Shown here piece after piece: positions 1 through 64,000 of a stretch of 64,000 bases of DNA (within the stretch, counting starts at the first letter, position 1; every line of letters begins with the position of its first letter). The notes under the pieces are model-generated. The model saw nothing but the letters and a program-made list of their open reading frames with translations. It had not been told where the DNA came from and searched no databases. Source of the DNA: Paraphysomonas bandaiensis (lineage: Eukaryota; Protista; Chrysophyceae); NCBI GenBank assembly GCA_965644295.1, contig CBFFRP010000645.1, positions 1-64,000 on the forward strand, in the 5' to 3' direction. Position numbers and translations under genes: made by a program.

Positions 1-799
1 ATATCCATAAAAACTACATACTATCGATAAATTGAAAAAAACGACTGCAAATAGGTGTTGAGTAAATGCCGCAGCATGCTAGAATGCAGATAACATATTT
101 ACACACATACAGCTATATTAACGACAATTGAGAGCACAGGTCTCCAAATCCACATGGACATTTATCAGATATAACTATGCCCAATATGCGTTTATTTTGT
201 AAAGAAAAACTGGCTATTATGCACAGTTAACAGCGTCGAAGTATTCGTCATTCGCAGCCAATAAATTGAAGCGATTATCTCAATAAGAGCCTAATATAAA
301 TATGTTTGAGCTCTGTATTTCCATATGATTCAGGCAGCACTATGAAGCATCTCTAACCTCATAGTGCAGTATTTCAAGCAGATCATACCGTATCTCTGTC
401 ATAGTATACAAACACAAATATTCTTGAAAAGGATGAAGTGTCCATTCCACATGATGTCTATCTCTAGGTGGGATATAAGCATATATATATATATATCGAC
501 TCCATATACATACATACACAGTCCATGTGCATGTGCTGTGGATATCGTATCCAGCAGCAGGAGCAGCATCTACGACATAGACTATTGTCCGGTAGAAGGT
601 ACTGAATACCGTATATTGTATTCTCTGCATCATATGTGCGTAGCTGTACGTACTGACATGCTAGTGTCATGCCATATGTTCTGTATATACGGTACTGTAC
701 GTACTCTGACATTCCACATGTTGTGTTCCGTATATACGGTATTCCAGAAACTTGTATGTACTGAACAGAATACCATAGAATACAACAAAGCGGAAGCTA

Positions 800-980
800 T
801 ATACACGCACATAAACATACACACACAATATACACATACACATACCATATACACGCACATACACATACACACACCATATACACACAATACCCGCACATAC
901 ACATACACATACACACACCATATACACACAATACCCGCACATACACATACACATACACACACCATATACACGCACATACA
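800..980. repeat. CA/TACA-rich imperfect tandem repeat upstream of the FAM32A-like gene
   Basis: Repeated units such as atacccgcacatacacatacacatacacacaccatatacac. These explain the spurious H/T/Y- and C/V/M-rich ORFs at 364-1042. Confidence 0.9.
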
Positions 981-1075
981 GCAGTGCATATCGAGGTAAT
1001 TCCACAGTGATTACACACTATTAACATACACACATCCAACACACTCCGTCTAGTATACTAACCCATCCAATCAAC

Positions 1076-1408
1076 ATGCCATCTCATATCCCTGGAAAAC
1101 TGAAACTTAAAGGTGTCTCTGAAGGAAAAAAGAAACGTAAGAAGAGAGATCGTGATGATAAGACAGTCACACAGACAGACACACAGACACATGAGACTAT
1201 AGTGAAACACACTGATATAAATGCAGATGAATTTCTAACAGAAACACAACGAAAACATCAAGCTAAAAAAATGAAATTAGAAGCAGAGAGAATGAAGGAC
1301 GTGGTTACACAGACATACAGAGACAGAGTGGAGAGTTTTAATTATAAACTAGCAACAATGACTGAGCATAATGATATTCCACGTGTTTCTGCTGCTGGTA
1401 ATGGTTAA
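1076..1408 (+). CDS. FAM32A: FAM32A / DUF1754 family small basic nuclear protein (110 aa, single exon)
   Basis: N-terminal GKLKLKG plus a Lys-rich tract, and a C-terminal TYRDRVESFNYKLATMTEHNDIPRVS matching the FAM32A end motif (..RVE.FN..L..L.EH.DIP.VS). Confidence 0.85.
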   Translation: MPSHIPGKLKLKGVSEGKKKRKKRDRDDKTVTQTDTQTHETIVKHTDINADEFLTETQRKHQAKKMKLEAERMKDVVTQTYRDRVESFNYKLATMTEHNDIPRVSAAGNG

Positions 1409-1968
1409 TCTCATATTATGGCATGTGTTTTAGTACTTCCATTGTATTGTGTTGCGAATTGGAAATGTATATATGAAATGTTATTGCCGCGGGAGTACAA
1501 TCCCTGTGTTTTATAGGAACAAGATCTTCTCACGTACAGTGGTACAGTGAGATAAATAGAACTTATTCTTGCGGAATGGGGGAATAAATAATTATGGTGT
1601 TATGATTTTTTTTAACAAACTTTCTCGAAATGAATTTTAAGGGAGGTATTGAGTCGATTGGTCACTGTCATATGACATGGTCAGCGGGTTCATAGTTTAC
1701 CTCTAAATGACTAGTAACAAAAATATATGCATATCTACTTAATATAGCAGTGCATGTTTATCCAGCATGGCTATATAGCGTAGTAGTATATAACGAAGGG
1801 TCCCTCTAAGTGTTACCTCCACGGGAAAGAGGAGTGGTGAATGTAGCTGTCGACATAACTCAATGAAATTTCAGGGCATCTCCAGAACTGCACATACTAT
1901 GAGTGATTAATGTACTGATAATAGAGGATAGGAATAGCACCCTCAACAAAGTCGGACTCGCACCAATT

Positions 1969-2091
1969 CGAAAGTGGTTGCACCTTGGTGCTTGCGGTGA
2001 CGCACAAGCAGCTTTCGCAGCATTAAATATTAGGATATCAGAGTTAAGCACTGACTCTTAAACAACCTGTCGCTAATAAGAAGACATTCAC
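1969..2091 (+). mobile_element. Dispersed repeat family A, copy 1 (~120-190 bp, structured GC-rich core)
   Basis: Core cgaaagtggttgcaccttggtgcttgcggtgacgcacaagcagctttcg ... cattcac recurs at 2339-2521 (-), 3251-3415 (-) and 40812-40955 (+). Confidence 0.85.
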
Positions 2092-2337
2092 TTAGGAATA
2101 GCGCTAAAGCTTTCTTGCAACGCTCAGCACCATACTGTAACTTAATACGGATAGTCCCGGTACATTCCAACCCTATATATAGCCTTAATACTATATTCAG
2201 ATATAACCTAAACTACTATATACCTCTTATCTCATACTACTACCTACACTACCTTCTCCTTGTCCTTGTACTATATGATAGTTTCATAAACCACCCTTTT
2301 CGCTACGCATGTTGTATATGGATGGGTAGCCTATATA

Positions 2338-2524
2338 TTGAAAGTCTTGTTATTTAGCAATAGGCGTTAAAAACTCGTGCCAATATAGTGAGTGGCTAGT
2401 TGAATGCTAGACATACTAGTTAGACCTCTACCCATAACTAATCTGCACAAATTCTATTATCCTACTATTTAGCGCTACAGAAGCTGCTTGTACGTCGCCG
2501 CAAGCACCAAGGTGCGACCACCAA
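2338..2524 (-). mobile_element. Dispersed repeat family A, copy 2, flanked by 17-bp direct repeats
   Basis: Reverse complement of the copy-1 core. Flanks gatgggtagcctatata (2321-2337) and gatgggtagcctacata (2525-2541) differ by one base. Confidence 0.8.
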
Positions 2525-3250
2525 GATGGGTAGCCTACATAAACTATTGTGGTATGCTGTTCAATTGTTGTGAATGAATGATTCTGTTTGAATAATTTCT
2601 TCAAGCTTTGTACATTATATTCAATACAATTGTTCGAACTCCATAGTATAGGATTACAAGGAATAATATTATAATAAAATTGCGGTCTTCCACAAATGTT
2701 GTGTCGATGCCGTAAAGCAGGTGTTTCCAGTCCCGTGAACTGTTGTCAGTAATGTTCTAATTAATTATTTAATGTGTTTTTAATTTTAATAATAATCAAA
2801 ATATTATTATACTACATGATAATACTACTACTTTTAATAAATGAGTTATATATGAAACATTTTTTGACAAATGGTGAAATAAATCACTTTTCCAGGTTTG
2901 GCGGCCACTTCGACGTATTGTGAGCTTGAACAAAAGAATAGGTCTTAAAAGCGGGGAATATGACACCAAATTTAGTACGACAAGGTTGAGTTATATTTTC
3001 CAGTTTCGGCATCAGTATCCAATGGAAGTGTTTATACACTTTGATGATTCTGTAGATGGTGTGGATAAAGTTTACTGTGCACAGGTAATCTAAAGATTGC
3101 AAGTCCTGCAGATACACTGAGGTATAATCAAGGATGGTACAGTAAGATGCAGGTCGTCTGAGGAATTGGAGGAGCATTCACATTTTGCATTGACGTAATG
3201 ATAACAACACTTGAATGGGCTTCGTAGATGGAGGAGATGCTATTGAAGTC

Positions 3251-3415
3251 GTGAATGCTCTATTATCATTAGCAACAGGCGTTAAAGAGTCAGGACTAAT
3301 TTCGCATTGCAATTTAACTAATAACTAGTGCTTCACTCTGATATCCTACTATTTAGCGCTACGAAAGCTGCTTGTGCGTCACCGCAAGCACCAAGGTGCA
3401 GCCACATTCTCTCTA
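3251..3415 (-). mobile_element. Dispersed repeat family A, copy 3
   Basis: gtgaatgc...cgaaagctgcttgtgcgtcaccgcaagcaccaaggtgcagccacattctctcta is the reverse complement of copies 1 and 4. Confidence 0.85.
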
Positions 3416-3504
3416 TCACTCAAAGCAAACGCCTTGTGAAAGCGGAATGTTGATATACCTTACATTTGCTGACTTCAGGATTTTTGAATCCTTAAGGTGA
3501 ACAG

Positions 3505-3800
3505 CCCGGATGCTTGACTTCAGCAGGCAACCCAATATCCCGAATGCCCTTGGGGTGGGTCCATTCCTAGATGCTTGACTTCAGTAGGCAGCCCAATACC
3601 CCGGATGCTTGTCTATTCGTCAAGGCCCAAAGACGTCTACACAATTGGCACTTATAAAGTGTCCCTTGTATCATGTACCACAGAAGCATTTGGCTATGAG
3701 TAGGCAGAACAGTATCTGCTGACTATGTTTGTGGCTCATGTTAGTTTACCGGACAACTCTCTCCCGTACTTATCCCCCAGAACATCACGAAAAGATGCGA
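3505..3800 (+). repeat. Dispersed repeat family B, copy 1 (with internal duplications of ggatgcttgacttcag...cccaata)
   Basis: Reverse complement of 33734-33943; shared blocks include gcccaaagacgtctacacaattggca, catttggctatg and tccccagaaca. Confidence 0.85.
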
Positions 3801-4458
3801 GTCCAACTTTGTTGAGGGGTGATATTGAAGTAGTTGCAGGTTGCAGAGAGGTTGACCATAAAATCTGTTACTACACTTGATTGAAAAGTATAAATTATGA
3901 TTATTGCTATGAATGAATCACGGTTGATGGCAATGCTTTGAACAATGAATGCTTGTGAGTGAAAAAGAAAATAAGTGCAGTGTGTGTATGTACGATATTG
4001 AAGTATGACCATACGAAAAACACGATACTAAGTAGACTTCAACTGTAACATATTTGCTTAATTTACTTGCTTTTGAACGAAATGAGATATATAATAAGAT
4101 AATATCTGAACAAGACATGTCATAAAACCAGGCAAATATATCTATTGTTCCAACAATATACCATTGCGCCAACAACACCCTAAGAAAATAGTTTAAACTA
4201 CTAACGGATTATATACACTCCAATGGGAACATGACATGAGAACGTATGTTGTCAGAAGAGCAGAGTGCAAGGAAAACACCAAGTGTCTGCCTATGCACGT
4301 CCTCGAAAATTATTCACCTAAACACTTTAGAAAACGGAAACAATGCACGAAGAAAGTGGGGACCATGATTGGTAACTATAATACTCGTGGATAATGCGTG
4401 CAGTATCACGCATACCAACAATTGCAAACGTACAGATATATACATATGCCCGACTGGA

Positions 4459-7400
4459 CTACTGCGTAGAAACGTTGCATTCTCTGAGGCATCTTTGCAG
4501 CATTTTGACCGCCAGGGGTTTGGGAATGAAAGCGTTCATACCTATGTATAAAGTTAAAGGATATACACACCACACATCTCTCATTGCGATGAATACACAA
4601 ATGAATATAACAGTACTATTAATATTCCATACAACTTCCCACACAGCCCACCTGCCGTGAGGGCTTCCTTTCGGGTGTCATCGTCTGAATTAGCAGAGAG
4701 GCCTATGATTATTTGACGTTCGCCCAGGCTAGATTGAGACTCATATTCCCGTAAGAGGTGCGTGGATTCAATCCCATCCATTACAGGCACTATACAACAT
4801 ATATAAGGACAAAAGCATATAGAGTAGTAATTGACGGCATCGACATTCAAATGTGTCAAGCAAGATCCAAAGGGGGCATATAGGCGCTTCACAGAACAAC
4901 TTACTTTGGATATCCATCAGCACAAAAGCATATAATTGCTTCTTCATCATATCGAGAGCAATACGACCATTTTGGGCAATTGAAACTCGGTAACCAGCTT
5001 TACGCAGCATGCGACTGGTACTCTTCTGGACCACGATAGCATCATCTACCAATAAAACTTCTACGTTTACTTTTTCCGGTAAACTATGAGATACATCAAC
5101 ATCGTCCGGCAAATTAAGCGATATCGAAGACGGAATAGGATGTGATGCCGGCTCTGAAACAGGTATCTCATCTGTAGTGACGTGGGGATGAGATGCTGAA
5201 GAGCATACAGTCGAAGCAGGTTGAGACCGCGTGTTTTCGCCTATATCACTGATCGTTGAGCTATTTCCATCGTCGGGGCATATCTCAATGGTACTTCCTA
5301 TGGCATTATCGACTGGCTCTTTGTAAGAACAATTAAGACTCTTTGGTGTAACCCGTAGAAGTCTTCCAGATGATCGCTCACTGTTACCACCAGTGTAATC
5401 CGGTATATAAGGCACTGCGAACCAAAAACACGACCCTTCAACGACGTTTTGCCCATCCGCACGTTGTACTATTCTATCTCGCATGCCACATACACCACCT
5501 AGAGCTTCCATGCGTTTCATAAGACAGTATAAGCCTAAACCAGTGCCCCCAGTGAGACGGCGGGTCTGTCCGTAAGGCTGGAAGAGATAGCCTTTCTCTG
5601 AGTCTGGAACTCCAATTCCTGTATATCGAAGACGTATTTAAAGATACATAAATGCAAAGAAAGATACATAAATGTTCGTATATAGGCACCTGTATCATAC
5701 ACCTCCACAACTACGAATGTGTTGTCTCCACCCCACATGCCTCTCTCATTCATCTCCAGCGCCTCGAATCTTCTCTCGCTTTTCACATCTATTGGGGTTG
5801 GGACAAATCGACTGGACGGACTGGGTGGTGGTGTCTGAACAGAGTTCCTTGATTTGGAAGTTGAATTCAGTGATCCCAGCTGGACAGTAGATGACTTGCC
5901 TCCCTCAGAAGGGGGAACAATATCACGAGTTATGTAAACCTGCAACGCAATCTCGCCGGTACAGGTATATCTATGGGCATTAGATAGCAAGCATAAAATA
6001 TTCTCACTCAACCACTGTTTGTCTATATAAATGTATGTTAAAATACAGCGATGAGAGTTTAGTACCATAGAAAATACCTGAAATTATATATGGGCATACC
6101 CGAGGTGAAATAGGGTAAATTGATGTCTTAACACTGTCTTGCTCTGAGGTTGTCAGGGAAACAGCCCAATTGACAGTGCTGGGAATGTGAATGGTAGTCA
6201 TGTTAGGAACCAATGGAAGCCCACATGATGCTTTCCTATAATCAATCGCTCTGTGTATCGTCATATTCATAAATCCCACCGTTCGCTTTAGAGCAGCTAC
6301 TGTTTGAAGAGGTTTGAAGACAGTATTGCCGCATGAACTTAAATTGGCAGTCTCATTACATAAAGAGTAGTCATCTTCATCATCTGTGTACGGCTCCATG
6401 CCAGTATACGTGTACAGCTCCTCTCTCAGTTCATTGAGGTCGAGAACAAGGGCCTGCATAGGAGTCTTCATATCGTGCGCTAAATTTCCTGCCAAAAAAT
6501 GTTATACATATGACAACTCAATAGTCATAATATCACGTCATAAAGCAATTATACATACACATTCTAATAATCTCTAATAAAGCTAATAAAATGGTTATGT
6601 GAAATTTCGCAACCCCAACACTGACCTATGATAACCTTCATCTGTATCTGCTCGTTCTTCATGTCATCTTGAACACGTTCCGACAAAAACATCTCTCTTG
6701 CCTGCTGTTCATGGTTTTCCCACCCGATGAAGGTCTGTAGTGTTTTCCTCTCGATATCGTACAGTACAATTCCTAGAAGGAGAACAAATACTGGTACAAC
6801 AACAACGTCGGTTGCATGAAACGATATAATGGAAGCTACCATGATGCCCATGGTAATAATCCACGACAATATCAGAGCAGAAACTGTATGTGTTTTAACA
6901 ATTACAGGAAGTACCATAAGAAACACAGTGTTCGAAAGCATCGTATCGATCGGTAAACCATCCATACCATGCATTGGGTTACACACTGATGTACCACTGT
7001 AACCATCACAATCACCTATTAATCCTCTAGCAAATAGCAATACACCACCGCTTATAGCATGCCATATAATTAAACAATTCCCTGTATTTGTTGTACTAAT
7101 AAAACGATTTCGTATATTTGGTAATGCTGTAACACAATCCTCTAAGAGTATATACAGTAGTATCCAACCAAATATAACTGAGAATACTCTCACATAACGA
7201 GCAATAATAATCTCTATAGGGGCGTATATAATAACATCATGTATAGCAGCGTATATGTATAAGGTTGATAAGATAAACAGCATGAGCCCCAATAGAGCAG
7301 GAGATGTTTCATGTTCTTTAAAGGATTCATATTTAAGTCGTAAAGATTTCTCTGATATAATTAAAAAATAACGTTCATAATGATTCCATAACCACATCAT
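4459..7400 (-). CDS. Multi-exon membrane hybrid histidine kinase (multi-TM sensor + HisKA + HATPase_c + REC)
   Basis: Hydrophobic multi-helix exon at 6626-7400. H-box GNLAHDMKTP; N-box WLSENILCLLSNAHRYT; G1 VEVYDTG; G2 GGTGLGL followed by KRMEALGG..GSCFWF. Receiver VLLVDD...VLMDIQ|MPVMDG...IIGLSANSD...ALTAG|MNAFIPKP ends at the 4459 stop. Pieces are joined by short GT-AG introns; the start codon is uncertain. Confidence 0.9.
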
Positions 7401-8005
7401 ATATGTATATACTGGATGAGTTTATCTTAATATGATGATGTTACAGTGAGAGCATGAGGCACAAGTATCAGACAGAGTATGTATACATACATACATGCAG
7501 CATACAGCCCACCATATGGAGGGATGGGTCTACATATACACACTATATCTCTATACGTATATCCATATGTTCCTTCTGTTGTATAGTCAAGATATCTTGT
7601 GATTGTTTTTTTTTGGAAGGGATCCGTTATTGAGGGATTCTATCGTACGCCTTTGTCCTTATTCCACTTCACTTCCATTCATTTTGACCTTTTTTTGTTT
7701 TGGTTTTAAACTCTGTATTTAATTGGGACCATTCATACAGAGTGTATGTGATTATGGATATTTTTCATCCATTTTCATGGACAAAAATCCAATTTACTTG
7801 AAATTATAGAATAAAAACCCATTTTACCTAAAATTATAGAATAAAAATTAGAAATAGAGAATTCAAAGTTTGAAAAAAAAAGTCATACATCTAATGAGAA
7901 CAATCTCAGCTCTCCTCCTCTTAACATACACACACAGCAGGGCCCTCATATCATCGTATCATACATCTCATTAAACCATATTACAAATCAAAGTATATTA
8001 AAAGA

Positions 8006-11000
8006 ATGTCTTATTTCAGAGATACATTAGTAAGATGCGGTATGTTTATTAATAACAATCAAGTGATATGCCATGAACCAAGTCGATCAGTTCGACACTT
8101 AGAGGCATGCCTTCGTCAACAACCATTAAGAAAAAAAGAATTTCTATCATCAATGAAAGCATTTATGGATGATAATGATAGTCTTCATCTATCTATTGGC
8201 CCCATACAGAGCAGTGATGTGTCTAATGAGTTGAACAGTACTATGAGCGCATATACTCAGGCGGATTCTCTCTTGCGTCTTCTTCTACGAGTTCAGCCTA
8301 TTCAAGAAGAATTAATTGAATTTACATTACAGAAAATAGTTTCTATTGTGGCATCAGAAAGTTGTAATACGGAAAATACACATGATGATGTCAACATGCC
8401 AATGGTGCTACTCAACCACCTCCGCTGGTGTGATATCATATACGACTCAACTAGTCTTATCAGCCACTTAATGGATGCTGTTCAGGTGCATGTTTTTTAT
8501 AGTTTAAAAGCAGTGTGTTTTTTATTCTTGGCATTATATTTCGCGGTGTGTACTTGTAAAATCCACCCATAATTATATCGTGTATTAGATATTACCCACG
8601 ACAATGCAAATAGAGGTTATATCAAGCATACCAGGTTTAACCAATGAATCAACAAGTGATATGAACTCGTTAGTACACGACCTGCAAAATCTGTCCGAGG
8701 TAAGATTTTTTGTTGTAGGCTTAACGTTTTCTACGACATGAAATTGTGCTGTGCTATATGGCAATCCGCGTATGCAATGAATTCGGTACATCAAGTGTAG
8801 TATATGTAAACCTCTGTGCATAAATACATCGTGCTCTGGTTGCTATTGTATGTACATTACACTGTGGTGCATTTGTAGCATTTAATGAATGAGTTCTGAA
8901 ACGTAGAGTCATCAAGAGTTAGTTCCATGTGTGCTGGAGGCTGTTTCTAATCTATGCTTGGCTACTGATTCGGAGGCATTTAATAGTATGGTCTCGTACG
9001 GGATACAGCTTCTTAATTCTGCTGATGTTTCTCAGCTGCCTGCCATTAGTCGATTTTTGCTTGATTGTGCAGGTACAAATCCAGTTTATTCACATGCGTT
9101 ATATATCTGATGGTGTGCGAAATATATCTGTGTGAATTGCATAAATGACAAGTCTATCAGGAGAGAGCAATTCTGAGTCGATATGGAGGGAAACTAGAGA
9201 AACTATTAGCATTTTTTTTAGGTCCTGTAGCAGTACGACATGTAAGTTGAATCGGCTGACCATGCTGTGCCGATGTGAATTGCATACGATACGACGTATT
9301 CATTGTACTATGTAGACTGATAGAATAGTACACTCATGTAAAGCTTTTTCAACAACCTATATGTTTGTGCACGAATTTTATTTCACTATGATATGCTTTC
9401 ACCACTTGTAATCGCTTATAACATTTTTATTCAGCTTCTCCCGGCCCCGAAGTTTTAAATTTTCAGAGTATCATTGTTTCCATACTCAAGACAGCATTTT
9501 TGGCTAATCCTCATCTATATGCATCGTTATTAATGGTCCTTAAGGGGGGGCGAGAAGCAGAATCTGATGATAATACGTTTCTGGAGCCTTGTCCAGTGGA
9601 CATGTGGGTGATTTATGCATTATCAGGTATAGCGCTTAAGGATGGTGTATAGATGGGAAGATATATGCTGTAGTCTGTGGTAATTATTTTAGAATATTGT
9701 GCTCTGCATTCTATTTGGAAATATTGTGGGATGTAGTAGAATGTAGAATACTCATTGTCATAGTTGTTAACAATATTTTACAGAGTCCGCAAAATACAGG
9801 AGTAAATTGCACACTTTTTTGATTAAGCAAGTGGAATCCGGAGTAATGACTTATAACACCATTCAAAGGTCTATTAAAGGTAAAGCAGTGCGTAATATGA
9901 AATGGAAAACATGAGCGATTCCTAGTAATCAACGTTGGCTATGTGGACATGCTGTATATTTAGTAAATATGGATATTTGTCGAGTAGCACTAATGTTTGA
10001 CGATCTAGTTTCGTAGCGTATATTGACTTAGCAGATGTCAGCTCATTATTTTAACGTACTCACAGAGTCTCCGATAGCCGTCGAGTCTATTTTCCCTAGT
10101 ATACTGTGTTTGGGTCAAACACTCTTAGCATCTTCTAGAATAGGAAAGGCTTCACAGTTAGCACACAAATTGGGTGTGTGGCTGTATTACAGTCTGTACA
10201 GCGGGATTTCCAGTGCTTCGTGTAGACAGGAAGTTATAGCAGCTCTGGTAGTCCATGCTGGAGCCCCTAATGAAAAGGAAGGTGCGCAAATTTTCTATAT
10301 GCTGGATCTTGTATGGAGTGGAATTGTAGAGTTCGCTGTATAGCGTTTCACAGCAGTGAATATCATATCTGAGTAACATTCCTTATATATCGCTAGCTTC
10401 AGCTTCATATTGTACTATCATCTTTATAGCAGCTGTATCGTTTGGCTGCATGTTACGCTGCATGTATCTAGGATAGTCATATGTAATTTCCGATTGTATA
10501 TTGTTTCGTATGCAGAGTACAGCACGTTGTATAAGCTGTAGCTTTTGTGGTAGATATTATGGTTTCTACATGTATTGCTGTAGACAACGATGTCATGTGA
10601 TACTTCACCGCAGCGATGTGTGCTTTTCGTGTTTTTGATGCCATCTCCACTGTTGAGAGAGACGCTATTCTGGGCGGAGCAGACGGCGGTGGTAGTAATA
10701 AGGCTAGTCTGAGGACATTTTTACCCTTTATTAAGAGTTTATTGGAAGACATACAATCACTGAGTCAGTTGCAGCAATGGATTTTATTCAGGTTCGGTAT
10801 TGTCGTGATGTGAAACGTATATATGTTGTTATGTACAGCAGCATCGTTTAATTAGTAAATTTTATATTACAAGTATACAGTACGATTGTTCGCCGTGCAC
10901 CTTTTTAATTTGATTGAGACTGTCGTAAATTAACTCTGTTCCGTAGAGTACTTTTTCAGTGCAGCCTAGTTTCACCAGGCATCCGAGCAAGTGCATCCAG

Positions 11001-14000
11001 TGCACATGTGTTGGAGATGATCGCTTCAGCACCTATTGACGACATCATGATACTTTTAAAAAAGTATGCGGCAACTATGAGCTCCAGGTATTTGTTGCAT
11101 TACATGCATTACTTATTCTTTTCGCTATGGATACCATTTTTGAGTAACTTATTCATAGAAATATGTGGTATTTTCTGATGTAGCTAATCATTGATGTTGT
11201 TACAGACAGCGGAAAATTGCAGTCATAGGACAGCTAGCTTATATAGTTGAGGTATAGCTGATGTAATTTTGAGTGTGTTATATGTATTATACTCGGCCAG
11301 TTCTTGTGGGTGGGTGTTGCCAATTGACAGCTAACCCTATTATATTTTGAACCATATAAGTGCATGTGTAATTAGAATGTTTGGTATTATTTTGCTGTGT
11401 ATGTATTTTATGTACCTGTATGACAGGAAGCCATTGTGCTGAATGCCCTTGGTATAACACGTTCCCCTGCAATTGAATCGAGTAGCACCATTGATCCTTC
11501 CCAGTTGGACCCCCCACCTCCTCTACCGTGTATAGAACGCCTAAAAAAACTGTTGGCATCATTTTCGGACGACACAGCTTCCATGGGGTTTCTGATAGAG
11601 GAGTTAGCCCGCGTGGCTGATACGAGGTGGTGTGTGATAGCGTTTTATGGTGATGACATGTAGATGAGTATGTGTGATATGAGTATATGGAAAGTCTGTC
11701 ACTCTTTGAATATATTCCTCCTATGTGCCTGTGTATATTGCCTGTTAACTGATGTATGCACCAGGGGTTATGTGGACTGCGCTGTTTCTAGCCCGTATAC
11801 TATATCTGATTCAGAACTACTCACTTACCTGTCTGATACTATGGAAGACCGCATATATACTTTTATTGGTGGAATTGATGACGAAGATGCGGGGAGTGGA
11901 AACATTGATGCAGATGTGGCAAATAAAATGGCTTGTGGAAAATATTATGATATGAACGGTATTATACTCTAATATATATACTAATGAATGTATATATATA
12001 CATCACAGTTTCTGCGTACTATTATTGGCTATGTGTACATGTACACATGTAATATGTGATTATACACTGTTTATTCTAACCTCTCCTTTTATACAGAGAG
12101 TTTGAGTAGTGCGTATGTAAAGGTGTTTGACACCGTATATGCCGATAGTACTGCTCAATCAATGGACAAAAAGCGCGCCCCAATAATGAGCCAGGTGTTG
12201 CATGCTGTGTGTGCTTGTCAGCGAGCTACCGTGGGACACCTCACGGACATAGGCCTGCTATTGGGCATGTCTATTGAGCTGCCACTACAGGTACCTAGTA
12301 GTGATGTATCAAGTGTAGTATAGCATTGTACTCATATTAATAATGAACAGTAATGCACGTAGTGTTTTAAATGTTAGTATATTGCATACAGCGAAAATGT
12401 TGTATATATTTCAATGTCGTGAAGAACATATTATATTGTGTGAATATATAAATACTATGAGCACGGTTAACTTAACAGTGCATAGGATATATTTGACAGG
12501 GCAGAGGCTTTTGAAACACATGACAGACAGGTACTGCTGTGTGTCCATAGAGTACACAGATACGTACTTTTCCTCGTATGTATGTTTTTTCGGTGTGATT
12601 ATGCGAATAGGATATTAAATATATAAGTTATCATACTGTCGACATATGAAGAGTGTAGAATTATAGCGTTATGTTATACAGATAATATGCGAGTCACTTC
12701 ATCGGGCAGTGGAATGGGTCAGATCTATATTGAATAGCTTTAGTGACACATCTGTGCTGCCAAACTCGGAAAACTGGAAACTGGTCACTAGAGTGAATCA
12801 TTTGGTACGTTTTTGTCGAATGTCATATACTTCAAATTAAATTAAGTTTTCTAGAATGTGTATGATATCCATATATGAAATTTTGCTGTAGGACATAACT
12901 CCTTTAGTATTGCTTGTATAGTGTTCTGCATTTATTCTACAAAAGTTTTGTGCTTATTTATTTCCATATTTGTATCCGTTCACTTCTAATATTTGAATGG
13001 TGTCAACAACAGATATCCTTGGAAAATGATCTGTACAGTCATTGTCAGAGGAATCCCGAATATATATCACACATTGCTCCGAACGCTCATGTTGGTACAT
13101 ACAACCCAGCGACAGGTTAGTTGTATATGAACACATACTGTTGAATCTCGCTATGTTTCTATGGTCACATGTTTCTATAGGGAAGCGCATTACGAACAAA
13201 GCTTCTGGCAGTTCGAAAAGTCAACGCTGTCAGTTGCCTCCTGTAGGACAGTTGCTGGTATTGGGCGACATCGTTAAACTTTTCGATGATATACTCAGGT
13301 GTGTATATATATCTGCCCGCAATGCCATTCTACCTTGCATGGTTGTCGTACGTGGCTGACGTAAGCTGCATGCTGGTCATTAATAGTTCCTGTCTATCCT
13401 GAGCAGGCCATTGTCGAGCAACGTATCTATTGTTCTTGGGTTTGGAGTTAAGCCGCTTTTATATAATCCCAGCATCTCTGTCACGCAATCCACGCAACAT
13501 ACTGAGAGCTTACCAGAAACAACTTCCGCAACTCACAGCGAAACACTTACAGTTAAACTGGAAGATGGATCAGTATTGCGACTTCTGCAGCACACAGCAG
13601 ATAGGTACACAACATTACATTGTGATGTACTCTATAGCATAGATGTCGTACGTTGCACACGTGCAGGATATGTGTATTGTATGTAGCACATCCTACTGGT
13701 AATATTCTATCTATGATATGATCAGCGCATATGAATGGTAGCCCTGTAGTACCTATATGTGATCATCAGTCTGCAATATACGAATATAGTTATTACGTTT
13801 TGTCATCTCTGCCTGTGTGTAGTATGGAACTGTTCCTGAATAACAGTGCGGATCCCACAGTTGGACTATTGAATAATGATAGTTCTGCTGTATCCAGCCC
13901 TTTTATGTCATACCTTCAACGTCTTTACCAAACGGAAGTTTTTCAGCCCCTTGGTGTGGTCCTCAATAGGTAATTACACAGATGAAGTTTTTCAAGGACA

Positions 14001-16879
14001 TTACATTTTATCACTGCTTACACGCTGACCGTGATGTTAACGTGTGTGTATATATTTTACTCCTCCTCTATCGATTTATATATAATGATGGAGGAGGGTA
14101 ACTACCATGGTATTTTATCTTATTATTGTGACCGAATATCAGGATGGTAAGGTCTCTAATCTCCGACTGTAACATGGAAGAGAATGAAGAAGAGATGGAT
14201 GATGTATGTGATCCGTTAGAAGCCCAGTCAAACTTACATCAGATCATAAAGATCATATCCCAAGTGGCTAAGAGTCACGTATGTGGTAACAATATATGTT
14301 TGGACACCATAGACTGACGGTCTTGTGTGTTGGCATATATGACTATATGATGTGTATTAAGTTACAGTGAGTGTTGTGTTGAGTGGCATATTTTCTGAAT
14401 TCTAATGTTATATTTTTGTACGCTGCCTTTCTACAAATAATGGATAATTTTTTCATGGACTGCAGGAAGTGTTTGAAGAGTTTCGAGCTGTTGACACACC
14501 AGGTATATTACACAGTTTGTGGTGTCGCTGATTTACGAGTTATATTTAGGATCGCCTGAAGAGCGTCCAACCCCTCTGTTTATAAACATTATTCGTGATA
14601 TATGTGGATTATATTCAACTTCCTCGGTACTGGATGATGCAGTTCAAGCTATTCAGTCAATGTTCATTATGCTCCGAGGTATGGCTGGCCGTTTTATGGC
14701 AATGTGTGGCCCCGGTAGAGGCGGCCTAAGGCATCTGGAAGGCGCATTGATGCTCTCTGTGGAAGTTGTATGTTTAATGGATAAACTGCAAGAACGGTAC
14801 GACAACAGTACATTGCTCAATGTACTTTTCTTGTACGGTCGATATCATATTGTACTAAATGCGGATGAAACTTATCGTCCGCTATGTCTTACAGTGAATG
14901 ACTTGCTGTTTCTATGTGTTTTCTAGATGTAGTGCAAATCTCGGGGATGGTACACTAGGTTCTCATATTGTTTCGAATCTTGTTACGACTTCTGTTCTTT
15001 CGCGTTCAATCAGCGATCTTTGCGACCAAATGCTACAGTATGACTGGCACTCGAATGACTCCGTTGAAAAAGTTCCTTATGGTCCTAAAAATGTGGGGGT
15101 TCTAGTTCAAATGCACATCAAACATGCCATGGAACCATTAGTTCGTGTCAGAGCATTGGTAGATGATGTTATCCCTGAGTTAAAAGAACTTCGATTTAAT
15201 GAACCCACAACGAATTATGCCACTCTTTCCATTGGTGCGTAAAACTTTCTTTATGTGTTTGTATGGATGAATATAGTTGAATTAATATATAGGCGCAGCT
15301 GTATTAACAGTTGCGTGAATGCTAGTGTTCAAGACAACTGTATGTTCCGTTCTCACTAATGTTTGCAGCATCTTTTGTGCACTATATGCATCCATTGCTA
15401 CAGTCACTCGCTGGGTTATGGAAACGGGCATGTGTCTCTGAGCAAGGCGTATGCGATGACCCGGATGCTCTTGTGAGCATTGTCCACTGTTTTTCTTCTC
15501 TTATCATGCTCACCAAGTGCCCATCACAGGTCGGGAAATGAATTGCATTATAGTATTCGATACAACTATATATCGCTATCTTATCAGAGTATATACCTCG
15601 TCTAGTCTTGACTTGTATATGCAAATCCATTGCAGTATATATATAACATATTATGTGCTGCTCACCATGTGGACTTGTACATTACATTTCGTAGAGAGGT
15701 GTATTGAAAACAGAAAGCAGTAAGGTATTGATGGAATATATATAGGTGGATGGTAGTGGAGTGGGTTGTGGTTTCGATAAGCGTAATGTGCTGTGCGTGG
15801 CACTGAAAGAAGGGAGGATATTCTTGGAGCAATTTATAAGAACCAGTAAGGTGCGACAGAATATTCTACTAACTTGTGAAACAGTGTCTGTGTTAACAAT
15901 ATAACTTGTGGAATATGAAACTGAGCTATGTTTCGTGTCGCAGGGTTTACATCAACTCTTTGCTCAAGACCAGCAACTTGTTATCAATATGTTGACCACA
16001 CTCCAGGTAATATGATAAGTCCTAATAATTTAATTATACTGCATCAATGATGTCCCCCATTTACCGACGTAATTACGTATTGCATAATCTAGCGATGTAG
16101 ATCATCATTTTGAATTTAATATGTGCGCATTTCAGAAATCTACCAGGCAACTCCAATCACTGGCATCACATGGGAAAAGAACGCGGTAGGCCTACTGCTT
16201 CGCATCTGCGATGGATTCTCGTGTTCATGGCTTTTATAAACTTTTCGTCATTAGGGATAAAGTAATGTCGGCGGAAGGACCTCGATTGAAAAAGTGTGTT
16301 CTATTTACTTGGAATGTTTAATCGTATTGATTCTTGTCATAGAGTGTTGGAGACCCTCATATATCGTATGAAAGATATGGCTAGTGACAATTACTGCTTA
16401 GGTGTGACCATGTGTATAGCTTATGTATATATACCTATATAATCGCTTCTCTCAGGAGCTGTATGGGTGGGTAATTTGAAACACAGAAGAATCGATGGAA
16501 CTGAAGTATGTGCGCCAATAGATGTTTTCTACGTTGTAATATATGTCATTGTTGGCAGATCAGAGATGATGAATCAGAGTCCTCTCAAAGTAGTGAAAGT
16601 GACAACCCCGACAGCCGAGATAGTGATGATGAAGCGTATAGTAATGATGACGACAACGCAAGCGAAAATCAGGAAACTGAGCAAAGGCGTACTACCCCAG
16701 TCAGACTTCAAAATGATGACGAAGACGAAGTTCCTAAGAGTGATGTATCTCAATTATTATTCGGAGAGCGTCCTTCCAATAACATGGGCGTAAAGAGACC
16801 ACTTCATGTGTCGTCATCGATTGGTTCAGCTCATAAACGGAGAATTGTGGTTGATGACGAGGAGGACGAAGACACTTAG
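8006..16879 (+). CDS. FANCD2: Fanconi anemia group D2 protein homolog, many exons
   Basis: SLLRLLLRVQPIQ..L...LQKI; MPMVLLNHLRWCD (cf. PRLIVSQLKWLD); IDDIMILLKKY at ~11035-11070 (cf. human DDMHLVIRKQL, the K561 ubiquitination site); STRQLQSLASHGKR; VLETLIYRMK; AVWVGNLKHRRIDGTE (cf. AFWLGNLKNRDLQGEE); acidic tail ending at 16879. Confidence 0.88.
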
Positions 16880-17663
16880 ATGTCTTCCACTTATCGTCCC
16901 TCTAACGTAATATTAGGCGACTTAGGAATATTCTTTTCAACGAATACTTCTAATCTTGATGTCCTAAATGTTGTAGAAGATGTTGTAATATGTATGTATA
17001 TATATAATTAGGAGCGAAATATTATCGATAAATGCGATGGTGACGATAACTATTTTCTGTCAGCGTGTTTAATTTTTGATTCAGCAATACTTATTTAGAT
17101 ATAATGTATGGTACTCTCTGGAAATAAAATCCAAATTTGGTATATTTTCTGTGATTAGCTGTGAATGATCGTAGAAATAGATTTCGAAACAAATGTTGTG
17201 CCTTCAAAGATTGCTCACATTCCAGTATAGTTAGAAAGCATTTTCTTATTGTAATATTTTGCTAAAACTGTTTTTTATTCAATATATGCTGCTTAAGTAC
17301 ATCGATTACGTTATATAAAACACTGTACAGTATTTATAAACATTAGTGATTATAGATACGCTTACAACATTGGTGTAATGGTTGTAGTAGTATATTATTA
17401 TTAGTCACATATTCGAGAAGATGATCTCAACAGCAACTAAAAGAAGTGGAACTGCGTGAAACAGGTATACTTCAATATGAACTGTTAAGTATAATCCTCA
17501 GGATGCGTCTAAAGTAGGTTCCCTTGCATTGAACCATGCATGCATTAATGAACTCTATATTGAACTATTACGCACGTCGCAGATGACAAAATCGAGCCGA
17601 AAAAATGTCTAATACCTCTAATTCGTCCGGAGATTTTAACGGTTCACACATCATTTGGTGGTA

Positions 17664-18269
17664 TTATTTTAGTGAATGAGTATCCGAACAGTGGAGTGCT
17701 GAATCTTCGTCCTCACCGTCAGCTGTATCACTATCTCTTAGCTGGTTAATACTTATAACTTGATATAAGTACTTATCATATAGATCGATTACAGCTTGAT
17801 GCCTCTGAGGTGTTTTATCGATGCAAGCTTCATTAATGAGGAGTGGAATGAAGCCTCTGTTCATGGCCCCTACAGCCGTTTCATGCACACATGCAGCTGT
17901 TAACATCCCCATAAGATACACATGAGTTACTCCACATGCAGTTAAATAATCTGCTAATTGAGTATTATGAAATCCATTGATTGTATCTTTAGTTATTATC
18001 ACTTCTCCTTGCATCTCTTGTGCCCATTCCACGGCTGCAGTGTCAGTTGGATAGGGTTTATGTATTTTCATTACACGTGAGTATGTTACCATAGGAGTAT
18101 GTGTATATACAGCCCGTACATGAATTATACGGGGAGGAGGATGGGAAGACCGGAATAGAGTCAAACATTCACATACTTTTTGTTTGAAAGTGAAGAGTGA
18201 AGTTTCTGAAAGTGAAGAAGTGAAGGCTGGTTGAAGATCGATGACGAGAAGGGCAGAAGTGGGGGACAT
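17664..18269 (-). CDS. Isochorismatase-family cysteine hydrolase (single exon)
   Basis: SALLVIDLQ (catalytic Asp), ITKDTINGFHNTQLADYL (Lys) and GMLTAACVHETA (Cys nucleophile). ATG at 18269. Confidence 0.9.
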   Translation of the reverse strand: MSPTSALLVIDLQPAFTSSLSETSLFTFKQKVCECLTLFRSSHPPPRIIHVRAVYTHTPMVTYSRVMKIHKPYPTDTAAVEWAQEMQGEVIITKDTINGFHNTQLADYLTACGVTHVYLMGMLTAACVHETAVGAMNRGFIPLLINEACIDKTPQRHQAVIDLYDKYLYQVISINQLRDSDTADGEDEDSALHCSDTHSLK

Positions 18270-18627
18270 CCACACGCGTATGAGAGGAGGGGTATATGAA
18301 TGAGGATCTATGAACTATGAAGAGAAAGTTGAACTGGATTTGATTAGAAGTGTAAGATCAGGAGTGTCCTTTCAAACACACATGCATCCATCCATCTACA
18401 CACATACAATACATACACTACATATATATATACCCTAAAATCGATTTTTTCCTGGACTTTGGTGCAAAAATATCGACTTTTTTCACATATCTGAGTTTTT
18501 TTCAGTTTTTTTCATGTAAATCAGTGTAATTTTATATGTCGTGTAACTCTACATACACGTACATATACATACTCTGTACACGTACATACATACACATGCA
18601 TACAAGGCACATGCTATTAACACACGC

Positions 18628-19896
18628 ATGGTATCATATACATATACATCCATCTCCTTCATCACTATGATCTGCTCATATATACTATACACCATAGCAA
18701 TCACTGCTATATCCCTCCCACCTCTCCTGTACGTCCTCTCCCTCCTCCTGTCTCCTTCCTTCTCTTATAAGGGCGCCCATGTGGCTGTTACCGGGGGCTC
18801 AAGTGGTATCGGCCTAGAGGCCGCTAAAGGTACATAGACACACACACACACACATACACACATACAGTTACATGCATATACATACGCGTGTATAGATATA
18901 ACATACATACATATGCATACATACACACACGTATGTCTCTCTCTATATACACGTATATACACATACACACATACATATATACACACGTATATAACATAAC
19001 TTACAGAGTATTTACGTAACGGCTCCAATGTAACAATAATCGCACGAAACAAACAAAGACTCGAAACAGCTTTACGCCAATTAGAAGATTATGTGAAGAC
19101 GTTAAGCGGACCTCCTCCTAAGATCATGAGTGTTGCTGTGGATGTGAGTGTCTCAGAGGAGACTTTCTCGAAAGCATTATTACCTGCTATTGAAGAGATG
19201 GGTGAGATTGATGTACTTGTGAATTGTGCTGGTACATCGGTTGCAGGGGAGTTTACTGCATTACAAGAGGAAGAGTTCGAACGGATGCTACGCATTAATG
19301 TTTTAGGATCAATCTTTCCGACTAGAAGTGTTATTGAGGGCATGAAGCGTCGACGCCGTGGTAGAATTGTCTTTGTATCTTCACAGGTTGCCCAAGTGGC
19401 CTTATATGGATATACCGCTTATGCCGCCTCGAAGTGGGCTCTCAGAGGTCTCGCAGAGGCACTTCAGATGGAACTTAAGCCTTACAACATCTATGTTTCT
19501 GTCGTGTACCCTCCGGATACTGACACACCCGGTTATGAGGTTGAGATGCAGAGTAAACCAGATATAACGAAAAAGCTCAGTGAATCAGGAGATGTGTTTA
19601 AACCTGAACAAGTTGCGGCCAATATGGTCAAGTACAGTGCTATGGGCTACTTTGGTATTGGAACAGGGTTAGATGGATGGCTTCTGAAGCAGTTACATCC
19701 TGGAATGAGTCCAGTGAATTCATTATGGGAGGTTGTCACGGGAATACTATTTTCTCCTCTCTGCCGCATTATATCTGTCTTTTATGTACTCTCTTGGGAC
19801 CAATTGTGCGCTTCAGAAATCAAGAAAACGGCAACACCTACCTCGGACTCAATCAAGAAGAAATCTGGGAGAAAGAAGACGTCAAAAGCAGATTAG
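18628..19896 (+). CDS. KDSR: 3-ketodihydrosphingosine reductase (SDR family); exons 18628-18829 and 19007-19896
   Basis: N-terminal hydrophobic anchor, HVAVTGGSSGIG, VNCAG, YTAYAASKWALRGLAEALQME (YxxxK), and the KDSR/TSC10-typical YPPDTDTPG. A phase-1 GT-AG intron at 18830-19006 joins the frames. Confidence 0.9.
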
Positions 19897-20704
19897 CGCG
19901 ATGATAAATTAGTGAGGTAGTGATATACACGCTGCCGTTATGCTGACGTTTCCGAAGTGTTAGCAGTAGATAATACTTTTTCCCTGTAGTGGCTCTGCAA
20001 TCATATTACTATGGTGTAAGTTAAAAGATTGCTTTCAAAACAACAAATGGTTATAATAAATATGGAATAGATCTACAGTGACCTAGAGTAGTACGTATCA
20101 CACGTTATACACATAGCAGTGAGATGACTATGCGCTGTTGAGATACCTAATTTATAATTTACAAATGGCTTCGATATTTTGAATTTTTTGATAGCGCAGA
20201 AAAAAATAATCTGTCCTAATCCATCACAGCTTCTAAACAACGCTGTGTAGACAAATACATTGCGCTTGTTAGTGATGACGCAACTACTTTAACCTATTGT
20301 TTTAAGGCTGCCTTCTTGTGCATTTTCTGCTCAGAGTCTAGAATGGCACAGTAGCTAATTCCATAACTAAATCTGAGGACGCGCGCAGACCTTACCTGAA
20401 GCAGTTCAAAAATGGAGGGGGAGAGAAATCCCCTTTTACCCCCTAAGCTCTGACGAACGAGGTGGGTAAGAAACAATACGTCGTAAACTTGATATTTTTT
20501 AATTCAGCTTTTCACACTTAATAGCTACCTCATACTATGCTAATCTTCTACACAGCTCACATTATCATAACATGACTCCCAGCTGATTTGCGAACCACAA
20601 CATCGCCATATATACGTAAGATAAATTGTACTTTCAAACAATATTCCGCTGGTCAAATCAAAAATACCCGGATCCAAGCAATAGGCGATAGGTTCGGCTA
20701 ACGT

Positions 20705-21513
20705 TTACCCGCTAGCTTCACCGGGCTGGGCACCGTCATTCGCCTCGCTACCTCCTTGCACTGGTGGAGCGACAGCTGCCTTGAACTTTTCAAAGGACAT
20801 GCTCTGCACAATGATTTCACCTGGTCCAGTGAGGGTACCATAACACAACCCTTCGCCGCCACAGCACATCCCTCCGCAGCCACCAGTCGGCTTTACACCA
20901 AAAGTAACTGACTCCTGGAATCCAACTATTGAAAGGGCGTCTACAATAACACGCTCCCCAGGCTTGAGAGTTTTCTGAAGGATAGTCCCGCCAGCTGCAT
21001 AAAAAACTGTTCCCTGTCCAGAAGCAGCCTGACGAATACAACCAAGTCCTCCACAACAGCAAGTTGCAGGATTACAATCCATATCAGCAGAGATTCCAAC
21101 ATCACCAATAGATGACATATATGCACCTTTCTTTGCAATAAATTTACCACCAACATTTGGTAAATGTAATGGAATCACTTTAGCCGGATAATTAGGTGTC
21201 AATGACACAAATCTGTGATATAAATATCAATGTATGTGTGAGATGTGAGTTCTGTATGAATATACCCGTTAGTGTCCCCTTTATTCGTATATACAGTCTT
21301 ACAACATGTTTCACCTGTACATATACGTGTACAACTACCACATCTGACTTCAGTTTTAATTGATGGACTCATCATCATCATTGTACCAGGTTCAGATTCA
21401 ATACAATCGTTTGGTTTCATATGGATTGATAAGACTTGACAGTCAGCCCCTGTGACAGCGTATGTACTGTCAATGGTAACATCAGGTACATATATTTCAA
21501 AATTAGATGCCAT
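20705..21513 (-). CDS. AIM24 / DUF124 family protein, Cys-rich paralog 1; intron 21265-21213
   Basis: GADCQVLSI, ESEPGTMMMMS, LTPNYPAKVIP, KKGAYM, GQGTVFYAAGGTILQKTLKPGE.VIVD, GGEGL..TLTGPG.IIVQSM are all AIM24 motifs. Confidence 0.88.
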
Positions 21514-22078
21514 TTAATTTAATTATTTGTGTTTTATTTAGTTATATAGAGTGATATGGAAGATCTCGGTGTTATATATATATGTGTGTATATGTATGTG
21601 TGTGTATATGTGTGGGGGGGTGGGTGGTATATACATACATATATATCTACATGCTATACGTCCTCTACACTATAGCACTGTATGCATGTAGGATGTAGGT
21701 ATATGTATGTATGTATATGTATGTATGTGTGTGTATGTATGTGTGTGTATGTGTGTGTATGTAGATACCATCATAATATTGTTGCTCTACATACCTCCAC
21801 ATACATCCCATTCTAGTGACTGTTAAAGATACCATCCGAATCCCGATCTTTTTTTTGCATATGTTGATACATATACATACACATACATATACATATAGAG
21901 GGAGTTGAACAGTATGTATGTACTGTATGTGTATGTATGTATGTAGATCCACGTCTCACTCCTCTACATACATACATACATACATACATACATCTCCCCA
22001 TCCACCTCATATATATACACCCCCCTCTTCCTCCTCTATACACTTATATATCAATTCAATCCTATTAATTCACATATC

Positions 22079-22869
22079 ATGCAATCATTTGAAGTAGTTG
22101 TACCTGATTTATCCTCCTCCTCTCATCCATACACCATCACAGGAGCAGATTGTCAAGTTTTATCAATTGAACTCCCATCACAATCAAAAGCTGAATGTGA
22201 ACCTGGTAGTATGTTAATAATGAGTTCTGATATATCAACTACAGTAGAATGTGGTTCATGTAGCCGTGTATGTACGGGGGAATCACTGTGTAAAGTTATA
22301 TATACAAATCAAGGGCAAGATACTGGGTAACTATACATACATACACTGCTATATAACACTCATATGTATATATTTATAGATTTCTTGCATTAACTCCAAA
22401 TTTTCCATCTAAAGTTATTCCAGCAAATTTATCAAATTATGGTGGAAAATTAATTGTGAAGAGTGGTGCATATATGGCTGCAATCGGAGATGTAAAAATT
22501 GCTGCTGATGTGGATTGTAATTGTTGCTCATGTTGCTGTGGTGGATTGGGTTTTATACGTCAAGCTGCATCAGGAACTGGAACTGTATTCTTAACGGCTG
22601 GTGGGACTGTGGTACAGAAAGTTCTTGCACCAGGAGAGCAGATACTTGTGGACACTAACTCTGTGGTAGGGTTTCAGGAAAGTGTAGAGATGGGTATTAA
22701 GGCCGCTGGAGGGTGCTGTACCTGTTGCTGCGGTGGAGAGGGAATGTTCAATACTACTCTCACTGGACCGGGTCTGGTTATTCTTCAGAGTATGTCTTTC
22801 GAGAAATACAAGGAAGCTATCTTGCCGAAGGTGAAGTTGCAAAAGGGAGACACCGCACTCGATGCGTAG
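22079..22869 (+). CDS. AIM24 / DUF124 family protein, Cys-rich paralog 2; intron 22327-22379
   Basis: Same motifs as paralog 1 (TGADCQVLSI, EPGSML, LTPNFPSKVIP, GGEGMFNTTLTGPGLVILQSM) and a phase-2 intron at the homologous Gly codon. Confidence 0.88.
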
Positions 22870-23192
22870 TTTACGCAAGGATATACAAGATTCACTGTAG
22901 TGTAAGTCATTGCAATGTAGTTTTGTAGTCAATGAGAATGAGATGTTTTGTGATTTAGCCAGGTGTAATGGTAGTTATTTCTTGATGGCATGATGTAAGC
23001 CACGCTATATCTGCGTAGTGTATTCAGTAATTAAATATCAAACGTTAGCAGTGATACGCTTATGACCGATGGAAAACCATTGCATTTGGAAAGGCTAATA
23101 TAAATGTCTACTACATGTGTTGTATATTATGAAAATGAAGAAGCTGAATCAAATTAAGAATGCTTCCTTGCAACGTTACCAAATCAGTCTGC

Positions 23193-24240
23193 AACCAGAA
23201 CGGATAAATGCTACTCTATGAGCCACAATCATTCAGGTGCTTCTAAAATATTAAGAGTTAAAGGCCTACCAAATGCAGTGACTGATATGATTTCTACAGC
23301 TAGACAGGATCCCACATCACCGTAATTGTATACGGCTTGAGAATTTTGAAAGTTTCAAGGCACTTCAAACAAGAGGCTCAAGTCAAGAGAATTTCTATGA
23401 ACCGGAAACCAGGGATAGGGAACAATATATTGCAATACTATTGTTAGATAGCGTTCCATCAATAGATTTTTTAAACCGGTCCTACAATACAATTACAATA
23501 TATTGCAATATATTAAAGACCACATGACAACCAAACCAACTGCTGCTTATAGCTACTAAAAATCTACCTCGTCCTCATCCTCTGAGCCATCATCGGTGAG
23601 GTCAACATCACCATATTCATCCACAGAATTAATTGAAATATGCTAGTATCCGGCCATAACTGTCGAATAGCTTTCAGAAACAACAGCATATATTAAGTAG
23701 GATGGATACTTTTGCGCAACACTGATATAATATGTTTAGCTGTGCTGAACAGACGTTCCCATGTATTGGAAGTACATACCAGGGCCAGGCAACCGTTAGT
23801 GACTCGTGGATCTGTACGTTTCTTAATTTTTTGAGCTGACTGAAGATTTTTAGTCGCATAGTCAACATCAGCTTCATTATCCTTTGTAATATTGTAATCA
23901 ATTTATCGGTTATTTATATTCATTTTGCACCCTACAGTTGAGAATCTTCTCTTATATGACTATCATAATATTGATTGCAATATACTGCAATAGTATTGTG
24001 AGCTCTTTTAGCAGAAACAATATTGATGGGATTTTTGGCCGGTCGACCAATCAATATATTTTACAATATATTAAAATATATTGTACAATGTATTGCAATA
24101 CAATATATTGTTCCCTATCCCTGCCGGAAACTATATGATAGATTTTTGAGAGACTTTCTTTAGAGCAAGGTATTCTGCATCTTAATGATCCGAATTTTCA
24201 AAAAATGTCGCAGAAATCTAAGTATGCAGACGAGTAATTT
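23193..24240 (+). repeat. Dispersed repeat family C, copy 1 (~330 bp), interrupted by the hAT element
   Basis: 23193-23409 plus 24132-24240 align with 29705-30035, e.g. catcaccgtaattgtatacggcttgagaat and gaaagtttcaaggcacttcaaacaagaggctcaagtcaagagaat. Confidence 0.9.
23410..24123. mobile_element. Non-autonomous hAT-superfamily DNA transposon (714 bp)
   Basis: Perfect 23-bp TIRs (cagggatagggaacaatatattg / caatatattgttccctatccctg) and an 8-bp TSD ccggaaac (23402-23409, 24124-24131). The TIR begins CAGGGAT like maize Ac. Subterminal caatatattg/attgcaata repeats occur at both ends. Confidence 0.93.
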
Positions 24241-24354
24241 CAGATTCCAAAATTGTGTTGAGTTTTGTTTTTTCTTTGTCGATGATATTGTCATTTCATG
24301 TGCTAAAATTAAACTTTTCTCAGAGATTAAGAAATAAGACATGAATTAGTATAC

Positions 24355-24985
24355 GATTTGATATGTCAGATATGGGAGACTTGGAACACGTTTTCAACGT
24401 TTGAGTTACTAGGACGTGATCAGTCTGCTTGTACCAAAATGATCTTTACAAAATATGAAGATTTCCTTGTGAAAATTCTCTCTGCTTACTGATGCCTCGG
24501 AACATATAAATTCACCTCCAGTGGAACTTCCATTTGATGTGTGAGAGGAAATAGACGAGTATCCGTACCGTAGCGTACTAGGTGTTACGCTGTTTTTATC
24601 AATCATATATACACGCCCTGGTATATTGCATATATGCTTTAGTTGTTATCACGATATATATATGCTGCTAAAAGCCAACACTGGCTTCATGTAAACTTAT
24701 GACTCACTTCTTACAGTGTGCCAGGAGAACACTTAAAGAAGTAATCCGATGCAGTGGATCCACATTTGATATGGATATTTAGACGGACGCTGACTTGGCT
24801 AGTGATGGACTACAGGATACATTGCATTTTCATCCCGCAGGGCCACTTACTTGGCTATCCATTCTACAGGCTACTGTATTGACATCATCCATGTATCGTC
24901 ATCGTCAGCGAATATCAAGCCATGCATGCTGGTATGCAGGAACTGGTGTGGCTTTGAGGGATCCTGACCGAGATGATGTCAAACA
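24355..24985 (+). pseudogene. Degenerate Ty1/Copia LTR-retrotransposon pol fragment (RT C-terminus + RNase H)
   Basis: Across frameshifts the + strand reads FDMSDMGDLEHVFNV*VTRT..DQSA, EYPYRSVLG..LFLS..TRPG, TDADLASD, TTGYIAF, AGPLTWLSILQATVLTSSM and SEYQAMHAGMQELVWL*GILTEM. These match Copia motifs DLG..FL, YPYR..VG.L.Y..TRPD, DADWAGD, GPISW.S..Q..VA.SS and EAEY.A...E..WLR. Confidence 0.88.
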
Positions 24986-25779
24986 TTGATATATATGAGA
25001 AAGAAAGTTGTTAGAGTATATATTCGTTCTGATAGTGATAGCTACAATGTAGCTGGACGATGTAGCTGGCATTGGCTAAGTGGAGAAAGTAATTCAACAA
25101 AAGGAGAAACAAAATGGTGGTATATCTAAGTATATGTACGCAACCGAACAAGTGATGTAAGCACATCGCAACATTGAATATGATGCTGTTTCTGAAAGTT
25201 AACCAGCACATGTGGTCGTGCTGATGATAAGAAGGTTGCCGATTTTGATAGCTGAAATATGCCACCACATGCTTCAACAAAACATGTACTTCAAGTAATT
25301 CTATAGACATACAGTAGTAGCAATGTCTCGACTTCTATCATATCACTGTATGTGTAGATGTATTGCTGTGCGACAAATGCAGGGCACGATATCCTGTGTT
25401 CTTTTTTGTGTATTACTAGAACTATGAAGTTGGACGAAGTAAAGAGACCTGAAAGAGAACTTTCACTCCACAAGTTGAAAAAAACATTTATATTAGGAAA
25501 ACATACGAAGAACCATACGATCAATTAATCAAAGATGTGTGCTTCATACCCCCCTATTGTATATTAAAAACTACGAGCTCGATCGATGCAATATTCATTG
25601 TGGCAGTATGTCACAACGGAAAGCTCAACTCAATCGAACACCGCAAAAGAAACTCATATAAAATATCGTCCACAGTATGATAATATGAAAAACAATGACT
25701 TCATCTAAACACTTTGAAAAAAAAGTACATAGCTGGCATTAAGTTGACGGTACATATGCGGCCTTCACAATGAACACCA

Positions 25780-26177
25780 CTATTCTTTTATAACTGTCAG
25801 ATCTTTGGTAGAGAGAGAATCATTGATGACTACCTGTACAATAAGAGCTTATATACATATAATGATAGCAGTGTGATGTGTACCTCAAATGCAGTGTGAG
25901 TCATACATATGGAGCGTAGTTTCTCCATAATATGAGAATATTTCTCAATAGGTACTTGTATTTGTATCTCACCATCACCAGTTAGCACGACATGATTATC
26001 CACAATATGTGATTCAATAGATGCATGTGTCAGTGCACCATATGGTTCAAAGATGTCGACAATATCATAGAGACGTGAGTTGGGTGGTAACTTATGCATT
26101 GTAAGAGCTATAATCGCCATACCATTGCATGAATTATTGTATGTAGTAGAAGAAGATTGATTTGTTTCCTGTGCCAT
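25780..26177 (-). CDS. Small hypothetical protein with a possible RRM-like fold; probable intron 25883-25834
   Basis: LTMHKLPPNSRLYDIVDIFEPYGAL resembles the RNP2/helix-1 start of RRMs (L.V.NLP......L...F..YG.I). A phase-0 GT..CAG intron adds VVINDSLSTKDLTVIKE*. Confidence 0.5.
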
Positions 26178-26931
26178 CTCAATAATTCCTTTAAATTATA
26201 TTGATATTGACAAATTATGAAGATGAAACTATTTAATGAGATCGTCAGTATGATCTCCATGTATCGTTATTGATGTTACACTCCCTCATGGGAATATATT
26301 CAACATCAATCCCTTTTTTAGGGATTTCATGGGAATCTTTATGATTTTATTGGGATATATATAATATATTTCATGGATTTTGTGATCTATAAATATGAAA
26401 ATACGTGTTTTTAGGGGTATAATTGTAAAATAATTCAATTCAACAAAAATTGATGGAATTTGGAATCTTCTATACAATTACACGATGAGCCAGTCCAAGT
26501 CGTGTGTACGACGTCTACATTCAACACCTGAAAACCTAAAACCCTCAGTTTCTGCAAGATTGCTAGAATATTCAGTATACTAAACATCAAATACGGCTTT
26601 TCTACATTAAATATCGTGATTTTGTATATAAGAACTTGATTACAGTAGTAATAAAACTAAAATTCTAATATTTATATAAATATTCGAAAAAATTTCAGCT
26701 AAATCAATGATTTTTATACTTCTATAGGAAATTTCAGTATCAATCATATACAGTAGTTCAAGTTACTTGTTGATCTTTCTTTCCTATAGAAATCCGACCT
26801 GTGACATACACACATACATATACACACATGCATTAGAGAGTAACACTATTCAACTCAGTGTTAATAGAATCAATTGTGTTGTAAGGAACACTCTATTCAT
26901 TCTCTATCTTTCATACAATAGTCTCATTTCA

Positions 26932-29209
26932 ATGCCAGCTATAAATATACCTACAGAAAAATCCCCATTACTACATTCCGTACAGCGGAACTCAAGTCAT
27001 TCATCAATACAAAGTAGTGATGAAGTATTCGCTACATCATACGGTATGAATGATCCTGATAAATCTATTGGACCATATTCAAGCTTCGCATTATTAACCA
27101 ATAATATCGCTGGACCAGGACTCATGTCACTTCCACTTCTTTTTCAAAAATCCGGTATTGTACCTACAGTCTTATGTATAAGTATAATGTGTTGTTGTTC
27201 ATCATTAAGTGCTACGATGTTAGCTGAAACTATTGCATCAATACCAGGAAATACAGAATACAGTATGAATATAGAGTATTCTAATGTATTTGATATCCTG
27301 ATGGGAAATTATGCATATTATATTGCGGAAATATTTTTTATTATGGCATGTATGGTACAAGCCTGTACTGGTTTAGTGGAAACCGCACAAAGTTTAGATT
27401 CTTTTTTAGTATCTTATTTACTAGGTACTACATACGGTATACAACTGTATCCTACCTTAAATATAGTTCAATGGTCACTTGATCATTGTACTACTAAACA
27501 AATTCAATTTGGAAATTGTATACCATTTAATGATTCTGGACCGTTAGTTATAACTTCTGGTTTTATAATTGTGACATTATTATTTTTTCCACTTGGTAGA
27601 GGGCATCTTAAGGAGACAATGATTGTACAAATTATCAGTTTTATTTGTTTATCGGTCTTATTATTCGAATTTGATATTGAGTTTTTAACGAAAGGATTAG
27701 TTCACAGGTAAAACTGCTGCTTGTGCTGTTCAATGCGATTGTATATGCTATATTTACTATGTAGTATTAGTGCTATGTGTTATGTTATATATGTATGTTA
27801 TGTTGTATATGTGTTATATATGTGTGTTATGTTATATATATGTTATGTTATATATGTGTTATATATGTGTGTTATCTTATATATATGCTATACTCTATAT
27901 GTAGTGACTAAGATCATACGCAGGTTGCCATGGTTCGGTACAGCTTATGCTGACCTTATTGGCGTCGTACTATTCAACTATGCCTTTGTTATTACTGTGC
28001 CAGCGTGGTTAATAGGTATGGTGTTTGGTGAATTCACTGTTTCCGTATAGCTTTATGTAGTGGATTAGATGTGCTAGTTTTCTGTAGTATACTTATCAGT
28101 GGTATACATTCTTTCAGAGAAAACTCCTTCGACGAATGTCAACAAGTGTATTTGGAGCGCAGCAATATTTTCTAGCTTGCTCTACGTCTCATTTGGAATG
28201 CTTGCTGCGATGGCATACCATCATGATACAGAAGATATGCTTACAATATTAGCTGGAGACAGTGTAAGTGCTATATTTTGTTGCGGAGAATATGCTATGA
28301 TATGGTATATAAAGTTTGTAGTCATATTATATATATATGTATATATTATTATTATAGTCAGCATTTAACTGCAATTGGCTTTCTGTAGGTCCACCATGTT
28401 ACTAAGGTCTGTGCAGCTTTATTTGGGGTGACTATCATTGGAGCGGGGTAAATTATTTTGTTTTATTATTGCCGAACTTATTTTTCTGGGCAGGGTTCCT
28501 GTATTCTGTGTGATAATTAAAAATACACTATATTCCACGAAGGCTTGCGGGGCACATATGAGCTTTTTCTGGTGAGTCATTGTACGTGTCATAAATACCG
28601 CATAATTTTTAGTAATATATATACTACTATATATACACCCCCGAGTATATTTGTGAAGTAGTACGTACAGTATAATGTGATAGTGATATAGCATGTAGAT
28701 GTCTATGTTGTTTTCTCAAGTGCACACCATGTAATATGTAAATAATGCACTGGGTCGTGTGGGGCGAACAGTTATAGAGTATGGGTTGTTCTCCATCGTA
28801 TCTGAAGTCATTATGATCTCTTTTCTGCAGGGGGTCAGTGTTTCCGTACTGTGTTTCTTGGGCTCTTTATCAGGGATCTCTTCTTATGTCAGTGCTCAAC
28901 TGGGCTGGTCTTATTGTCAACGGTGCTGTAGCGTTTATTTTTCCACTTATCGTGTGCAGAGCATTTTTTTCGAAAACCAATAGCGAGATGCATGAAATTC
29001 AACTGACTCACCTTCGCATATCACCCAAGGACCACGAGGCGGGTACGTTTACATTTGATGAGAGAAGCGAGCCTGCACACACTCAGAAGAGTCTTCCGGA
29101 TTGCCTAGTCAAATATCGTCTCAGAATTGTCGAGGGGATTATTGTTCTTTTTGTAGTAATGATATTCACTACAATAATTTACGATGTCATATCTGGAAGT
29201 GGCCCATAG
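26932..29209 (+). CDS. Amino acid/auxin permease (AAAP, Aa_trans) family transporter, multi-exon
   Basis: SFALLTNNIAGPGLMSLPLLFQKSG, GVVLFNYAFVITVPAW, VLNWAGLIVNG.VAFIFP and many TM segments over several exons. ATG at 26932. Confidence 0.85.
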
Positions 29210-29704
29210 TAGTAGCTGTCATAACACGGCGACAGTGAGCACCCTGACTCATATATACCATATATATGCGTGTCTTATGTACTTAACCAAGTGCATTTAA
29301 AGATACAGTAGTTTCTTGAAATTTTCGACATTGATTAGCGCTGTGTCGTAGATTTCCATGGCTTGAATGGACTGCTTGATGTTTATTCGCATTCGTTTTT
29401 GATAGTTAGGAGTTGTATAGGTATATATGATGTTGTCAATGTTCGTATAATCACATTATCCTAATTTATTTACGGTTAGTTGTTAACGAATAATTCGTTT
29501 ACTATTACCAATACGTAGATGGGGATTCTTCATAAGGGCTTAATTCGCAACGAAATCGTAGTCATTAGCTTCCTGAATATCGCCTGTATTATCACTAATC
29601 TGAATAAATCTTATGATATAGATAAATGTGGAGCTAGGTAATGCGTTATTTCTCTGTGCAAGAGCGATGAACAGTGTCGTCTATGTTCCAGTATCAATAA
29701 TATA

Positions 29705-30035
29705 AACCAGAAATAATAAATGCCACTCTATGAGCCACAATCATTTTAAGTGCTTCTAAAATATTAAGTAGTAAAGGCCTACCAAATGCAATGCTGATAT
29801 GATTCCTACAGCTAGACAGGATCTCGCATCACCGTAATTGTATACGGCTTGAGAATGTTGAAAGTTTCAAGGCACTTCAAACAAGAGGCTCAAGTCAAGA
29901 GAATCTCTATGAACCGGAAACAATGAAACTATATGATCGCTTTTTGAGACTTTCTTTAGGGCTAGGTATTCTATATTTTAATGATCCAAATTTTTTTAAA
30001 AAGTCGCAAAAATCCCATTACGCAGACGAGGAATT
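29705..30035 (+). repeat. Dispersed repeat family C, copy 2 (no hAT insertion)
   Basis: Colinear with 23193-23409 plus 24132-24240. Confidence 0.9.
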
Positions 30036-30427
30036 TAATAAAGTGTGTTGGTGCTATTCTTGTAGCTTCCTTTGAAATAACTCAGAATATATCTGAAACA
30101 CAATCCACCATGAACATTGCTTCACTGAAACTCAGCAATAGGAGTACTTGTAGTAGAAAGGTGAAGGAAGGGTTGATGTCACGGTTTGATGTACTGTACC
30201 GATTACCGATACCTTTTACGTGTATAGCAACACATGTGTATTCACTTAGTATCAAATAGTAAGTCCCTCGTATTACTTCTGAGATACCAAAGTAAATTAC
30301 CACGATTCAAGTGAATGTTTGAAGAATACAGTAAAACGTGACAAGAGCAAATATCTATACTTGGGTTAATATTAGCCAGCCTAGTTGCGGTCGTTGGTCA
30401 AATTATGTGTAGAGCAAACATGCATAA

Positions 30428-31280
30428 CTACATCAACACGCCTGCAGTTCCATTCGCAGCTAAAACTAAAACTGAACATACAGCTACCATCCACGCTATG
30501 CCTCTGTGGGGCTGTAGCTTATAAGCATATGACACTGTGTGGAATATTCGCGACACGGTAAATATGCACACACCAATAATATGAACCTGAGCGCTGAACG
30601 TTGATAACAAGCTCGCCCATGCAACAATAAGCCCCAGGGGGATATTCTCCAAGTCATTGAGAACAATCCTCTGCCAGCGTATGTCCGCCTCTGCATGCTT
30701 TGGATTCGGCTGACCCATCCCGTAGGTCTGCTTGGCTTTATAGAGCTTCGCTAGAGACAGCTGCATGTGTAGCATGAGCAAGATATGGAGTGAGTAAATA
30801 CAATGTACCGTGGAGTCCTCTGGTGGACGAGAGCCGCCAGCGAACCTCCTGCCGCCCTACATATACCATATAACTATACTATATAGTACCCTATAGATAC
30901 CATCGTATACCACACACTGAGACTACAGTCTCTGACCCTACTACCCACTACACCATACGATACTATGCTATACGTGGGTCTATATCTACACATGGATGTC
31001 CATGTCTCTATCTATCTGTATATACGTGTGTATATCTCACTATGTATGTGTATGTATGTGTCTGTATGCCTCTATATATATGTATGTATGTATATACGTG
31101 TATACACACCTGCTGTATATACATGTATATGTCTATGTCTCTCTATGTATGTATGTATGTATATGCGTGTATACGCACCTGTATAAGGATCGTGACAGTG
31201 AACTTCACCAATAAGATAAACGTACACACCATAGTCACTACATGAGCTTCATGGTTAATGGAGAGGTGGGAGGAGGTCAT
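30428..31280 (-). CDS. MAPEG family protein (microsomal glutathione S-transferase-like); exons 31280-31179, 30856-30809, 30760-30428
   Basis: Two phase-0 GT-AG introns give MTSSHL..LLVKFTVTILIQ|GGRRFAGGSRPPEDST|..RWQRIVLNDLENIPLGL..FTVSRIFHTVSY. PED, NDLENIP and R..HT..Y are MGST1-type motifs. Confidence 0.88.
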
Positions 31281-31329
31281 GTTTAGCAGGATTGTATAGC
31301 TTAGATATGATATGGACGACTATATATGC

Positions 31330-31925
31330 ATGTATGTATGTATGTATGTATGTATGTATGTATGTATGTATGTATGTATGTATGTATGTATGTATGTATG
31401 TATGTATGTATGTATGTATGTATGTATGTATGTATGTATGTATGTATGTATGTATGTATGTATGTATGTATGTATGTATGTATGTATGTATGTATGTATG
31501 TATGTATGTATGTATGTATGTATGTATGTATGTATGTATGTATGTATGTATGTATGTATGTATGTATGTATGTGTGTATGTATGTATGTATGTATGTATG
31601 TATGTATGTATGTATGTTTGTATGTATGTATGTATGTATGTATGTATGCATGGATGTATGTATGTATGTATGTATGTATGTATGTATGTATGTATGTATG
31701 TATGTATGTATGCATGTATGTATGTATGTATGTATGTATGTATGTATGTATGTATGTATGTATGTATGTATGTATGTATGTATGTATGTATGTATGTATG
31801 CATGTATGTATGTATGTATGTATGTATGTATGTATGTATGTATGTATGTACAGTATGTATGTATGTATGTATGTATGTATGTATGTATGTATGTATGTAT
31901 GTATGTATGTATGTATGTATGTATG

Positions 31926-31954
<29 letters not shown>
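31330..31954. repeat. (TATG)n microsatellite, ~625 bp, between divergent genes
   Basis: Near-perfect tatg tetranucleotide array with a few substitutions. Confidence 0.98.
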
Positions 31955-31957
<3 letters not shown>

Positions 31958-32180
31958 AAAAGGGTTTTTTTTCTTCGTCGACTTTGCTTAAATACTGCTG
32001 TATATGCTGCTCTTTCACAGCAGTACATACAGCAGCAGTGTACAGTGCAGTCAGTGCAGTCAGTGCATGCATCATATCACAGTCACACATCTTCATAGGC
32101 ATCTTCCAGCATATACACATACCTCCATATATATACACACAACTCACTCTATTAAACTCCTCTCATTATACCATACCATA

Positions 32181-33161
32181 ATGGAAACTACTTCAAATAT
32201 CACTCTAACATGTTCCAATGGATACACTATCACTCCCCAACCCTCTTTATCTATCCAACCAACAGATTCTATGCAACATATTACAACAAATCAACTACAA
32301 CTAACTAACAACAATATAACGGATACATCCCTTCAGGTGTACGTACATACCGAAGAAACATATCTATTACATACATTATTAATTGAAAGTAATGCAAAAT
32401 TTGTAGAAGTATATATACGTATGAATCATGATAAGGATGATCGTTATATAACAACATGCCGTGGTAATAAACTACCTTCTCATGAACTGTATTCTTGTAA
32501 TACGTCAGGTATACTATAGTTATATATTTAACTATGAGATTGTTGAATAGTTTTATTAACAGGCAAATGGAGGTTTAATACACTTGTATTAAAGTTTTTA
32601 TCATTGAAAGGAAGTAAATCATGTCTTACATTAAACACTCTTGCATTTGATGTAACAAAGTATGAAGGATCACCTCAAGTTCCTTCTAATCCATCATTAT
32701 CATCTGCATCTGCCTCTGCTCAAACAGGTGCACAAGAAACCTCTAGTGATGGATTAGGATTCAATATGGGAATGGATACTGCGTCTAGTTTTATGATGTA
32801 TCGAACTATACTTCTTAATGACATGAGGAAACTATTAGATGAGAAGTTAAGGCCTATAGACCAGAGATTATCTCGTCTAGAGTCATCAGTGAATGAGATT
32901 CGTCAACAACAGCAGCAGCGTAAAGCTGTTAATGATCATGTACAAGTAGAGGTGAATCCAAGTAGAGTAGATATGGCCTCCAATGAGGAGGTCGATGATA
33001 TGGACGCAGAAAATTATGAAATAGTTTCAGAATCGCCTGTTGATGGCAGTACAGAGGAGGAAAGTCTTAAGAAGGACATGAGCGCTCTCATATCTCTGCT
33101 TAGAGCTACAAAAACTGAGGACCAAGAACTACAAACTCCCAGTACTAATAGTAGCGGGTAA
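32181..33161 (+). CDS. PAAT / C10orf88 (DUF4506)-like protein; intron 32509-32562
   Basis: IESNAKFVEVY...YITTCRG and LKFLSL resemble the C10orf88 motif (S.AR.MEVY..EYCGTSRG ... KLLS). A coiled-coil follows (KLLDEKLRPIDQRLSRLESSV). A phase-1 intron joins the two ORFs. Confidence 0.6.
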
Positions 33162-33348
33162 TGATGGACTTTTAATAATAATTTACTGTTCCATCAACTA
33201 CACATTTCTAGAAAGAAAGTGCACACTACTCGTGGAGGTTATTGCTTTAGTACATAAGTACCGCTAAGTATAGCCAACGTAACTCTAAATGTGCAACTCT
33301 ACAACAGCGTTTATATTGACTATTGGTCATTTTCACAATCGTTAAGAG

Positions 33349-33453
33349 AAGTTTATTGTAATCACACTAGATAGACTCTTTTATTATATTGCATACACAA
33401 ATTGTTATGTATATATAATAAAAGAGTCTATCCAGTTTAATTACAATAAACTT
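33349..33453. repeat. 105-bp inverted repeat (41-bp arms, 3 mismatches), hairpin/MITE-like
   Basis: aagtttattgtaatcacactagatagactcttttattatat ... atataataaaagagtctatccagtttaattacaataaactt. Confidence 0.9.
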
Positions 33454-33733
33454 ATCCAATGTGGTAGTGGATGGATGTTCATAAAACGCACGGTGTATTT
33501 AGTATTTATATATTCGTTCTGAAACGTATAAGTGTAGAATCAATCTAATACCCTCATTTCTCATTTAGCTAGATCCAAGTAATATATGACAGTCAAGGTC
33601 TAAGGTTGTAGTCGTCGTAACAAGAAAAGTATATTAAATGAAGGTGTCTGAACGAAGGAATGGAGGGTTTAACTTATACTAATATCACTATGTAACATTG
33701 AATGTATGTAATATCCCCTAAACAAAGTTAATC

Positions 33734-33943
33734 TCGCACCGTTTCGTGTTGTTCTGGGGATACGCACCGGAGATATTTCTCCGGGAAACTAATGTGAGCC
33801 GCATATATAGTCAACAGATATTGTTCTGCCCACCCATAGCCAAATGCCAATTGTGTAGACGTCTTTGGGCATTGACGAATAAACAGGTATCCAGAGATGG
33901 GCCCACCCCAAGGGCATCCGGGGTATTGACTTCTTGCTGAAGT
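33734..33943 (-). repeat. Dispersed repeat family B, copy 2
   Basis: Reverse complement of the 3505-3800 segment. Confidence 0.85.
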
Positions 33944-34005
33944 ACATTCATTAGCATCAGTTACTTGCATTATGATCATCTATGATAGGCATTAGTTACC
34001 CATAT

Positions 34006-34108
34006 GCATACCAATGCATCCAATGAGGCATACCAATGCATCCCATGAAGGATGCCAATGCATCCCATGAAGGATACCAATGCATCCCATGAAGCATATC
34101 AATGCATC
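34006..34108. repeat. 22-bp tandem repeat, ~5 copies
   Basis: (c/t)caatgcatc recurs at 34011, 34033, 34055, 34077 and 34099; unit is approximately ataccaatgcatcccatgaagg. Confidence 0.92.
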
Positions 34109-34253
34109 TGTCAATAAAGAATTGTATAATACTCTTTATGTAAAGGTATGAGATGTCGATGTTATCATTAAGGCAGCACTTCGTACAAGCAACAGTTTGT
34201 TATGCAACATACTGCTGTAGACTGTACGTAGATATATACCGGTATATACACAC

Positions 34254-34666
34254 AAATACATAAAAGTTGTCGGTTTTCCAACAAAAGTAGGGTTTTCGAA
34301 ACGTAATACGCTAACACACTATTTTTCATATATTTTAGTTCACGTAGTATATAAATAGGTCTACAAATAGGTATATAAGTACGTATGTACAGTCCTCCTG
34401 TGTGTATATATAACTCTATATGCATATATAGAGTATATACAGTATATGAAAGTATGTAAGTGGTGCTGATTTGGGGAAATACATAAAAGCTGTTGGTTTT
34501 CCAAGAAAAGTAGGCTTTTCGCACCTCCAGTGTGCTCCAATACACTATTTTTCATAGATTTTAGTTCACGTAGTATACAAATAGGTCTATAAATAGGGAT
34601 ATAAGTCCATGTATGTATGTATGTACAGTCCTCTTGTGTGTATATATAACTCTATATGCATATATA
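34254..34666 (+). repeat. Diverged tandem duplication (~180-190 bp x2) directly upstream of the ATG at 34721
   Basis: 34254-34430 and 34477-34666 share aaatacataaaag..ggttttccaa.aaaagtagg, acactatttttcata.attttagttcacgtagtata and tgtgtgtatatataactctatatgcatatata. Confidence 0.9.
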
Positions 34667-34720
34667 TATACATATACACACTATTAAGTAGATCATATTC
34701 ACACAACACACATTACATAC

Positions 34721-37700
34721 ATGGCTAATATCGCCAAGACATCACCAGCAGTCTATCGTGGGTCATCATTTGGTATTAAATCCTCATCCCAGCCCTCCTC
34801 TCTACCGGTTCATCCTCTTAATCCCTGGTATCTATCATCAGGTGAACACACGCTCTATCTACCCAGTTACATGCTCTATGTGTGTGTTACATGCTCTATG
34901 TGTGTGTTACATGCTCTATGTGTGTGTTACATGCTCTATGTGTGTGTTACATGCTCTATGTGTGTGTTACATGCTCTATGTGTGTGTTACATGCTCTATG
35001 TGTGTGTTACATGCTCTATGTGTGTGTTACATGCTCTATGTGTGTGTTACATGCTCTATGTGTGTGTTACATGCTCTATGTGTGTGTTACATGCTCTATG
35101 TGTGTGTTACATGCTCTATGTGTGTGTTACATGCTCTATGTGTGTGTTACATGCTCTATGTGTGTGTTACATGCTCTATGTGTGTGTTACATGCTCTATG
35201 TGTGTGTTACATGCTCTATGTGTGTGTTACATGCTCTATGTGTGTGTTACATGCTCTATGTGTGTGTTACATGCTCTATGTGTGTGTTACATGCTCTATG
35301 TGTGTGTTACATGCTCTATGTGTGTGTTACATGCTCTATGCGTGTGTTACATGCTCTATGTGTGTGTTACATGCTCTATGTGTGTGTTACATGCTCTATG
35401 TGTGTGTTACATGCTCTATGTGTGTGTTACATGCTCTATGTGTGTGTTACATGCTCTATGTGTGTGTTACATGCTCTATGCGTGTGTTACATGCTCTATG
35501 TGTGTGTTACATGCTCTATGTGTGTGTTACATGCTCTATGTGTGTGTTACATGCTCTATGTGTGTGTTACATGCTCTATGTGTGTGTTACATGCTCTATG
35601 TGTGTGTTACATGCTCTATGTGTGTGTTACATGCTCTATGTGTGTGTTACATGCTCTATGTGTGTGTTACATGCTCTATGTGTGTGTTACATGCTCTATA
35701 TGTGTGTGTTACATGCTCTATGTGTGTGTTACATGCTCTATGTGTGTGTTACATGCTCTATGTGTGTGTTACATGCTCTATGTGTGTGTTACATGCTCTA
35801 TGTGTGTGTTACATGCTCTATGTGTGTGTTACATGCTCTATATGTGTGTGTTACATGCTCTATGTGTGTGTTACATGCTCTATGTGTGTGTTACATGCTC
35901 TATGTGTGTGTTACATGCTCTATGTGTGTGTTACATGCTCTATGTGTGTGTTACATGCTCTATGTGTGTGTTACATGCTCTATGTGTGTGTTACATGCTC
36001 TATGTGTGTGTTACATGCTCTATGTGTGTGTTACATGCTCTATGTGTGTGTTACATGCTCTATGTGTGTGTTACATGCTCTATGTGTGTGTTACATGCTC
36101 TATATGTGTGTGTTACATGCTCTATGTGTGTGTTACATGCTCTATGTGTGTGTTACATGCTCTATGTGTGTGTTACATGCTCTATGTGTGTGTTACATGC
36201 TCTATGCGTGTGTTACATGCTCTATGTGTGTGTTACATGCTCTATGTGTGTGTTACATGCTCTATGTGTGTGTTACATGCTCTATGTGTGTGTTACATGC
36301 TCTATGTGTGTGTTACATGCTCTATGTGTGTGTTACATGCTCTATGCGTGTGTTACATGCTCTATGTGTGTGTTACATGCTCTATGTGTGTGTTACATGC
36401 TCTATGTGTGTGTTACATGCTCTATGTGTGTGTTACATGCTCTATGTGTGTGTTACATGCTCTATGTGTGTGTTACATGCTCTATGTGTGTGTTACATGC
36501 TCTATGTGTGTGTTACATGCTCTATGTGTGTGTTACATGCTCTATGTGTGTGTTACATGCTCTATATGTGTGTGTTACATGCTCTATGTGTGTGTTACAT
36601 GCTCTATGTGTGTGTTACATGCTCTATGTGTGTGTTACATGCTCTATGTGTGTGTTACATGCTCTATGTGTGTGTTACATGCTCTATGTGTGTGTTACAT
36701 GCTCTATATGTGTGTGTTACATGCTCTATGTGTGTGTTACATGCTCTATGTGTGTGTTACATGCTCTATGTGTGTGTTACATGCTCTATATGTGTGTGTT
36801 ACATGCTCTATGTGTGTGTTACATGCTCTATGTGTGTGTTACATGCTCTATGTGTGTGTTACATGCTCTATGTGTGTGTTACATGCTCTATGTGTGTGTT
36901 ACATGCTCTATGTGTGTGTTACATGCTCTATGTGTGTGTTACATGCTCTATGTGTGTGTTACATGCTCTATGTGTGTGTTACATGCTCTATGTGTGTGTT
37001 ACATGCTCTATGTGTGTGTTACATGCTCTATGCGTGTGTTACATGCTCTATATGTGTGTGTTACATGCTCTATGTGTGTGTTACATGCTCTATGTGTGTG
37101 TTACATGCTCTATGTGTGTGTTACATGCTCTATGTGTGTGTTACATGCTCTATGCGTGTGTTACATGCTCTATGTGTGTGTTACATGCTCTATGTGTGTG
37201 TTACATGCTCTATGTGTGTGTTACATGCTCTATGTGTGTGTTACATGCTCTATGTGTGTGTTACATGCTCTATGTGTGTGTTACATGCTCTATGTGTGTG
37301 TTACATGCTCTATGTGTGTGTTACATGCTCTATATGTGTGTGTTACATGCTCTATGTGTGTGTTACATGCTCTATGTGTGTGTTACATGCTCTATGTGTG
37401 TGTTACATGCTCTATGTGTGTGTTACATGCTCTATGTGTGTGTTACATGCTCTATGTGTGTGTTACATGCTCTATGTGTGTGTTACATGCTCGTGTGTGT
37501 TACATGCTCTATGTGTGTGTTACATGCTCTATGCGTGTGTTACATGCTCTATGTGTGTGTTACATGCTCTATGCGTGTGTTACATGCTCTATCTACACAG
37601 TTACATGCTCTATGCGTGTGTTACATGCTCTATGTGTGTGTTACATGCTCTATGTGTGTGTGTTACATGCTCTATGTGTGTGTTACATGCTCTATATGTG

Positions 37701-40262
37701 TGTGTTACATGCTCTATGCGTGTGTTACATGCTCTATGTGTGTGTTACATGCTCTATGTGTGTGTTACATGCTCTATGTGTGTGTTACATGCTCTATGTG
37801 TGTGTTACATGCTCTATGTGTGTGTTACATGCTCTATCTACACAGTTACATGCTCTATGCGTGTGTTACATGCTCTATGTGTGTGTTACATGCTCTATGT
37901 GTGTGTTACATGCTCTATGTGTGTGTTACATGCTCTATATGTGTGTGTTACATGCTCTATGCGTGTGTTACATGCTCTATGTGTGTGTTACATGCTCTAT
38001 GTGTGTGTTACATGCTCTATGTGTGTGTTACATGCTCTATGTGTGTGTTACATGCTCTATGTGTGTGTTACATGCTCTATGCGTGTGTTACATGCTCTAT
38101 GTGTGTGTTACATGCTCTATGTGTGTGTTACATGCTCTATGTGTGTGTTACATGCTCTATGTGTGTGTTACATGCTCTATGTGTGTGTTACATGCTCTAT
38201 CTACACAGTTACACGCTCTATCAACCCAGTTATATGCTCTATCTACACAGTTACATGCTCTATGTGTGTGTTACACGCTCTATCTACACAGTTACATGCT
38301 CTATGTGTGTGTTACATGCTCTATGCGTGTGTTACATGCTCTATGCGTGTGTTACATGCTCTATGTGTGTGTTACATGCTCTATCTACACAGTTGCATGC
38401 TCTATATGTGTGTGTTACATGCTCTATCTACACAGTTACATGCTCTATCTACACAGTTACATGCTCTATCTACACAGTTACATGCTCTATGTGTGTGTTA
38501 CATGCTCTATGTGTGTGTTACATGCTCTATCTACACAGTTACACGCTCTATCAACCCAGTTATATGCTCTATCTACACAGTTACATGCTCTATGTGTGTG
38601 TTACACGCTCTATCTACACAGTTACATGCTCTATGTGTGTGTTACATGCTCTATGCGTGTGTTACATGCTCTATGTGTGTGTTACATGCTCTATGTGTGT
38701 GTTACATGCTCTATGTGTGTGTTACATGCTCTATATGTGTGTGTTACATGCTCTATGCGTGTGTTACATGCTCTATGTGTGTGTTACATGCTCTATGTGT
38801 GTGTTACATGCTCTATGTGTGTGTTACATGCTCTATGTGTGTGTTACATGCTCTATGTGTGTGTTACATGCTCTATGCGTGTGTTACATGCTCTATGTGT
38901 GTGTTACATGCTCTATGTGTGTGTTACATGCTCTATGTGTGTGTTACATGCTCTATGTGTGTGTTACATGCTCTATGTGTGTGTTACATGCTCTATCTAC
39001 ACAGTTACACGCTCTATCAACCCAGTTATATGCTCTATCTACACAGTTACATGCTCTATGTGTGTGTTACACGCTCTATCTACACAGTTACATGCTCTAT
39101 GTGTGTGTTACATGCTCTATGCGTGTGTTACATGCTCTATGCGTGTGTTACATGCTCTATGTGTGTGTTACATGCTCTATCTACACAGTTGCATGCTCTA
39201 TATGTGTGTGTTACATGCTCTATCTACACAGTTACATGCTCTATCTACACAGTTACATGCTCTATCTACACAGTTACATGCTCTATCTACACAGTTACAT
39301 GCTCTATGTGTGTGTTACATGCTCTATCTACACAGTTACATGCTCTATATGTGTGTTACATGCTCTCTCTACACAGTTACATGCTCTATATGTGTGTGTT
39401 ACATGCTCTATCTACACAGTTACATGCTCTATCTACACAGTTACATGTTCTATATGTGTGTTACATGCTCTATGTGTGTGTTACATGCTCTATCTACACA
39501 GTTACATGCTCTATCTACAGTTACATGCTCTATCTACACAGTTACATGCTCTATGTGTGTGTTACATGCTCTATCTACACAGTTACATGCTCTATCTACA
39601 CAGTTACATGCTCTATGTGTGTGTTACATGCTCTATGTGTGTGTTACATGCTCTATCTACACAGTTACATGCTCTATGTGTGTGTTACATGCTCTATCTA
39701 CACAGTTACATGCTCTATGTTTGTGTTACATGCTCTATGTGTGTGTTACATGCTCTATCTACACAGTTACATGCTCTATGTGTGTGTTACATGCTCTATC
39801 TACACAGTTACATGCTCTATGTGTGTGTTACATGCTCTATCTACACAGTTACATGCTCTATATGTGTGTGTTACATGCTCTATCTACACAGTTACATGCT
39901 CTATCTACACAGTTACATGCTCTATGTGTGTATGTGTCAGTCACCAATGGGGTACAGGTGCTCCTGATTTTTCCCCTCGACCATCTGTAGCTAAGAGATT
40001 ATATTGTGAGGCAATTGGAGGGGACACGAATGAGTCGATCGACACCGACTCACAACCGAATAATAAACGAGTGTGTCGACCAGATGGAGAGAAGAAAACT
40101 GCTGTTGATATTGCGGCGTTTGCTGCTGCATTGAAGAAAGAGCGTGAAAATGCTGATTCTTTTACCGAGAAGCTGTTCGACATTTTAACTGTCAATATGC
40201 ACTCTAAACGTGATGCCAAAGCGAAGGACAACGTCGAATACAATACAGCTGATAGTAAATAG
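34721..40262 (+). CDS. Orphan hypothetical protein (~141 aa); predicted exons 34721-34841 and 39958-40262
   Basis: Non-repetitive ATG-initiated 40 codons end at G|gtgaac. A phase-matched tacag|gt acceptor at 39957 continues into a charged, non-repetitive frame (GAPDFSPRPSVAKRL...AAALKKERE...*). No family recognised. Confidence 0.5.
34848..39930. repeat. ~5.1-kb minisatellite of 20-22-bp units (gttacatgctctat + gtgtgt or ctacaca)
   Basis: Roughly 250 tandem units (length divided by unit size) are directly visible. Confidence 0.99.
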
Positions 40263-40811
40263 TACAACGAGTAGTAAGGTCAAGCAGTGTGTATATTTTA
40301 AGAGCTTTGCTTTTTCACGTTGTGACAGATATGTCGCCGTATATATCATTAGTTTCGGTCAATTCGTAAATTGCTTATCCAGTTGTTACCGTAATATATA
40401 ATTGTAATATTCCAGTCGAAAAAAGTACCAGTGGTTTGTCGTTATTTTGTGGAAGTGTATATGTAATAGTTTCTACGTAAGACTGGTGAATGAATCTATG
40501 TAGGGAAGAGTACTACCAATATACAGTAAATCACGTATACCTTAAAATACATTACACACGTGAATAGAAGATACAACGAAATGGCAATTGACTAAATTAT
40601 TATTAGACAATGTAAGATACGTTGCTATGTGATTGGTTCTGTTGAGTTCTGCAGTATGATTGAAGTGCGCAATAGGTGAAATCTACACATAGGTGTGACA
40701 GGTATATAGTTGCAGAGGAAGTAAATTCAGTCACTGATATGTGACAATACATGATATAGGAGTGATTGGTGAGAATATGATAACATAAACATATGTTGCT
40801 GATAACAGATG

Positions 40812-40955
40812 TAGAGCGAAAGTGGTTGCACCTTGGTGCATGCGGAGACGCACAAGCAGCTTTCGTATCGTTAGAAAGAGGGATATCATAGTTAAGCATT
40901 AGTTAAATTAGTTTGCTACATTAGTTCTGACTTTTACTAGTAATAAGGCATTCAC
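40812..40955 (+). mobile_element. Dispersed repeat family A, copy 4
   Basis: tagagcgaaagtggttgcaccttggtgcatgcggagacgcacaagcagctttcg...ggatatcatagttaagca...cattcac. Confidence 0.85.
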
Positions 40956-41404
40956 TACATCAGATGTTACATGAATATGTTGTGAAGTATTTGGATTAAT
41001 AACTATAATTCTTACTTGAAAGTGCGTCGTGTGTAAAACAAAGCATGGTCAAGGCTTACGTCTAAGTAAGTTAAACTTCAGTGTAATGCCCGATTCTAAC
41101 ATGGCAGCAAGTGACAGTTCGGATGAGAAGGCGAAGGAGGACAGCAAGAAGTTTGACAAGTATCAGGCTGAGGTATCAGCTCAGAAAATCAAAATTCATC
41201 TAATGAAGAATGAATATTCACGATTATGTCTTTCTAGTAACACTGAAATCACTATGTCTAACAAAATTATTATCATAAATACACTAGCTGAATTTGTTAC
41301 AATTAATTTCTACATATAATATACTGATCGCTAGTAAGAGCACGAGATAAGAACTGCCCCATTTAGCACAACAATCAACCACTGTGTTGCATATAACAAA
41401 CACT

Positions 41405-44400
41405 TTACACCACAGAGATTTCAATCTCACTGGTGGACTGCAATGGACCACCTTGTCCAATGTACCCACCATCATCTACCTCAATCTTTATACTATCCAG
41501 GAGACCAGGAATACATCCACTCTCCCCACTGCATATATATTTCAAAGACGCTAGGGCCGTATTGATCTTGTCAATCGGACCATATATCTCTAATACTCTC
41601 TTGGAATCCACTATCATGTCAGTGCTCGATACCAATAAGGAGACATCGTCGGTTTGTTCAAAATAAACGTAACCCACTCCCGCCGATACCTTTGCAGTCA
41701 CTGGTGGCAGCTGTTCAAATCCAAACGAGTCGGTCAGCTGACTGACATCATCAAAATCTGGGTCTGATAATGCCACAAAGTCGATTGACAAGACAGCATC
41801 CAATCGGGCGGTCACAAGACCCTCTCTGGTAATTGATATTTCAGGGGCTTGGTTTTTGCCCGTAACCACGATACGTATGCTAGCAGTGCTACTTCCACTG
41901 GCATCGCGGATGTTACACAGATCGGAAGATGCATTCGCAGAGGTTGGAGCATCTCTCATAGAAAGTGTTGGATCCGAAATACTTTCAAAACTAGTGCACT
42001 CAGGCAAAGTGTCTTCTGCAGTAATTGTAAGAATCGCATCACCAACGGTAAGAGTTCCATTAGGCGGGAAATAATACAGTGTCCGCAGCATTATGTTAAT
42101 ATTTCCTAAAGTCCCAGATAGCACAAAACGTGACGATATCAGTGGGCCAGGAATAGTTGCGAGCACTTCCTCCGATGGCAACGGAGTTTTAGCAGTCGCT
42201 TGCAGCGGCTCCGCATATAAACTAACAATTTCTTGCATCGATTTCGATTGTCGTAAATACTTCAGTATGCGTTCGACGAACGCTTCATACTCTTCCCTCT
42301 CATCTTCTTCTTGCACAGTGTCAATACTTTTCGTGGTCCATCTTGTGCTATCCCCTGCAAGTGTCTCCACGAAGTCCACTCGCTCTGGTTCACCCTCTAC
42401 ATAGTCTTTGAATGGTCGCATCATGAATTCATCGAATCCAGCACTCAAGGCGTAGTTACGTTCGAGCACAAAGGATAGACTCGGTGCAGTACCAACAATC
42501 ACAAGATGATCAGGCCGGGAAGTTTCTCTCTCCCAATGGCGAATCATTCTAACAGCCTGCAGGCCATCCCAACCCTCTGACACTTCCATGTCCATAATTA
42601 CTAAATCAAAGGGGTCAGAAGCGCTACTGGTTATTTCGTTGTAAGCTTCAAGACCATTTGAGGAATGCACGACACTGTGGCCAAGACCAATGAGAACCGA
42701 CGTAAGTAATATCCGATTGCTTAATTCACTATCAACCACCAAGATGTGCAATATACCCGTGCCTTCATCAACATCGGCGCTATCCATGTACACTGGAGCA
42801 AGAACTTTAGGAACAGCAGGCAGCACCAAGTATCCCTTATCCACCTCTAATGTCAAAGTAATCTCGTCTCCAGGGCGGCCATCGATATCTGTTACGACTG
42901 CTGCCTGGTCAATTCCTCGTATAGCTTCTTCGCTCTGAGACCTGAATCCCCCTCTTGATAGCGCAGTTTGAGAGTGTTCGCCTCCTCTACTGGCAGCTAC
43001 AAATAGTTCACTTCCTAACACCCCCATTCGAGACGGGAATGCAGCATCAAGGCTCTCGTGGTCGAAGTAGAGATCATTGGATGTGCGCTGGAACACCCGC
43101 TGAGTACCTTCATACGTACCATCTGTACGCCACAACTGAGAGCCTCCAAACCCTTCTTCGGAGTCCACGCCTTCGACATACAGCCCATCTGTCGCAGTAA
43201 AAAACAAGTACTCGCTTTCATCGTGACCCATACTAGTCGGATGAATCAATGGCACAGTGGTCATATGTGATGGCACACTACTCGGTCTACCTTTACGGAT
43301 GTCTCGCACCTGCTGAGTTCCTGAGGGTGAGCCGTCAGATGCCCACAGTTCCCTTCCAGTGCTTCCATCATCAGCTTGGAAATAAAGCTTTCCTCGAAAC
43401 CATGTGAGATACTTGGGGTTTGAACCACTTATGCCAGGATTAATATCTTTTACCATGGTTGTACCTGATGTTGTGCCATCAGACTGCCACAGCTCATAAC
43501 CAGATGATGCAGTAGTGGCAGCAAAATATACAGGAAGAATAGGGTCGTTATCAACGTTTCTTGATGCCTCAAACCCATATGGACTTGAACTCTTACCACC
43601 CAATGCAATATCTACCCAACCTAGTGGCACAACACGTCCGCCGTTGGAACGTCTCCCTCCGCCTTCTCCGGGCCTATGCATGAACCACAGTTCGCGGCCC
43701 GATTCAGGATGAGTGGCGGAGAAAAACATCAGATGGCCTGCCACAGTCATGTACTTCGGATCGGATCCTGTTGATCCCTCGTACATCCCATCAGCCACAA
43801 GTGATACCAGCTCCGCCTGCCCGATGGACTCCCCTTTCGTTCTCCATAGCTCTCTGCCGGTATCACGACTGTTAGCTGAGAAGTACAAGTACTGATCAAA
43901 TGATGTAAGGTATTTTGGGTATGAGCCCGCAGTGCCTCTATAGACATCATCCAGTCGATAAGTGCCTTCAACTGTGCCATCCGTACGCCAGAGCTCGTTG
44001 CCAGTGTACTGCCTACATTCTTGGCCGCTACACGCTGCTAACAAAGAATTGGGAGTTCCACCTGCAACACACACAATCCCTGCGAAGTCAACTTCCCGCA
44101 ATACCTCAAGCGACGGTTCCACATCCGGACGTATGGAATCGCCCCTCCCAGCATGTTTATAAGCTAAAGTTTCACGCGAATCAGAGAATAAGAAATGAGT
44201 TCGCCTTACCCCACCCCACATATAGCCCTCCCACCCACACTTATTGACGTAAACAGATGATTCATACTCATGTCCCACTGCGGTCGCCTTTTCGAATTCA
44301 CCGTGGTCTCGAAACTCTTGGATACCCTGTCTCTCACCTCTTTCGCTGTACCCATATGAATGCCACATGTGCTCATGATCATGGTCATAATATGAAGTGA

Positions 44401-47400
44401 ATATCTTTTGGGCCTCATCAGTTGATGCCCAGTGATATCCGACCGGACAATCATACACTCGATCTGGGTTCCACACACTTGTATTTGATACCGCGTAATA
44501 GACCGCATGGTTAAACGTACTCTGACGAAATCCTTCACATTCGTCGAATGTGTCCGCGTTCTGCATCCATTGAATGTCGACACCATCCGCGCCAAAGTAG
44601 AGCACACCATTATGAGTCGTAAGAAAACTGGGTACAGACTCACGAACACCGGGGTTAATATCCATAAAGAGTGAGGCCACGTTAGGGAGCTTCGTGGAAC
44701 TATCACCAGAGGAAACGCTGTCACTTGACGACATACTCGAGTCCTGCCGCCACAACTCCCTACCACGGATACCATCATTTGCCTGGAAATACAGGAAACC
44801 ATTGTATTCAACAAAGTATTTCGGATACGAACTTCTCTCTCCAGGATATATATCAGAGGCCAAAGCCGTACTCCACTCAAGCTTTCCCACACCCCAATCT
44901 TCACGGTCAAACGGCTTGTGTGGTTCCTGAAACTTCCACACCTCGAATCCACTGCTGAGACGGCTATCATAACTCGATCCTACTAAACTGTTATCGATGT
45001 TAAGGTTACTGACTCCGTTAATTCGGATGAAATCGCCCTCAAAGACAGTGAAAATCGAGACTGCAGTCGAGTCGTCCCCAGTAGTGATGATAGGTGGATC
45101 ATTTTTCGGGTTGACGATAACACGGATATACCTCACATCTCCTGTCTGCTCTTCATCAACTATATCCGAGTTTGATACTGTTATGTACAAACCAGCGGAT
45201 CGACCAAAATAGTTTTCTGAAGGCTGAAACCCTATTGCACTTAATGCAACGTTGACAACAGATAATGGCGCGCGTATCGTAATATCATCAGGCTCGTTGT
45301 TATCCAGTATCAACCCTTCGAACCCACTTGACACCCCACTTCCTGATGCCGCACTGTGCTCCTGCAAGCCGACCATGTGAACTGAACCGAATGCCGCCCT
45401 AATATTGAGTCGTATGACGCCATCATTCGCAACTTCATCAATTGCACGTACAGAGGACCCCCTTATCACCAGCAGATCGGAGTCCTCATCCATGTACAAA
45501 GCATTTGTATCAACAACAAGTGCAGAGAGCATATCGGCTGACATACGATGAGAGTCGTAAATCTCGCCTGGTACATGCAACACAGGATTGTCCTGAACCG
45601 CTTGCACGTGAATTCGAACCAATTTTGTTACAGATACTATATTCGAGGCATTACCCAAATCTTCGACGGTAATATTCAAAATATCGAATTCATCATTGAG
45701 AGCAGAGTTCCAATTAATATCTGGTTGGTAAATCAGAGAGTCAACAGCCTTGTTAATGTCATGCAATCTCCCCTCAAAAGTAACGCTCTTCCACCAAATG
45801 TAGGTATCAGCAACAGAATGGCGAGGATTGTCCTCCGTGGTGTCCTTGCTATTAACGCCAGTATAACGTTTTCTTTCCGCGAGAGTTCCAGATATTGGAA
45901 GCTGGCTCAGTCTGGAACGCTCCTCGGTTGTATTGGGGGTGTTTATCACAGATAGACCACTTAGAGAAATAGGCATGACAGCCCCATAGTTAGTCGATAA
46001 GTACATGCGCAACATGCCACTCTCTTGTTCACGATAAACTGATTCGTTCCAACTTACGGTTTCATCAAATGGGTCATGACGCTTGTAGGTCGGTGGTCCA
46101 TCAATAACCTCGGTGTAGTCCGCATCTGACACTCGAATATCTGGAATCACTATGCGGCTGTCTTCCATAACGTGCTGAAGCTGTGTAGGTGCATATAAAA
46201 CCGGGGCATCATCTACGGGCAAAACTCTGAGAGGAATAGTCTCATTCGACCACTTTGCACCACCAACACCATAGTTTCCACGGTCATTGACGTAAACGGA
46301 CAAGTAGTCAGGACCATAATAATCCGTATATGGTTTGTATTCCAGTGATGAGAGACATGTATTTAGTTCCTCTAGTGTCCCATACACAGAAATATTTCCT
46401 TTGTTTTGGGTGCTTACGAGTACCACAAGACCATTCGCTGGAGCTGTCGGTAAGAAAACGGTTCCGTGTTGGACAGAGATCACAAGAAGAAAAACGGCCC
46501 CTGAATTGTAGGCATCGATATCGTCGTCATGAACTGAAATACCTGATATATTGGAAACTACATCTTCAAGAAGATCAATTGTCCTTATGCTCTCTATGAC
46601 CCGGCATGTGTTCTCTTTAGGTGGCAATTGTGTCATTTTCGTGATACTCACTCGACCAATTCCACTTTCACAAGGAGACTCTTTAGTAACAGCACCTGGA
46701 ACAACGATATAGGGGACGTTATTGGGACCTTCAGATACTGTTATAAACATATCCACAGAGTCTGTCAGCGATATTTTCTCCACCCCTTCATATATGCTGT
46801 TGTTGCTAAGGTCGGTCAAGAAATCACTGTGTCCAAGGTCGTCGACAAAAAAATGAAGAGAGTCCAACAAACCCAACTTGGCGTAATTCCAGTGCGGAAG
46901 GGGATAGTAGATTAAATGCGACACCGCAATATTTAGCTGCTCTACTGGCCCTTTCAAATGAGTTTCCTTATCCATTTCTCCTGAGCCGACAAGTAGCGTC
47001 ACATTCGATGGGAGAGTAGGAAATGTTACCCATCCGTAATCAACAGATATCCGCATAAATATGTCATGATCATAAGAGTCAACATCATCAAGAGAGATAT
47101 GCGACCCTACAAGGAGACTTTCGTCTTCCCCAGTGCTGAGAGATGCCTGGAGGCTGGTCCACACAGGAGCATCATTTATAGAACGGATCTCCATAGGTAG
47201 CAATTTCGTGTCACAAAAACTTTCCAGATTTTGCGTGTTTTCGCAGACTTTGACTGATATACTATCATCACCAAAAAAATTCTTATCTGGAGTGTACATA
47301 AGTTGGTCGATCATAGAATTAAGTGTCTCAATTTGAAATCCGATTAGTGACACAGTTCTCCCGTCAGTGTAGGCGTTGATAAGTCTGGCGACAGTGTAAT

Positions 47401-50400
47401 TGGCGGTACTTATCGAACCATGATATGAAGTAATCGTAACCTCCCATGCGTGACGTTTCACCAAGCCAAAGTCGTCCCCATACTCGTCAATATCGGATAT
47501 ATATATTTCTCCCAGCTCATAGGAAGTATCTTCATCAATGTACACTGTTGGTACATGGATGACATCCCACGGCATATTCTCACTCGACGTAATAAGCGGC
47601 TCCAATAGCTCCATTCCGGGAAGATGAACACACGCGTAATCATTAGTGGGGTTGACTCTCACTAATATCTCTGCATTGGACATAGCTTCATCGCCAAAGT
47701 CATTCATGTGTAATACATCGACAGCAACAATGTTGATTCGCGCCAGAGAACCCGAATCCTTGCTGTTAAAATTACGTGAAGGCGAAAATATGATACCACC
47801 AAGAGCACTATTGATATCGTTCAGCTTGCCTTTAAACTTAATGTAGGAACTAGCAATCCCCTTTCCAATTAGAAACTCTAACGACAACGGAACTTCCTCA
47901 AAACTGATCACGCCATGAGGAGAGCTTACTGTAATTTCAATTAACTTCTGACCACTACTATGTGTCCTTGGCAAAGTATTGGGTAGGTGCCATCCCCGTG
48001 AACCCTCGGGATCATCACCATCTGACACATGTATCCCACTTATGAAAACTGCTTCATCTTCATACACTGCAAAAATATCATCCGGTGTTACTATAGTGGG
48101 TGTGTCAGGCTTCCCCCTAACATTAACTGGCAACACTATCCTATCAGTGAGTTCACAAGAGGAGCTATATTTCGATTCTCTCGCATAATCACACAACGGA
48201 CCCAAACCCGTATTCCCCAAATCATTAATGGTTATAACGATTTCGTCTGATCCGAAATATTCGGCATTTGGAAGGTAGTACAGCCCATCTAAAGCTACGC
48301 TTGTGTAATCCACACTGAATGTGAGTTCAAGAATGGAAAAAAGGTTGTGGTTGCTGTGCTCCACAATCGTAAATGGGACAGAAGACGCTGAATAATCCAC
48401 CCCAAAAGTACCATTCATAGCGTACAGTGACAACTTCATTTCTCCATTATTTGCCTCCATAGCATCAACGTCACGGACATGTATTCGGGAGATTGCACAC
48501 CTTGAGTCTTCCACACAAAGAAGCGGCGTCACATCGATAACACTGCGTGACAGTTGGTCGTATTCAGCCATGAGAAAATCATGAATAGCAAGATTATCTA
48601 TACCAACTACTGGAGGGTCATTAGCCGGCTCAACAATAATATCAACGTAGCTCTCATCACTCAGAAAACCAGCATCCGTGGCAGTGATTTTAATCATATC
48701 CAGTGTGGTTATACCACGAACTGCGGCATCTCTGTTTCCTGTGCCTGAATTCCAATTCAGGTCTGGGATATATAACATATGTTGAAGAGCCACATTCACA
48801 TCGCCCAACGGCCCTCTCATCACAATATAATCATCATGCAATCCAGAACCGTAGTCGAAAGAAATCGTGTCAGGCACTCTGTACAGCGATAATTTACCGT
48901 GTGAAGTATTCAGAGTAACAACAACAGTTGAATCAATAATACTTCCATTCGGAGACACCAGATTCGAAGCATACTTAAGGAAATCAATCGATCCTTTATC
49001 AGCATAGGTCGTGTTATATATGGGGTCATTGTTCAAGGGATTACGGCCTATATTCTCAGTGTTTCGAAGAATATATCTGTCACGCTGCGTTACAAGTGCT
49101 ATATCCGGGTCATGTATTCTAAAGGAAAGAGCCGACATGTTTACGACTTCTTCAGATCGCACACCTACGGCAGTAGATACTTCACGCACAACATCTTCAG
49201 ATACACTTCCAATTATACCAGTTGAGTCCTCCATTGTTAGAAGAGCTGAAAACGATGGAAGGGCTATATGTGGACGATCATTAACGGCATCTACCTCAAG
49301 AACTATTTTTCTCGTCAAGTGCCTTGGCCCACCGAAGCCAATATTACCTAAATCGTTAATGGTAATCTCAAAGACGTCGTTCCCAAACCAATTCATATCC
49401 GAGGTATATGTCAGTGTTCGAAGCACGGATATCAACTGGTGGTACCTTCCATGTAAACATATTTCTCTGAATCCTACCATCTCTCCTTCGTAAAAGACAG
49501 GAGTATTCGATATGATGGAAATTGAGCCCAGATCGGACACTTCCAGGGTGCCATATTGCACTGACAATGTTGCATTGAACATGTTTCCGACTATTGAATT
49601 ACGATTAGTATAATCATCTGAGAGCCATGACCCATACTTCGCCCAAGAAGCGGTCAGCATAACTTCATTTTCAACATTGTATATATCAATATCGGGGTCA
49701 TCGATTGCGAAGTCATGCCCAAGAGAGTATGTCTCGTCTTCTCTCAAATAGGCGACTCCAACATCCCACGAAGTTTCGTTATCATACAACACTCCCAGTG
49801 CTGCCGATTGAAGATGAATCACAGGCGGATCATTCAAGGGTAGAATGTGAACTAACAACTTTTTATTTACAGCAGCGGAGGTTTCGTTGTCAATAGCGGA
49901 CACATGACCATCCCACGCAGAAATACGTATGTAGTCATAGCCATTCGCATTTGTTGCCGGCATATACTTCAAGGTAGACAGCAGGAGGTTGACCTCAAGC
50001 AAGTCACCGGCAACAATCAATGCACCCCCGTCTACAGCTAAGCTTCCGTTGTCTTGATCGGTAGGTATCGGTTGTCCACGACTAATTGTAACGCTAGCAG
50101 CAGAGCCAATATTCGGGCTCTCTCGCTGCACGCTAACGGTTCCACGATCACATGTGATTAGAACTGTAAGTTGTCCCTCGCCAGAGTCGATATCTTTGAT
50201 CTGAATGCCGTGCTGTACAACTTTTCTGTGAGGATCTATACCACCCATGCTACCTACAATAATCATGCCTTCAGTCGACATAGCAGTCATATCACTCTCA
50301 GTGCCACCCCCAAAGAGAATAAACTCACCACCTAGTCGAACGTCAGTATCCTCGTATATAACGAGAGTATGTCCGTCACGCAATGGGGTTTCTCGCCACA

Positions 50401-53400
50401 GTATCTCAGGAGGGTCGTTAACTGGTGAAACAGTCACCATGAACGTGAACATGGTATCACTAACTGCAGAAAATGTGTCCAATGCTCTATTATTGCGGTT
50501 CGATAGCCTAATGATGACAGTGACATTTCCATTCCAATTATTTTCCGGTTGGTACTGTAAGCCGCTTACGGCAGTGGCTATATCTGCTGGAGACCCAGCA
50601 ATCATAACAGTTGTGTGCCAGTCAAGCAAAGACCCTCCTGCAGTATTCACTACTCCCTGATAGCCGGAGTGAATACGGAATCCATAGTTATGAACTCCAT
50701 TCCTGACCTCTCGCACTCGGGTCACAGATCCCACACCAGTCAGTCGATTCCCTTCAACTGCGAGCAGAGATGGTGACAGCGCGTAGGGTAACGCAGAATC
50801 CATCAGCATAGATATGTACCAGGTATACCCCCTTTCCTTATTGGGACCTGTCCTACCCACAAATAAGCGCCCCGTTCCAAGCAGAGGGTCTGTCATCGAA
50901 TCGAGTGACATCAGAGCATCTCTGAGTTCTACTGCGCTGATATCATATGGCAATGGCACAGTCAAGTCGCCTCCATAAGACAGCCGGAATGACCCACCCA
51001 CGAAATTTGAAGGTCTCACTGTTCGTACAGAAACTGACTGGTCGTTGTGGCTTTCTGTCGGAAAATGTGCAACTCGCACATTTAGATAGTTGGCACCATG
51101 ATATATAACTGTCCATGATACGTACGGTGATTCCTCAGCTGCATCACCAATACCAGCCACATACTTAGATACAGTGATTGAATCCACGAATGAAGAAAAA
51201 AAGGAAACCGATGACAAGAGACTTTCGAGAGATTCACCCTCCTTAGTACCAGCTGCTTGGGCATACGGCTCATACGGACCTTTCACCTCTTGCTCCTTCA
51301 TAGAAACAGTAGCTACATATATCGGCCCAATAACCTCATACGCCGATATATTAACTGGGTGAGATACTGTGAGATAGAAAGCAGGATAGTCACTACTAAC
51401 AATGGTTGACCTCGCTTGGCTATGATTGGCAGACACAAAATCGTATCGTATTTCAATTACTTCCTCATGGTGATTGGATTCAGTAGATACAGCAAGTACA
51501 CGTGGACTTCCGAAGCCAGGTGTCACTCGTGACACTAACACATCAGCTGGGTAATGTACAAGACCAATATCACCAGACTCTACCGTCCAGTCCCCAGTCA
51601 AATTCGTAGTTATAGGCTGAATTAATGGTAACTCGGCACCGCCACTCATTCCAGAAACTGCAAAATACGCTATAGTCCACGTGTAATTGCTTTCTTGGCC
51701 TACGTTGGAACGAGTAACTGAAACAGCATCAATAGACTCCATGTCCATCAAAATCGATGCCATCATGTCTGCTGTTGCGTTAAAAGCAATCGGCGAGCTC
51801 ACATCCATCCCAAAACCGAGCCTGAAGTATCCACCTAATGAATTACCAGGACGTGATCGCACAACTTCAACTCTTTCGATCACTCCGCCACTAGTTTCGA
51901 CAATCGAATTTCCATATACAGTCATCAATGAAAAGTCAAAACTAACCTCATGGAAAGTAACTTGCCATTTACAACCTGTCCTACAAGCTCCATCGCCCCT
52001 GTCTGTATCATCTCGCTCGACAGATACCTTACCCCCTCCACATCCTTCAAGCATCTTCTCGATCTTCGCCTGAATAGAGTGTCCAATTCCGCGTCCATCC
52101 CCATATTCACTGCGCTCTGAACTTCTCATAGCAACAGCGTTGATATGAATATCATCAGTAATCAGTTGCACAGACGCTGGTGCACTACCGTCCTCATATA
52201 CAGGACGCGGGGCTCCACACTTGGCGCCTTCCACAACATTCAGGCTCAGTCTAAAAGTAGCGTTCCAGAAATGGCTGACGGGGTAAGAATTTAACAAGTA
52301 TGTTTGTATGGACTGTATTTCATCAACGTGATACGCAACTGTCATTACCTCCTGAGTTTCTATAGTGCCTCCATGTGCAGCAGTCACAACTGCCTCCAAC
52401 TGAAGTGAACTTTGTGTTGTACGGTCCAAACCATTCGGATTAGTCACAGTCAGCTGCGGAAAGTCAAACACGTCGTCCTCGTCTACAGTAAGGTGTACAT
52501 CGCTGCTAGAAATCGAAACAGTTGGGGATGATCTAGATGTAATCACTTGCACTGGAAGGATAACTGAGGATGTAGCACCTTTGGAATCTGTTATCGTAAT
52601 ATTGATAATGTCACTGCCATATGTATACGATTCCGAAACATACTCGGCACTGAGCAACAAAGCATTTACAGAAGAAAGATCACCTCTACATTCCACCCAG
52701 AAAGAGTCTCTACTAACTACCTCAAACACTTTAAACTGTGCCATAGACACGTCTGAAAATGATACGTTGCCGTGACCAACTGCAATCGACATATGGTAGA
52801 CTTCACCGTCTGTCATGTCCACGTCATAAACAATAGACTTATTCCTAAAACTATCAGAAACAACGGGAACTGCTGTATATTCACTGACATTGATGAGGCC
52901 CCACAGTTCAATATCAGGGGCATCATTCACTGGTAAAATTGTTAATGTCACATTATCATGGGCAGTCATATGAACTCTATCTTTTCCATAGTTTCCGAGG
53001 TCGTCAACAAATATATCCATGTAGGCATTTCCATTGAAATTTCGTTCTGACTGTACGTACACTTCACGAAGAGCGCTATTTATATCATCAATTCTTCCTT
53101 GAAATGACAAAGCCCTATTGAACGTAATGTCATTCGGCATTGTGGAATTCTTTTTGAAAAAGCAGTGTGTACATTGTACATGTACTCGAGCAGATGTCAC
53201 TAGCTGAGAAGACCGCCGCTTTGAGTACAGTGGCGAATTGCTGTCACGTAAAAACAGAACATCTGGATCGCTAACAGAAAAAGGGAGTGGAATAGCAGCA
53301 TCCTCGTCCACCCTCAATTCAGTGTAACTGATAACGGGTGGGTCATTTTCTGGTACCACCGATACCATTGAAACGGCAGTGGAATTAAGGCTTTTGGTAC

Positions 53401-56400
53401 GGTCATCATACACAGACAATGTAACTCTAACATTGCCATGGAAGTTCTTCGGGAAAGCAAACGCGTACATGCGACATGCTGTCAGCAATGACTTGATCTG
53501 AGTGGTAAAGTGAACTTCATTACTTCGTGCATCTTCAGCGGTAAATATAGTATCGGACACGTTTTCGTGAACCTGCGGGAGGCTGATGTCTACAAGGTCA
53601 TTATAGTTTTCTGTAATTCCAACGATATCAACGTGAAAACTACCATGATACAACTCTTCGCCTGAAAACGGATGACTATAGACTAAATCGTCTACAATAT
53701 TAGCGGCGGACAACAGTGAATCTTCTGCAACGCGAATATCTTTGAGAATGAGAATAGGCGGTTCTCTTTCGTCAAGCACTTCAAACGATATCGTTTTAGA
53801 ACTCTGCTTTGGACCATCAATTCCGAAGTTTCCCCTATCATTGACAGCAATATTGACAGTATAATCCGAATTCTCATGCATACCATCCGGAATTGAATAT
53901 GATATCGCACTGATGTAGCAGTTTACAGCGTCAATATGACCAACAATTGTGAGGCTGGAGTACGTAAGAGGCTCAAACATATCGTCCGTATCATATCTGC
54001 GGTCAAACCAGTTTACAATACTCTCGCGCCTACTGGAAGCGTCATTACAAGTCTCAGCACTGATAATCCCAGTGAAATAATCAATGAATTCTATATTACA
54101 GACAGAGGCAATATGAGTGTCCACACGCAACACACCACAATCAGGAACCGATATATCTACATGGATAGTCCCAGTGTTTTCGTTCTTGCCATCGAACACG
54201 TCTACATCCAGTATATACAACTCAAGGTCCGCTAGCGACATTTCTTCGTTCCTCTTAATTTTAGTAAGCATCTCGTACTGATCTAACATAGAAACGACTG
54301 GCTCATCATTTATCGGCAGTAAAAAAAGACTGAGCTCGTACACCTCCTTCGTATCACACTGAAAGTAAATAAGAGCAGTCATTTCACCATGAGAATTCTC
54401 TCTCGCAGTAAAGACCAACGTAGGCAGGATCTCGCTCAATTTCGAAACACTACTGTAAACTCGAAGAGCCATGTCACCATGTGATTTGGATATGTACGAC
54501 ACTTCCGAGCCTTCCCAGTCACCCTCATAACCATTTATAAAAGAAAAATGTCCATATGAGGAATAAAACTCAATCGTACACACGACTGATGACGACTCAT
54601 GACCAGAAGTTAAAAGAATAGATTCCGTACCAGTAAATCTGACTGGATTGTCCTCTTCACCAACCACTGCATGACGTGGTACAGTCAAGTATGGCGCGAC
54701 AGCAACTGAACATACGTTGAACTCAACAACAGCGGTTGTTGTGCCTTTATCGTCCAGGCCGTGAGTAGCCACATGAGCATTATCAGATATGAACAATTCA
54801 ATGCTAACTAAATCTGTCATATTATATTCAATAGATTCACGGGACCCAGAAAAGTATTGCACATTTCCCTGTGATAAGTACGATGTGAGTACGTCCGGGG
54901 TTCCTCGCAGTAGTACCGCAGATGAAAGAGTCCCATCATCCATGACATCAAGGTCCGAGAAAGACTTCTGATATTGAGGAATCGAAGCAACTACACTGCT
55001 GTGTGAAAGTTGCGACTGAATTCGTAAGTAGAAGATCGGCATCCAGCGTGAACCAGGAACACTAACGTGACTTTGAATGGACACAAAGCTCAAATCAACC
55101 ACATCACCTGCGGATATATTTCTAGCTACGGTATCGATGATTATTAGTGGCATTTCAAAGACCGGTAAAATATCTATTTCAAATGATGCTCGTGTTGAGG
55201 CTACCAATTGTTTGTCGTCTTCGATATCCAATTGCAGTGATACGAAATCGGACGCGGAATTTTCTGCATATGGGGTGTACAAAATATCATCAAGAAGACT
55301 TCGAATGCGAGCAACATCGATAGTTAACGATACGTGCTTCAAGCTGGTCGATACCACTTCAAAAATTCCATCACTGCTGCGATAGCTGTCAATACTTAAC
55401 TGTCCTTCGCTTGCGGATACAATTAGAGCGGCTCGACATGCGTTGGGGTTTACACATGAACCAACAACAGATTGGATGGAACACGCATCACCAATGTAAA
55501 AACTGCTGTTAACTGCAACTTTAGCCACAGTTGGACAGGCTACAGCAACTTTCATTGGAATGTCGACCACAATACTAAAAGATGCAGACACTGACTCGGC
55601 TCTATTAAATGGAAGAGATGGCTCAATATTTCCAGGGCGTCCAAGTACAGTATGTGTCAGAGAGGTAACCAAAATTGTAACAGTGTCGGTATGAAGAGGC
55701 ATAACAGCAGGCTGATACTGCAGATACGATAACACGGTAGCGACTTCTTCTTTTGAGATAAAAAATGATATTTCTCGACTGCTCGTGGATTTTATGGCAT
55801 TATAAGGCTTATAAGACTTTAAATTTTGTACAAATGCGTCCGATAACGCGAGTTTACCTTCATTACACCACACTTCGATTAATAAAGGGTAGTAGTCATC
55901 GATATCTGTAACAGTAAACGCTCGAAGATACATGGGGGCTCTTGAAGTAATCACTTGTCCAAGAACATACGGGGATGAATAATTGACTGATATCACAGGA
56001 GCATCATCCACACTGTCGACAAAAACTAAAAACTCCTTAGAGAGAGCTGATGGCACATTGCTAGTTGAATCCTTGAGTGTAGACACTGAAAATAAAACAG
56101 ACCCTACAAAATCCCCTGGTGGTGTATACACAATTTCAGCTATAGCTTCATTGATGTCATCCACACTCGACGCACGGATATGAAGCAAAGAACCATGGCT
56201 GAATATATCTACTCCGCGCAACATCTCTACAGTCATCGGCAACAGTAGTTGGCCTTGTTCACATGATATTAGTACATCAACAGTATCAGCACTATCACAT
56301 AAAACCGATATGTTCAAATTTCGTAACATACTGTCTTCCTTCATATGTACTGTAATATTTGGTACAACAATAGACATTCCCCCAACAGAACCAGAATCTG

Positions 56401-59400
56401 ACACAACTCGGATGGGTACCATGCGAGATACAATTTCAGCCACTCCAAAGGGTTCCCATCTAGAGACACTGAGATGCAAAACATCATCAGATGTGCCTTC
56501 AAAGCGTACATTACCCAAAATGCGGTTAATTGTATGCTGTGGCCCAACAATACTATGTGAATTCGGTTTATTTTGTAGTTTATACCAACCAACTTCAACA
56601 AAGTCATTAGATGTCGCATCAAACTGATACGATGGCAACGAAATAACTCCACCTTTCTCCGTAGAAATATTCACCGACAACATTTCAGAGCCGGTCAGAT
56701 CATCTGGATTCGCCACGCCGGCAAGCACCAGTGGCACAGCTACTCTAGCTGGTGCAATAGCACGAGCAAGGAACACATCTACGGTGATAGGGTCCTCCAC
56801 GGGAAGAACAGATACTGAACATGATGTTGGATGGGATTTCGACTCGTCTGGTACGAACCTACCCATATAAGCGAAAAACTGCAGATCAATAATGCCGTAG
56901 TAGTTGGGAAATGGCTTTATCACTATCAGCTGAAGCAGCTCAGCGATATCGACAATTGGTCCACTGAGACTATAAACACCTTCATGTCGAGCGAACTCAA
57001 CTGCACCCACAAAAGAATGTGTAAACTCAATTGAACAATCTTGCACGCCAGCAATATCGATGGCCACTATATTGGCATCTTTTACTACATGATCAAATTC
57101 CAAGGACAACTGAAGCCGAGCTACAGAGTCTTCATCTACCTCAGAGTCGAAATTCACAACACGCAGTTTTGGCAAGTCGACTGTGGGAAGAACATAGACA
57201 GGAACTGTAGCCACAATTTCATGAATTGCTTCCATATTCCCTATGCCCACTGTGTCATTCCCAACAAATGCTCCCATATCAAGAGCAACTATGCGTAAAG
57301 AGTCTGATTCCACCCAGTTTTCTTGAATCACCTTAAGATTACCTTGGCCACTGAACAGCAATGGATTATAATCAATAGAAAGATCGATATTAGGTCCAAA
57401 TGCTACAGATCCTGACACGTCACCAACTCGACTAATATTGAACTGATTCGGTTCCCAGTTCGCAAGGGAGGTGAATTCAATGATGTACTCATAGCCAACT
57501 TTATATCCATCATCCGATTCATTCGCAAACGTAAACACGGTGACATCATTGATACCTTCCAGCTCTTCCAGTGCAACTTCAATAACTTCTGGTTTCGCGC
57601 CGACCTGAATTGATCTCGTTCTCGCTCCATTGCAGATCAAATTGTACTCGCCAGAGAGAAAGTCGCCTTTGGTCCGCACCAACTCAACACGTATGTCTCC
57701 GCGTAAGTCGCCCCTTCTATTGTTAGAGCTTAACACAACAGAGTTGTTCTTTGCAGATAGGAGAGGAAAGTTCACCCCATGTTTAGGTGGGATATTTAAG
57801 AATCTCACTTCCCATGAATAAGTCTCTTTTCCATAGGAATCCTCGTACGGTGATCGTGAAACCACAACGATAGGCTTAAAATTGTCACTACGACTGGAAT
57901 TCGTACCAACTGTAGACTCGAAGGCCATGTCAAAGCAATGGTCAACAAGCGCTTGTATAGCAAGTTCGAGCGAATCAGCACTTACATTTGTCGAGAGTAG
58001 CTCAGTTTGAGCATATGCGTTTCCTACCGACGTGTTAGATTGGATAAAATATGAGCAATCAAGTGACAATCTAAAGGCACTACTATTGTGATCAACGCTT
58101 CCCAATGTGGTAGACACTGTAGTAATCTTTTGCACCTCTTCGTGATGGCGCAATGAGAATATAGAAAGCACATAGATCTTATTTCGTCCGTCAGTTTCTA
58201 CAACCGAGTTCCACTCTTCATCTGGAATGTACTGAAGCGAAGCAAGGGCTTTGTTGACATGGTACAATGACCCCATAAACGTTAAGTTTCCTTTGATATC
58301 AAAGTCAGAAAAAGTGATCCCTTCATGATTGGACAAGAAAAGTTCACCATGCCCTACCATAAGCGACATAGCTACTTGTGCTTGCATCTGTGCAGCCGCT
58401 GTCAAATGATCAGAATCAAGTACAGAAATACCCGGCAGATTTGTCATTGTATCTTCGAAGAGTACTATTCCTCTTGTAGGAAATAAAACTGTTGGAGAAT
58501 CATCAACAACAGATATTGATATGTTCAGGGTCTTTTCAATGGGAATGGAAGCCAATGCCCCCATGCCAGACATCGCAGCCAGCTTGAGGTGGTCCTCGAT
58601 CACAGCACGATCCCACTTTCCATGTGTCACGAAGTGTCTTGCAGGGAGTGTCAACCCATTGGAAGGAAAATAAACGATGCTGGACAACAGAGACGATATA
58701 GATTCCTTATCTCCATTGAGGCGATACGAGCTTCTCAACGGGCTCAGCGATATTGGCTCAATCGACTTGTCCCACTCCATGTCACAGTCCACACATATGC
58801 CCCACAAATTGTCAACATCCATATTATATGTCTGAGAACAATACAGGCGGTCGTTTCTCTGTCCAGTCATATGTATACAAGATGAATACGCGTCACCGCC
58901 GTGAACAAAAGGGAAATAGCACCTCGTAGATGTATCACCGTCAAGTGCAGCACCAGGAAGTGCGGTGTTCGTTGGAGAGAGTAAGCATTTCTCAGAAGTC
59001 AAAGATACGTCACTCCCACTGCCGATGTGCAAATTTTCTACAAGACTACTCCCGAAATCTATTAAGAGCAACAAACTGTCTACGTTACCATTCGAATTTA
59101 ACGTAATATCAGTGACAGTGGTTTGCTCGAGCCCTTCCACCAAGCGAAGCTTGCTTTCAAGCTCAGATTGTAGACTCGGGCTGTTAAGTTGAACTTTAAA
59201 ATCAACTACCGGTTTGGTAGCAATTATTTCAACACTGCCCGACAAAGGTGACATACCAGCGACAAGTCGACGTGCAGAAAACACAAAATTTTCAGAAAAT
59301 TGTGACAGACAGATTCGTCCCTCCCAAACATCAGGTTTCAAAGCCACATCCGTGTTATCTCTAAGTCCACACTCCTCGTCAGGCATAAGAAGTGGAACGC

Positions 59401-62400
59401 TCCCCATGCTAGAAGGAAAAGTGACAGTCCAAGAATACACATGTTTACCCAAGGATCCCACCTCTGATGAGTACTCAGACCTGGCAACATCAACGCAGCA
59501 AACACCTGCTACATAGGACACCGCTGCTGCAAATTCATCATCCGAAGCATGAGCAGAAACCATAGTTGACGCTTCGTAAAGTGACAATGGAAACGAACCA
59601 GTCGATGCATCATACGACTTACTAGTGCTCCAAACCTCGGTCGAGGTATTATACACAGCAGTAACCGAAAACACCTGCACTTCATTAATAGAAGCAGATG
59701 ACCCTCGAGTAGTTTCAACGACATCAAGATGTGTCCATGGTGACAATGTCATATTCTGAATAAGAATGGGCGGTACATTCCCAGTCGATCCACTAACAAC
59801 ATAAAAATTACTATCAAAATCTTTCTCAGACTCAGATATAAATGTGATGGTGGTTGAAAACACCTCTTCCGGATTACCGCTCTCTGGACATATCCTTCCA
59901 GAAGTAGAATTCGACGTCAGAGACACTCCCGCCACAGTAGACAGTGACAAGAGAGTTTCGAACAAAGTACTGCCATCTCCTGAGCAAGGCTCACCAGAAA
60001 CCACGTCATTATTATCACAAAGTGGTAGAGAATCCGGTAGTATATTATCGTATATCCAGATATATCTAACAGCCTTTTCTCCCCGGAATGACACACTAAA
60101 AAATTCAGCATCAGGAACCATGTCGGATACAACAAAAGAGTCGAACAAGGACTCCGACGAACAGTGAAGAGTTTGAGTTTCATTTACTTGTGACCAGCGT
60201 GGAGTGTTAATTGACAGCAAATATCTATCACTCGATTGGGCATCACCGGGCGCTATACGCCTCACATCAACACTTTCGGAGCCTAGGCCAACCAAATCAG
60301 CATCTTCAATTGTAATATCAGGAACATGTATGGTAAGGTATTCATGGCTATCTAGCAAGTGGGACAGCCCTGATGACACAGAAACAGTAATAGTATATGA
60401 CGTTAATGGAACCGGTCCAACTTCACTCGTTTTCGTCGTCGAAACTTGGAATGCGCAGCTCTCGGCGATGCATATTATATCCTCCAGTGCCTTCGTAACT
60501 GTTGCACTCGTGGCTGATTCTGTATGATCTCCATTTCCAACGCTCATCCAAGATGTAGTTCGGGAATAGTTTGGCGAATCAATACGCAACCTAAATTTGC
60601 CGGATATTTTGTCGCCAACATCTCCTCGTGTGTGGGTTAGATATACTCTAGGAGATGGATATCCCAACACACCCGCAGTGTCCACACTCATTCTAGGTAA
60701 CTCCACAACTTCGTGAGACTTCACAACAGACACAGACCAAAGACAATTACCCTCGGGGTTATCACATCCTCGCGGGATTGTCTTGGTACTTCTGATCCCA
60801 GGGAGTCGGCTAAGACGAAAATCAACCTCATCCGCAGTCGCACGAACAGATATTTCTTGGGTTGATGCGGTTACTCCGTCAGGGTACTGAAATGATATTT
60901 TGATATAACCACCGAGGGGTTCTGTGCCTCGAACGATTTCCTCCACGTCAAAAGATATAGAATCATCGTTTTCAAACGGCAAACAAAGAGAACAATATTC
61001 CTCTTCCAGTATGTCAACATTGGTTGACCCTTCACTCCACACTACGTCGACGTTGTCGATTGTCCCACCAAGCGTCAAAAAAGTAAGTTTCCACGACCAA
61101 GAGTATATTAACGAGTCATCCAGTTCACCGTTTACGACGTTTTCAATCGATGTTAGTCCCAGCACATCCATTAAATCTACTGCATTTTGAAGTTGTACAG
61201 TAGTATCATCTGCACTCGCACTTGAATTGAAACGGATGACATGACTACGAAGTGGCTGTAGGCCATGGGAACGTCCACGACCAAACGATAAAACAAAATC
61301 CCCATGCAATGTATCATTATTTCTACTTCGTAAGGATATAAGTTGCTCTTCAGCCTGCAAAGATCCTTTCTCTGTTCGGTACACAGCAATGGAAGGAATA
61401 ATTGCACTCGAATTACTCGCAACAGCCGAGTGCACTTGAAACCGCAGAAGCGGTAAAACGTCCCGTGCTGCATTAGTCAGAAAAGTCACAAAGAGGTAGC
61501 CGTACAAAGAAGACGGAGACGTTTCGTTTCTCAACTGAAAACTCACTTGAACCTTTCCTATATTCTTTAGGCCTTCCAAAGCACCTTTCAACGATAGCGC
61601 AGAAGCCTCAAATTGGCGATTACCGTATAGCACAAACGCAGAAGCATCAGTAATATTGTAACCATCAAAAAATACAACCACATCTATATCGTTCATTGGG
61701 ATTTGTCCATTAGTAGAGTGGAGCTCAAGAGCCTGAGTTTCATATCTCCACGGTATTTCCACTCTTATGCCAATCGTATCAGCAACTTCCCTCTTCGACT
61801 TCCCTCCATGAAACCGCACCTCGACATCTTTTCTGAGAGGATATTCAAAGGCATGCGTGTCCTTTAGAAATGCAAAGTTGCCATATTCACCTGATGCTAT
61901 TACAGCACTAACATTGGGCAAAACAGTATTTGAGTCCTCCGCCTGTTCAGATAATATAGTCACACCACCGACCGCAAGCGCACTGTGCTCACTCACAACC
62001 AATGGACCAGTGTGATCAGAAGTATGTTCCCATACAAGTGCATTTCCGCTATGTGTATCAATGTCAACTTTGACAGAATACGTATAGGTCTTCACACAAG
62101 GATAAGATATATTATCCAGGCATTTTCCATAGAAACCATTATCAGACACGTAAATAGTGAGTACATCAGAATCACCATTGACGTCATTGCTATATATCTT
62201 CGCAGACCTCAACGCTTTCGTTAATGCCTTCGGAGTTCCCCTAATACTCAGTCTGTGCGGAGTATCAACAACGAGACGCTGACACCCGCTCCGGGCAAGG
62301 CCTGCAGATGATATATCTACATTTATCCCACTAGCAGAATCTATCCACAAGTCCAGATAGCCGATATCCAACATAGAAAGCGAAAAGTCTGTATCGCTGA

Positions 62401-64000
62401 CGACAAATTCCGATAGAGGATTCACACTGGACGTTTGAATGCGTGCAGGACCACTGATGGAAGGTGCATCGTTCACCCAATCAATTGACACGCGCAGTGT
62501 TGACTGAACTGCAGCATTGCTCTTATCAGACACATATACAGTGACTTCCTCTAATTCCACCACCTGCGCCCATTTGTTTCTTTGGCGTTCTTGATGAAGA
62601 TACAATTCAATAGCAGATTCCGCTACATATGGCATATCCCACACATCGGACCAAACACCATAAAAGTTAGTCCTCGATTGATAGGACAATGAGGGTAAAA
62701 AAGCAGCAAGTACGCCCGGGTCTCTTGAAGTCACAGATAAACATGATGCATTTGAAACAGTGATGTCGATTCCAAGCGGTATATCAGTTGGAAGTATAAT
62801 ATATCCATATTGGGCACTTAGGGTGACACTAAGAGCGCGCAATCTCTCACGGCTAGTCTCCGACAACATGAACTCCGGGAATGCACATAACCCACCTTCT
62901 ATGCAATAAAGATGAGACTCCGAAAAGTGCAGCATAGATATGTCTTTAGCCTCTTCAATGAAAAAAGATACTGTATCTGTAGTATACTCCACAGGCCCTA
63001 TACCACAAGGACCATCATCGCGAACTCGCATAGTTAATTCCACAGGTCCAGTGTAAAACTGAGACGAAACTACGCTAATGAGAAAATGCATATCTAGATC
63101 ACTATCTGATACACATCTCATCACAAACCCATCGCGATCCACAGACCGGCAAAGTGTAGAATTAACAATGACGAAATCAAAATTTGCATCAGTCTCTGTT
63201 ACGATGTCAATTATTTCGAATTCAAATGCTGTCGTTAGAGAGCAGGAACTCGTAGTTGTGTCCTCGCCATTAACAATTACTCTCATAAAACAGTCATTAT
63301 CCTCGACACAATAGCCATCACCATCATTTATGGATAACCTCAAGGTTGGGGGATCATTGACTTCGTGAAAAACAAAGGCAACCTGCGCTGAGTTCTGATT
63401 AGCGGTTGGGATCTCCGTCCCAACGGCGCTAATGATAGTGGCAGTGATATATGATACGCCACTAAAGTGCAATGATGGTTGAATAGTTATACCCGAGAAC
63501 GCTGTGACTAAGTCGAGAGATGTACCGGTCATATCCAATACCTCTTTCCCATTTTCTGATGTCGCCAATCTAATTCTCACACTATCAGGATTGGGTATAT
63601 TGGAGGTATTAAGCATTACCATATCATTCGTTTCTGAAGACAATACTCGAACAGTGACAAGAGAATTTACCCCCCAAGGCAGGTTTTTGAACTCAACAGA
63701 AGGCAGAGAAACAGATGCACCCTCCAGGGTAGTTATTACACGTTCTTCAAAAGCGAGATGCGGACTCAATTTAGTATCACTTGTCACAGAAATAGGAAAT
63801 ACACGATAATCGCTTGTATTATAAGTGTCATGTACAGTAGAAACCAAATAGTCTTCTCCAGTCCAGCTCAATGAACCAGCAATATAATCAGAAGTCGGTG
63901 CAGTGTACAAAGACCTCAAAAAGGCATGGTTAACTGCAGCAACGGTGCCCTTGAACTTCAGTCGCTTGGGTGCCAGCTCAATTATATCGCTGGTGCTGAT
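41405..64000 (-). CDS. Giant (>7,530 aa, 5'-incomplete) intronless mosaic surface-type protein: cadherin-like repeats, EVQ..W.V.F repeats, FN2 domain, ELWxxDGT repeats, REC domain
   Basis: The frame is open from the window edge (ISTSDIIELAPKRLKFKG...) to the stop at 41405. There are about 25 units with xNDxP ... D.D ... G.l..iN.aL..l.Y.P..nf.G.D.i.i.v.D.G, plus other modules described in the findings. Confidence 0.95.
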   Translation of the reverse strand: MSTSDIIELAPKRLKFKGTVAAVNHAFLRSLYTAPTSDYIAGSLSWTGEDYLVSTVHDTYNTSDYRVFPISVTSDTKLSPHLAFEERVITTLEGASVSLPSVEFKNLPWGVNSLVTVRVLSSETNDMVMLNTSNIPNPDSVRIRLATSENGKEVLDMTGTSLDLVTAFSGITIQPSLHFSGVSYITATIISAVGTEIPTANQNSAQVAFVFHEVNDPPTLRLSINDGDGYCVEDNDCFMRVIVNGEDTTTSSCSLTTAFEFEIIDIVTETDANFDFVIVNSTLCRSVDRDGFVMRCVSDSDLDMHFLISVVSSQFYTGPVELTMRVRDDGPCGIGPVEYTTDTVSFFIEEAKDISMLHFSESHLYCIEGGLCAFPEFMLSETSRERLRALSVTLSAQYGYIILPTDIPLGIDITVSNASCLSVTSRDPGVLAAFLPSLSYQSRTNFYGVWSDVWDMPYVAESAIELYLHQERQRNKWAQVVELEEVTVYVSDKSNAAVQSTLRVSIDWVNDAPSISGPARIQTSSVNPLSEFVVSDTDFSLSMLDIGYLDLWIDSASGINVDISSAGLARSGCQRLVVDTPHRLSIRGTPKALTKALRSAKIYSNDVNGDSDVLTIYVSDNGFYGKCLDNISYPCVKTYTYSVKVDIDTHSGNALVWEHTSDHTGPLVVSEHSALAVGGVTILSEQAEDSNTVLPNVSAVIASGEYGNFAFLKDTHAFEYPLRKDVEVRFHGGKSKREVADTIGIRVEIPWRYETQALELHSTNGQIPMNDIDVVVFFDGYNITDASAFVLYGNRQFEASALSLKGALEGLKNIGKVQVSFQLRNETSPSSLYGYLFVTFLTNAARDVLPLLRFQVHSAVASNSSAIIPSIAVYRTEKGSLQAEEQLISLRSRNNDTLHGDFVLSFGRGRSHGLQPLRSHVIRFNSSASADDTTVQLQNAVDLMDVLGLTSIENVVNGELDDSLIYSWSWKLTFLTLGGTIDNVDVVWSEGSTNVDILEEEYCSLCLPFENDDSISFDVEEIVRGTEPLGGYIKISFQYPDGVTASTQEISVRATADEVDFRLSRLPGIRSTKTIPRGCDNPEGNCLWSVSVVKSHEVVELPRMSVDTAGVLGYPSPRVYLTHTRGDVGDKISGKFRLRIDSPNYSRTTSWMSVGNGDHTESATSATVTKALEDIICIAESCAFQVSTTKTSEVGPVPLTSYTITVSVSSGLSHLLDSHEYLTIHVPDITIEDADLVGLGSESVDVRRIAPGDAQSSDRYLLSINTPRWSQVNETQTLHCSSESLFDSFVVSDMVPDAEFFSVSFRGEKAVRYIWIYDNILPDSLPLCDNNDVVSGEPCSGDGSTLFETLLSLSTVAGVSLTSNSTSGRICPESGNPEEVFSTTITFISESEKDFDSNFYVVSGSTGNVPPILIQNMTLSPWTHLDVVETTRGSSASINEVQVFSVTAVYNTSTEVWSTSKSYDASTGSFPLSLYEASTMVSAHASDDEFAAAVSYVAGVCCVDVARSEYSSEVGSLGKHVYSWTVTFPSSMGSVPLLMPDEECGLRDNTDVALKPDVWEGRICLSQFSENFVFSARRLVAGMSPLSGSVEIIATKPVVDFKVQLNSPSLQSELESKLRLVEGLEQTTVTDITLNSNGNVDSLLLLIDFGSSLVENLHIGSGSDVSLTSEKCLLSPTNTALPGAALDGDTSTRCYFPFVHGGDAYSSCIHMTGQRNDRLYCSQTYNMDVDNLWGICVDCDMEWDKSIEPISLSPLRSSYRLNGDKESISSLLSSIVYFPSNGLTLPARHFVTHGKWDRAVIEDHLKLAAMSGMGALASIPIEKTLNISISVVDDSPTVLFPTRGIVLFEDTMTNLPGISVLDSDHLTAAAQMQAQVAMSLMVGHGELFLSNHEGITFSDFDIKGNLTFMGSLYHVNKALASLQYIPDEEWNSVVETDGRNKIYVLSIFSLRHHEEVQKITTVSTTLGSVDHNSSAFRLSLDCSYFIQSNTSVGNAYAQTELLSTNVSADSLELAIQALVDHCFDMAFESTVGTNSSRSDNFKPIVVVSRSPYEDSYGKETYSWEVRFLNIPPKHGVNFPLLSAKNNSVVLSSNNRRGDLRGDIRVELVRTKGDFLSGEYNLICNGARTRSIQVGAKPEVIEVALEELEGINDVTVFTFANESDDGYKVGYEYIIEFTSLANWEPNQFNISRVGDVSGSVAFGPNIDLSIDYNPLLFSGQGNLKVIQENWVESDSLRIVALDMGAFVGNDTVGIGNMEAIHEIVATVPVYVLPTVDLPKLRVVNFDSEVDEDSVARLQLSLEFDHVVKDANIVAIDIAGVQDCSIEFTHSFVGAVEFARHEGVYSLSGPIVDIAELLQLIVIKPFPNYYGIIDLQFFAYMGRFVPDESKSHPTSCSVSVLPVEDPITVDVFLARAIAPARVAVPLVLAGVANPDDLTGSEMLSVNISTEKGGVISLPSYQFDATSNDFVEVGWYKLQNKPNSHSIVGPQHTINRILGNVRFEGTSDDVLHLSVSRWEPFGVAEIVSRMVPIRVVSDSGSVGGMSIVVPNITVHMKEDSMLRNLNISVLCDSADTVDVLISCEQGQLLLPMTVEMLRGVDIFSHGSLLHIRASSVDDINEAIAEIVYTPPGDFVGSVLFSVSTLKDSTSNVPSALSKEFLVFVDSVDDAPVISVNYSSPYVLGQVITSRAPMYLRAFTVTDIDDYYPLLIEVWCNEGKLALSDAFVQNLKSYKPYNAIKSTSSREISFFISKEEVATVLSYLQYQPAVMPLHTDTVTILVTSLTHTVLGRPGNIEPSLPFNRAESVSASFSIVVDIPMKVAVACPTVAKVAVNSSFYIGDACSIQSVVGSCVNPNACRAALIVSASEGQLSIDSYRSSDGIFEVVSTSLKHVSLTIDVARIRSLLDDILYTPYAENSASDFVSLQLDIEDDKQLVASTRASFEIDILPVFEMPLIIIDTVARNISAGDVVDLSFVSIQSHVSVPGSRWMPIFYLRIQSQLSHSSVVASIPQYQKSFSDLDVMDDGTLSSAVLLRGTPDVLTSYLSQGNVQYFSGSRESIEYNMTDLVSIELFISDNAHVATHGLDDKGTTTAVVEFNVCSVAVAPYLTVPRHAVVGEEDNPVRFTGTESILLTSGHESSSVVCTIEFYSSYGHFSFINGYEGDWEGSEVSYISKSHGDMALRVYSSVSKLSEILPTLVFTARENSHGEMTALIYFQCDTKEVYELSLFLLPINDEPVVSMLDQYEMLTKIKRNEEMSLADLELYILDVDVFDGKNENTGTIHVDISVPDCGVLRVDTHIASVCNIEFIDYFTGIISAETCNDASSRRESIVNWFDRRYDTDDMFEPLTYSSLTIVGHIDAVNCYISAISYSIPDGMHENSDYTVNIAVNDRGNFGIDGPKQSSKTISFEVLDEREPPILILKDIRVAEDSLLSAANIVDDLVYSHPFSGEELYHGSFHVDIVGITENYNDLVDISLPQVHENVSDTIFTAEDARSNEVHFTTQIKSLLTACRMYAFAFPKNFHGNVRVTLSVYDDRTKSLNSTAVSMVSVVPENDPPVISYTELRVDEDAAIPLPFSVSDPDVLFLRDSNSPLYSKRRSSQLVTSARVHVQCTHCFFKKNSTMPNDITFNRALSFQGRIDDINSALREVYVQSERNFNGNAYMDIFVDDLGNYGKDRVHMTAHDNVTLTILPVNDAPDIELWGLINVSEYTAVPVVSDSFRNKSIVYDVDMTDGEVYHMSIAVGHGNVSFSDVSMAQFKVFEVVSRDSFWVECRGDLSSVNALLLSAEYVSESYTYGSDIINITITDSKGATSSVILPVQVITSRSSPTVSISSSDVHLTVDEDDVFDFPQLTVTNPNGLDRTTQSSLQLEAVVTAAHGGTIETQEVMTVAYHVDEIQSIQTYLLNSYPVSHFWNATFRLSLNVVEGAKCGAPRPVYEDGSAPASVQLITDDIHINAVAMRSSERSEYGDGRGIGHSIQAKIEKMLEGCGGGKVSVERDDTDRGDGACRTGCKWQVTFHEVSFDFSLMTVYGNSIVETSGGVIERVEVVRSRPGNSLGGYFRLGFGMDVSSPIAFNATADMMASILMDMESIDAVSVTRSNVGQESNYTWTIAYFAVSGMSGGAELPLIQPITTNLTGDWTVESGDIGLVHYPADVLVSRVTPGFGSPRVLAVSTESNHHEEVIEIRYDFVSANHSQARSTIVSSDYPAFYLTVSHPVNISAYEVIGPIYVATVSMKEQEVKGPYEPYAQAAGTKEGESLESLLSSVSFFSSFVDSITVSKYVAGIGDAAEESPYVSWTVIYHGANYLNVRVAHFPTESHNDQSVSVRTVRPSNFVGGSFRLSYGGDLTVPLPYDISAVELRDALMSLDSMTDPLLGTGRLFVGRTGPNKERGYTWYISMLMDSALPYALSPSLLAVEGNRLTGVGSVTRVREVRNGVHNYGFRIHSGYQGVVNTAGGSLLDWHTTVMIAGSPADIATAVSGLQYQPENNWNGNVTVIIRLSNRNNRALDTFSAVSDTMFTFMVTVSPVNDPPEILWRETPLRDGHTLVIYEDTDVRLGGEFILFGGGTESDMTAMSTEGMIIVGSMGGIDPHRKVVQHGIQIKDIDSGEGQLTVLITCDRGTVSVQRESPNIGSAASVTISRGQPIPTDQDNGSLAVDGGALIVAGDLLEVNLLLSTLKYMPATNANGYDYIRISAWDGHVSAIDNETSAAVNKKLLVHILPLNDPPVIHLQSAALGVLYDNETSWDVGVAYLREDETYSLGHDFAIDDPDIDIYNVENEVMLTASWAKYGSWLSDDYTNRNSIVGNMFNATLSVQYGTLEVSDLGSISIISNTPVFYEGEMVGFREICLHGRYHQLISVLRTLTYTSDMNWFGNDVFEITINDLGNIGFGGPRHLTRKIVLEVDAVNDRPHIALPSFSALLTMEDSTGIIGSVSEDVVREVSTAVGVRSEEVVNMSALSFRIHDPDIALVTQRDRYILRNTENIGRNPLNNDPIYNTTYADKGSIDFLKYASNLVSPNGSIIDSTVVVTLNTSHGKLSLYRVPDTISFDYGSGLHDDYIVMRGPLGDVNVALQHMLYIPDLNWNSGTGNRDAAVRGITTLDMIKITATDAGFLSDESYVDIIVEPANDPPVVGIDNLAIHDFLMAEYDQLSRSVIDVTPLLCVEDSRCAISRIHVRDVDAMEANNGEMKLSLYAMNGTFGVDYSASSVPFTIVEHSNHNLFSILELTFSVDYTSVALDGLYYLPNAEYFGSDEIVITINDLGNTGLGPLCDYARESKYSSSCELTDRIVLPVNVRGKPDTPTIVTPDDIFAVYEDEAVFISGIHVSDGDDPEGSRGWHLPNTLPRTHSSGQKLIEITVSSPHGVISFEEVPLSLEFLIGKGIASSYIKFKGKLNDINSALGGIIFSPSRNFNSKDSGSLARINIVAVDVLHMNDFGDEAMSNAEILVRVNPTNDYACVHLPGMELLEPLITSSENMPWDVIHVPTVYIDEDTSYELGEIYISDIDEYGDDFGLVKRHAWEVTITSYHGSISTANYTVARLINAYTDGRTVSLIGFQIETLNSMIDQLMYTPDKNFFGDDSISVKVCENTQNLESFCDTKLLPMEIRSINDAPVWTSLQASLSTGEDESLLVGSHISLDDVDSYDHDIFMRISVDYGWVTFPTLPSNVTLLVGSGEMDKETHLKGPVEQLNIAVSHLIYYPLPHWNYAKLGLLDSLHFFVDDLGHSDFLTDLSNNSIYEGVEKISLTDSVDMFITVSEGPNNVPYIVVPGAVTKESPCESGIGRVSITKMTQLPPKENTCRVIESIRTIDLLEDVVSNISGISVHDDDIDAYNSGAVFLLVISVQHGTVFLPTAPANGLVVLVSTQNKGNISVYGTLEELNTCLSSLEYKPYTDYYGPDYLSVYVNDRGNYGVGGAKWSNETIPLRVLPVDDAPVLYAPTQLQHVMEDSRIVIPDIRVSDADYTEVIDGPPTYKRHDPFDETVSWNESVYREQESGMLRMYLSTNYGAVMPISLSGLSVINTPNTTEERSRLSQLPISGTLAERKRYTGVNSKDTTEDNPRHSVADTYIWWKSVTFEGRLHDINKAVDSLIYQPDINWNSALNDEFDILNITVEDLGNASNIVSVTKLVRIHVQAVQDNPVLHVPGEIYDSHRMSADMLSALVVDTNALYMDEDSDLLVIRGSSVRAIDEVANDGVIRLNIRAAFGSVHMVGLQEHSAASGSGVSSGFEGLILDNNEPDDITIRAPLSVVNVALSAIGFQPSENYFGRSAGLYITVSNSDIVDEEQTGDVRYIRVIVNPKNDPPIITTGDDSTAVSIFTVFEGDFIRINGVSNLNIDNSLVGSSYDSRLSSGFEVWKFQEPHKPFDREDWGVGKLEWSTALASDIYPGERSSYPKYFVEYNGFLYFQANDGIRGRELWRQDSSMSSSDSVSSGDSSTKLPNVASLFMDINPGVRESVPSFLTTHNGVLYFGADGVDIQWMQNADTFDECEGFRQSTFNHAVYYAVSNTSVWNPDRVYDCPVGYHWASTDEAQKIFTSYYDHDHEHMWHSYGYSERGERQGIQEFRDHGEFEKATAVGHEYESSVYVNKCGWEGYMWGGVRRTHFLFSDSRETLAYKHAGRGDSIRPDVEPSLEVLREVDFAGIVCVAGGTPNSLLAACSGQECRQYTGNELWRTDGTVEGTYRLDDVYRGTAGSYPKYLTSFDQYLYFSANSRDTGRELWRTKGESIGQAELVSLVADGMYEGSTGSDPKYMTVAGHLMFFSATHPESGRELWFMHRPGEGGGRRSNGGRVVPLGWVDIALGGKSSSPYGFEASRNVDNDPILPVYFAATTASSGYELWQSDGTTSGTTMVKDINPGISGSNPKYLTWFRGKLYFQADDGSTGRELWASDGSPSGTQQVRDIRKGRPSSVPSHMTTVPLIHPTSMGHDESEYLFFTATDGLYVEGVDSEEGFGGSQLWRTDGTYEGTQRVFQRTSNDLYFDHESLDAAFPSRMGVLGSELFVAASRGGEHSQTALSRGGFRSQSEEAIRGIDQAAVVTDIDGRPGDEITLTLEVDKGYLVLPAVPKVLAPVYMDSADVDEGTGILHILVVDSELSNRILLTSVLIGLGHSVVHSSNGLEAYNEITSSASDPFDLVIMDMEVSEGWDGLQAVRMIRHWERETSRPDHLVIVGTAPSLSFVLERNYALSAGFDEFMMRPFKDYVEGEPERVDFVETLAGDSTRWTTKSIDTVQEEDEREEYEAFVERILKYLRQSKSMQEIVSLYAEPLQATAKTPLPSEEVLATIPGPLISSRFVLSGTLGNINIMLRTLYYFPPNGTLTVGDAILTITAEDTLPECTSFESISDPTLSMRDAPTSANASSDLCNIRDASGSSTASIRIVVTGKNQAPEISITREGLVTARLDAVLSIDFVALSDPDFDDVSQLTDSFGFEQLPPVTAKVSAGVGYVYFEQTDDVSLLVSSTDMIVDSKRVLEIYGPIDKINTALASLKYICSGESGCIPGLLDSIKIEVDDGGYIGQGGPLQSTSEIEISVV
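42410..42751 (-). other. Response-regulator receiver (REC) domain within the giant protein
   Basis: LHILVVDSE...NGLEAY...PFDLVIMDME...DGLQAVRMIR.WE...IVGT...ALSAGFDEFMMRPF. Confidence 0.88.
42985..44955 (-). other. ELWxxDGT-repeat beta-propeller region (~8 repeats) with a Cys-rich insert
   Basis: GFEVWKF, GRELWRQD, GNELWRTDGT, GRELWRTKG, GRELWFM, GYELWQSDGT, GRELWASDGS and GSQLWRTDGT, most paired with DI.PG..SS.P..L..F.G.LYF.A. Confidence 0.92.
58793..58921 (-). other. Fibronectin type II (FN2) domain within the giant protein
   Basis: CYFPFVHGGDAYSSCIHMTGQRNDRLYCSQTYNMDVDNLWGIC matches the FN2 consensus C.FPF.Y.G..Y..C.......WC..T.NYD.D..WG.C with all four Cys. Confidence 0.88.

Follow-up and report, generated by a model that had tools for sequence, protein, structure and literature searches.

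Receiver domains are textbook cytoplasmic phospho-switches, and the locus described here raises the question of what one of them might be doing near the C-terminus of a giant, adhesin-like protein. The original prediction, made on the window (the whole stretch of 64,000 nucleotides that was analysed), offered two alternatives: either the domain had been co-opted outside the cell as a conformational or ion/ligand switch, or the protein is an intracellular rod controlled by a His-Asp phosphorelay. The reading favoured here, and probably the correct one, is that the domain is a phosphorylation-independent pseudo-receiver carried by a giant rod of the secretory pathway, where it would act as a binding or structural module.

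Gene structure and transcript support

The window harbors, at 41405..64000 on the minus strand, the in-window portion of one unbroken coding frame, whose stop codon corresponds to positions 41405-41407. The frame runs past the window for a total of 8,969 codons; the first ATG is located at C645:68291-68293, beyond the window, with an in-frame stop seven codons earlier, and this start was deduced from the reading frame, not from a transcript 5' end. Counted from that ATG, the protein is 8,962 aa long, so that it had rightly been called giant and the length of more than 7,530 aa given for it holds as a minimum. The mature form has a predicted mass of ~978 kDa (about 980 kDa) and a pI of 4.5, and the protein contains 86 N-x-S/T sequons. 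The gene is intronless.

Three RNA-library contigs from separate studies, namely X11 (of the poly(A) type), X13 and X17, follow the locus colinearly over 41205-43525. They end at 41205, 41262 and 41282, that is, 120-200 nt beyond the stop codon, and thus delimit a 3' untranslated region at 41205..41404 (minus strand). The RNA contigs crossing the receiver include poly(A)-selected marine metatranscriptomes. These data bear on the possibility that the arrangement is an assembly chimera, or that the receiver is encoded by an intron-like segment spliced from the mature mRNA. No support was found for either reading; the three RNA contigs run colinearly from the 3' untranslated region through the receiver into the propeller, and no joints are reported within the gene. 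An independent contig of 18 kb, labelled as another organism, covers 41679-46400 gap-free, and the module order is identical in at least 20 homologues of different sample origin. The probability left to a chimera or to splicing is practically negligible, and the retention of the receiver in RNA, on which the original prediction depended, is borne out.

A bacterial contaminant was also considered and rejected: the contig carrying the gene is 195 kb long and belongs to a genome with silicon transporters, the RNA contigs include some from poly(A)-selected libraries, and an orthologue is embedded among eukaryotic genes, its neighbours being Ras, Arf and PsbU genes of eukaryotic algal type.

Architecture of the rod

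The repeats of the rod are of types known from bacterial surface proteins. In the N-terminal part, Cadherin_4 (43 bits) and Big_9 (29 bits) score above their cut-offs; the tandem-95 profile NF012211 reaches 81.5 and 30.1 bits, below its cut-off of 90, and the repeats are related to that type. A single fibronectin type II (FN2) module with its four cysteines intact is located at 58793..58921 (minus strand; 37.7 bits).

The C-terminal part, also encoded on the minus strand, includes an ELWxxDGT beta-propeller region at 43130..44800, containing seven E/Q-L-W motifs and matching TIGR04534 with 278 bits over eight stretches just upstream of the receiver (cut-off 65 bits); no other gene in the 62.5 Mb genome matches this profile. 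Blades 1 and 2 are separated by a Cys- and His-containing insert of ~177 aa (44009..44539) for which no Pfam match was found. The last ELW-type blade, with its motif at 43130-43138, is followed by the N-terminal half of a repeat, including a D-x-D ... L-x-L element (together 42833..43150); the C-terminal half of the same repeat, from a G-T-L-x-x-I-N element onwards, is found only at 41786..42160, since the two halves are parted by the insertion described below. The protein is closed by a last cadherin-like/tandem-95-type repeat (41408..41785), whose closing motif D-[DE]-G-x-x-G-x-G-G-P is kept in the orthologues.

Identity and fold of the receiver-like domain

The receiver had been placed at 42410-42751, in agreement with the PF00072 match at 42407..42745 (minus strand; residues 803-915 of the last 1,248 aa). 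The match passes the cut-off of 30.2 marginally: the isolated domain scores 35.8 bits (E 9.6e-9) and the domain in its context 31.3 bits, as compared with 60-94 bits for the true receivers of the same genome. Among ten orthologue segments, only two reach the cut-off.

The AlphaFold model, obtained with an alignment of 87 sequences that are mostly canonical receivers and therefore bias it toward the receiver fold, has a mean pLDDT of 79.5 and the order β1-α1-β2-α2-β3-α3-β4-α4-β5; it supersedes a single-sequence model with a pLDDT of 39. The fold had been described as complete. This stands for β1-β5 and α1-α4, modelled at a pLDDT of ~90, but not for α5, which has no confident model (the residues after β5 have a pLDDT <50, so that the fold is possibly incomplete at this point), and the catalytic quintet has two substitutions. 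A Foldseek search with the modelled domain returned receiver domains in nearly all of the top 50 matches, the best sequence and fold matches being the hybrid-kinase receivers GacS D1, Sln1, CKI1 and AHK5. A homodimer prediction of the module, computed without an alignment (score 0.00), speaks neither for nor against a dimer, and a feature search of the ESM Atlas gave no usable match. Judging from model and alignment, the nested domain is a real, CheY-like member of the receiver family that is catalytically degenerate.

Catalytic residues

The receiver quintet reads D-S-D-T-R, compared with the canonical D/E-D-D-T/S-K. The metal-binding acidic pair (DD) is therefore D-S, while the acceptor Asp at the end of β3, aligned with that of GacS D1, and the Thr at the end of β4 are both present; Arg replaces the invariant Lys that precedes the cis-Pro closing β5. 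The closest orthologue, P0001, keeps the same quintet, acceptor Asp and Thr included. Across the family, the acceptor Asp is retained in ~5/30 members and the second residue of the pair (DD2) is acidic in ~5/28 relatives; the Thr position is variable, or uncertain in the alignment, and the Lys is found in none of the 25 aligned members, whereas all 13 canonical receivers of the same run have it.

The active-site pocket is thus not conserved across the family, and the domain is therefore to be considered a pseudo-receiver (PsR), in line with the definition given in PMC12632262; it almost certainly does not serve as a phosphorelay switch. It is not an aspartate-less receiver (ALR), having kept its Asp, but most of its orthologues would qualify as ALRs.

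Could the domain, outside the cytoplasm, still use its acidic pocket in this species, as a conformational module dependent on Mg2+/Ca2+ or on a small ligand? Both cations are abundant in seawater, the D, D and T of the pocket are retained here and in P0001, and the topology predicted from the sequence (see below) is secretory. Furthermore, the family-specific conserved residues W194, Q198 and W206 lie in the α2/β3-α3 loop/α3 region, which ligand-binding pseudo-receivers often use (PMC12632262). The direct metal ligand DD2 is, however, a Ser in this protein and is rarely acidic in its relatives. Since the pocket is not conserved across the clade, any putative metal or ligand function would be lineage-specific, and we regard this explanation as a minor possibility. 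The proposal that the extracytoplasmic domain works as a switch has found no support in any of the findings.

Topology and predicted secretion

The protein starts with a leader in which the first Met precedes a hydrophobic core of 12 residues and a V-x-A motif of cleavage type, with small residues at -3 and -1 (read by eye). In a Kyte-Doolittle scan of the whole protein, this leader is the only peak >=1.5 free of charged residues and proline, and no TM-like stretch was detected in the last 1,290 residues. The translation ends with ...EIEISVV, and the previously noted lack of both a hydrophobic segment around the receiver and a C-terminal anchor is confirmed. The orthologues P0022, P0033 and P0056, whose N-termini are complete, likewise start with hydrophobic leaders. 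The giant protein is accordingly predicted to enter the secretory pathway and to be luminal or extracellular, and the compartment of the nested domain would not be that of the cytoplasmic His~P donors.

The opposite arrangement, that is, a giant cytosolic protein in which a working phospho-acceptor, fed by a His-Asp phosphorelay, regulates the rod from inside the cell, would find suitable partners in a genome with at least 51 canonical receivers and two HPt genes; the Asp and the Thr are present, and substitutions in DD, T or K (including K-to-R) need not abolish receiver phosphorylation (PMC12632262). Against it stand the signal-peptide-like N-terminus here and in the three orthologues, the FN2 module with its disulfide cysteines and the repeats of bacterial surface-protein type, as well as the complete loss of the Lys, the frequent loss of the Asp and the low PF00072 score in comparison with the canonical receivers. 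Such an arrangement appears very unlikely. Hence, of the two alternatives put forward originally, the topology outside the cytoplasm is supported (by the leaders, the lack of TM segments and the four FN2 cysteines), whereas the intracellular phosphorelay-controlled rod is disfavoured.

Nested insertion and conservation of the domain

At least 30 relatives, metagenomic or transcript, share the C-terminal module. Nine relatives lack the receiver and have 66-117 aa where the receiver-bearing ones have ~300; the genes around one of the nine, P0076, gave no pointer to its taxon. Comparison with these nine delimits a nested insertion of ~224 aa at 42161..42832 (minus strand), made up of a short lead-in, the receiver-like domain, an acidic linker and a helix. 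The alignment places it inside a single repeat unit, the penultimate one, and the segment 42833..43150 on its N-terminal side is conserved both in receiver-bearing and in receiver-less relatives. In a tree of the flanking sequences, the two sets are parted with a support of 92/89. The genome itself (62.5 Mb) contains no second copy of the flanks, and the receiver segment has only weak matches in it, to ordinary receivers (best 32% identity).

The insert might be a decaying relic, i.e., a receiver exon that domain shuffling brought in on a single occasion and that persists in a tolerant loop without a function of its own. The catalytic residues are indeed eroded, PF00072 is below the cut-off or undetectable in 8/10 orthologue segments, the insert is absent from the nine relatives mentioned above, and its linker is poorly conserved (18-49% identity). 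The insert has nonetheless been kept across a clade whose end branches measure 0.4-1.7 substitutions per site. The receiver segment, at 23-56% identity to the orthologues, is at least as conserved as the neighbouring repeats; core and family-specific positions are conserved at 60-97%, with R201, R204, G196, G238 and A237 at 90-97%, and no frameshift or stop was found in any family member. A relic is thus unlikely. Strain-level differences over 4.7 kb comprise eight synonymous and seven non-synonymous changes, none of them inside the receiver, and are too few to gauge selection.

Taken together, these observations are consistent with the following scheme. The rod would be an acidic ~980 kDa chain of bacterial-type cadherin-like/tandem-95-type repeats, with one FN2 module and a C-terminal ELWxxDGT propeller, directed by its N-terminal signal peptide into the secretory pathway as an adhesin- or matrix-like protein. 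In one branch of the family, the receiver would have entered a loop of the penultimate repeat together with its acidic linker; there, whether luminal or extracellular, the domain would be out of reach of the histidine kinases and HPt proteins of the cytosol. The chemistry of phosphotransfer would have decayed, the Lys being gone from every member and both the acceptor Asp and the second Asp of the metal-binding pair from most, with the alpha/beta core maintained under constraint. The lack of kinase/HPt access, the decayed chemistry and the preserved core make a phosphorylation-independent pseudo-receiver the most likely state of the domain, and we infer a binding or structural role for it, possibly as a globular module shown off from the rod beside the propeller head.

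Relationships with known systems

The PsR and ALR domains (PMC12632262; ALR survey PMC4395418) share with the nested domain PF00072, a CheY-like fold (modelled here as far as β5), the loss of one or more catalytic residues and a presumed independence from phosphorylation; the residues missing are DD2 and K here, plus D in most orthologues. However, the PsRs known so far belong to cytoplasmic regulators, kinases or clock proteins, whereas this one is nested in a repeat of a ~980 kDa algal protein with a predicted signal peptide and no signalling-type output domain. The closest receivers are those of hybrid kinases (GacS D1 7qz2, Sln1 8phx/5kbx, CKI1 3mm4, AHK5 4euk), with an E of 4e-10 and 31% identity for GacS D1 and TM-scores <=0.8 by target length; a β3-α3 'x-D-G' loop and an α3 'R-x-I-R' pattern are common to them and to the nested domain. 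These receivers possess the full quintet and are cytoplasmic, beside a kinase or HPt, unlike the present one, with its Lys-to-Arg and DD2-to-Ser replacements and no modelled α5, in a protein without any kinase or HPt module.

The bacterial ELWxxDGT (TIGR04534) and tandem-95/cadherin-like giants share the propeller and the rod repeats (Cadherin_4, Big_9, NF012211), but the present protein differs from them in its eukaryotic algal host (read as a diatom), in a predicted signal peptide of eukaryotic type instead of a bacterial secretion tag, and in the presence of the nested receiver and of FN2. Among diatom proteins, the Trailins are giant secreted adhesives, repetitive, with a signal peptide and a mass of up to 894 kDa (bioRxiv 10.1101/2023.03.06.531300). 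The present protein resembles them in its very large size, repetitiveness and bacterial-surface-type domains, its own secretion being predicted from the sequence; the Trailins, in contrast, carry Choice-of-Anchor-A domains and PTS-rich regions, and a receiver domain is mentioned nowhere in the paper describing them (bioRxiv 10.1101/2023.03.06.531300). Searches of open-access text found no description of a receiver in an ELWxxDGT protein, of an extracellular pseudo-receiver or of a signal-peptide diatom protein with such a domain, consistent with the original view that the arrangement had not been described.

A signalling fold that is normally cytoplasmic has thus probably found a second use outside that compartment, stripped of the chemistry of phosphorylation. 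A more specific proposal, to which we assign not quite an even chance, is that this is the first extracytoplasmic PF00072 domain, inserted once, kept over a deep marine-algal clade and turned into a module of a new kind that, beside the propeller head of a giant matrix or adhesion protein secreted by diatoms, serves in binding or in cation sensing outside the cell. A conserved and expressed receiver relative in a protein bound for the secretory pathway would mean that the fold can be recruited for an extracytoplasmic job other than phosphotransfer, and would extend the pseudo-receiver field to eukaryotic extracellular proteins. The family also represents a clean natural experiment that separates the residues maintaining the fold from those maintaining the chemistry, the Lys having been lost in all members and the Asp in most, with the core retained. 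Finally, it might represent a group of bacterial-style surface proteins of close to a megadalton, encoded without introns in diatoms that are abundant in the sea, and of interest for the study of adhesion, aggregation or the matrix. Its Pfam annotation is essentially empty because the receiver falls below the cut-off in most orthologues, and several relatives carry the JGI label 'ELWxxDGT repeat protein'.

Extent and Modules of the Giant Protein

The assembly containing the window comprises 62.5 Mb in 669 contigs, and the window corresponds to positions 1-64000 of contig C645. It carries the 3' part of one open frame on the minus strand, whose stop codon lies at 41405-41407 and which continues past the window end. 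When the contig was followed for 9 kb beyond this point, the frame was seen to be closed by a stop at C645:68315-68317, with its first ATG located at 68291-68293; the full frame is 8,969 codons long and encodes a protein of 8,962 aa, longer than the >7,530 aa originally noticed. The computed mature protein has a mass of ~978 kDa and a pI of 4.5 (1,169 acidic vs. 578 basic residues) and contains 86 N-x-S/T sequons. Its rod repeats give weak-to-moderate matches to Cadherin_4, Big_9 and the tandem-95 repeat, and a fibronectin type II (FN2) module at 58793-58921 (37.7 bits) retains all four cysteines. The ELWxxDGT model TIGR04534 matches eight stretches immediately upstream of the receiver (REC) domain (278 bits), where the propeller had been claimed to lie; its seven E/Q-L-W motifs run from 44758 to 43130, and a genome search with TIGR04534 gave no match besides the giant gene. 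Between the first and second ELW blades, an insert of ~177 aa (44009-44539, minus strand) is flanked by Cys residues and contains a His/Tyr/Glu-rich stretch; it lacks a Pfam match and may be a metal-binding or disulfide-bonded propeller subdomain.

Identity of the Receiver and Its Presence in RNA-Derived Contigs

The receiver family model PF00072 aligns with residues 803-915 of the C-terminal 1,248 aa, i.e., window positions 42407-42745, scoring 31.3 bits within this longer chain and, when the domain is taken by itself, 35.8 bits (E 9.6e-9), the cut-off being 30.2 bits; the receiver predicted at 42410-42751 is therefore confirmed. The same stretch is matched by NCBIfam hybrid-kinase and response-regulator models, and the closest solved sequences are hybrid histidine kinase receivers, with GacS D1 (7qz2, E 4e-10) followed by AHK5, PA1611 and further ones. 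An alignment-based model (87 rows, mean pLDDT 79.5) displays the order β1-α1-β2-α2-β3-α3-β4-α4-β5, with low confidence beyond β5, and in Foldseek it matches almost exclusively receiver domains, the best being GacS D1 (TM 0.79 by target); since the alignment consists mostly of canonical receivers, this model is biased toward the canonical fold. The Pfam and phmmer evidence is independent of the model, and by sequence and predicted fold the domain is assigned to the PF00072 superfamily.

Three contigs from RNA libraries are colinear with this region, namely X11, from a poly(A)-selected marine metatranscriptome (41282-43525), X17, from another metatranscriptome (41205-43504), and X13, from a probable culture transcriptome (41262-43332). 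Each differs by 0-2 substitutions and no gaps, with no joints reported within the gene, and all of them terminate 120-200 nt beyond the stop codon, where a 3' end would be expected. A further contig of 18 kb, labelled as another organism, extends over 41679-46400 and differs by 14 substitutions but no indels. Being assembled contigs, the RNA sequences speak for presence and colinearity, rather than for expression level or strand. Taken together, these contigs indicate that the receiver segment persists in RNA-derived sequences and does not stem from chimeric assembly; the possibility that it is spliced out or chimeric, raised as an objection to the original prediction, is contradicted by colinear, gap-free contigs crossing 42407-42745, and an artefact is hardly credible. 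Several genes for silicon transporters (PF03842, best score 89 bits) are present in the genome, against none in 14 control genomes, which makes the organism a diatom or a silicifying organism very closely related to diatoms.

N-Terminus and Topology

The protein begins with M-H-H, a 12-residue hydrophobic core, S-T-V-T-A and then Q-L-Q, thus showing a short n-region, an h-region and small residues at -3 and -1. No other segment of the protein is as hydrophobic as this leader (Kyte-Doolittle 1.89, 19 residues); peaks of at least 1.5 are few elsewhere, include Arg, Asp, Lys, His, Glu or Pro and resemble β-strands. Hydrophobic leaders are also present in three relatives predicted to start with Met (P0022, P0033 and P0056). 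The leader has no Phe at +1, which presumably sets it apart from a diatom plastid presequence. Either as a cleaved peptide or as a signal anchor, it would place everything downstream, receiver included, in the lumen or outside the cell, and the intact FN2 cysteines would fit an oxidising compartment. A Kyte-Doolittle scan of the last 1,290 residues revealed no TM-like stretch, and the chain terminates in a repeat without a hydrophobic tail, in agreement with the lack of a TM segment or GPI tail noticed originally.

Two topologies had been offered, i.e., a receiver outside the cytoplasm or an intracellular rod controlled by a His-Asp phosphorelay. The leaders found here and in three orthologues, together with the FN2 cysteines, favour the former. 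A cytosolic, phosphorelay-controlled protein appears highly improbable. In the genome, at least 51 canonical receivers were counted, with scores of 60-94 bits, along with two HPt genes, so that a normal cytosolic phosphorelay exists in the organism; the receiver of the giant protein (31 bits) is not among the 51 best genome receivers.

Relatives and Insertion of the Receiver

A homologue search recovered relatives sharing the C-terminal module: HMMER, run exhaustively with the last 581 aa against 1.84 billion representatives, retrieved 29 proteins at E <1e-30 and ~70 matching the non-receiver flanks. Many of them are fragmentary; the giant ones (P0002, 4,571 aa; P0033, 4,513; P0056, 4,889; P0083, 5,292; P0022, 5,973; P0152, 7,014; P0155, 7,525) carry the homologous module at or near the C-terminal end. 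The sequences come from JGI, ENA and Logan metagenomes, while P0014, with the run-type accession ERR1711871, comes from 'merc', which we take to be a marine eukaryote transcript catalogue. Several are named 'ELWxxDGT repeat protein' by JGI, and none of the relatives bears a precomputed PF00072 match. The 42-kb contig of P0056 also encodes Ras and Arf GTPases, PsbU, cyclophilins and an ATP-sulfurylase/APS-kinase/pyrophosphatase fusion; judging from these neighbours, its host is a eukaryotic alga with a red-type plastid. The opposite strand of this contig carries a gene for a 327-aa PF00072 protein (6997-7980), situated 2 kb upstream of the giant orthologue; the window gene is without such a neighbour, so this adjacency is not conserved. 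On the contig of P0002, a second giant gene (1-8446; 4,839-aa product running off the locus) is located directly upstream on the same strand, and may be either a tandem paralogue or a piece of the P0002 gene that the gene caller separated.

Both flanks of the receiver are present in 29 relatives, the distance between them being 248-465 aa in ~20 and 66-117 aa in nine; no paralogue of the flanks was found in the organism's own genome. An unrooted maximum likelihood tree of the concatenated flanks separates the insert-bearing rows (20) from those lacking it or unclear (10), with a split support of 92/89, below the strict threshold. In REC-less members, the 'D-x-D ... L-x-L-S' element of the repeat runs straight to the 'G-T-I-x-x-x-N-x-A-L-x-x-L-x-Y' element. 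Direct alignment places ~224-260 extra residues exactly between these two elements in the query, in its closest relative P0001 and in P0002, and these comprise a short lead-in, the receiver, an acidic linker and a helix. Since the remaining repeat units of the giant protein have the uninterrupted form, as do the REC-less relatives, the event is read as a gain, the receiver having apparently been inserted into a loop of the penultimate repeat (~42161-42832).

Catalytic Residues and Conserved Core

The five catalytic residues were tallied in two alignments (phmmer against the query, and an independent profile from the 87-row alignment), the calls in the most divergent relatives being alignment-dependent. 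All the canonical receivers of the same run have D/E-D-D-T-K or a near variant. At DD1, the giant protein has Asp and the family (n = 28) D 8, E 15, Q 3, S 1 and V 1, against D/E in 13/13 canonical receivers. DD2 is Ser, with Asp in 4/28 relatives and in 12/13 canonical receivers. The acceptor Asp (13/13 in canonical receivers) is kept in the giant protein and in ~5/30 of the family, the rest having Ser, Ala, Glu, Gln, Asn, Gly, Thr, Trp or Tyr. The T position is Thr (Thr/Ser in 12/13 canonical receivers) and is variable in the family, where its alignment is uncertain and differs between the two alignments. Finally, the invariant Lys (13/13) is Arg in the giant protein and is found in 0/25 relatives (Leu 11, Gln 6, Arg 3, Glu 3, Ile 1, Ala 1), an absence that holds in both alignments.

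A receiver missing any of these five residues is a pseudo-receiver, and one missing the Asp an aspartate-less receiver (ALR) (PMC12632262); on the residues aligned here, the domain of the giant protein is classed as a pseudo-receiver and most of its orthologues as ALRs. It is not regarded as a functional receiver, because two defining residues are replaced and the predicted compartment is not that of a receiver. Substitution of DD, T or K does not always abolish phosphorylation (PMC12632262), so sequence alone leaves room for residual chemistry in the present species. A lineage-specific cation or ligand switch still using the D/D/T pocket would draw on the Asp and Thr residues kept here, in a family where the pocket is not conserved, and is considered unlikely.

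Across ten orthologue segments, PF00072 reaches the cut-off in two, is sub-threshold in five and absent in three. A neutral relic is distinctly unlikely to account for a segment whose identity among orthologues is 23-56%, vs. 23-58% in the neighbouring repeats, and whose core positions L137, G196, R201, R204, E207, A237 and G238 are conserved at 90-97%, with D195 and D182 at 88-89%. Family-specific conserved residues lie near the β3-α3 loop and α3, i.e., W194 (for Met), Q198 (for Glu) and W206.

Possible Role and Comparison with Known Systems

The giant protein is probably a secreted acidic rod carrying a pseudo-receiver with a phosphorylation-independent binding or structural role. The leader would take the protein into the ER, from which it would be exported as a very long acidic rod made of the cadherin-like repeat types matched here. 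Near its distal, C-terminal end, the seven-motif ELWxxDGT propeller would represent a probable ligand-binding head, as suggested by the general role of propellers, and the repeat directly after it, in which the domain is nested, would display the pseudo-receiver as a side module. This module most likely acts as a phosphorylation-independent binding or stabilising domain, given that there is no His~P donor in that compartment and that the pocket is not conserved.

The domain resembles the pseudo-receivers and ALRs of atypical regulators, in which the fold is retained and activity does not depend on Asp phosphorylation (PMC12632262, PMC4395418), and its context is like that of bacterial ELWxxDGT/tandem-95 surface proteins. 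Also similar are the very large adhesive proteins that diatoms secrete and that carry domains of bacterial derivation, for example the Trailins, which reach 894 kDa and all possess signal peptides; no receiver is mentioned in the Trailin paper (bioRxiv 10.1101/2023.03.06.531300). The open-access literature searched yielded no account of a secretory or extracellular protein with a receiver-family domain, which is consistent with the original view that the arrangement is undescribed. The protein context is unprecedented for a pseudo-receiver, and so would be the compartment, should the predicted topology hold.

Other Features of the Window and Genome

With at least 51 receivers against only two HPt matches, and many receivers in frames of 190-280 aa, the genome seems to have a large two-component repertoire in which small single-domain receivers predominate. 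A minus-strand ORF (4771-5520), some 36 kb away from the giant gene, aligns with the first half of PF00072 alone (31.6 bits, profile positions 1-51) and probably represents a single exon of an ordinary response-regulator gene. A 20-bp satellite (34866-39931; ~250 copies, 91% matches), 1.5 kb downstream of the giant gene, accounts for the extreme AT skew there and for three overlapping plus-strand ORFs of 1,700-1,830 aa, which were rejected as genes. Just past the 3' end of the giant gene, a short element (40812-40937) is matched by very many contigs, with depth sums up to 68,668 in one run and many loose contig ends at 40812-40820 and 40862-40873; probably, it belongs to a dispersed repeat of high copy number or is SINE-like. 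The plus strand also carries gene fragments of a short-chain dehydrogenase (19093-19893, 130 bits) and an amino-acid transporter (Aa_trans; 26767-27708, 35.5 bits).

Follow-up and report, generated by a model that had tools for sequence, protein, structure and literature searches.

The locus considered here raises the question of whether the accessory modules of a giant chrysophyte protein sit between its cadherin-like repeats or inside them. The window analysed, the whole stretch of 64,000 nucleotides from Paraphysomonas bandaiensis (contig CBFFRP010000645.1, positions 1 to 64,000), carries the greater part of the gene on its reverse strand, and the initial annotation held that the modules lie inside cadherin-like units and not between them. 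That view has been borne out by a map of HMM matches to the pieces, by MAFFT alignment, by the fold matches of an AF2 model of unit U6 and by the retention of the splits in relatives. The nesting of modules in the window protein is genuine and conserved and reaches three levels, and we consider it likely that the protein is a secreted chain of ~41 cadherin-like sandwiches, four of which are split domains with accessory domains projecting to the side. As the modules lie inside the units rather than between them, the chain of units would be continuous and the modules would form side branches. The chain would leave a sandwich at a loop, build one or several complete accessory domains, return and then complete the sandwich, so that the backbone would stay continuous whilst the accessory domains would stick out sideways; the propeller is in turn split by a conserved 195-aa module, giving the three levels of nesting.

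The gene and its repeat unit

Residue numbers follow the window ORF and count window position 63919 as residue 1; adding 1458 gives the full-protein number. Cadherin-like units are given as U with a number (U5, U6, U18, U29) and HMM positions are those of a 153-position profile of clean units. The features that frame the gene are as follows.

41405..64000, reverse strand: window part of a single uninterrupted ORF, a 7504-codon open frame
45083..50437, reverse strand: ten uninterrupted units in a row, the seed of the HMM (HMM and alignment)
41408..41884, reverse strand: last uninterrupted unit, with the ORF stop right behind it (HMM)

The ORF had been thought to start within the window, a claim that has to be corrected, as the contig sequence past the window keeps the frame open to contig position 68293, where there is an ATG, and the gene of 8962 aa (C645:41405-68293, an ORF open for 26.9 kb) is therefore complete without any intron. 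The part of the gene beyond the window adds 11 units, the whole protein having ~41 units of 130-220 aa each and a mass of ~0.97 MDa. The last repeat unit is followed at once by the stop codon, 3' of which there are no more units. The N-terminus is signal-peptide-like (MHHILLFYLITFTIYSTVTAQ) and a hydropathy scan of the protein gave no membrane segment; the presence of a signal peptide and absence of a TM segment support secretion. The apparent ORFs at 31-40 kb consist of a (TATG)n run and a 20-bp satellite.

ELWxxDGT repeats and tandem-95/cadherin-like ones are characteristic of giant proteins in bacteria, and it might be suspected that the gene is an assembly chimera, a bacterial contaminant or dead. 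We find this scarcely credible. The ORF stays open over its 26.9 kb, the gene lies on a 195-kb contig with satellites, and the host genome is eukaryotic (62.5 Mb) with 18S rRNA genes present; furthermore collinear relatives come from independent metagenomes, from a Tara run (ERR1711871) and from the genomes of oomycetes and brown algae.

An alignment of the last unit with the ten uninterrupted ones at residues 4500-6279 gives landmarks in a set order, namely an NDxP start, ED, D.D, a G.v.l strand, a G..iN.AL..L.Y.P strand-helix segment, D.i.i.v.D.G and the next NDxP, with the loops between landmarks differing by up to ~50 residues in length. When the units were scanned against Pfam, Big_9 scored above its cut-off (27.4 versus 23.6) whereas Cadherin_4 (23.3 versus 25.1) and Cadherin_5 (17 versus 26.5) fell below theirs, as did tandem-95 of NCBIfam (72.3 versus 90); the unit profile also weakly matches a protocadherin strand-plus-DxNDxP region (E 0.02). 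Among the units aligned at each position, the conserved acidic and linker positions are E29 (24/26), D30 (23/26), D42 (23/33), D44 (26/33), D122 (23/36), D147 (21/27) and P149 (24/27), with N146 likewise conserved in most units, and no LDRE-type motif was identified. We take this pattern to be the layout of cadherin Ca2+ linkers, and Ca2+ held at these positions may stiffen the chain of units. A candidate paralogue on another contig (C236) turned out to be a different giant protein with just two such units.

Four split units and what they contain

Two HMMs were built, the first from 11 clean units and the second (clean30) from 30 clean units including orthologous ones, and the split units were in neither. 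The E-values of the pieces below are from one-sequence searches with clean30.

U5 (all features reverse strand)
61760..62041, reverse strand: N-terminal half, HMM 14-63, E 5e-4, the weakest of the pieces
58745..61759, reverse strand: insert of ~1000 aa, with ~7 second-type alpha/beta modules followed by FN2
58793-58921, reverse strand: FN2 domain within this insert, residues 1667-1709, PF00040 at 39.4 bits against a cut-off of 22.2
58505..58744, reverse strand: C-terminal half, HMM 84-151, E 2e-6
U6
58184..58504, reverse strand: N-terminal part, HMM 4-113, E 1e-20, strands A to E and a helix
57311..58183, reverse strand: insert of about 291-295 aa, two second-type modules of beta-beta-alpha-beta-beta topology
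57158..57310, reverse strand: C-terminal part, HMM 108-153, E 1e-4, the last two long strands
U18
52343..52543, reverse strand: N-terminal half, HMM 8-64, E 2e-5
50645..52342, reverse strand: insert of 566 aa, four second-type modules
50402..50644, reverse strand: C-terminal half, HMM 84-151, E 1.7e-15
U29
45005..45106, reverse strand: piece a, residues 6272-6305, HMM 8-44, E 1.5e-5, with the propeller next
42950..44962, reverse strand: eight-repeat ELWxxDGT beta-propeller before strand B (TIGR04534)
44000..44587, reverse strand: conserved Cys/Trp-rich module of 195 aa that separates propeller repeats 2 and 3 (homologue alignment)
42770..42904, reverse strand: piece b, residues 7006-7050, HMM 40-72, E 1.4e-4, with the REC-like domain next
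42239..42757, reverse strand: receiver-like (REC) fold between U29 strands, PF00072 at 35.3 bits against a cut-off of 30.2
41885..42145, reverse strand: piece c, residues 7259-7345, HMM 86-123, E 3.6e-7, plus the last strand

With both HMMs the pieces around every accessory block are collinear and complementary, and in all four split units they add up to one unit. Building the HMM from uninterrupted repeats and mapping the split matches had been proposed as the check on the initial annotation, and it recovers all four split units, U5, U6, U18 and U29, in the places first given for them. A complete unit precedes each block, only partial pieces surround it and the next complete unit begins past the last piece; thus complete repeats on both sides of a module, which would have spoken for modules between units, are not what the HMM finds. 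The C-terminal pieces begin at the motifs RLNGDKESISS..., ESDSLRIVALDMG and IAGSPADIATAV....

MAFFT independently gives the same picture for U6. Intact U6 (457 aa) was aligned together with 30 clean units and two slices from orthologues, and each of the clean units fell on query positions 7-106/110 and again on 405-455, the insert between the two blocks being skipped. For U29, U18 or U5 the alignment of clean units without orthologue anchors scatters over the long inserts and is stable only at the true pieces.

Three insertion loops are used when the sites are read against the U6 model, and all sites fall in loops. The loop before strand B takes the ELWxxDGT propeller of U29; the loop between the D/E strands and the strand ahead of the conserved helix takes the module arrays of U5 and U18 and the REC-like domain of U29; and the loop ahead of the last two strands takes the two modules of U6, an insert that had been put in the middle of the unit and is in fact near its end. 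One clean unit, at residue 4500, has a 45-aa loop at the site before strand B where the propeller is inserted.

The second-type module is present in ~13 divergent alpha/beta copies in three blocks, each of 100-160 aa. It matches no Pfam or NCBIfam family, and its look-alikes in the ESM Atlas are unnamed eukaryotic clusters only. An HMM of this repeat iterated from one unit retrieved just two copies, and the others were located by eye and by motif because the modules are too divergent for an HMM. The FN2 domain at the end of the U5 insert covers the full profile (1-42) and its translation has four Cys.

The propeller matches TIGR04534 in 8 stretches over residues 6320-6990, scoring 281.4 bits where the cut-off is 65; its ELW repeats start at residues 6326, 6388, 6642, 6690, 6743, 6809, 6857 and 6928. 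Its placement inside the penultimate repeat stands, as HMM pieces a and b of U29 flank it; what had been overlooked is the step of 254 residues from repeat 2 to repeat 3, which houses the 195-aa module. The third level of nesting is thus this module inside the propeller inside U29. Many positions of the module are near-invariant in the homologue alignment and its mean identity to relatives, 47%, is about equal to that of the propeller blades. It is found in every stramenopile relative tested and is missing from all four bacterial ELWxxDGT proteins tested, and it has no Pfam or NCBIfam match. Lcl_C and InvE_AD appeared as weak ESM Atlas leads for it (about 0.89) and were not adopted.

The PF00072 match of the REC-like domain was obtained with residues 7055-7170 scanned alone. 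The window protein has the phospho-acceptor Asp, for which most relatives have N, E, S, G or Q; the Lys position is Arg in the window protein and variable in relatives. This lack of conservation of the Asp and Lys among REC-bearing relatives fits a non-signalling role, and the domain may be a non-phosphorylated structural or binding module. A receiver domain would not be expected outside the cell, which counts against reading the protein as an extracellular fibre.

Fold models and conservation in relatives

The split units were modelled intact with their inserts kept, as a joined sequence with the insert deleted provides no reference. In the AF2 model of U6 the N part has a pLDDT of 74-96, and the C-part strands 407-415 and 434-445 have a pLDDT of 80-85. 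In the input MSA the clean units were already aligned across the insert gap, linking the two halves, and the model therefore shows their compatibility and is not independent proof. The model was compared by VIA-align with 48,161 chains, the output being the first and last aligned residue without the individual pairs. Single domains of the Ig-like, cadherin-like or PKD kind, each of 90-110 residues and more than 40 in number, match over a range from ~5 to ~447; the cadherin-like (CDHL) modules of SraP reach Z 8.1-8.3 (rmsd 2.3-2.5), the PKD domain 4xed aligns over 95 of its 97 residues, and EC1 of cadherin-23 has Z 7.0, with similar values for PKD, BIg and MG domains. The model thus belongs to the class of seven-strand Ig-like beta-sandwiches, with fold matches that are not cadherin-specific, and at the level of the model the halves of U6 would reassemble into one sandwich. 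Foldseek on the whole U6 model returned meaningless multi-domain matches.

The AF2 model of intact U29, made with 14 homologues, is less certain, with a mean pLDDT of 60 and piece a below 50, and in it pieces b and c have their strands and helix in the expected order. Propeller chains align on residues 57-711 of the model with Z 18-20 over 300-330 residues, an alignment that therefore spans the nested 195-aa module, and receiver domains align on residues 788-958 with Z 17-20 and rmsd 1.7-2.0.

It could be argued that the modules simply sit between units, like beads on a string, and that the pieces around them are decayed partial units or linkers that never re-associate. Some pieces score weakly alone (U5 N-terminal half, E 5e-4; U29 piece b, E 1.4e-4) and piece a of U29 is poorly modelled, as such decay would predict. 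We nevertheless think it unlikely, given that the pieces total exactly one unit in all four split units, with nothing lost or doubled, that the same complementary coordinates are found in distant relatives, and that the C part of U6 gives the two core strands, confidently modelled inside the range over which single sandwich domains align.

A half-unit might also be completed by a neighbouring unit or by another molecule (donor-strand complementation), which would give a polymer, and pilus- and cannula-type fibres are reported to do so (PMC12518558). It would seem very unlikely that this is the case here: the neighbouring units are complete by HMM, AF2 closes U6 intramolecularly and the precedent of the RTX adhesins is an intramolecular one (PMC12077191).

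The splits are kept well beyond the window protein. The same split map recurs at 25-57% identity in proteins of marine metagenomes, oomycetes and brown algae, with many relatives giving near-exact complementary splits such as 5-73 with 73-151, 2-112 with 113-152 and 11-79 with 80-152. A search of 1.84 billion representatives returned relatives from marine metagenomes and one Tara run (ERR1711871) that are collinear over the whole U29 region at 38-57% identity. One HSP of 6885 columns spans the alignment of a 7014-aa metagenome relative with the window protein, and every insert within this HSP is therefore retained in that relative. An orthologue on another contig is collinear across U6 and across U5 including its weak N half. 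A scan for metagenome loci returned one locus.

Amongst the oomycetes a word-based search found relatives in Saprolegnia parasitica (SPRG_09820), Saprolegnia diclina (SDRG_06940), Achlya hypogyna, Aphanomyces species and Pythium oligandrum, and amongst the brown algae in Discosporangium and Choristocarpus; ACHHYP_16742 and Poli38472_000449 are further locus tags of homologues. These named stramenopile homologues are of one family with the window protein; they share many of its units and its propeller, which is nested at the same loop and contains the same 195-aa module. In Saprolegnia an N piece (12-40) is followed by the propeller and then by 51-151, and the oomycete proteins have two propellers, each nested at the same loop as the propeller of the window protein, and no REC.

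Possible role and comparison with known systems

The acidic cadherin-type linkers and the precedent of the RTX adhesins give good grounds for supposing that the protein would be a rod with side branches. By analogy with those adhesins it may form a fibre outside the cell, with side branches that bind ligands on a surface, matrix, prey or partner cells, and its role for the cell may lie in adhesion, in the matrix or in prey capture; the scale, lorica, stalk, hair or prey-capture structure put forward in the initial annotation stays a conjecture. Function is most likely to reside in the propeller and the conserved module nested in it, in FN2 and in the alpha/beta modules that lack a name. We would tentatively go further, with somewhat less than even confidence, and propose an ancient stramenopile family (oomycetes, brown algae and marine protists) of ~1-MDa secreted cadherin-like fibres that takes the split-domain principle to three levels, in which the conserved head, a propeller with its 195-aa module, would be a new ligand-binding device and the receiver domain would have been taken over for use outside the cell, as a module without phosphorylation.

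The rule that split domains locate the ligand-binding heads of giant adhesins, so far one for Gram-negative bacteria, would be extended to eukaryotes. Members of the family occur in oomycetes associated with fish or plants, in brown algae and in marine protists. The protein also provides a natural example of one repeat type that tolerates whole-domain inserts at three loops, which may be of use in protein engineering, and a warning that domain annotation of such proteins will overlook or miscount split units. In the literature searched no paper was found that names ELWxxDGT or the locus tags of the homologues, and the nested or split-domain design was not found described for this stramenopile protein family.

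Nesting of one domain in a second that sits in a third is familiar, among extracellular adhesion proteins, from the integrins, both in the beta subunit (PSI/hybrid/beta-I) and in the alpha-I domain within the integrin propeller. Unlike the window protein, integrins lack repeats of a single unit and have a transmembrane anchor, and there is no sequence relation between the two.

With cadherins and the bacterial cadherin-like repeats (Cadherin_4, Cadherin_5, Big_9, tandem-95 and SraP CDHL) the window units share a beta-sandwich (VIA Z 7-8.3 to SraP CDHL and cadherin-23 EC1), and their NDxP linker with conserved E, DxD and D positions would be a further likeness. They differ from cadherin repeats in being longer (130-220 aa) and in having the extra strand-helix segment G..iN.AL..L.Y.P, and their scores are mostly under the cut-offs of the cadherin families, with Big_9 alone passing. 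Oomycete cadherins have been reported from the Pythium ultimum genome, and the part of that paper dealing with its four genes describes classical EC-domain genes without mention of nesting (PMC2926784).

The closest parallel in design is with the bacterial RTX adhesins AhLap, FrhA and MpIBP, in which Ig-like split domains carry ligand-binding domains clear of the fibre axis; the extender domains are Ig-like and in tandem, and a split domain is completed after the ligand-binding domain has budded out (PMC12077191, PMC10865825). In AhLap a vWFA domain emerges from an RTX roll and itself bears an insert (PMC12077191, PMC10865825). The window protein likewise has a chain of Ig-like extenders and split domains that would project accessory domains. 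Unlike the RTX adhesins it is eukaryotic, with an N-terminal signal peptide, and its ORF ends in a cadherin-like unit; Pfam scans of the window ORF (E up to 0.01 over the whole of it, and E up to 1 over most of residues 700-7265) gave no RTX nonapeptide/HemolysinCabind or type I secretion family. It also differs in using three different loops of the host unit, in having inserts that may be arrays of up to ~8 domains (~1000 aa), and in what is inserted, namely the ELWxxDGT propeller, the REC-like fold, FN2 and the alpha/beta module that matches no named family. Judged by its sequence the window protein is no RTX adhesin, and its design principle matches that of the RTX-adhesin split domains.

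Extent of the giant gene and its downstream flank

The giant minus-strand ORF of the window, which encodes a chain of cadherin-like units, runs for a further 4.3 kb past the window end (C645:64001-68293); this extension adds 1458 residues, among them 11 additional units, and contains a signal-peptide-like N-terminus. When ORFs are called on the window alone the start is placed at 63919. Just downstream of the gene lie two repeat tracts:

34866-39931: 20-bp satellite, 250 copies, 5 kb
31321-31955: (TATG)158 run

These repeats account for the long "ORFs" that overlap one another in this flank and for its extreme AT skew.

Modules inserted in the cadherin-like chain

44000-44587, minus: 195-aa Cys/Trp-rich module, inside the propeller
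42239-42757, minus: REC-like domain

Conservation of the Cys/Trp-rich module is strong across all the stramenopile relatives, and the bacterial ELWxxDGT proteins tested lack it. It has no family match in Pfam or NCBIfam and no assigned fold, and its only matches in the ESM Atlas are weak ones to adhesion domains of the Lcl_C/InvE_AD type. The REC-like domain has, in its predicted model, a convincing CheY fold (Z 17-20); its phospho-acceptor Asp, acidic pair and Lys are all variable among relatives, and oomycete relatives do not have the domain at all. For the second-type module (57311-58183; residues 127-271 of the predicted model of unit 6, U6) the top fold matches of the model are tail/capsid proteins of the mycobacteriophages Patience and Bxb1 (Z 8.5-8.6, 85-96 residues aligned).

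Other giant ORFs

The same genome has a second intronless giant ORF:

C236:79924-102426, minus: 7491 aa counted from the first ATG

It carries just two cadherin-like units of the window-protein type, and the remainder differs. The long relative closest to the window gene, on ENA scaffold BUCK21-1_SAMEA6872848_METAG-scaffold_1105, is annotated as two genes (4839 and 4571 aa) with a scaffold gap and a short stretch containing stops between them; this pair probably forms a single gene, as at the window locus, with a length of >9000 aa.
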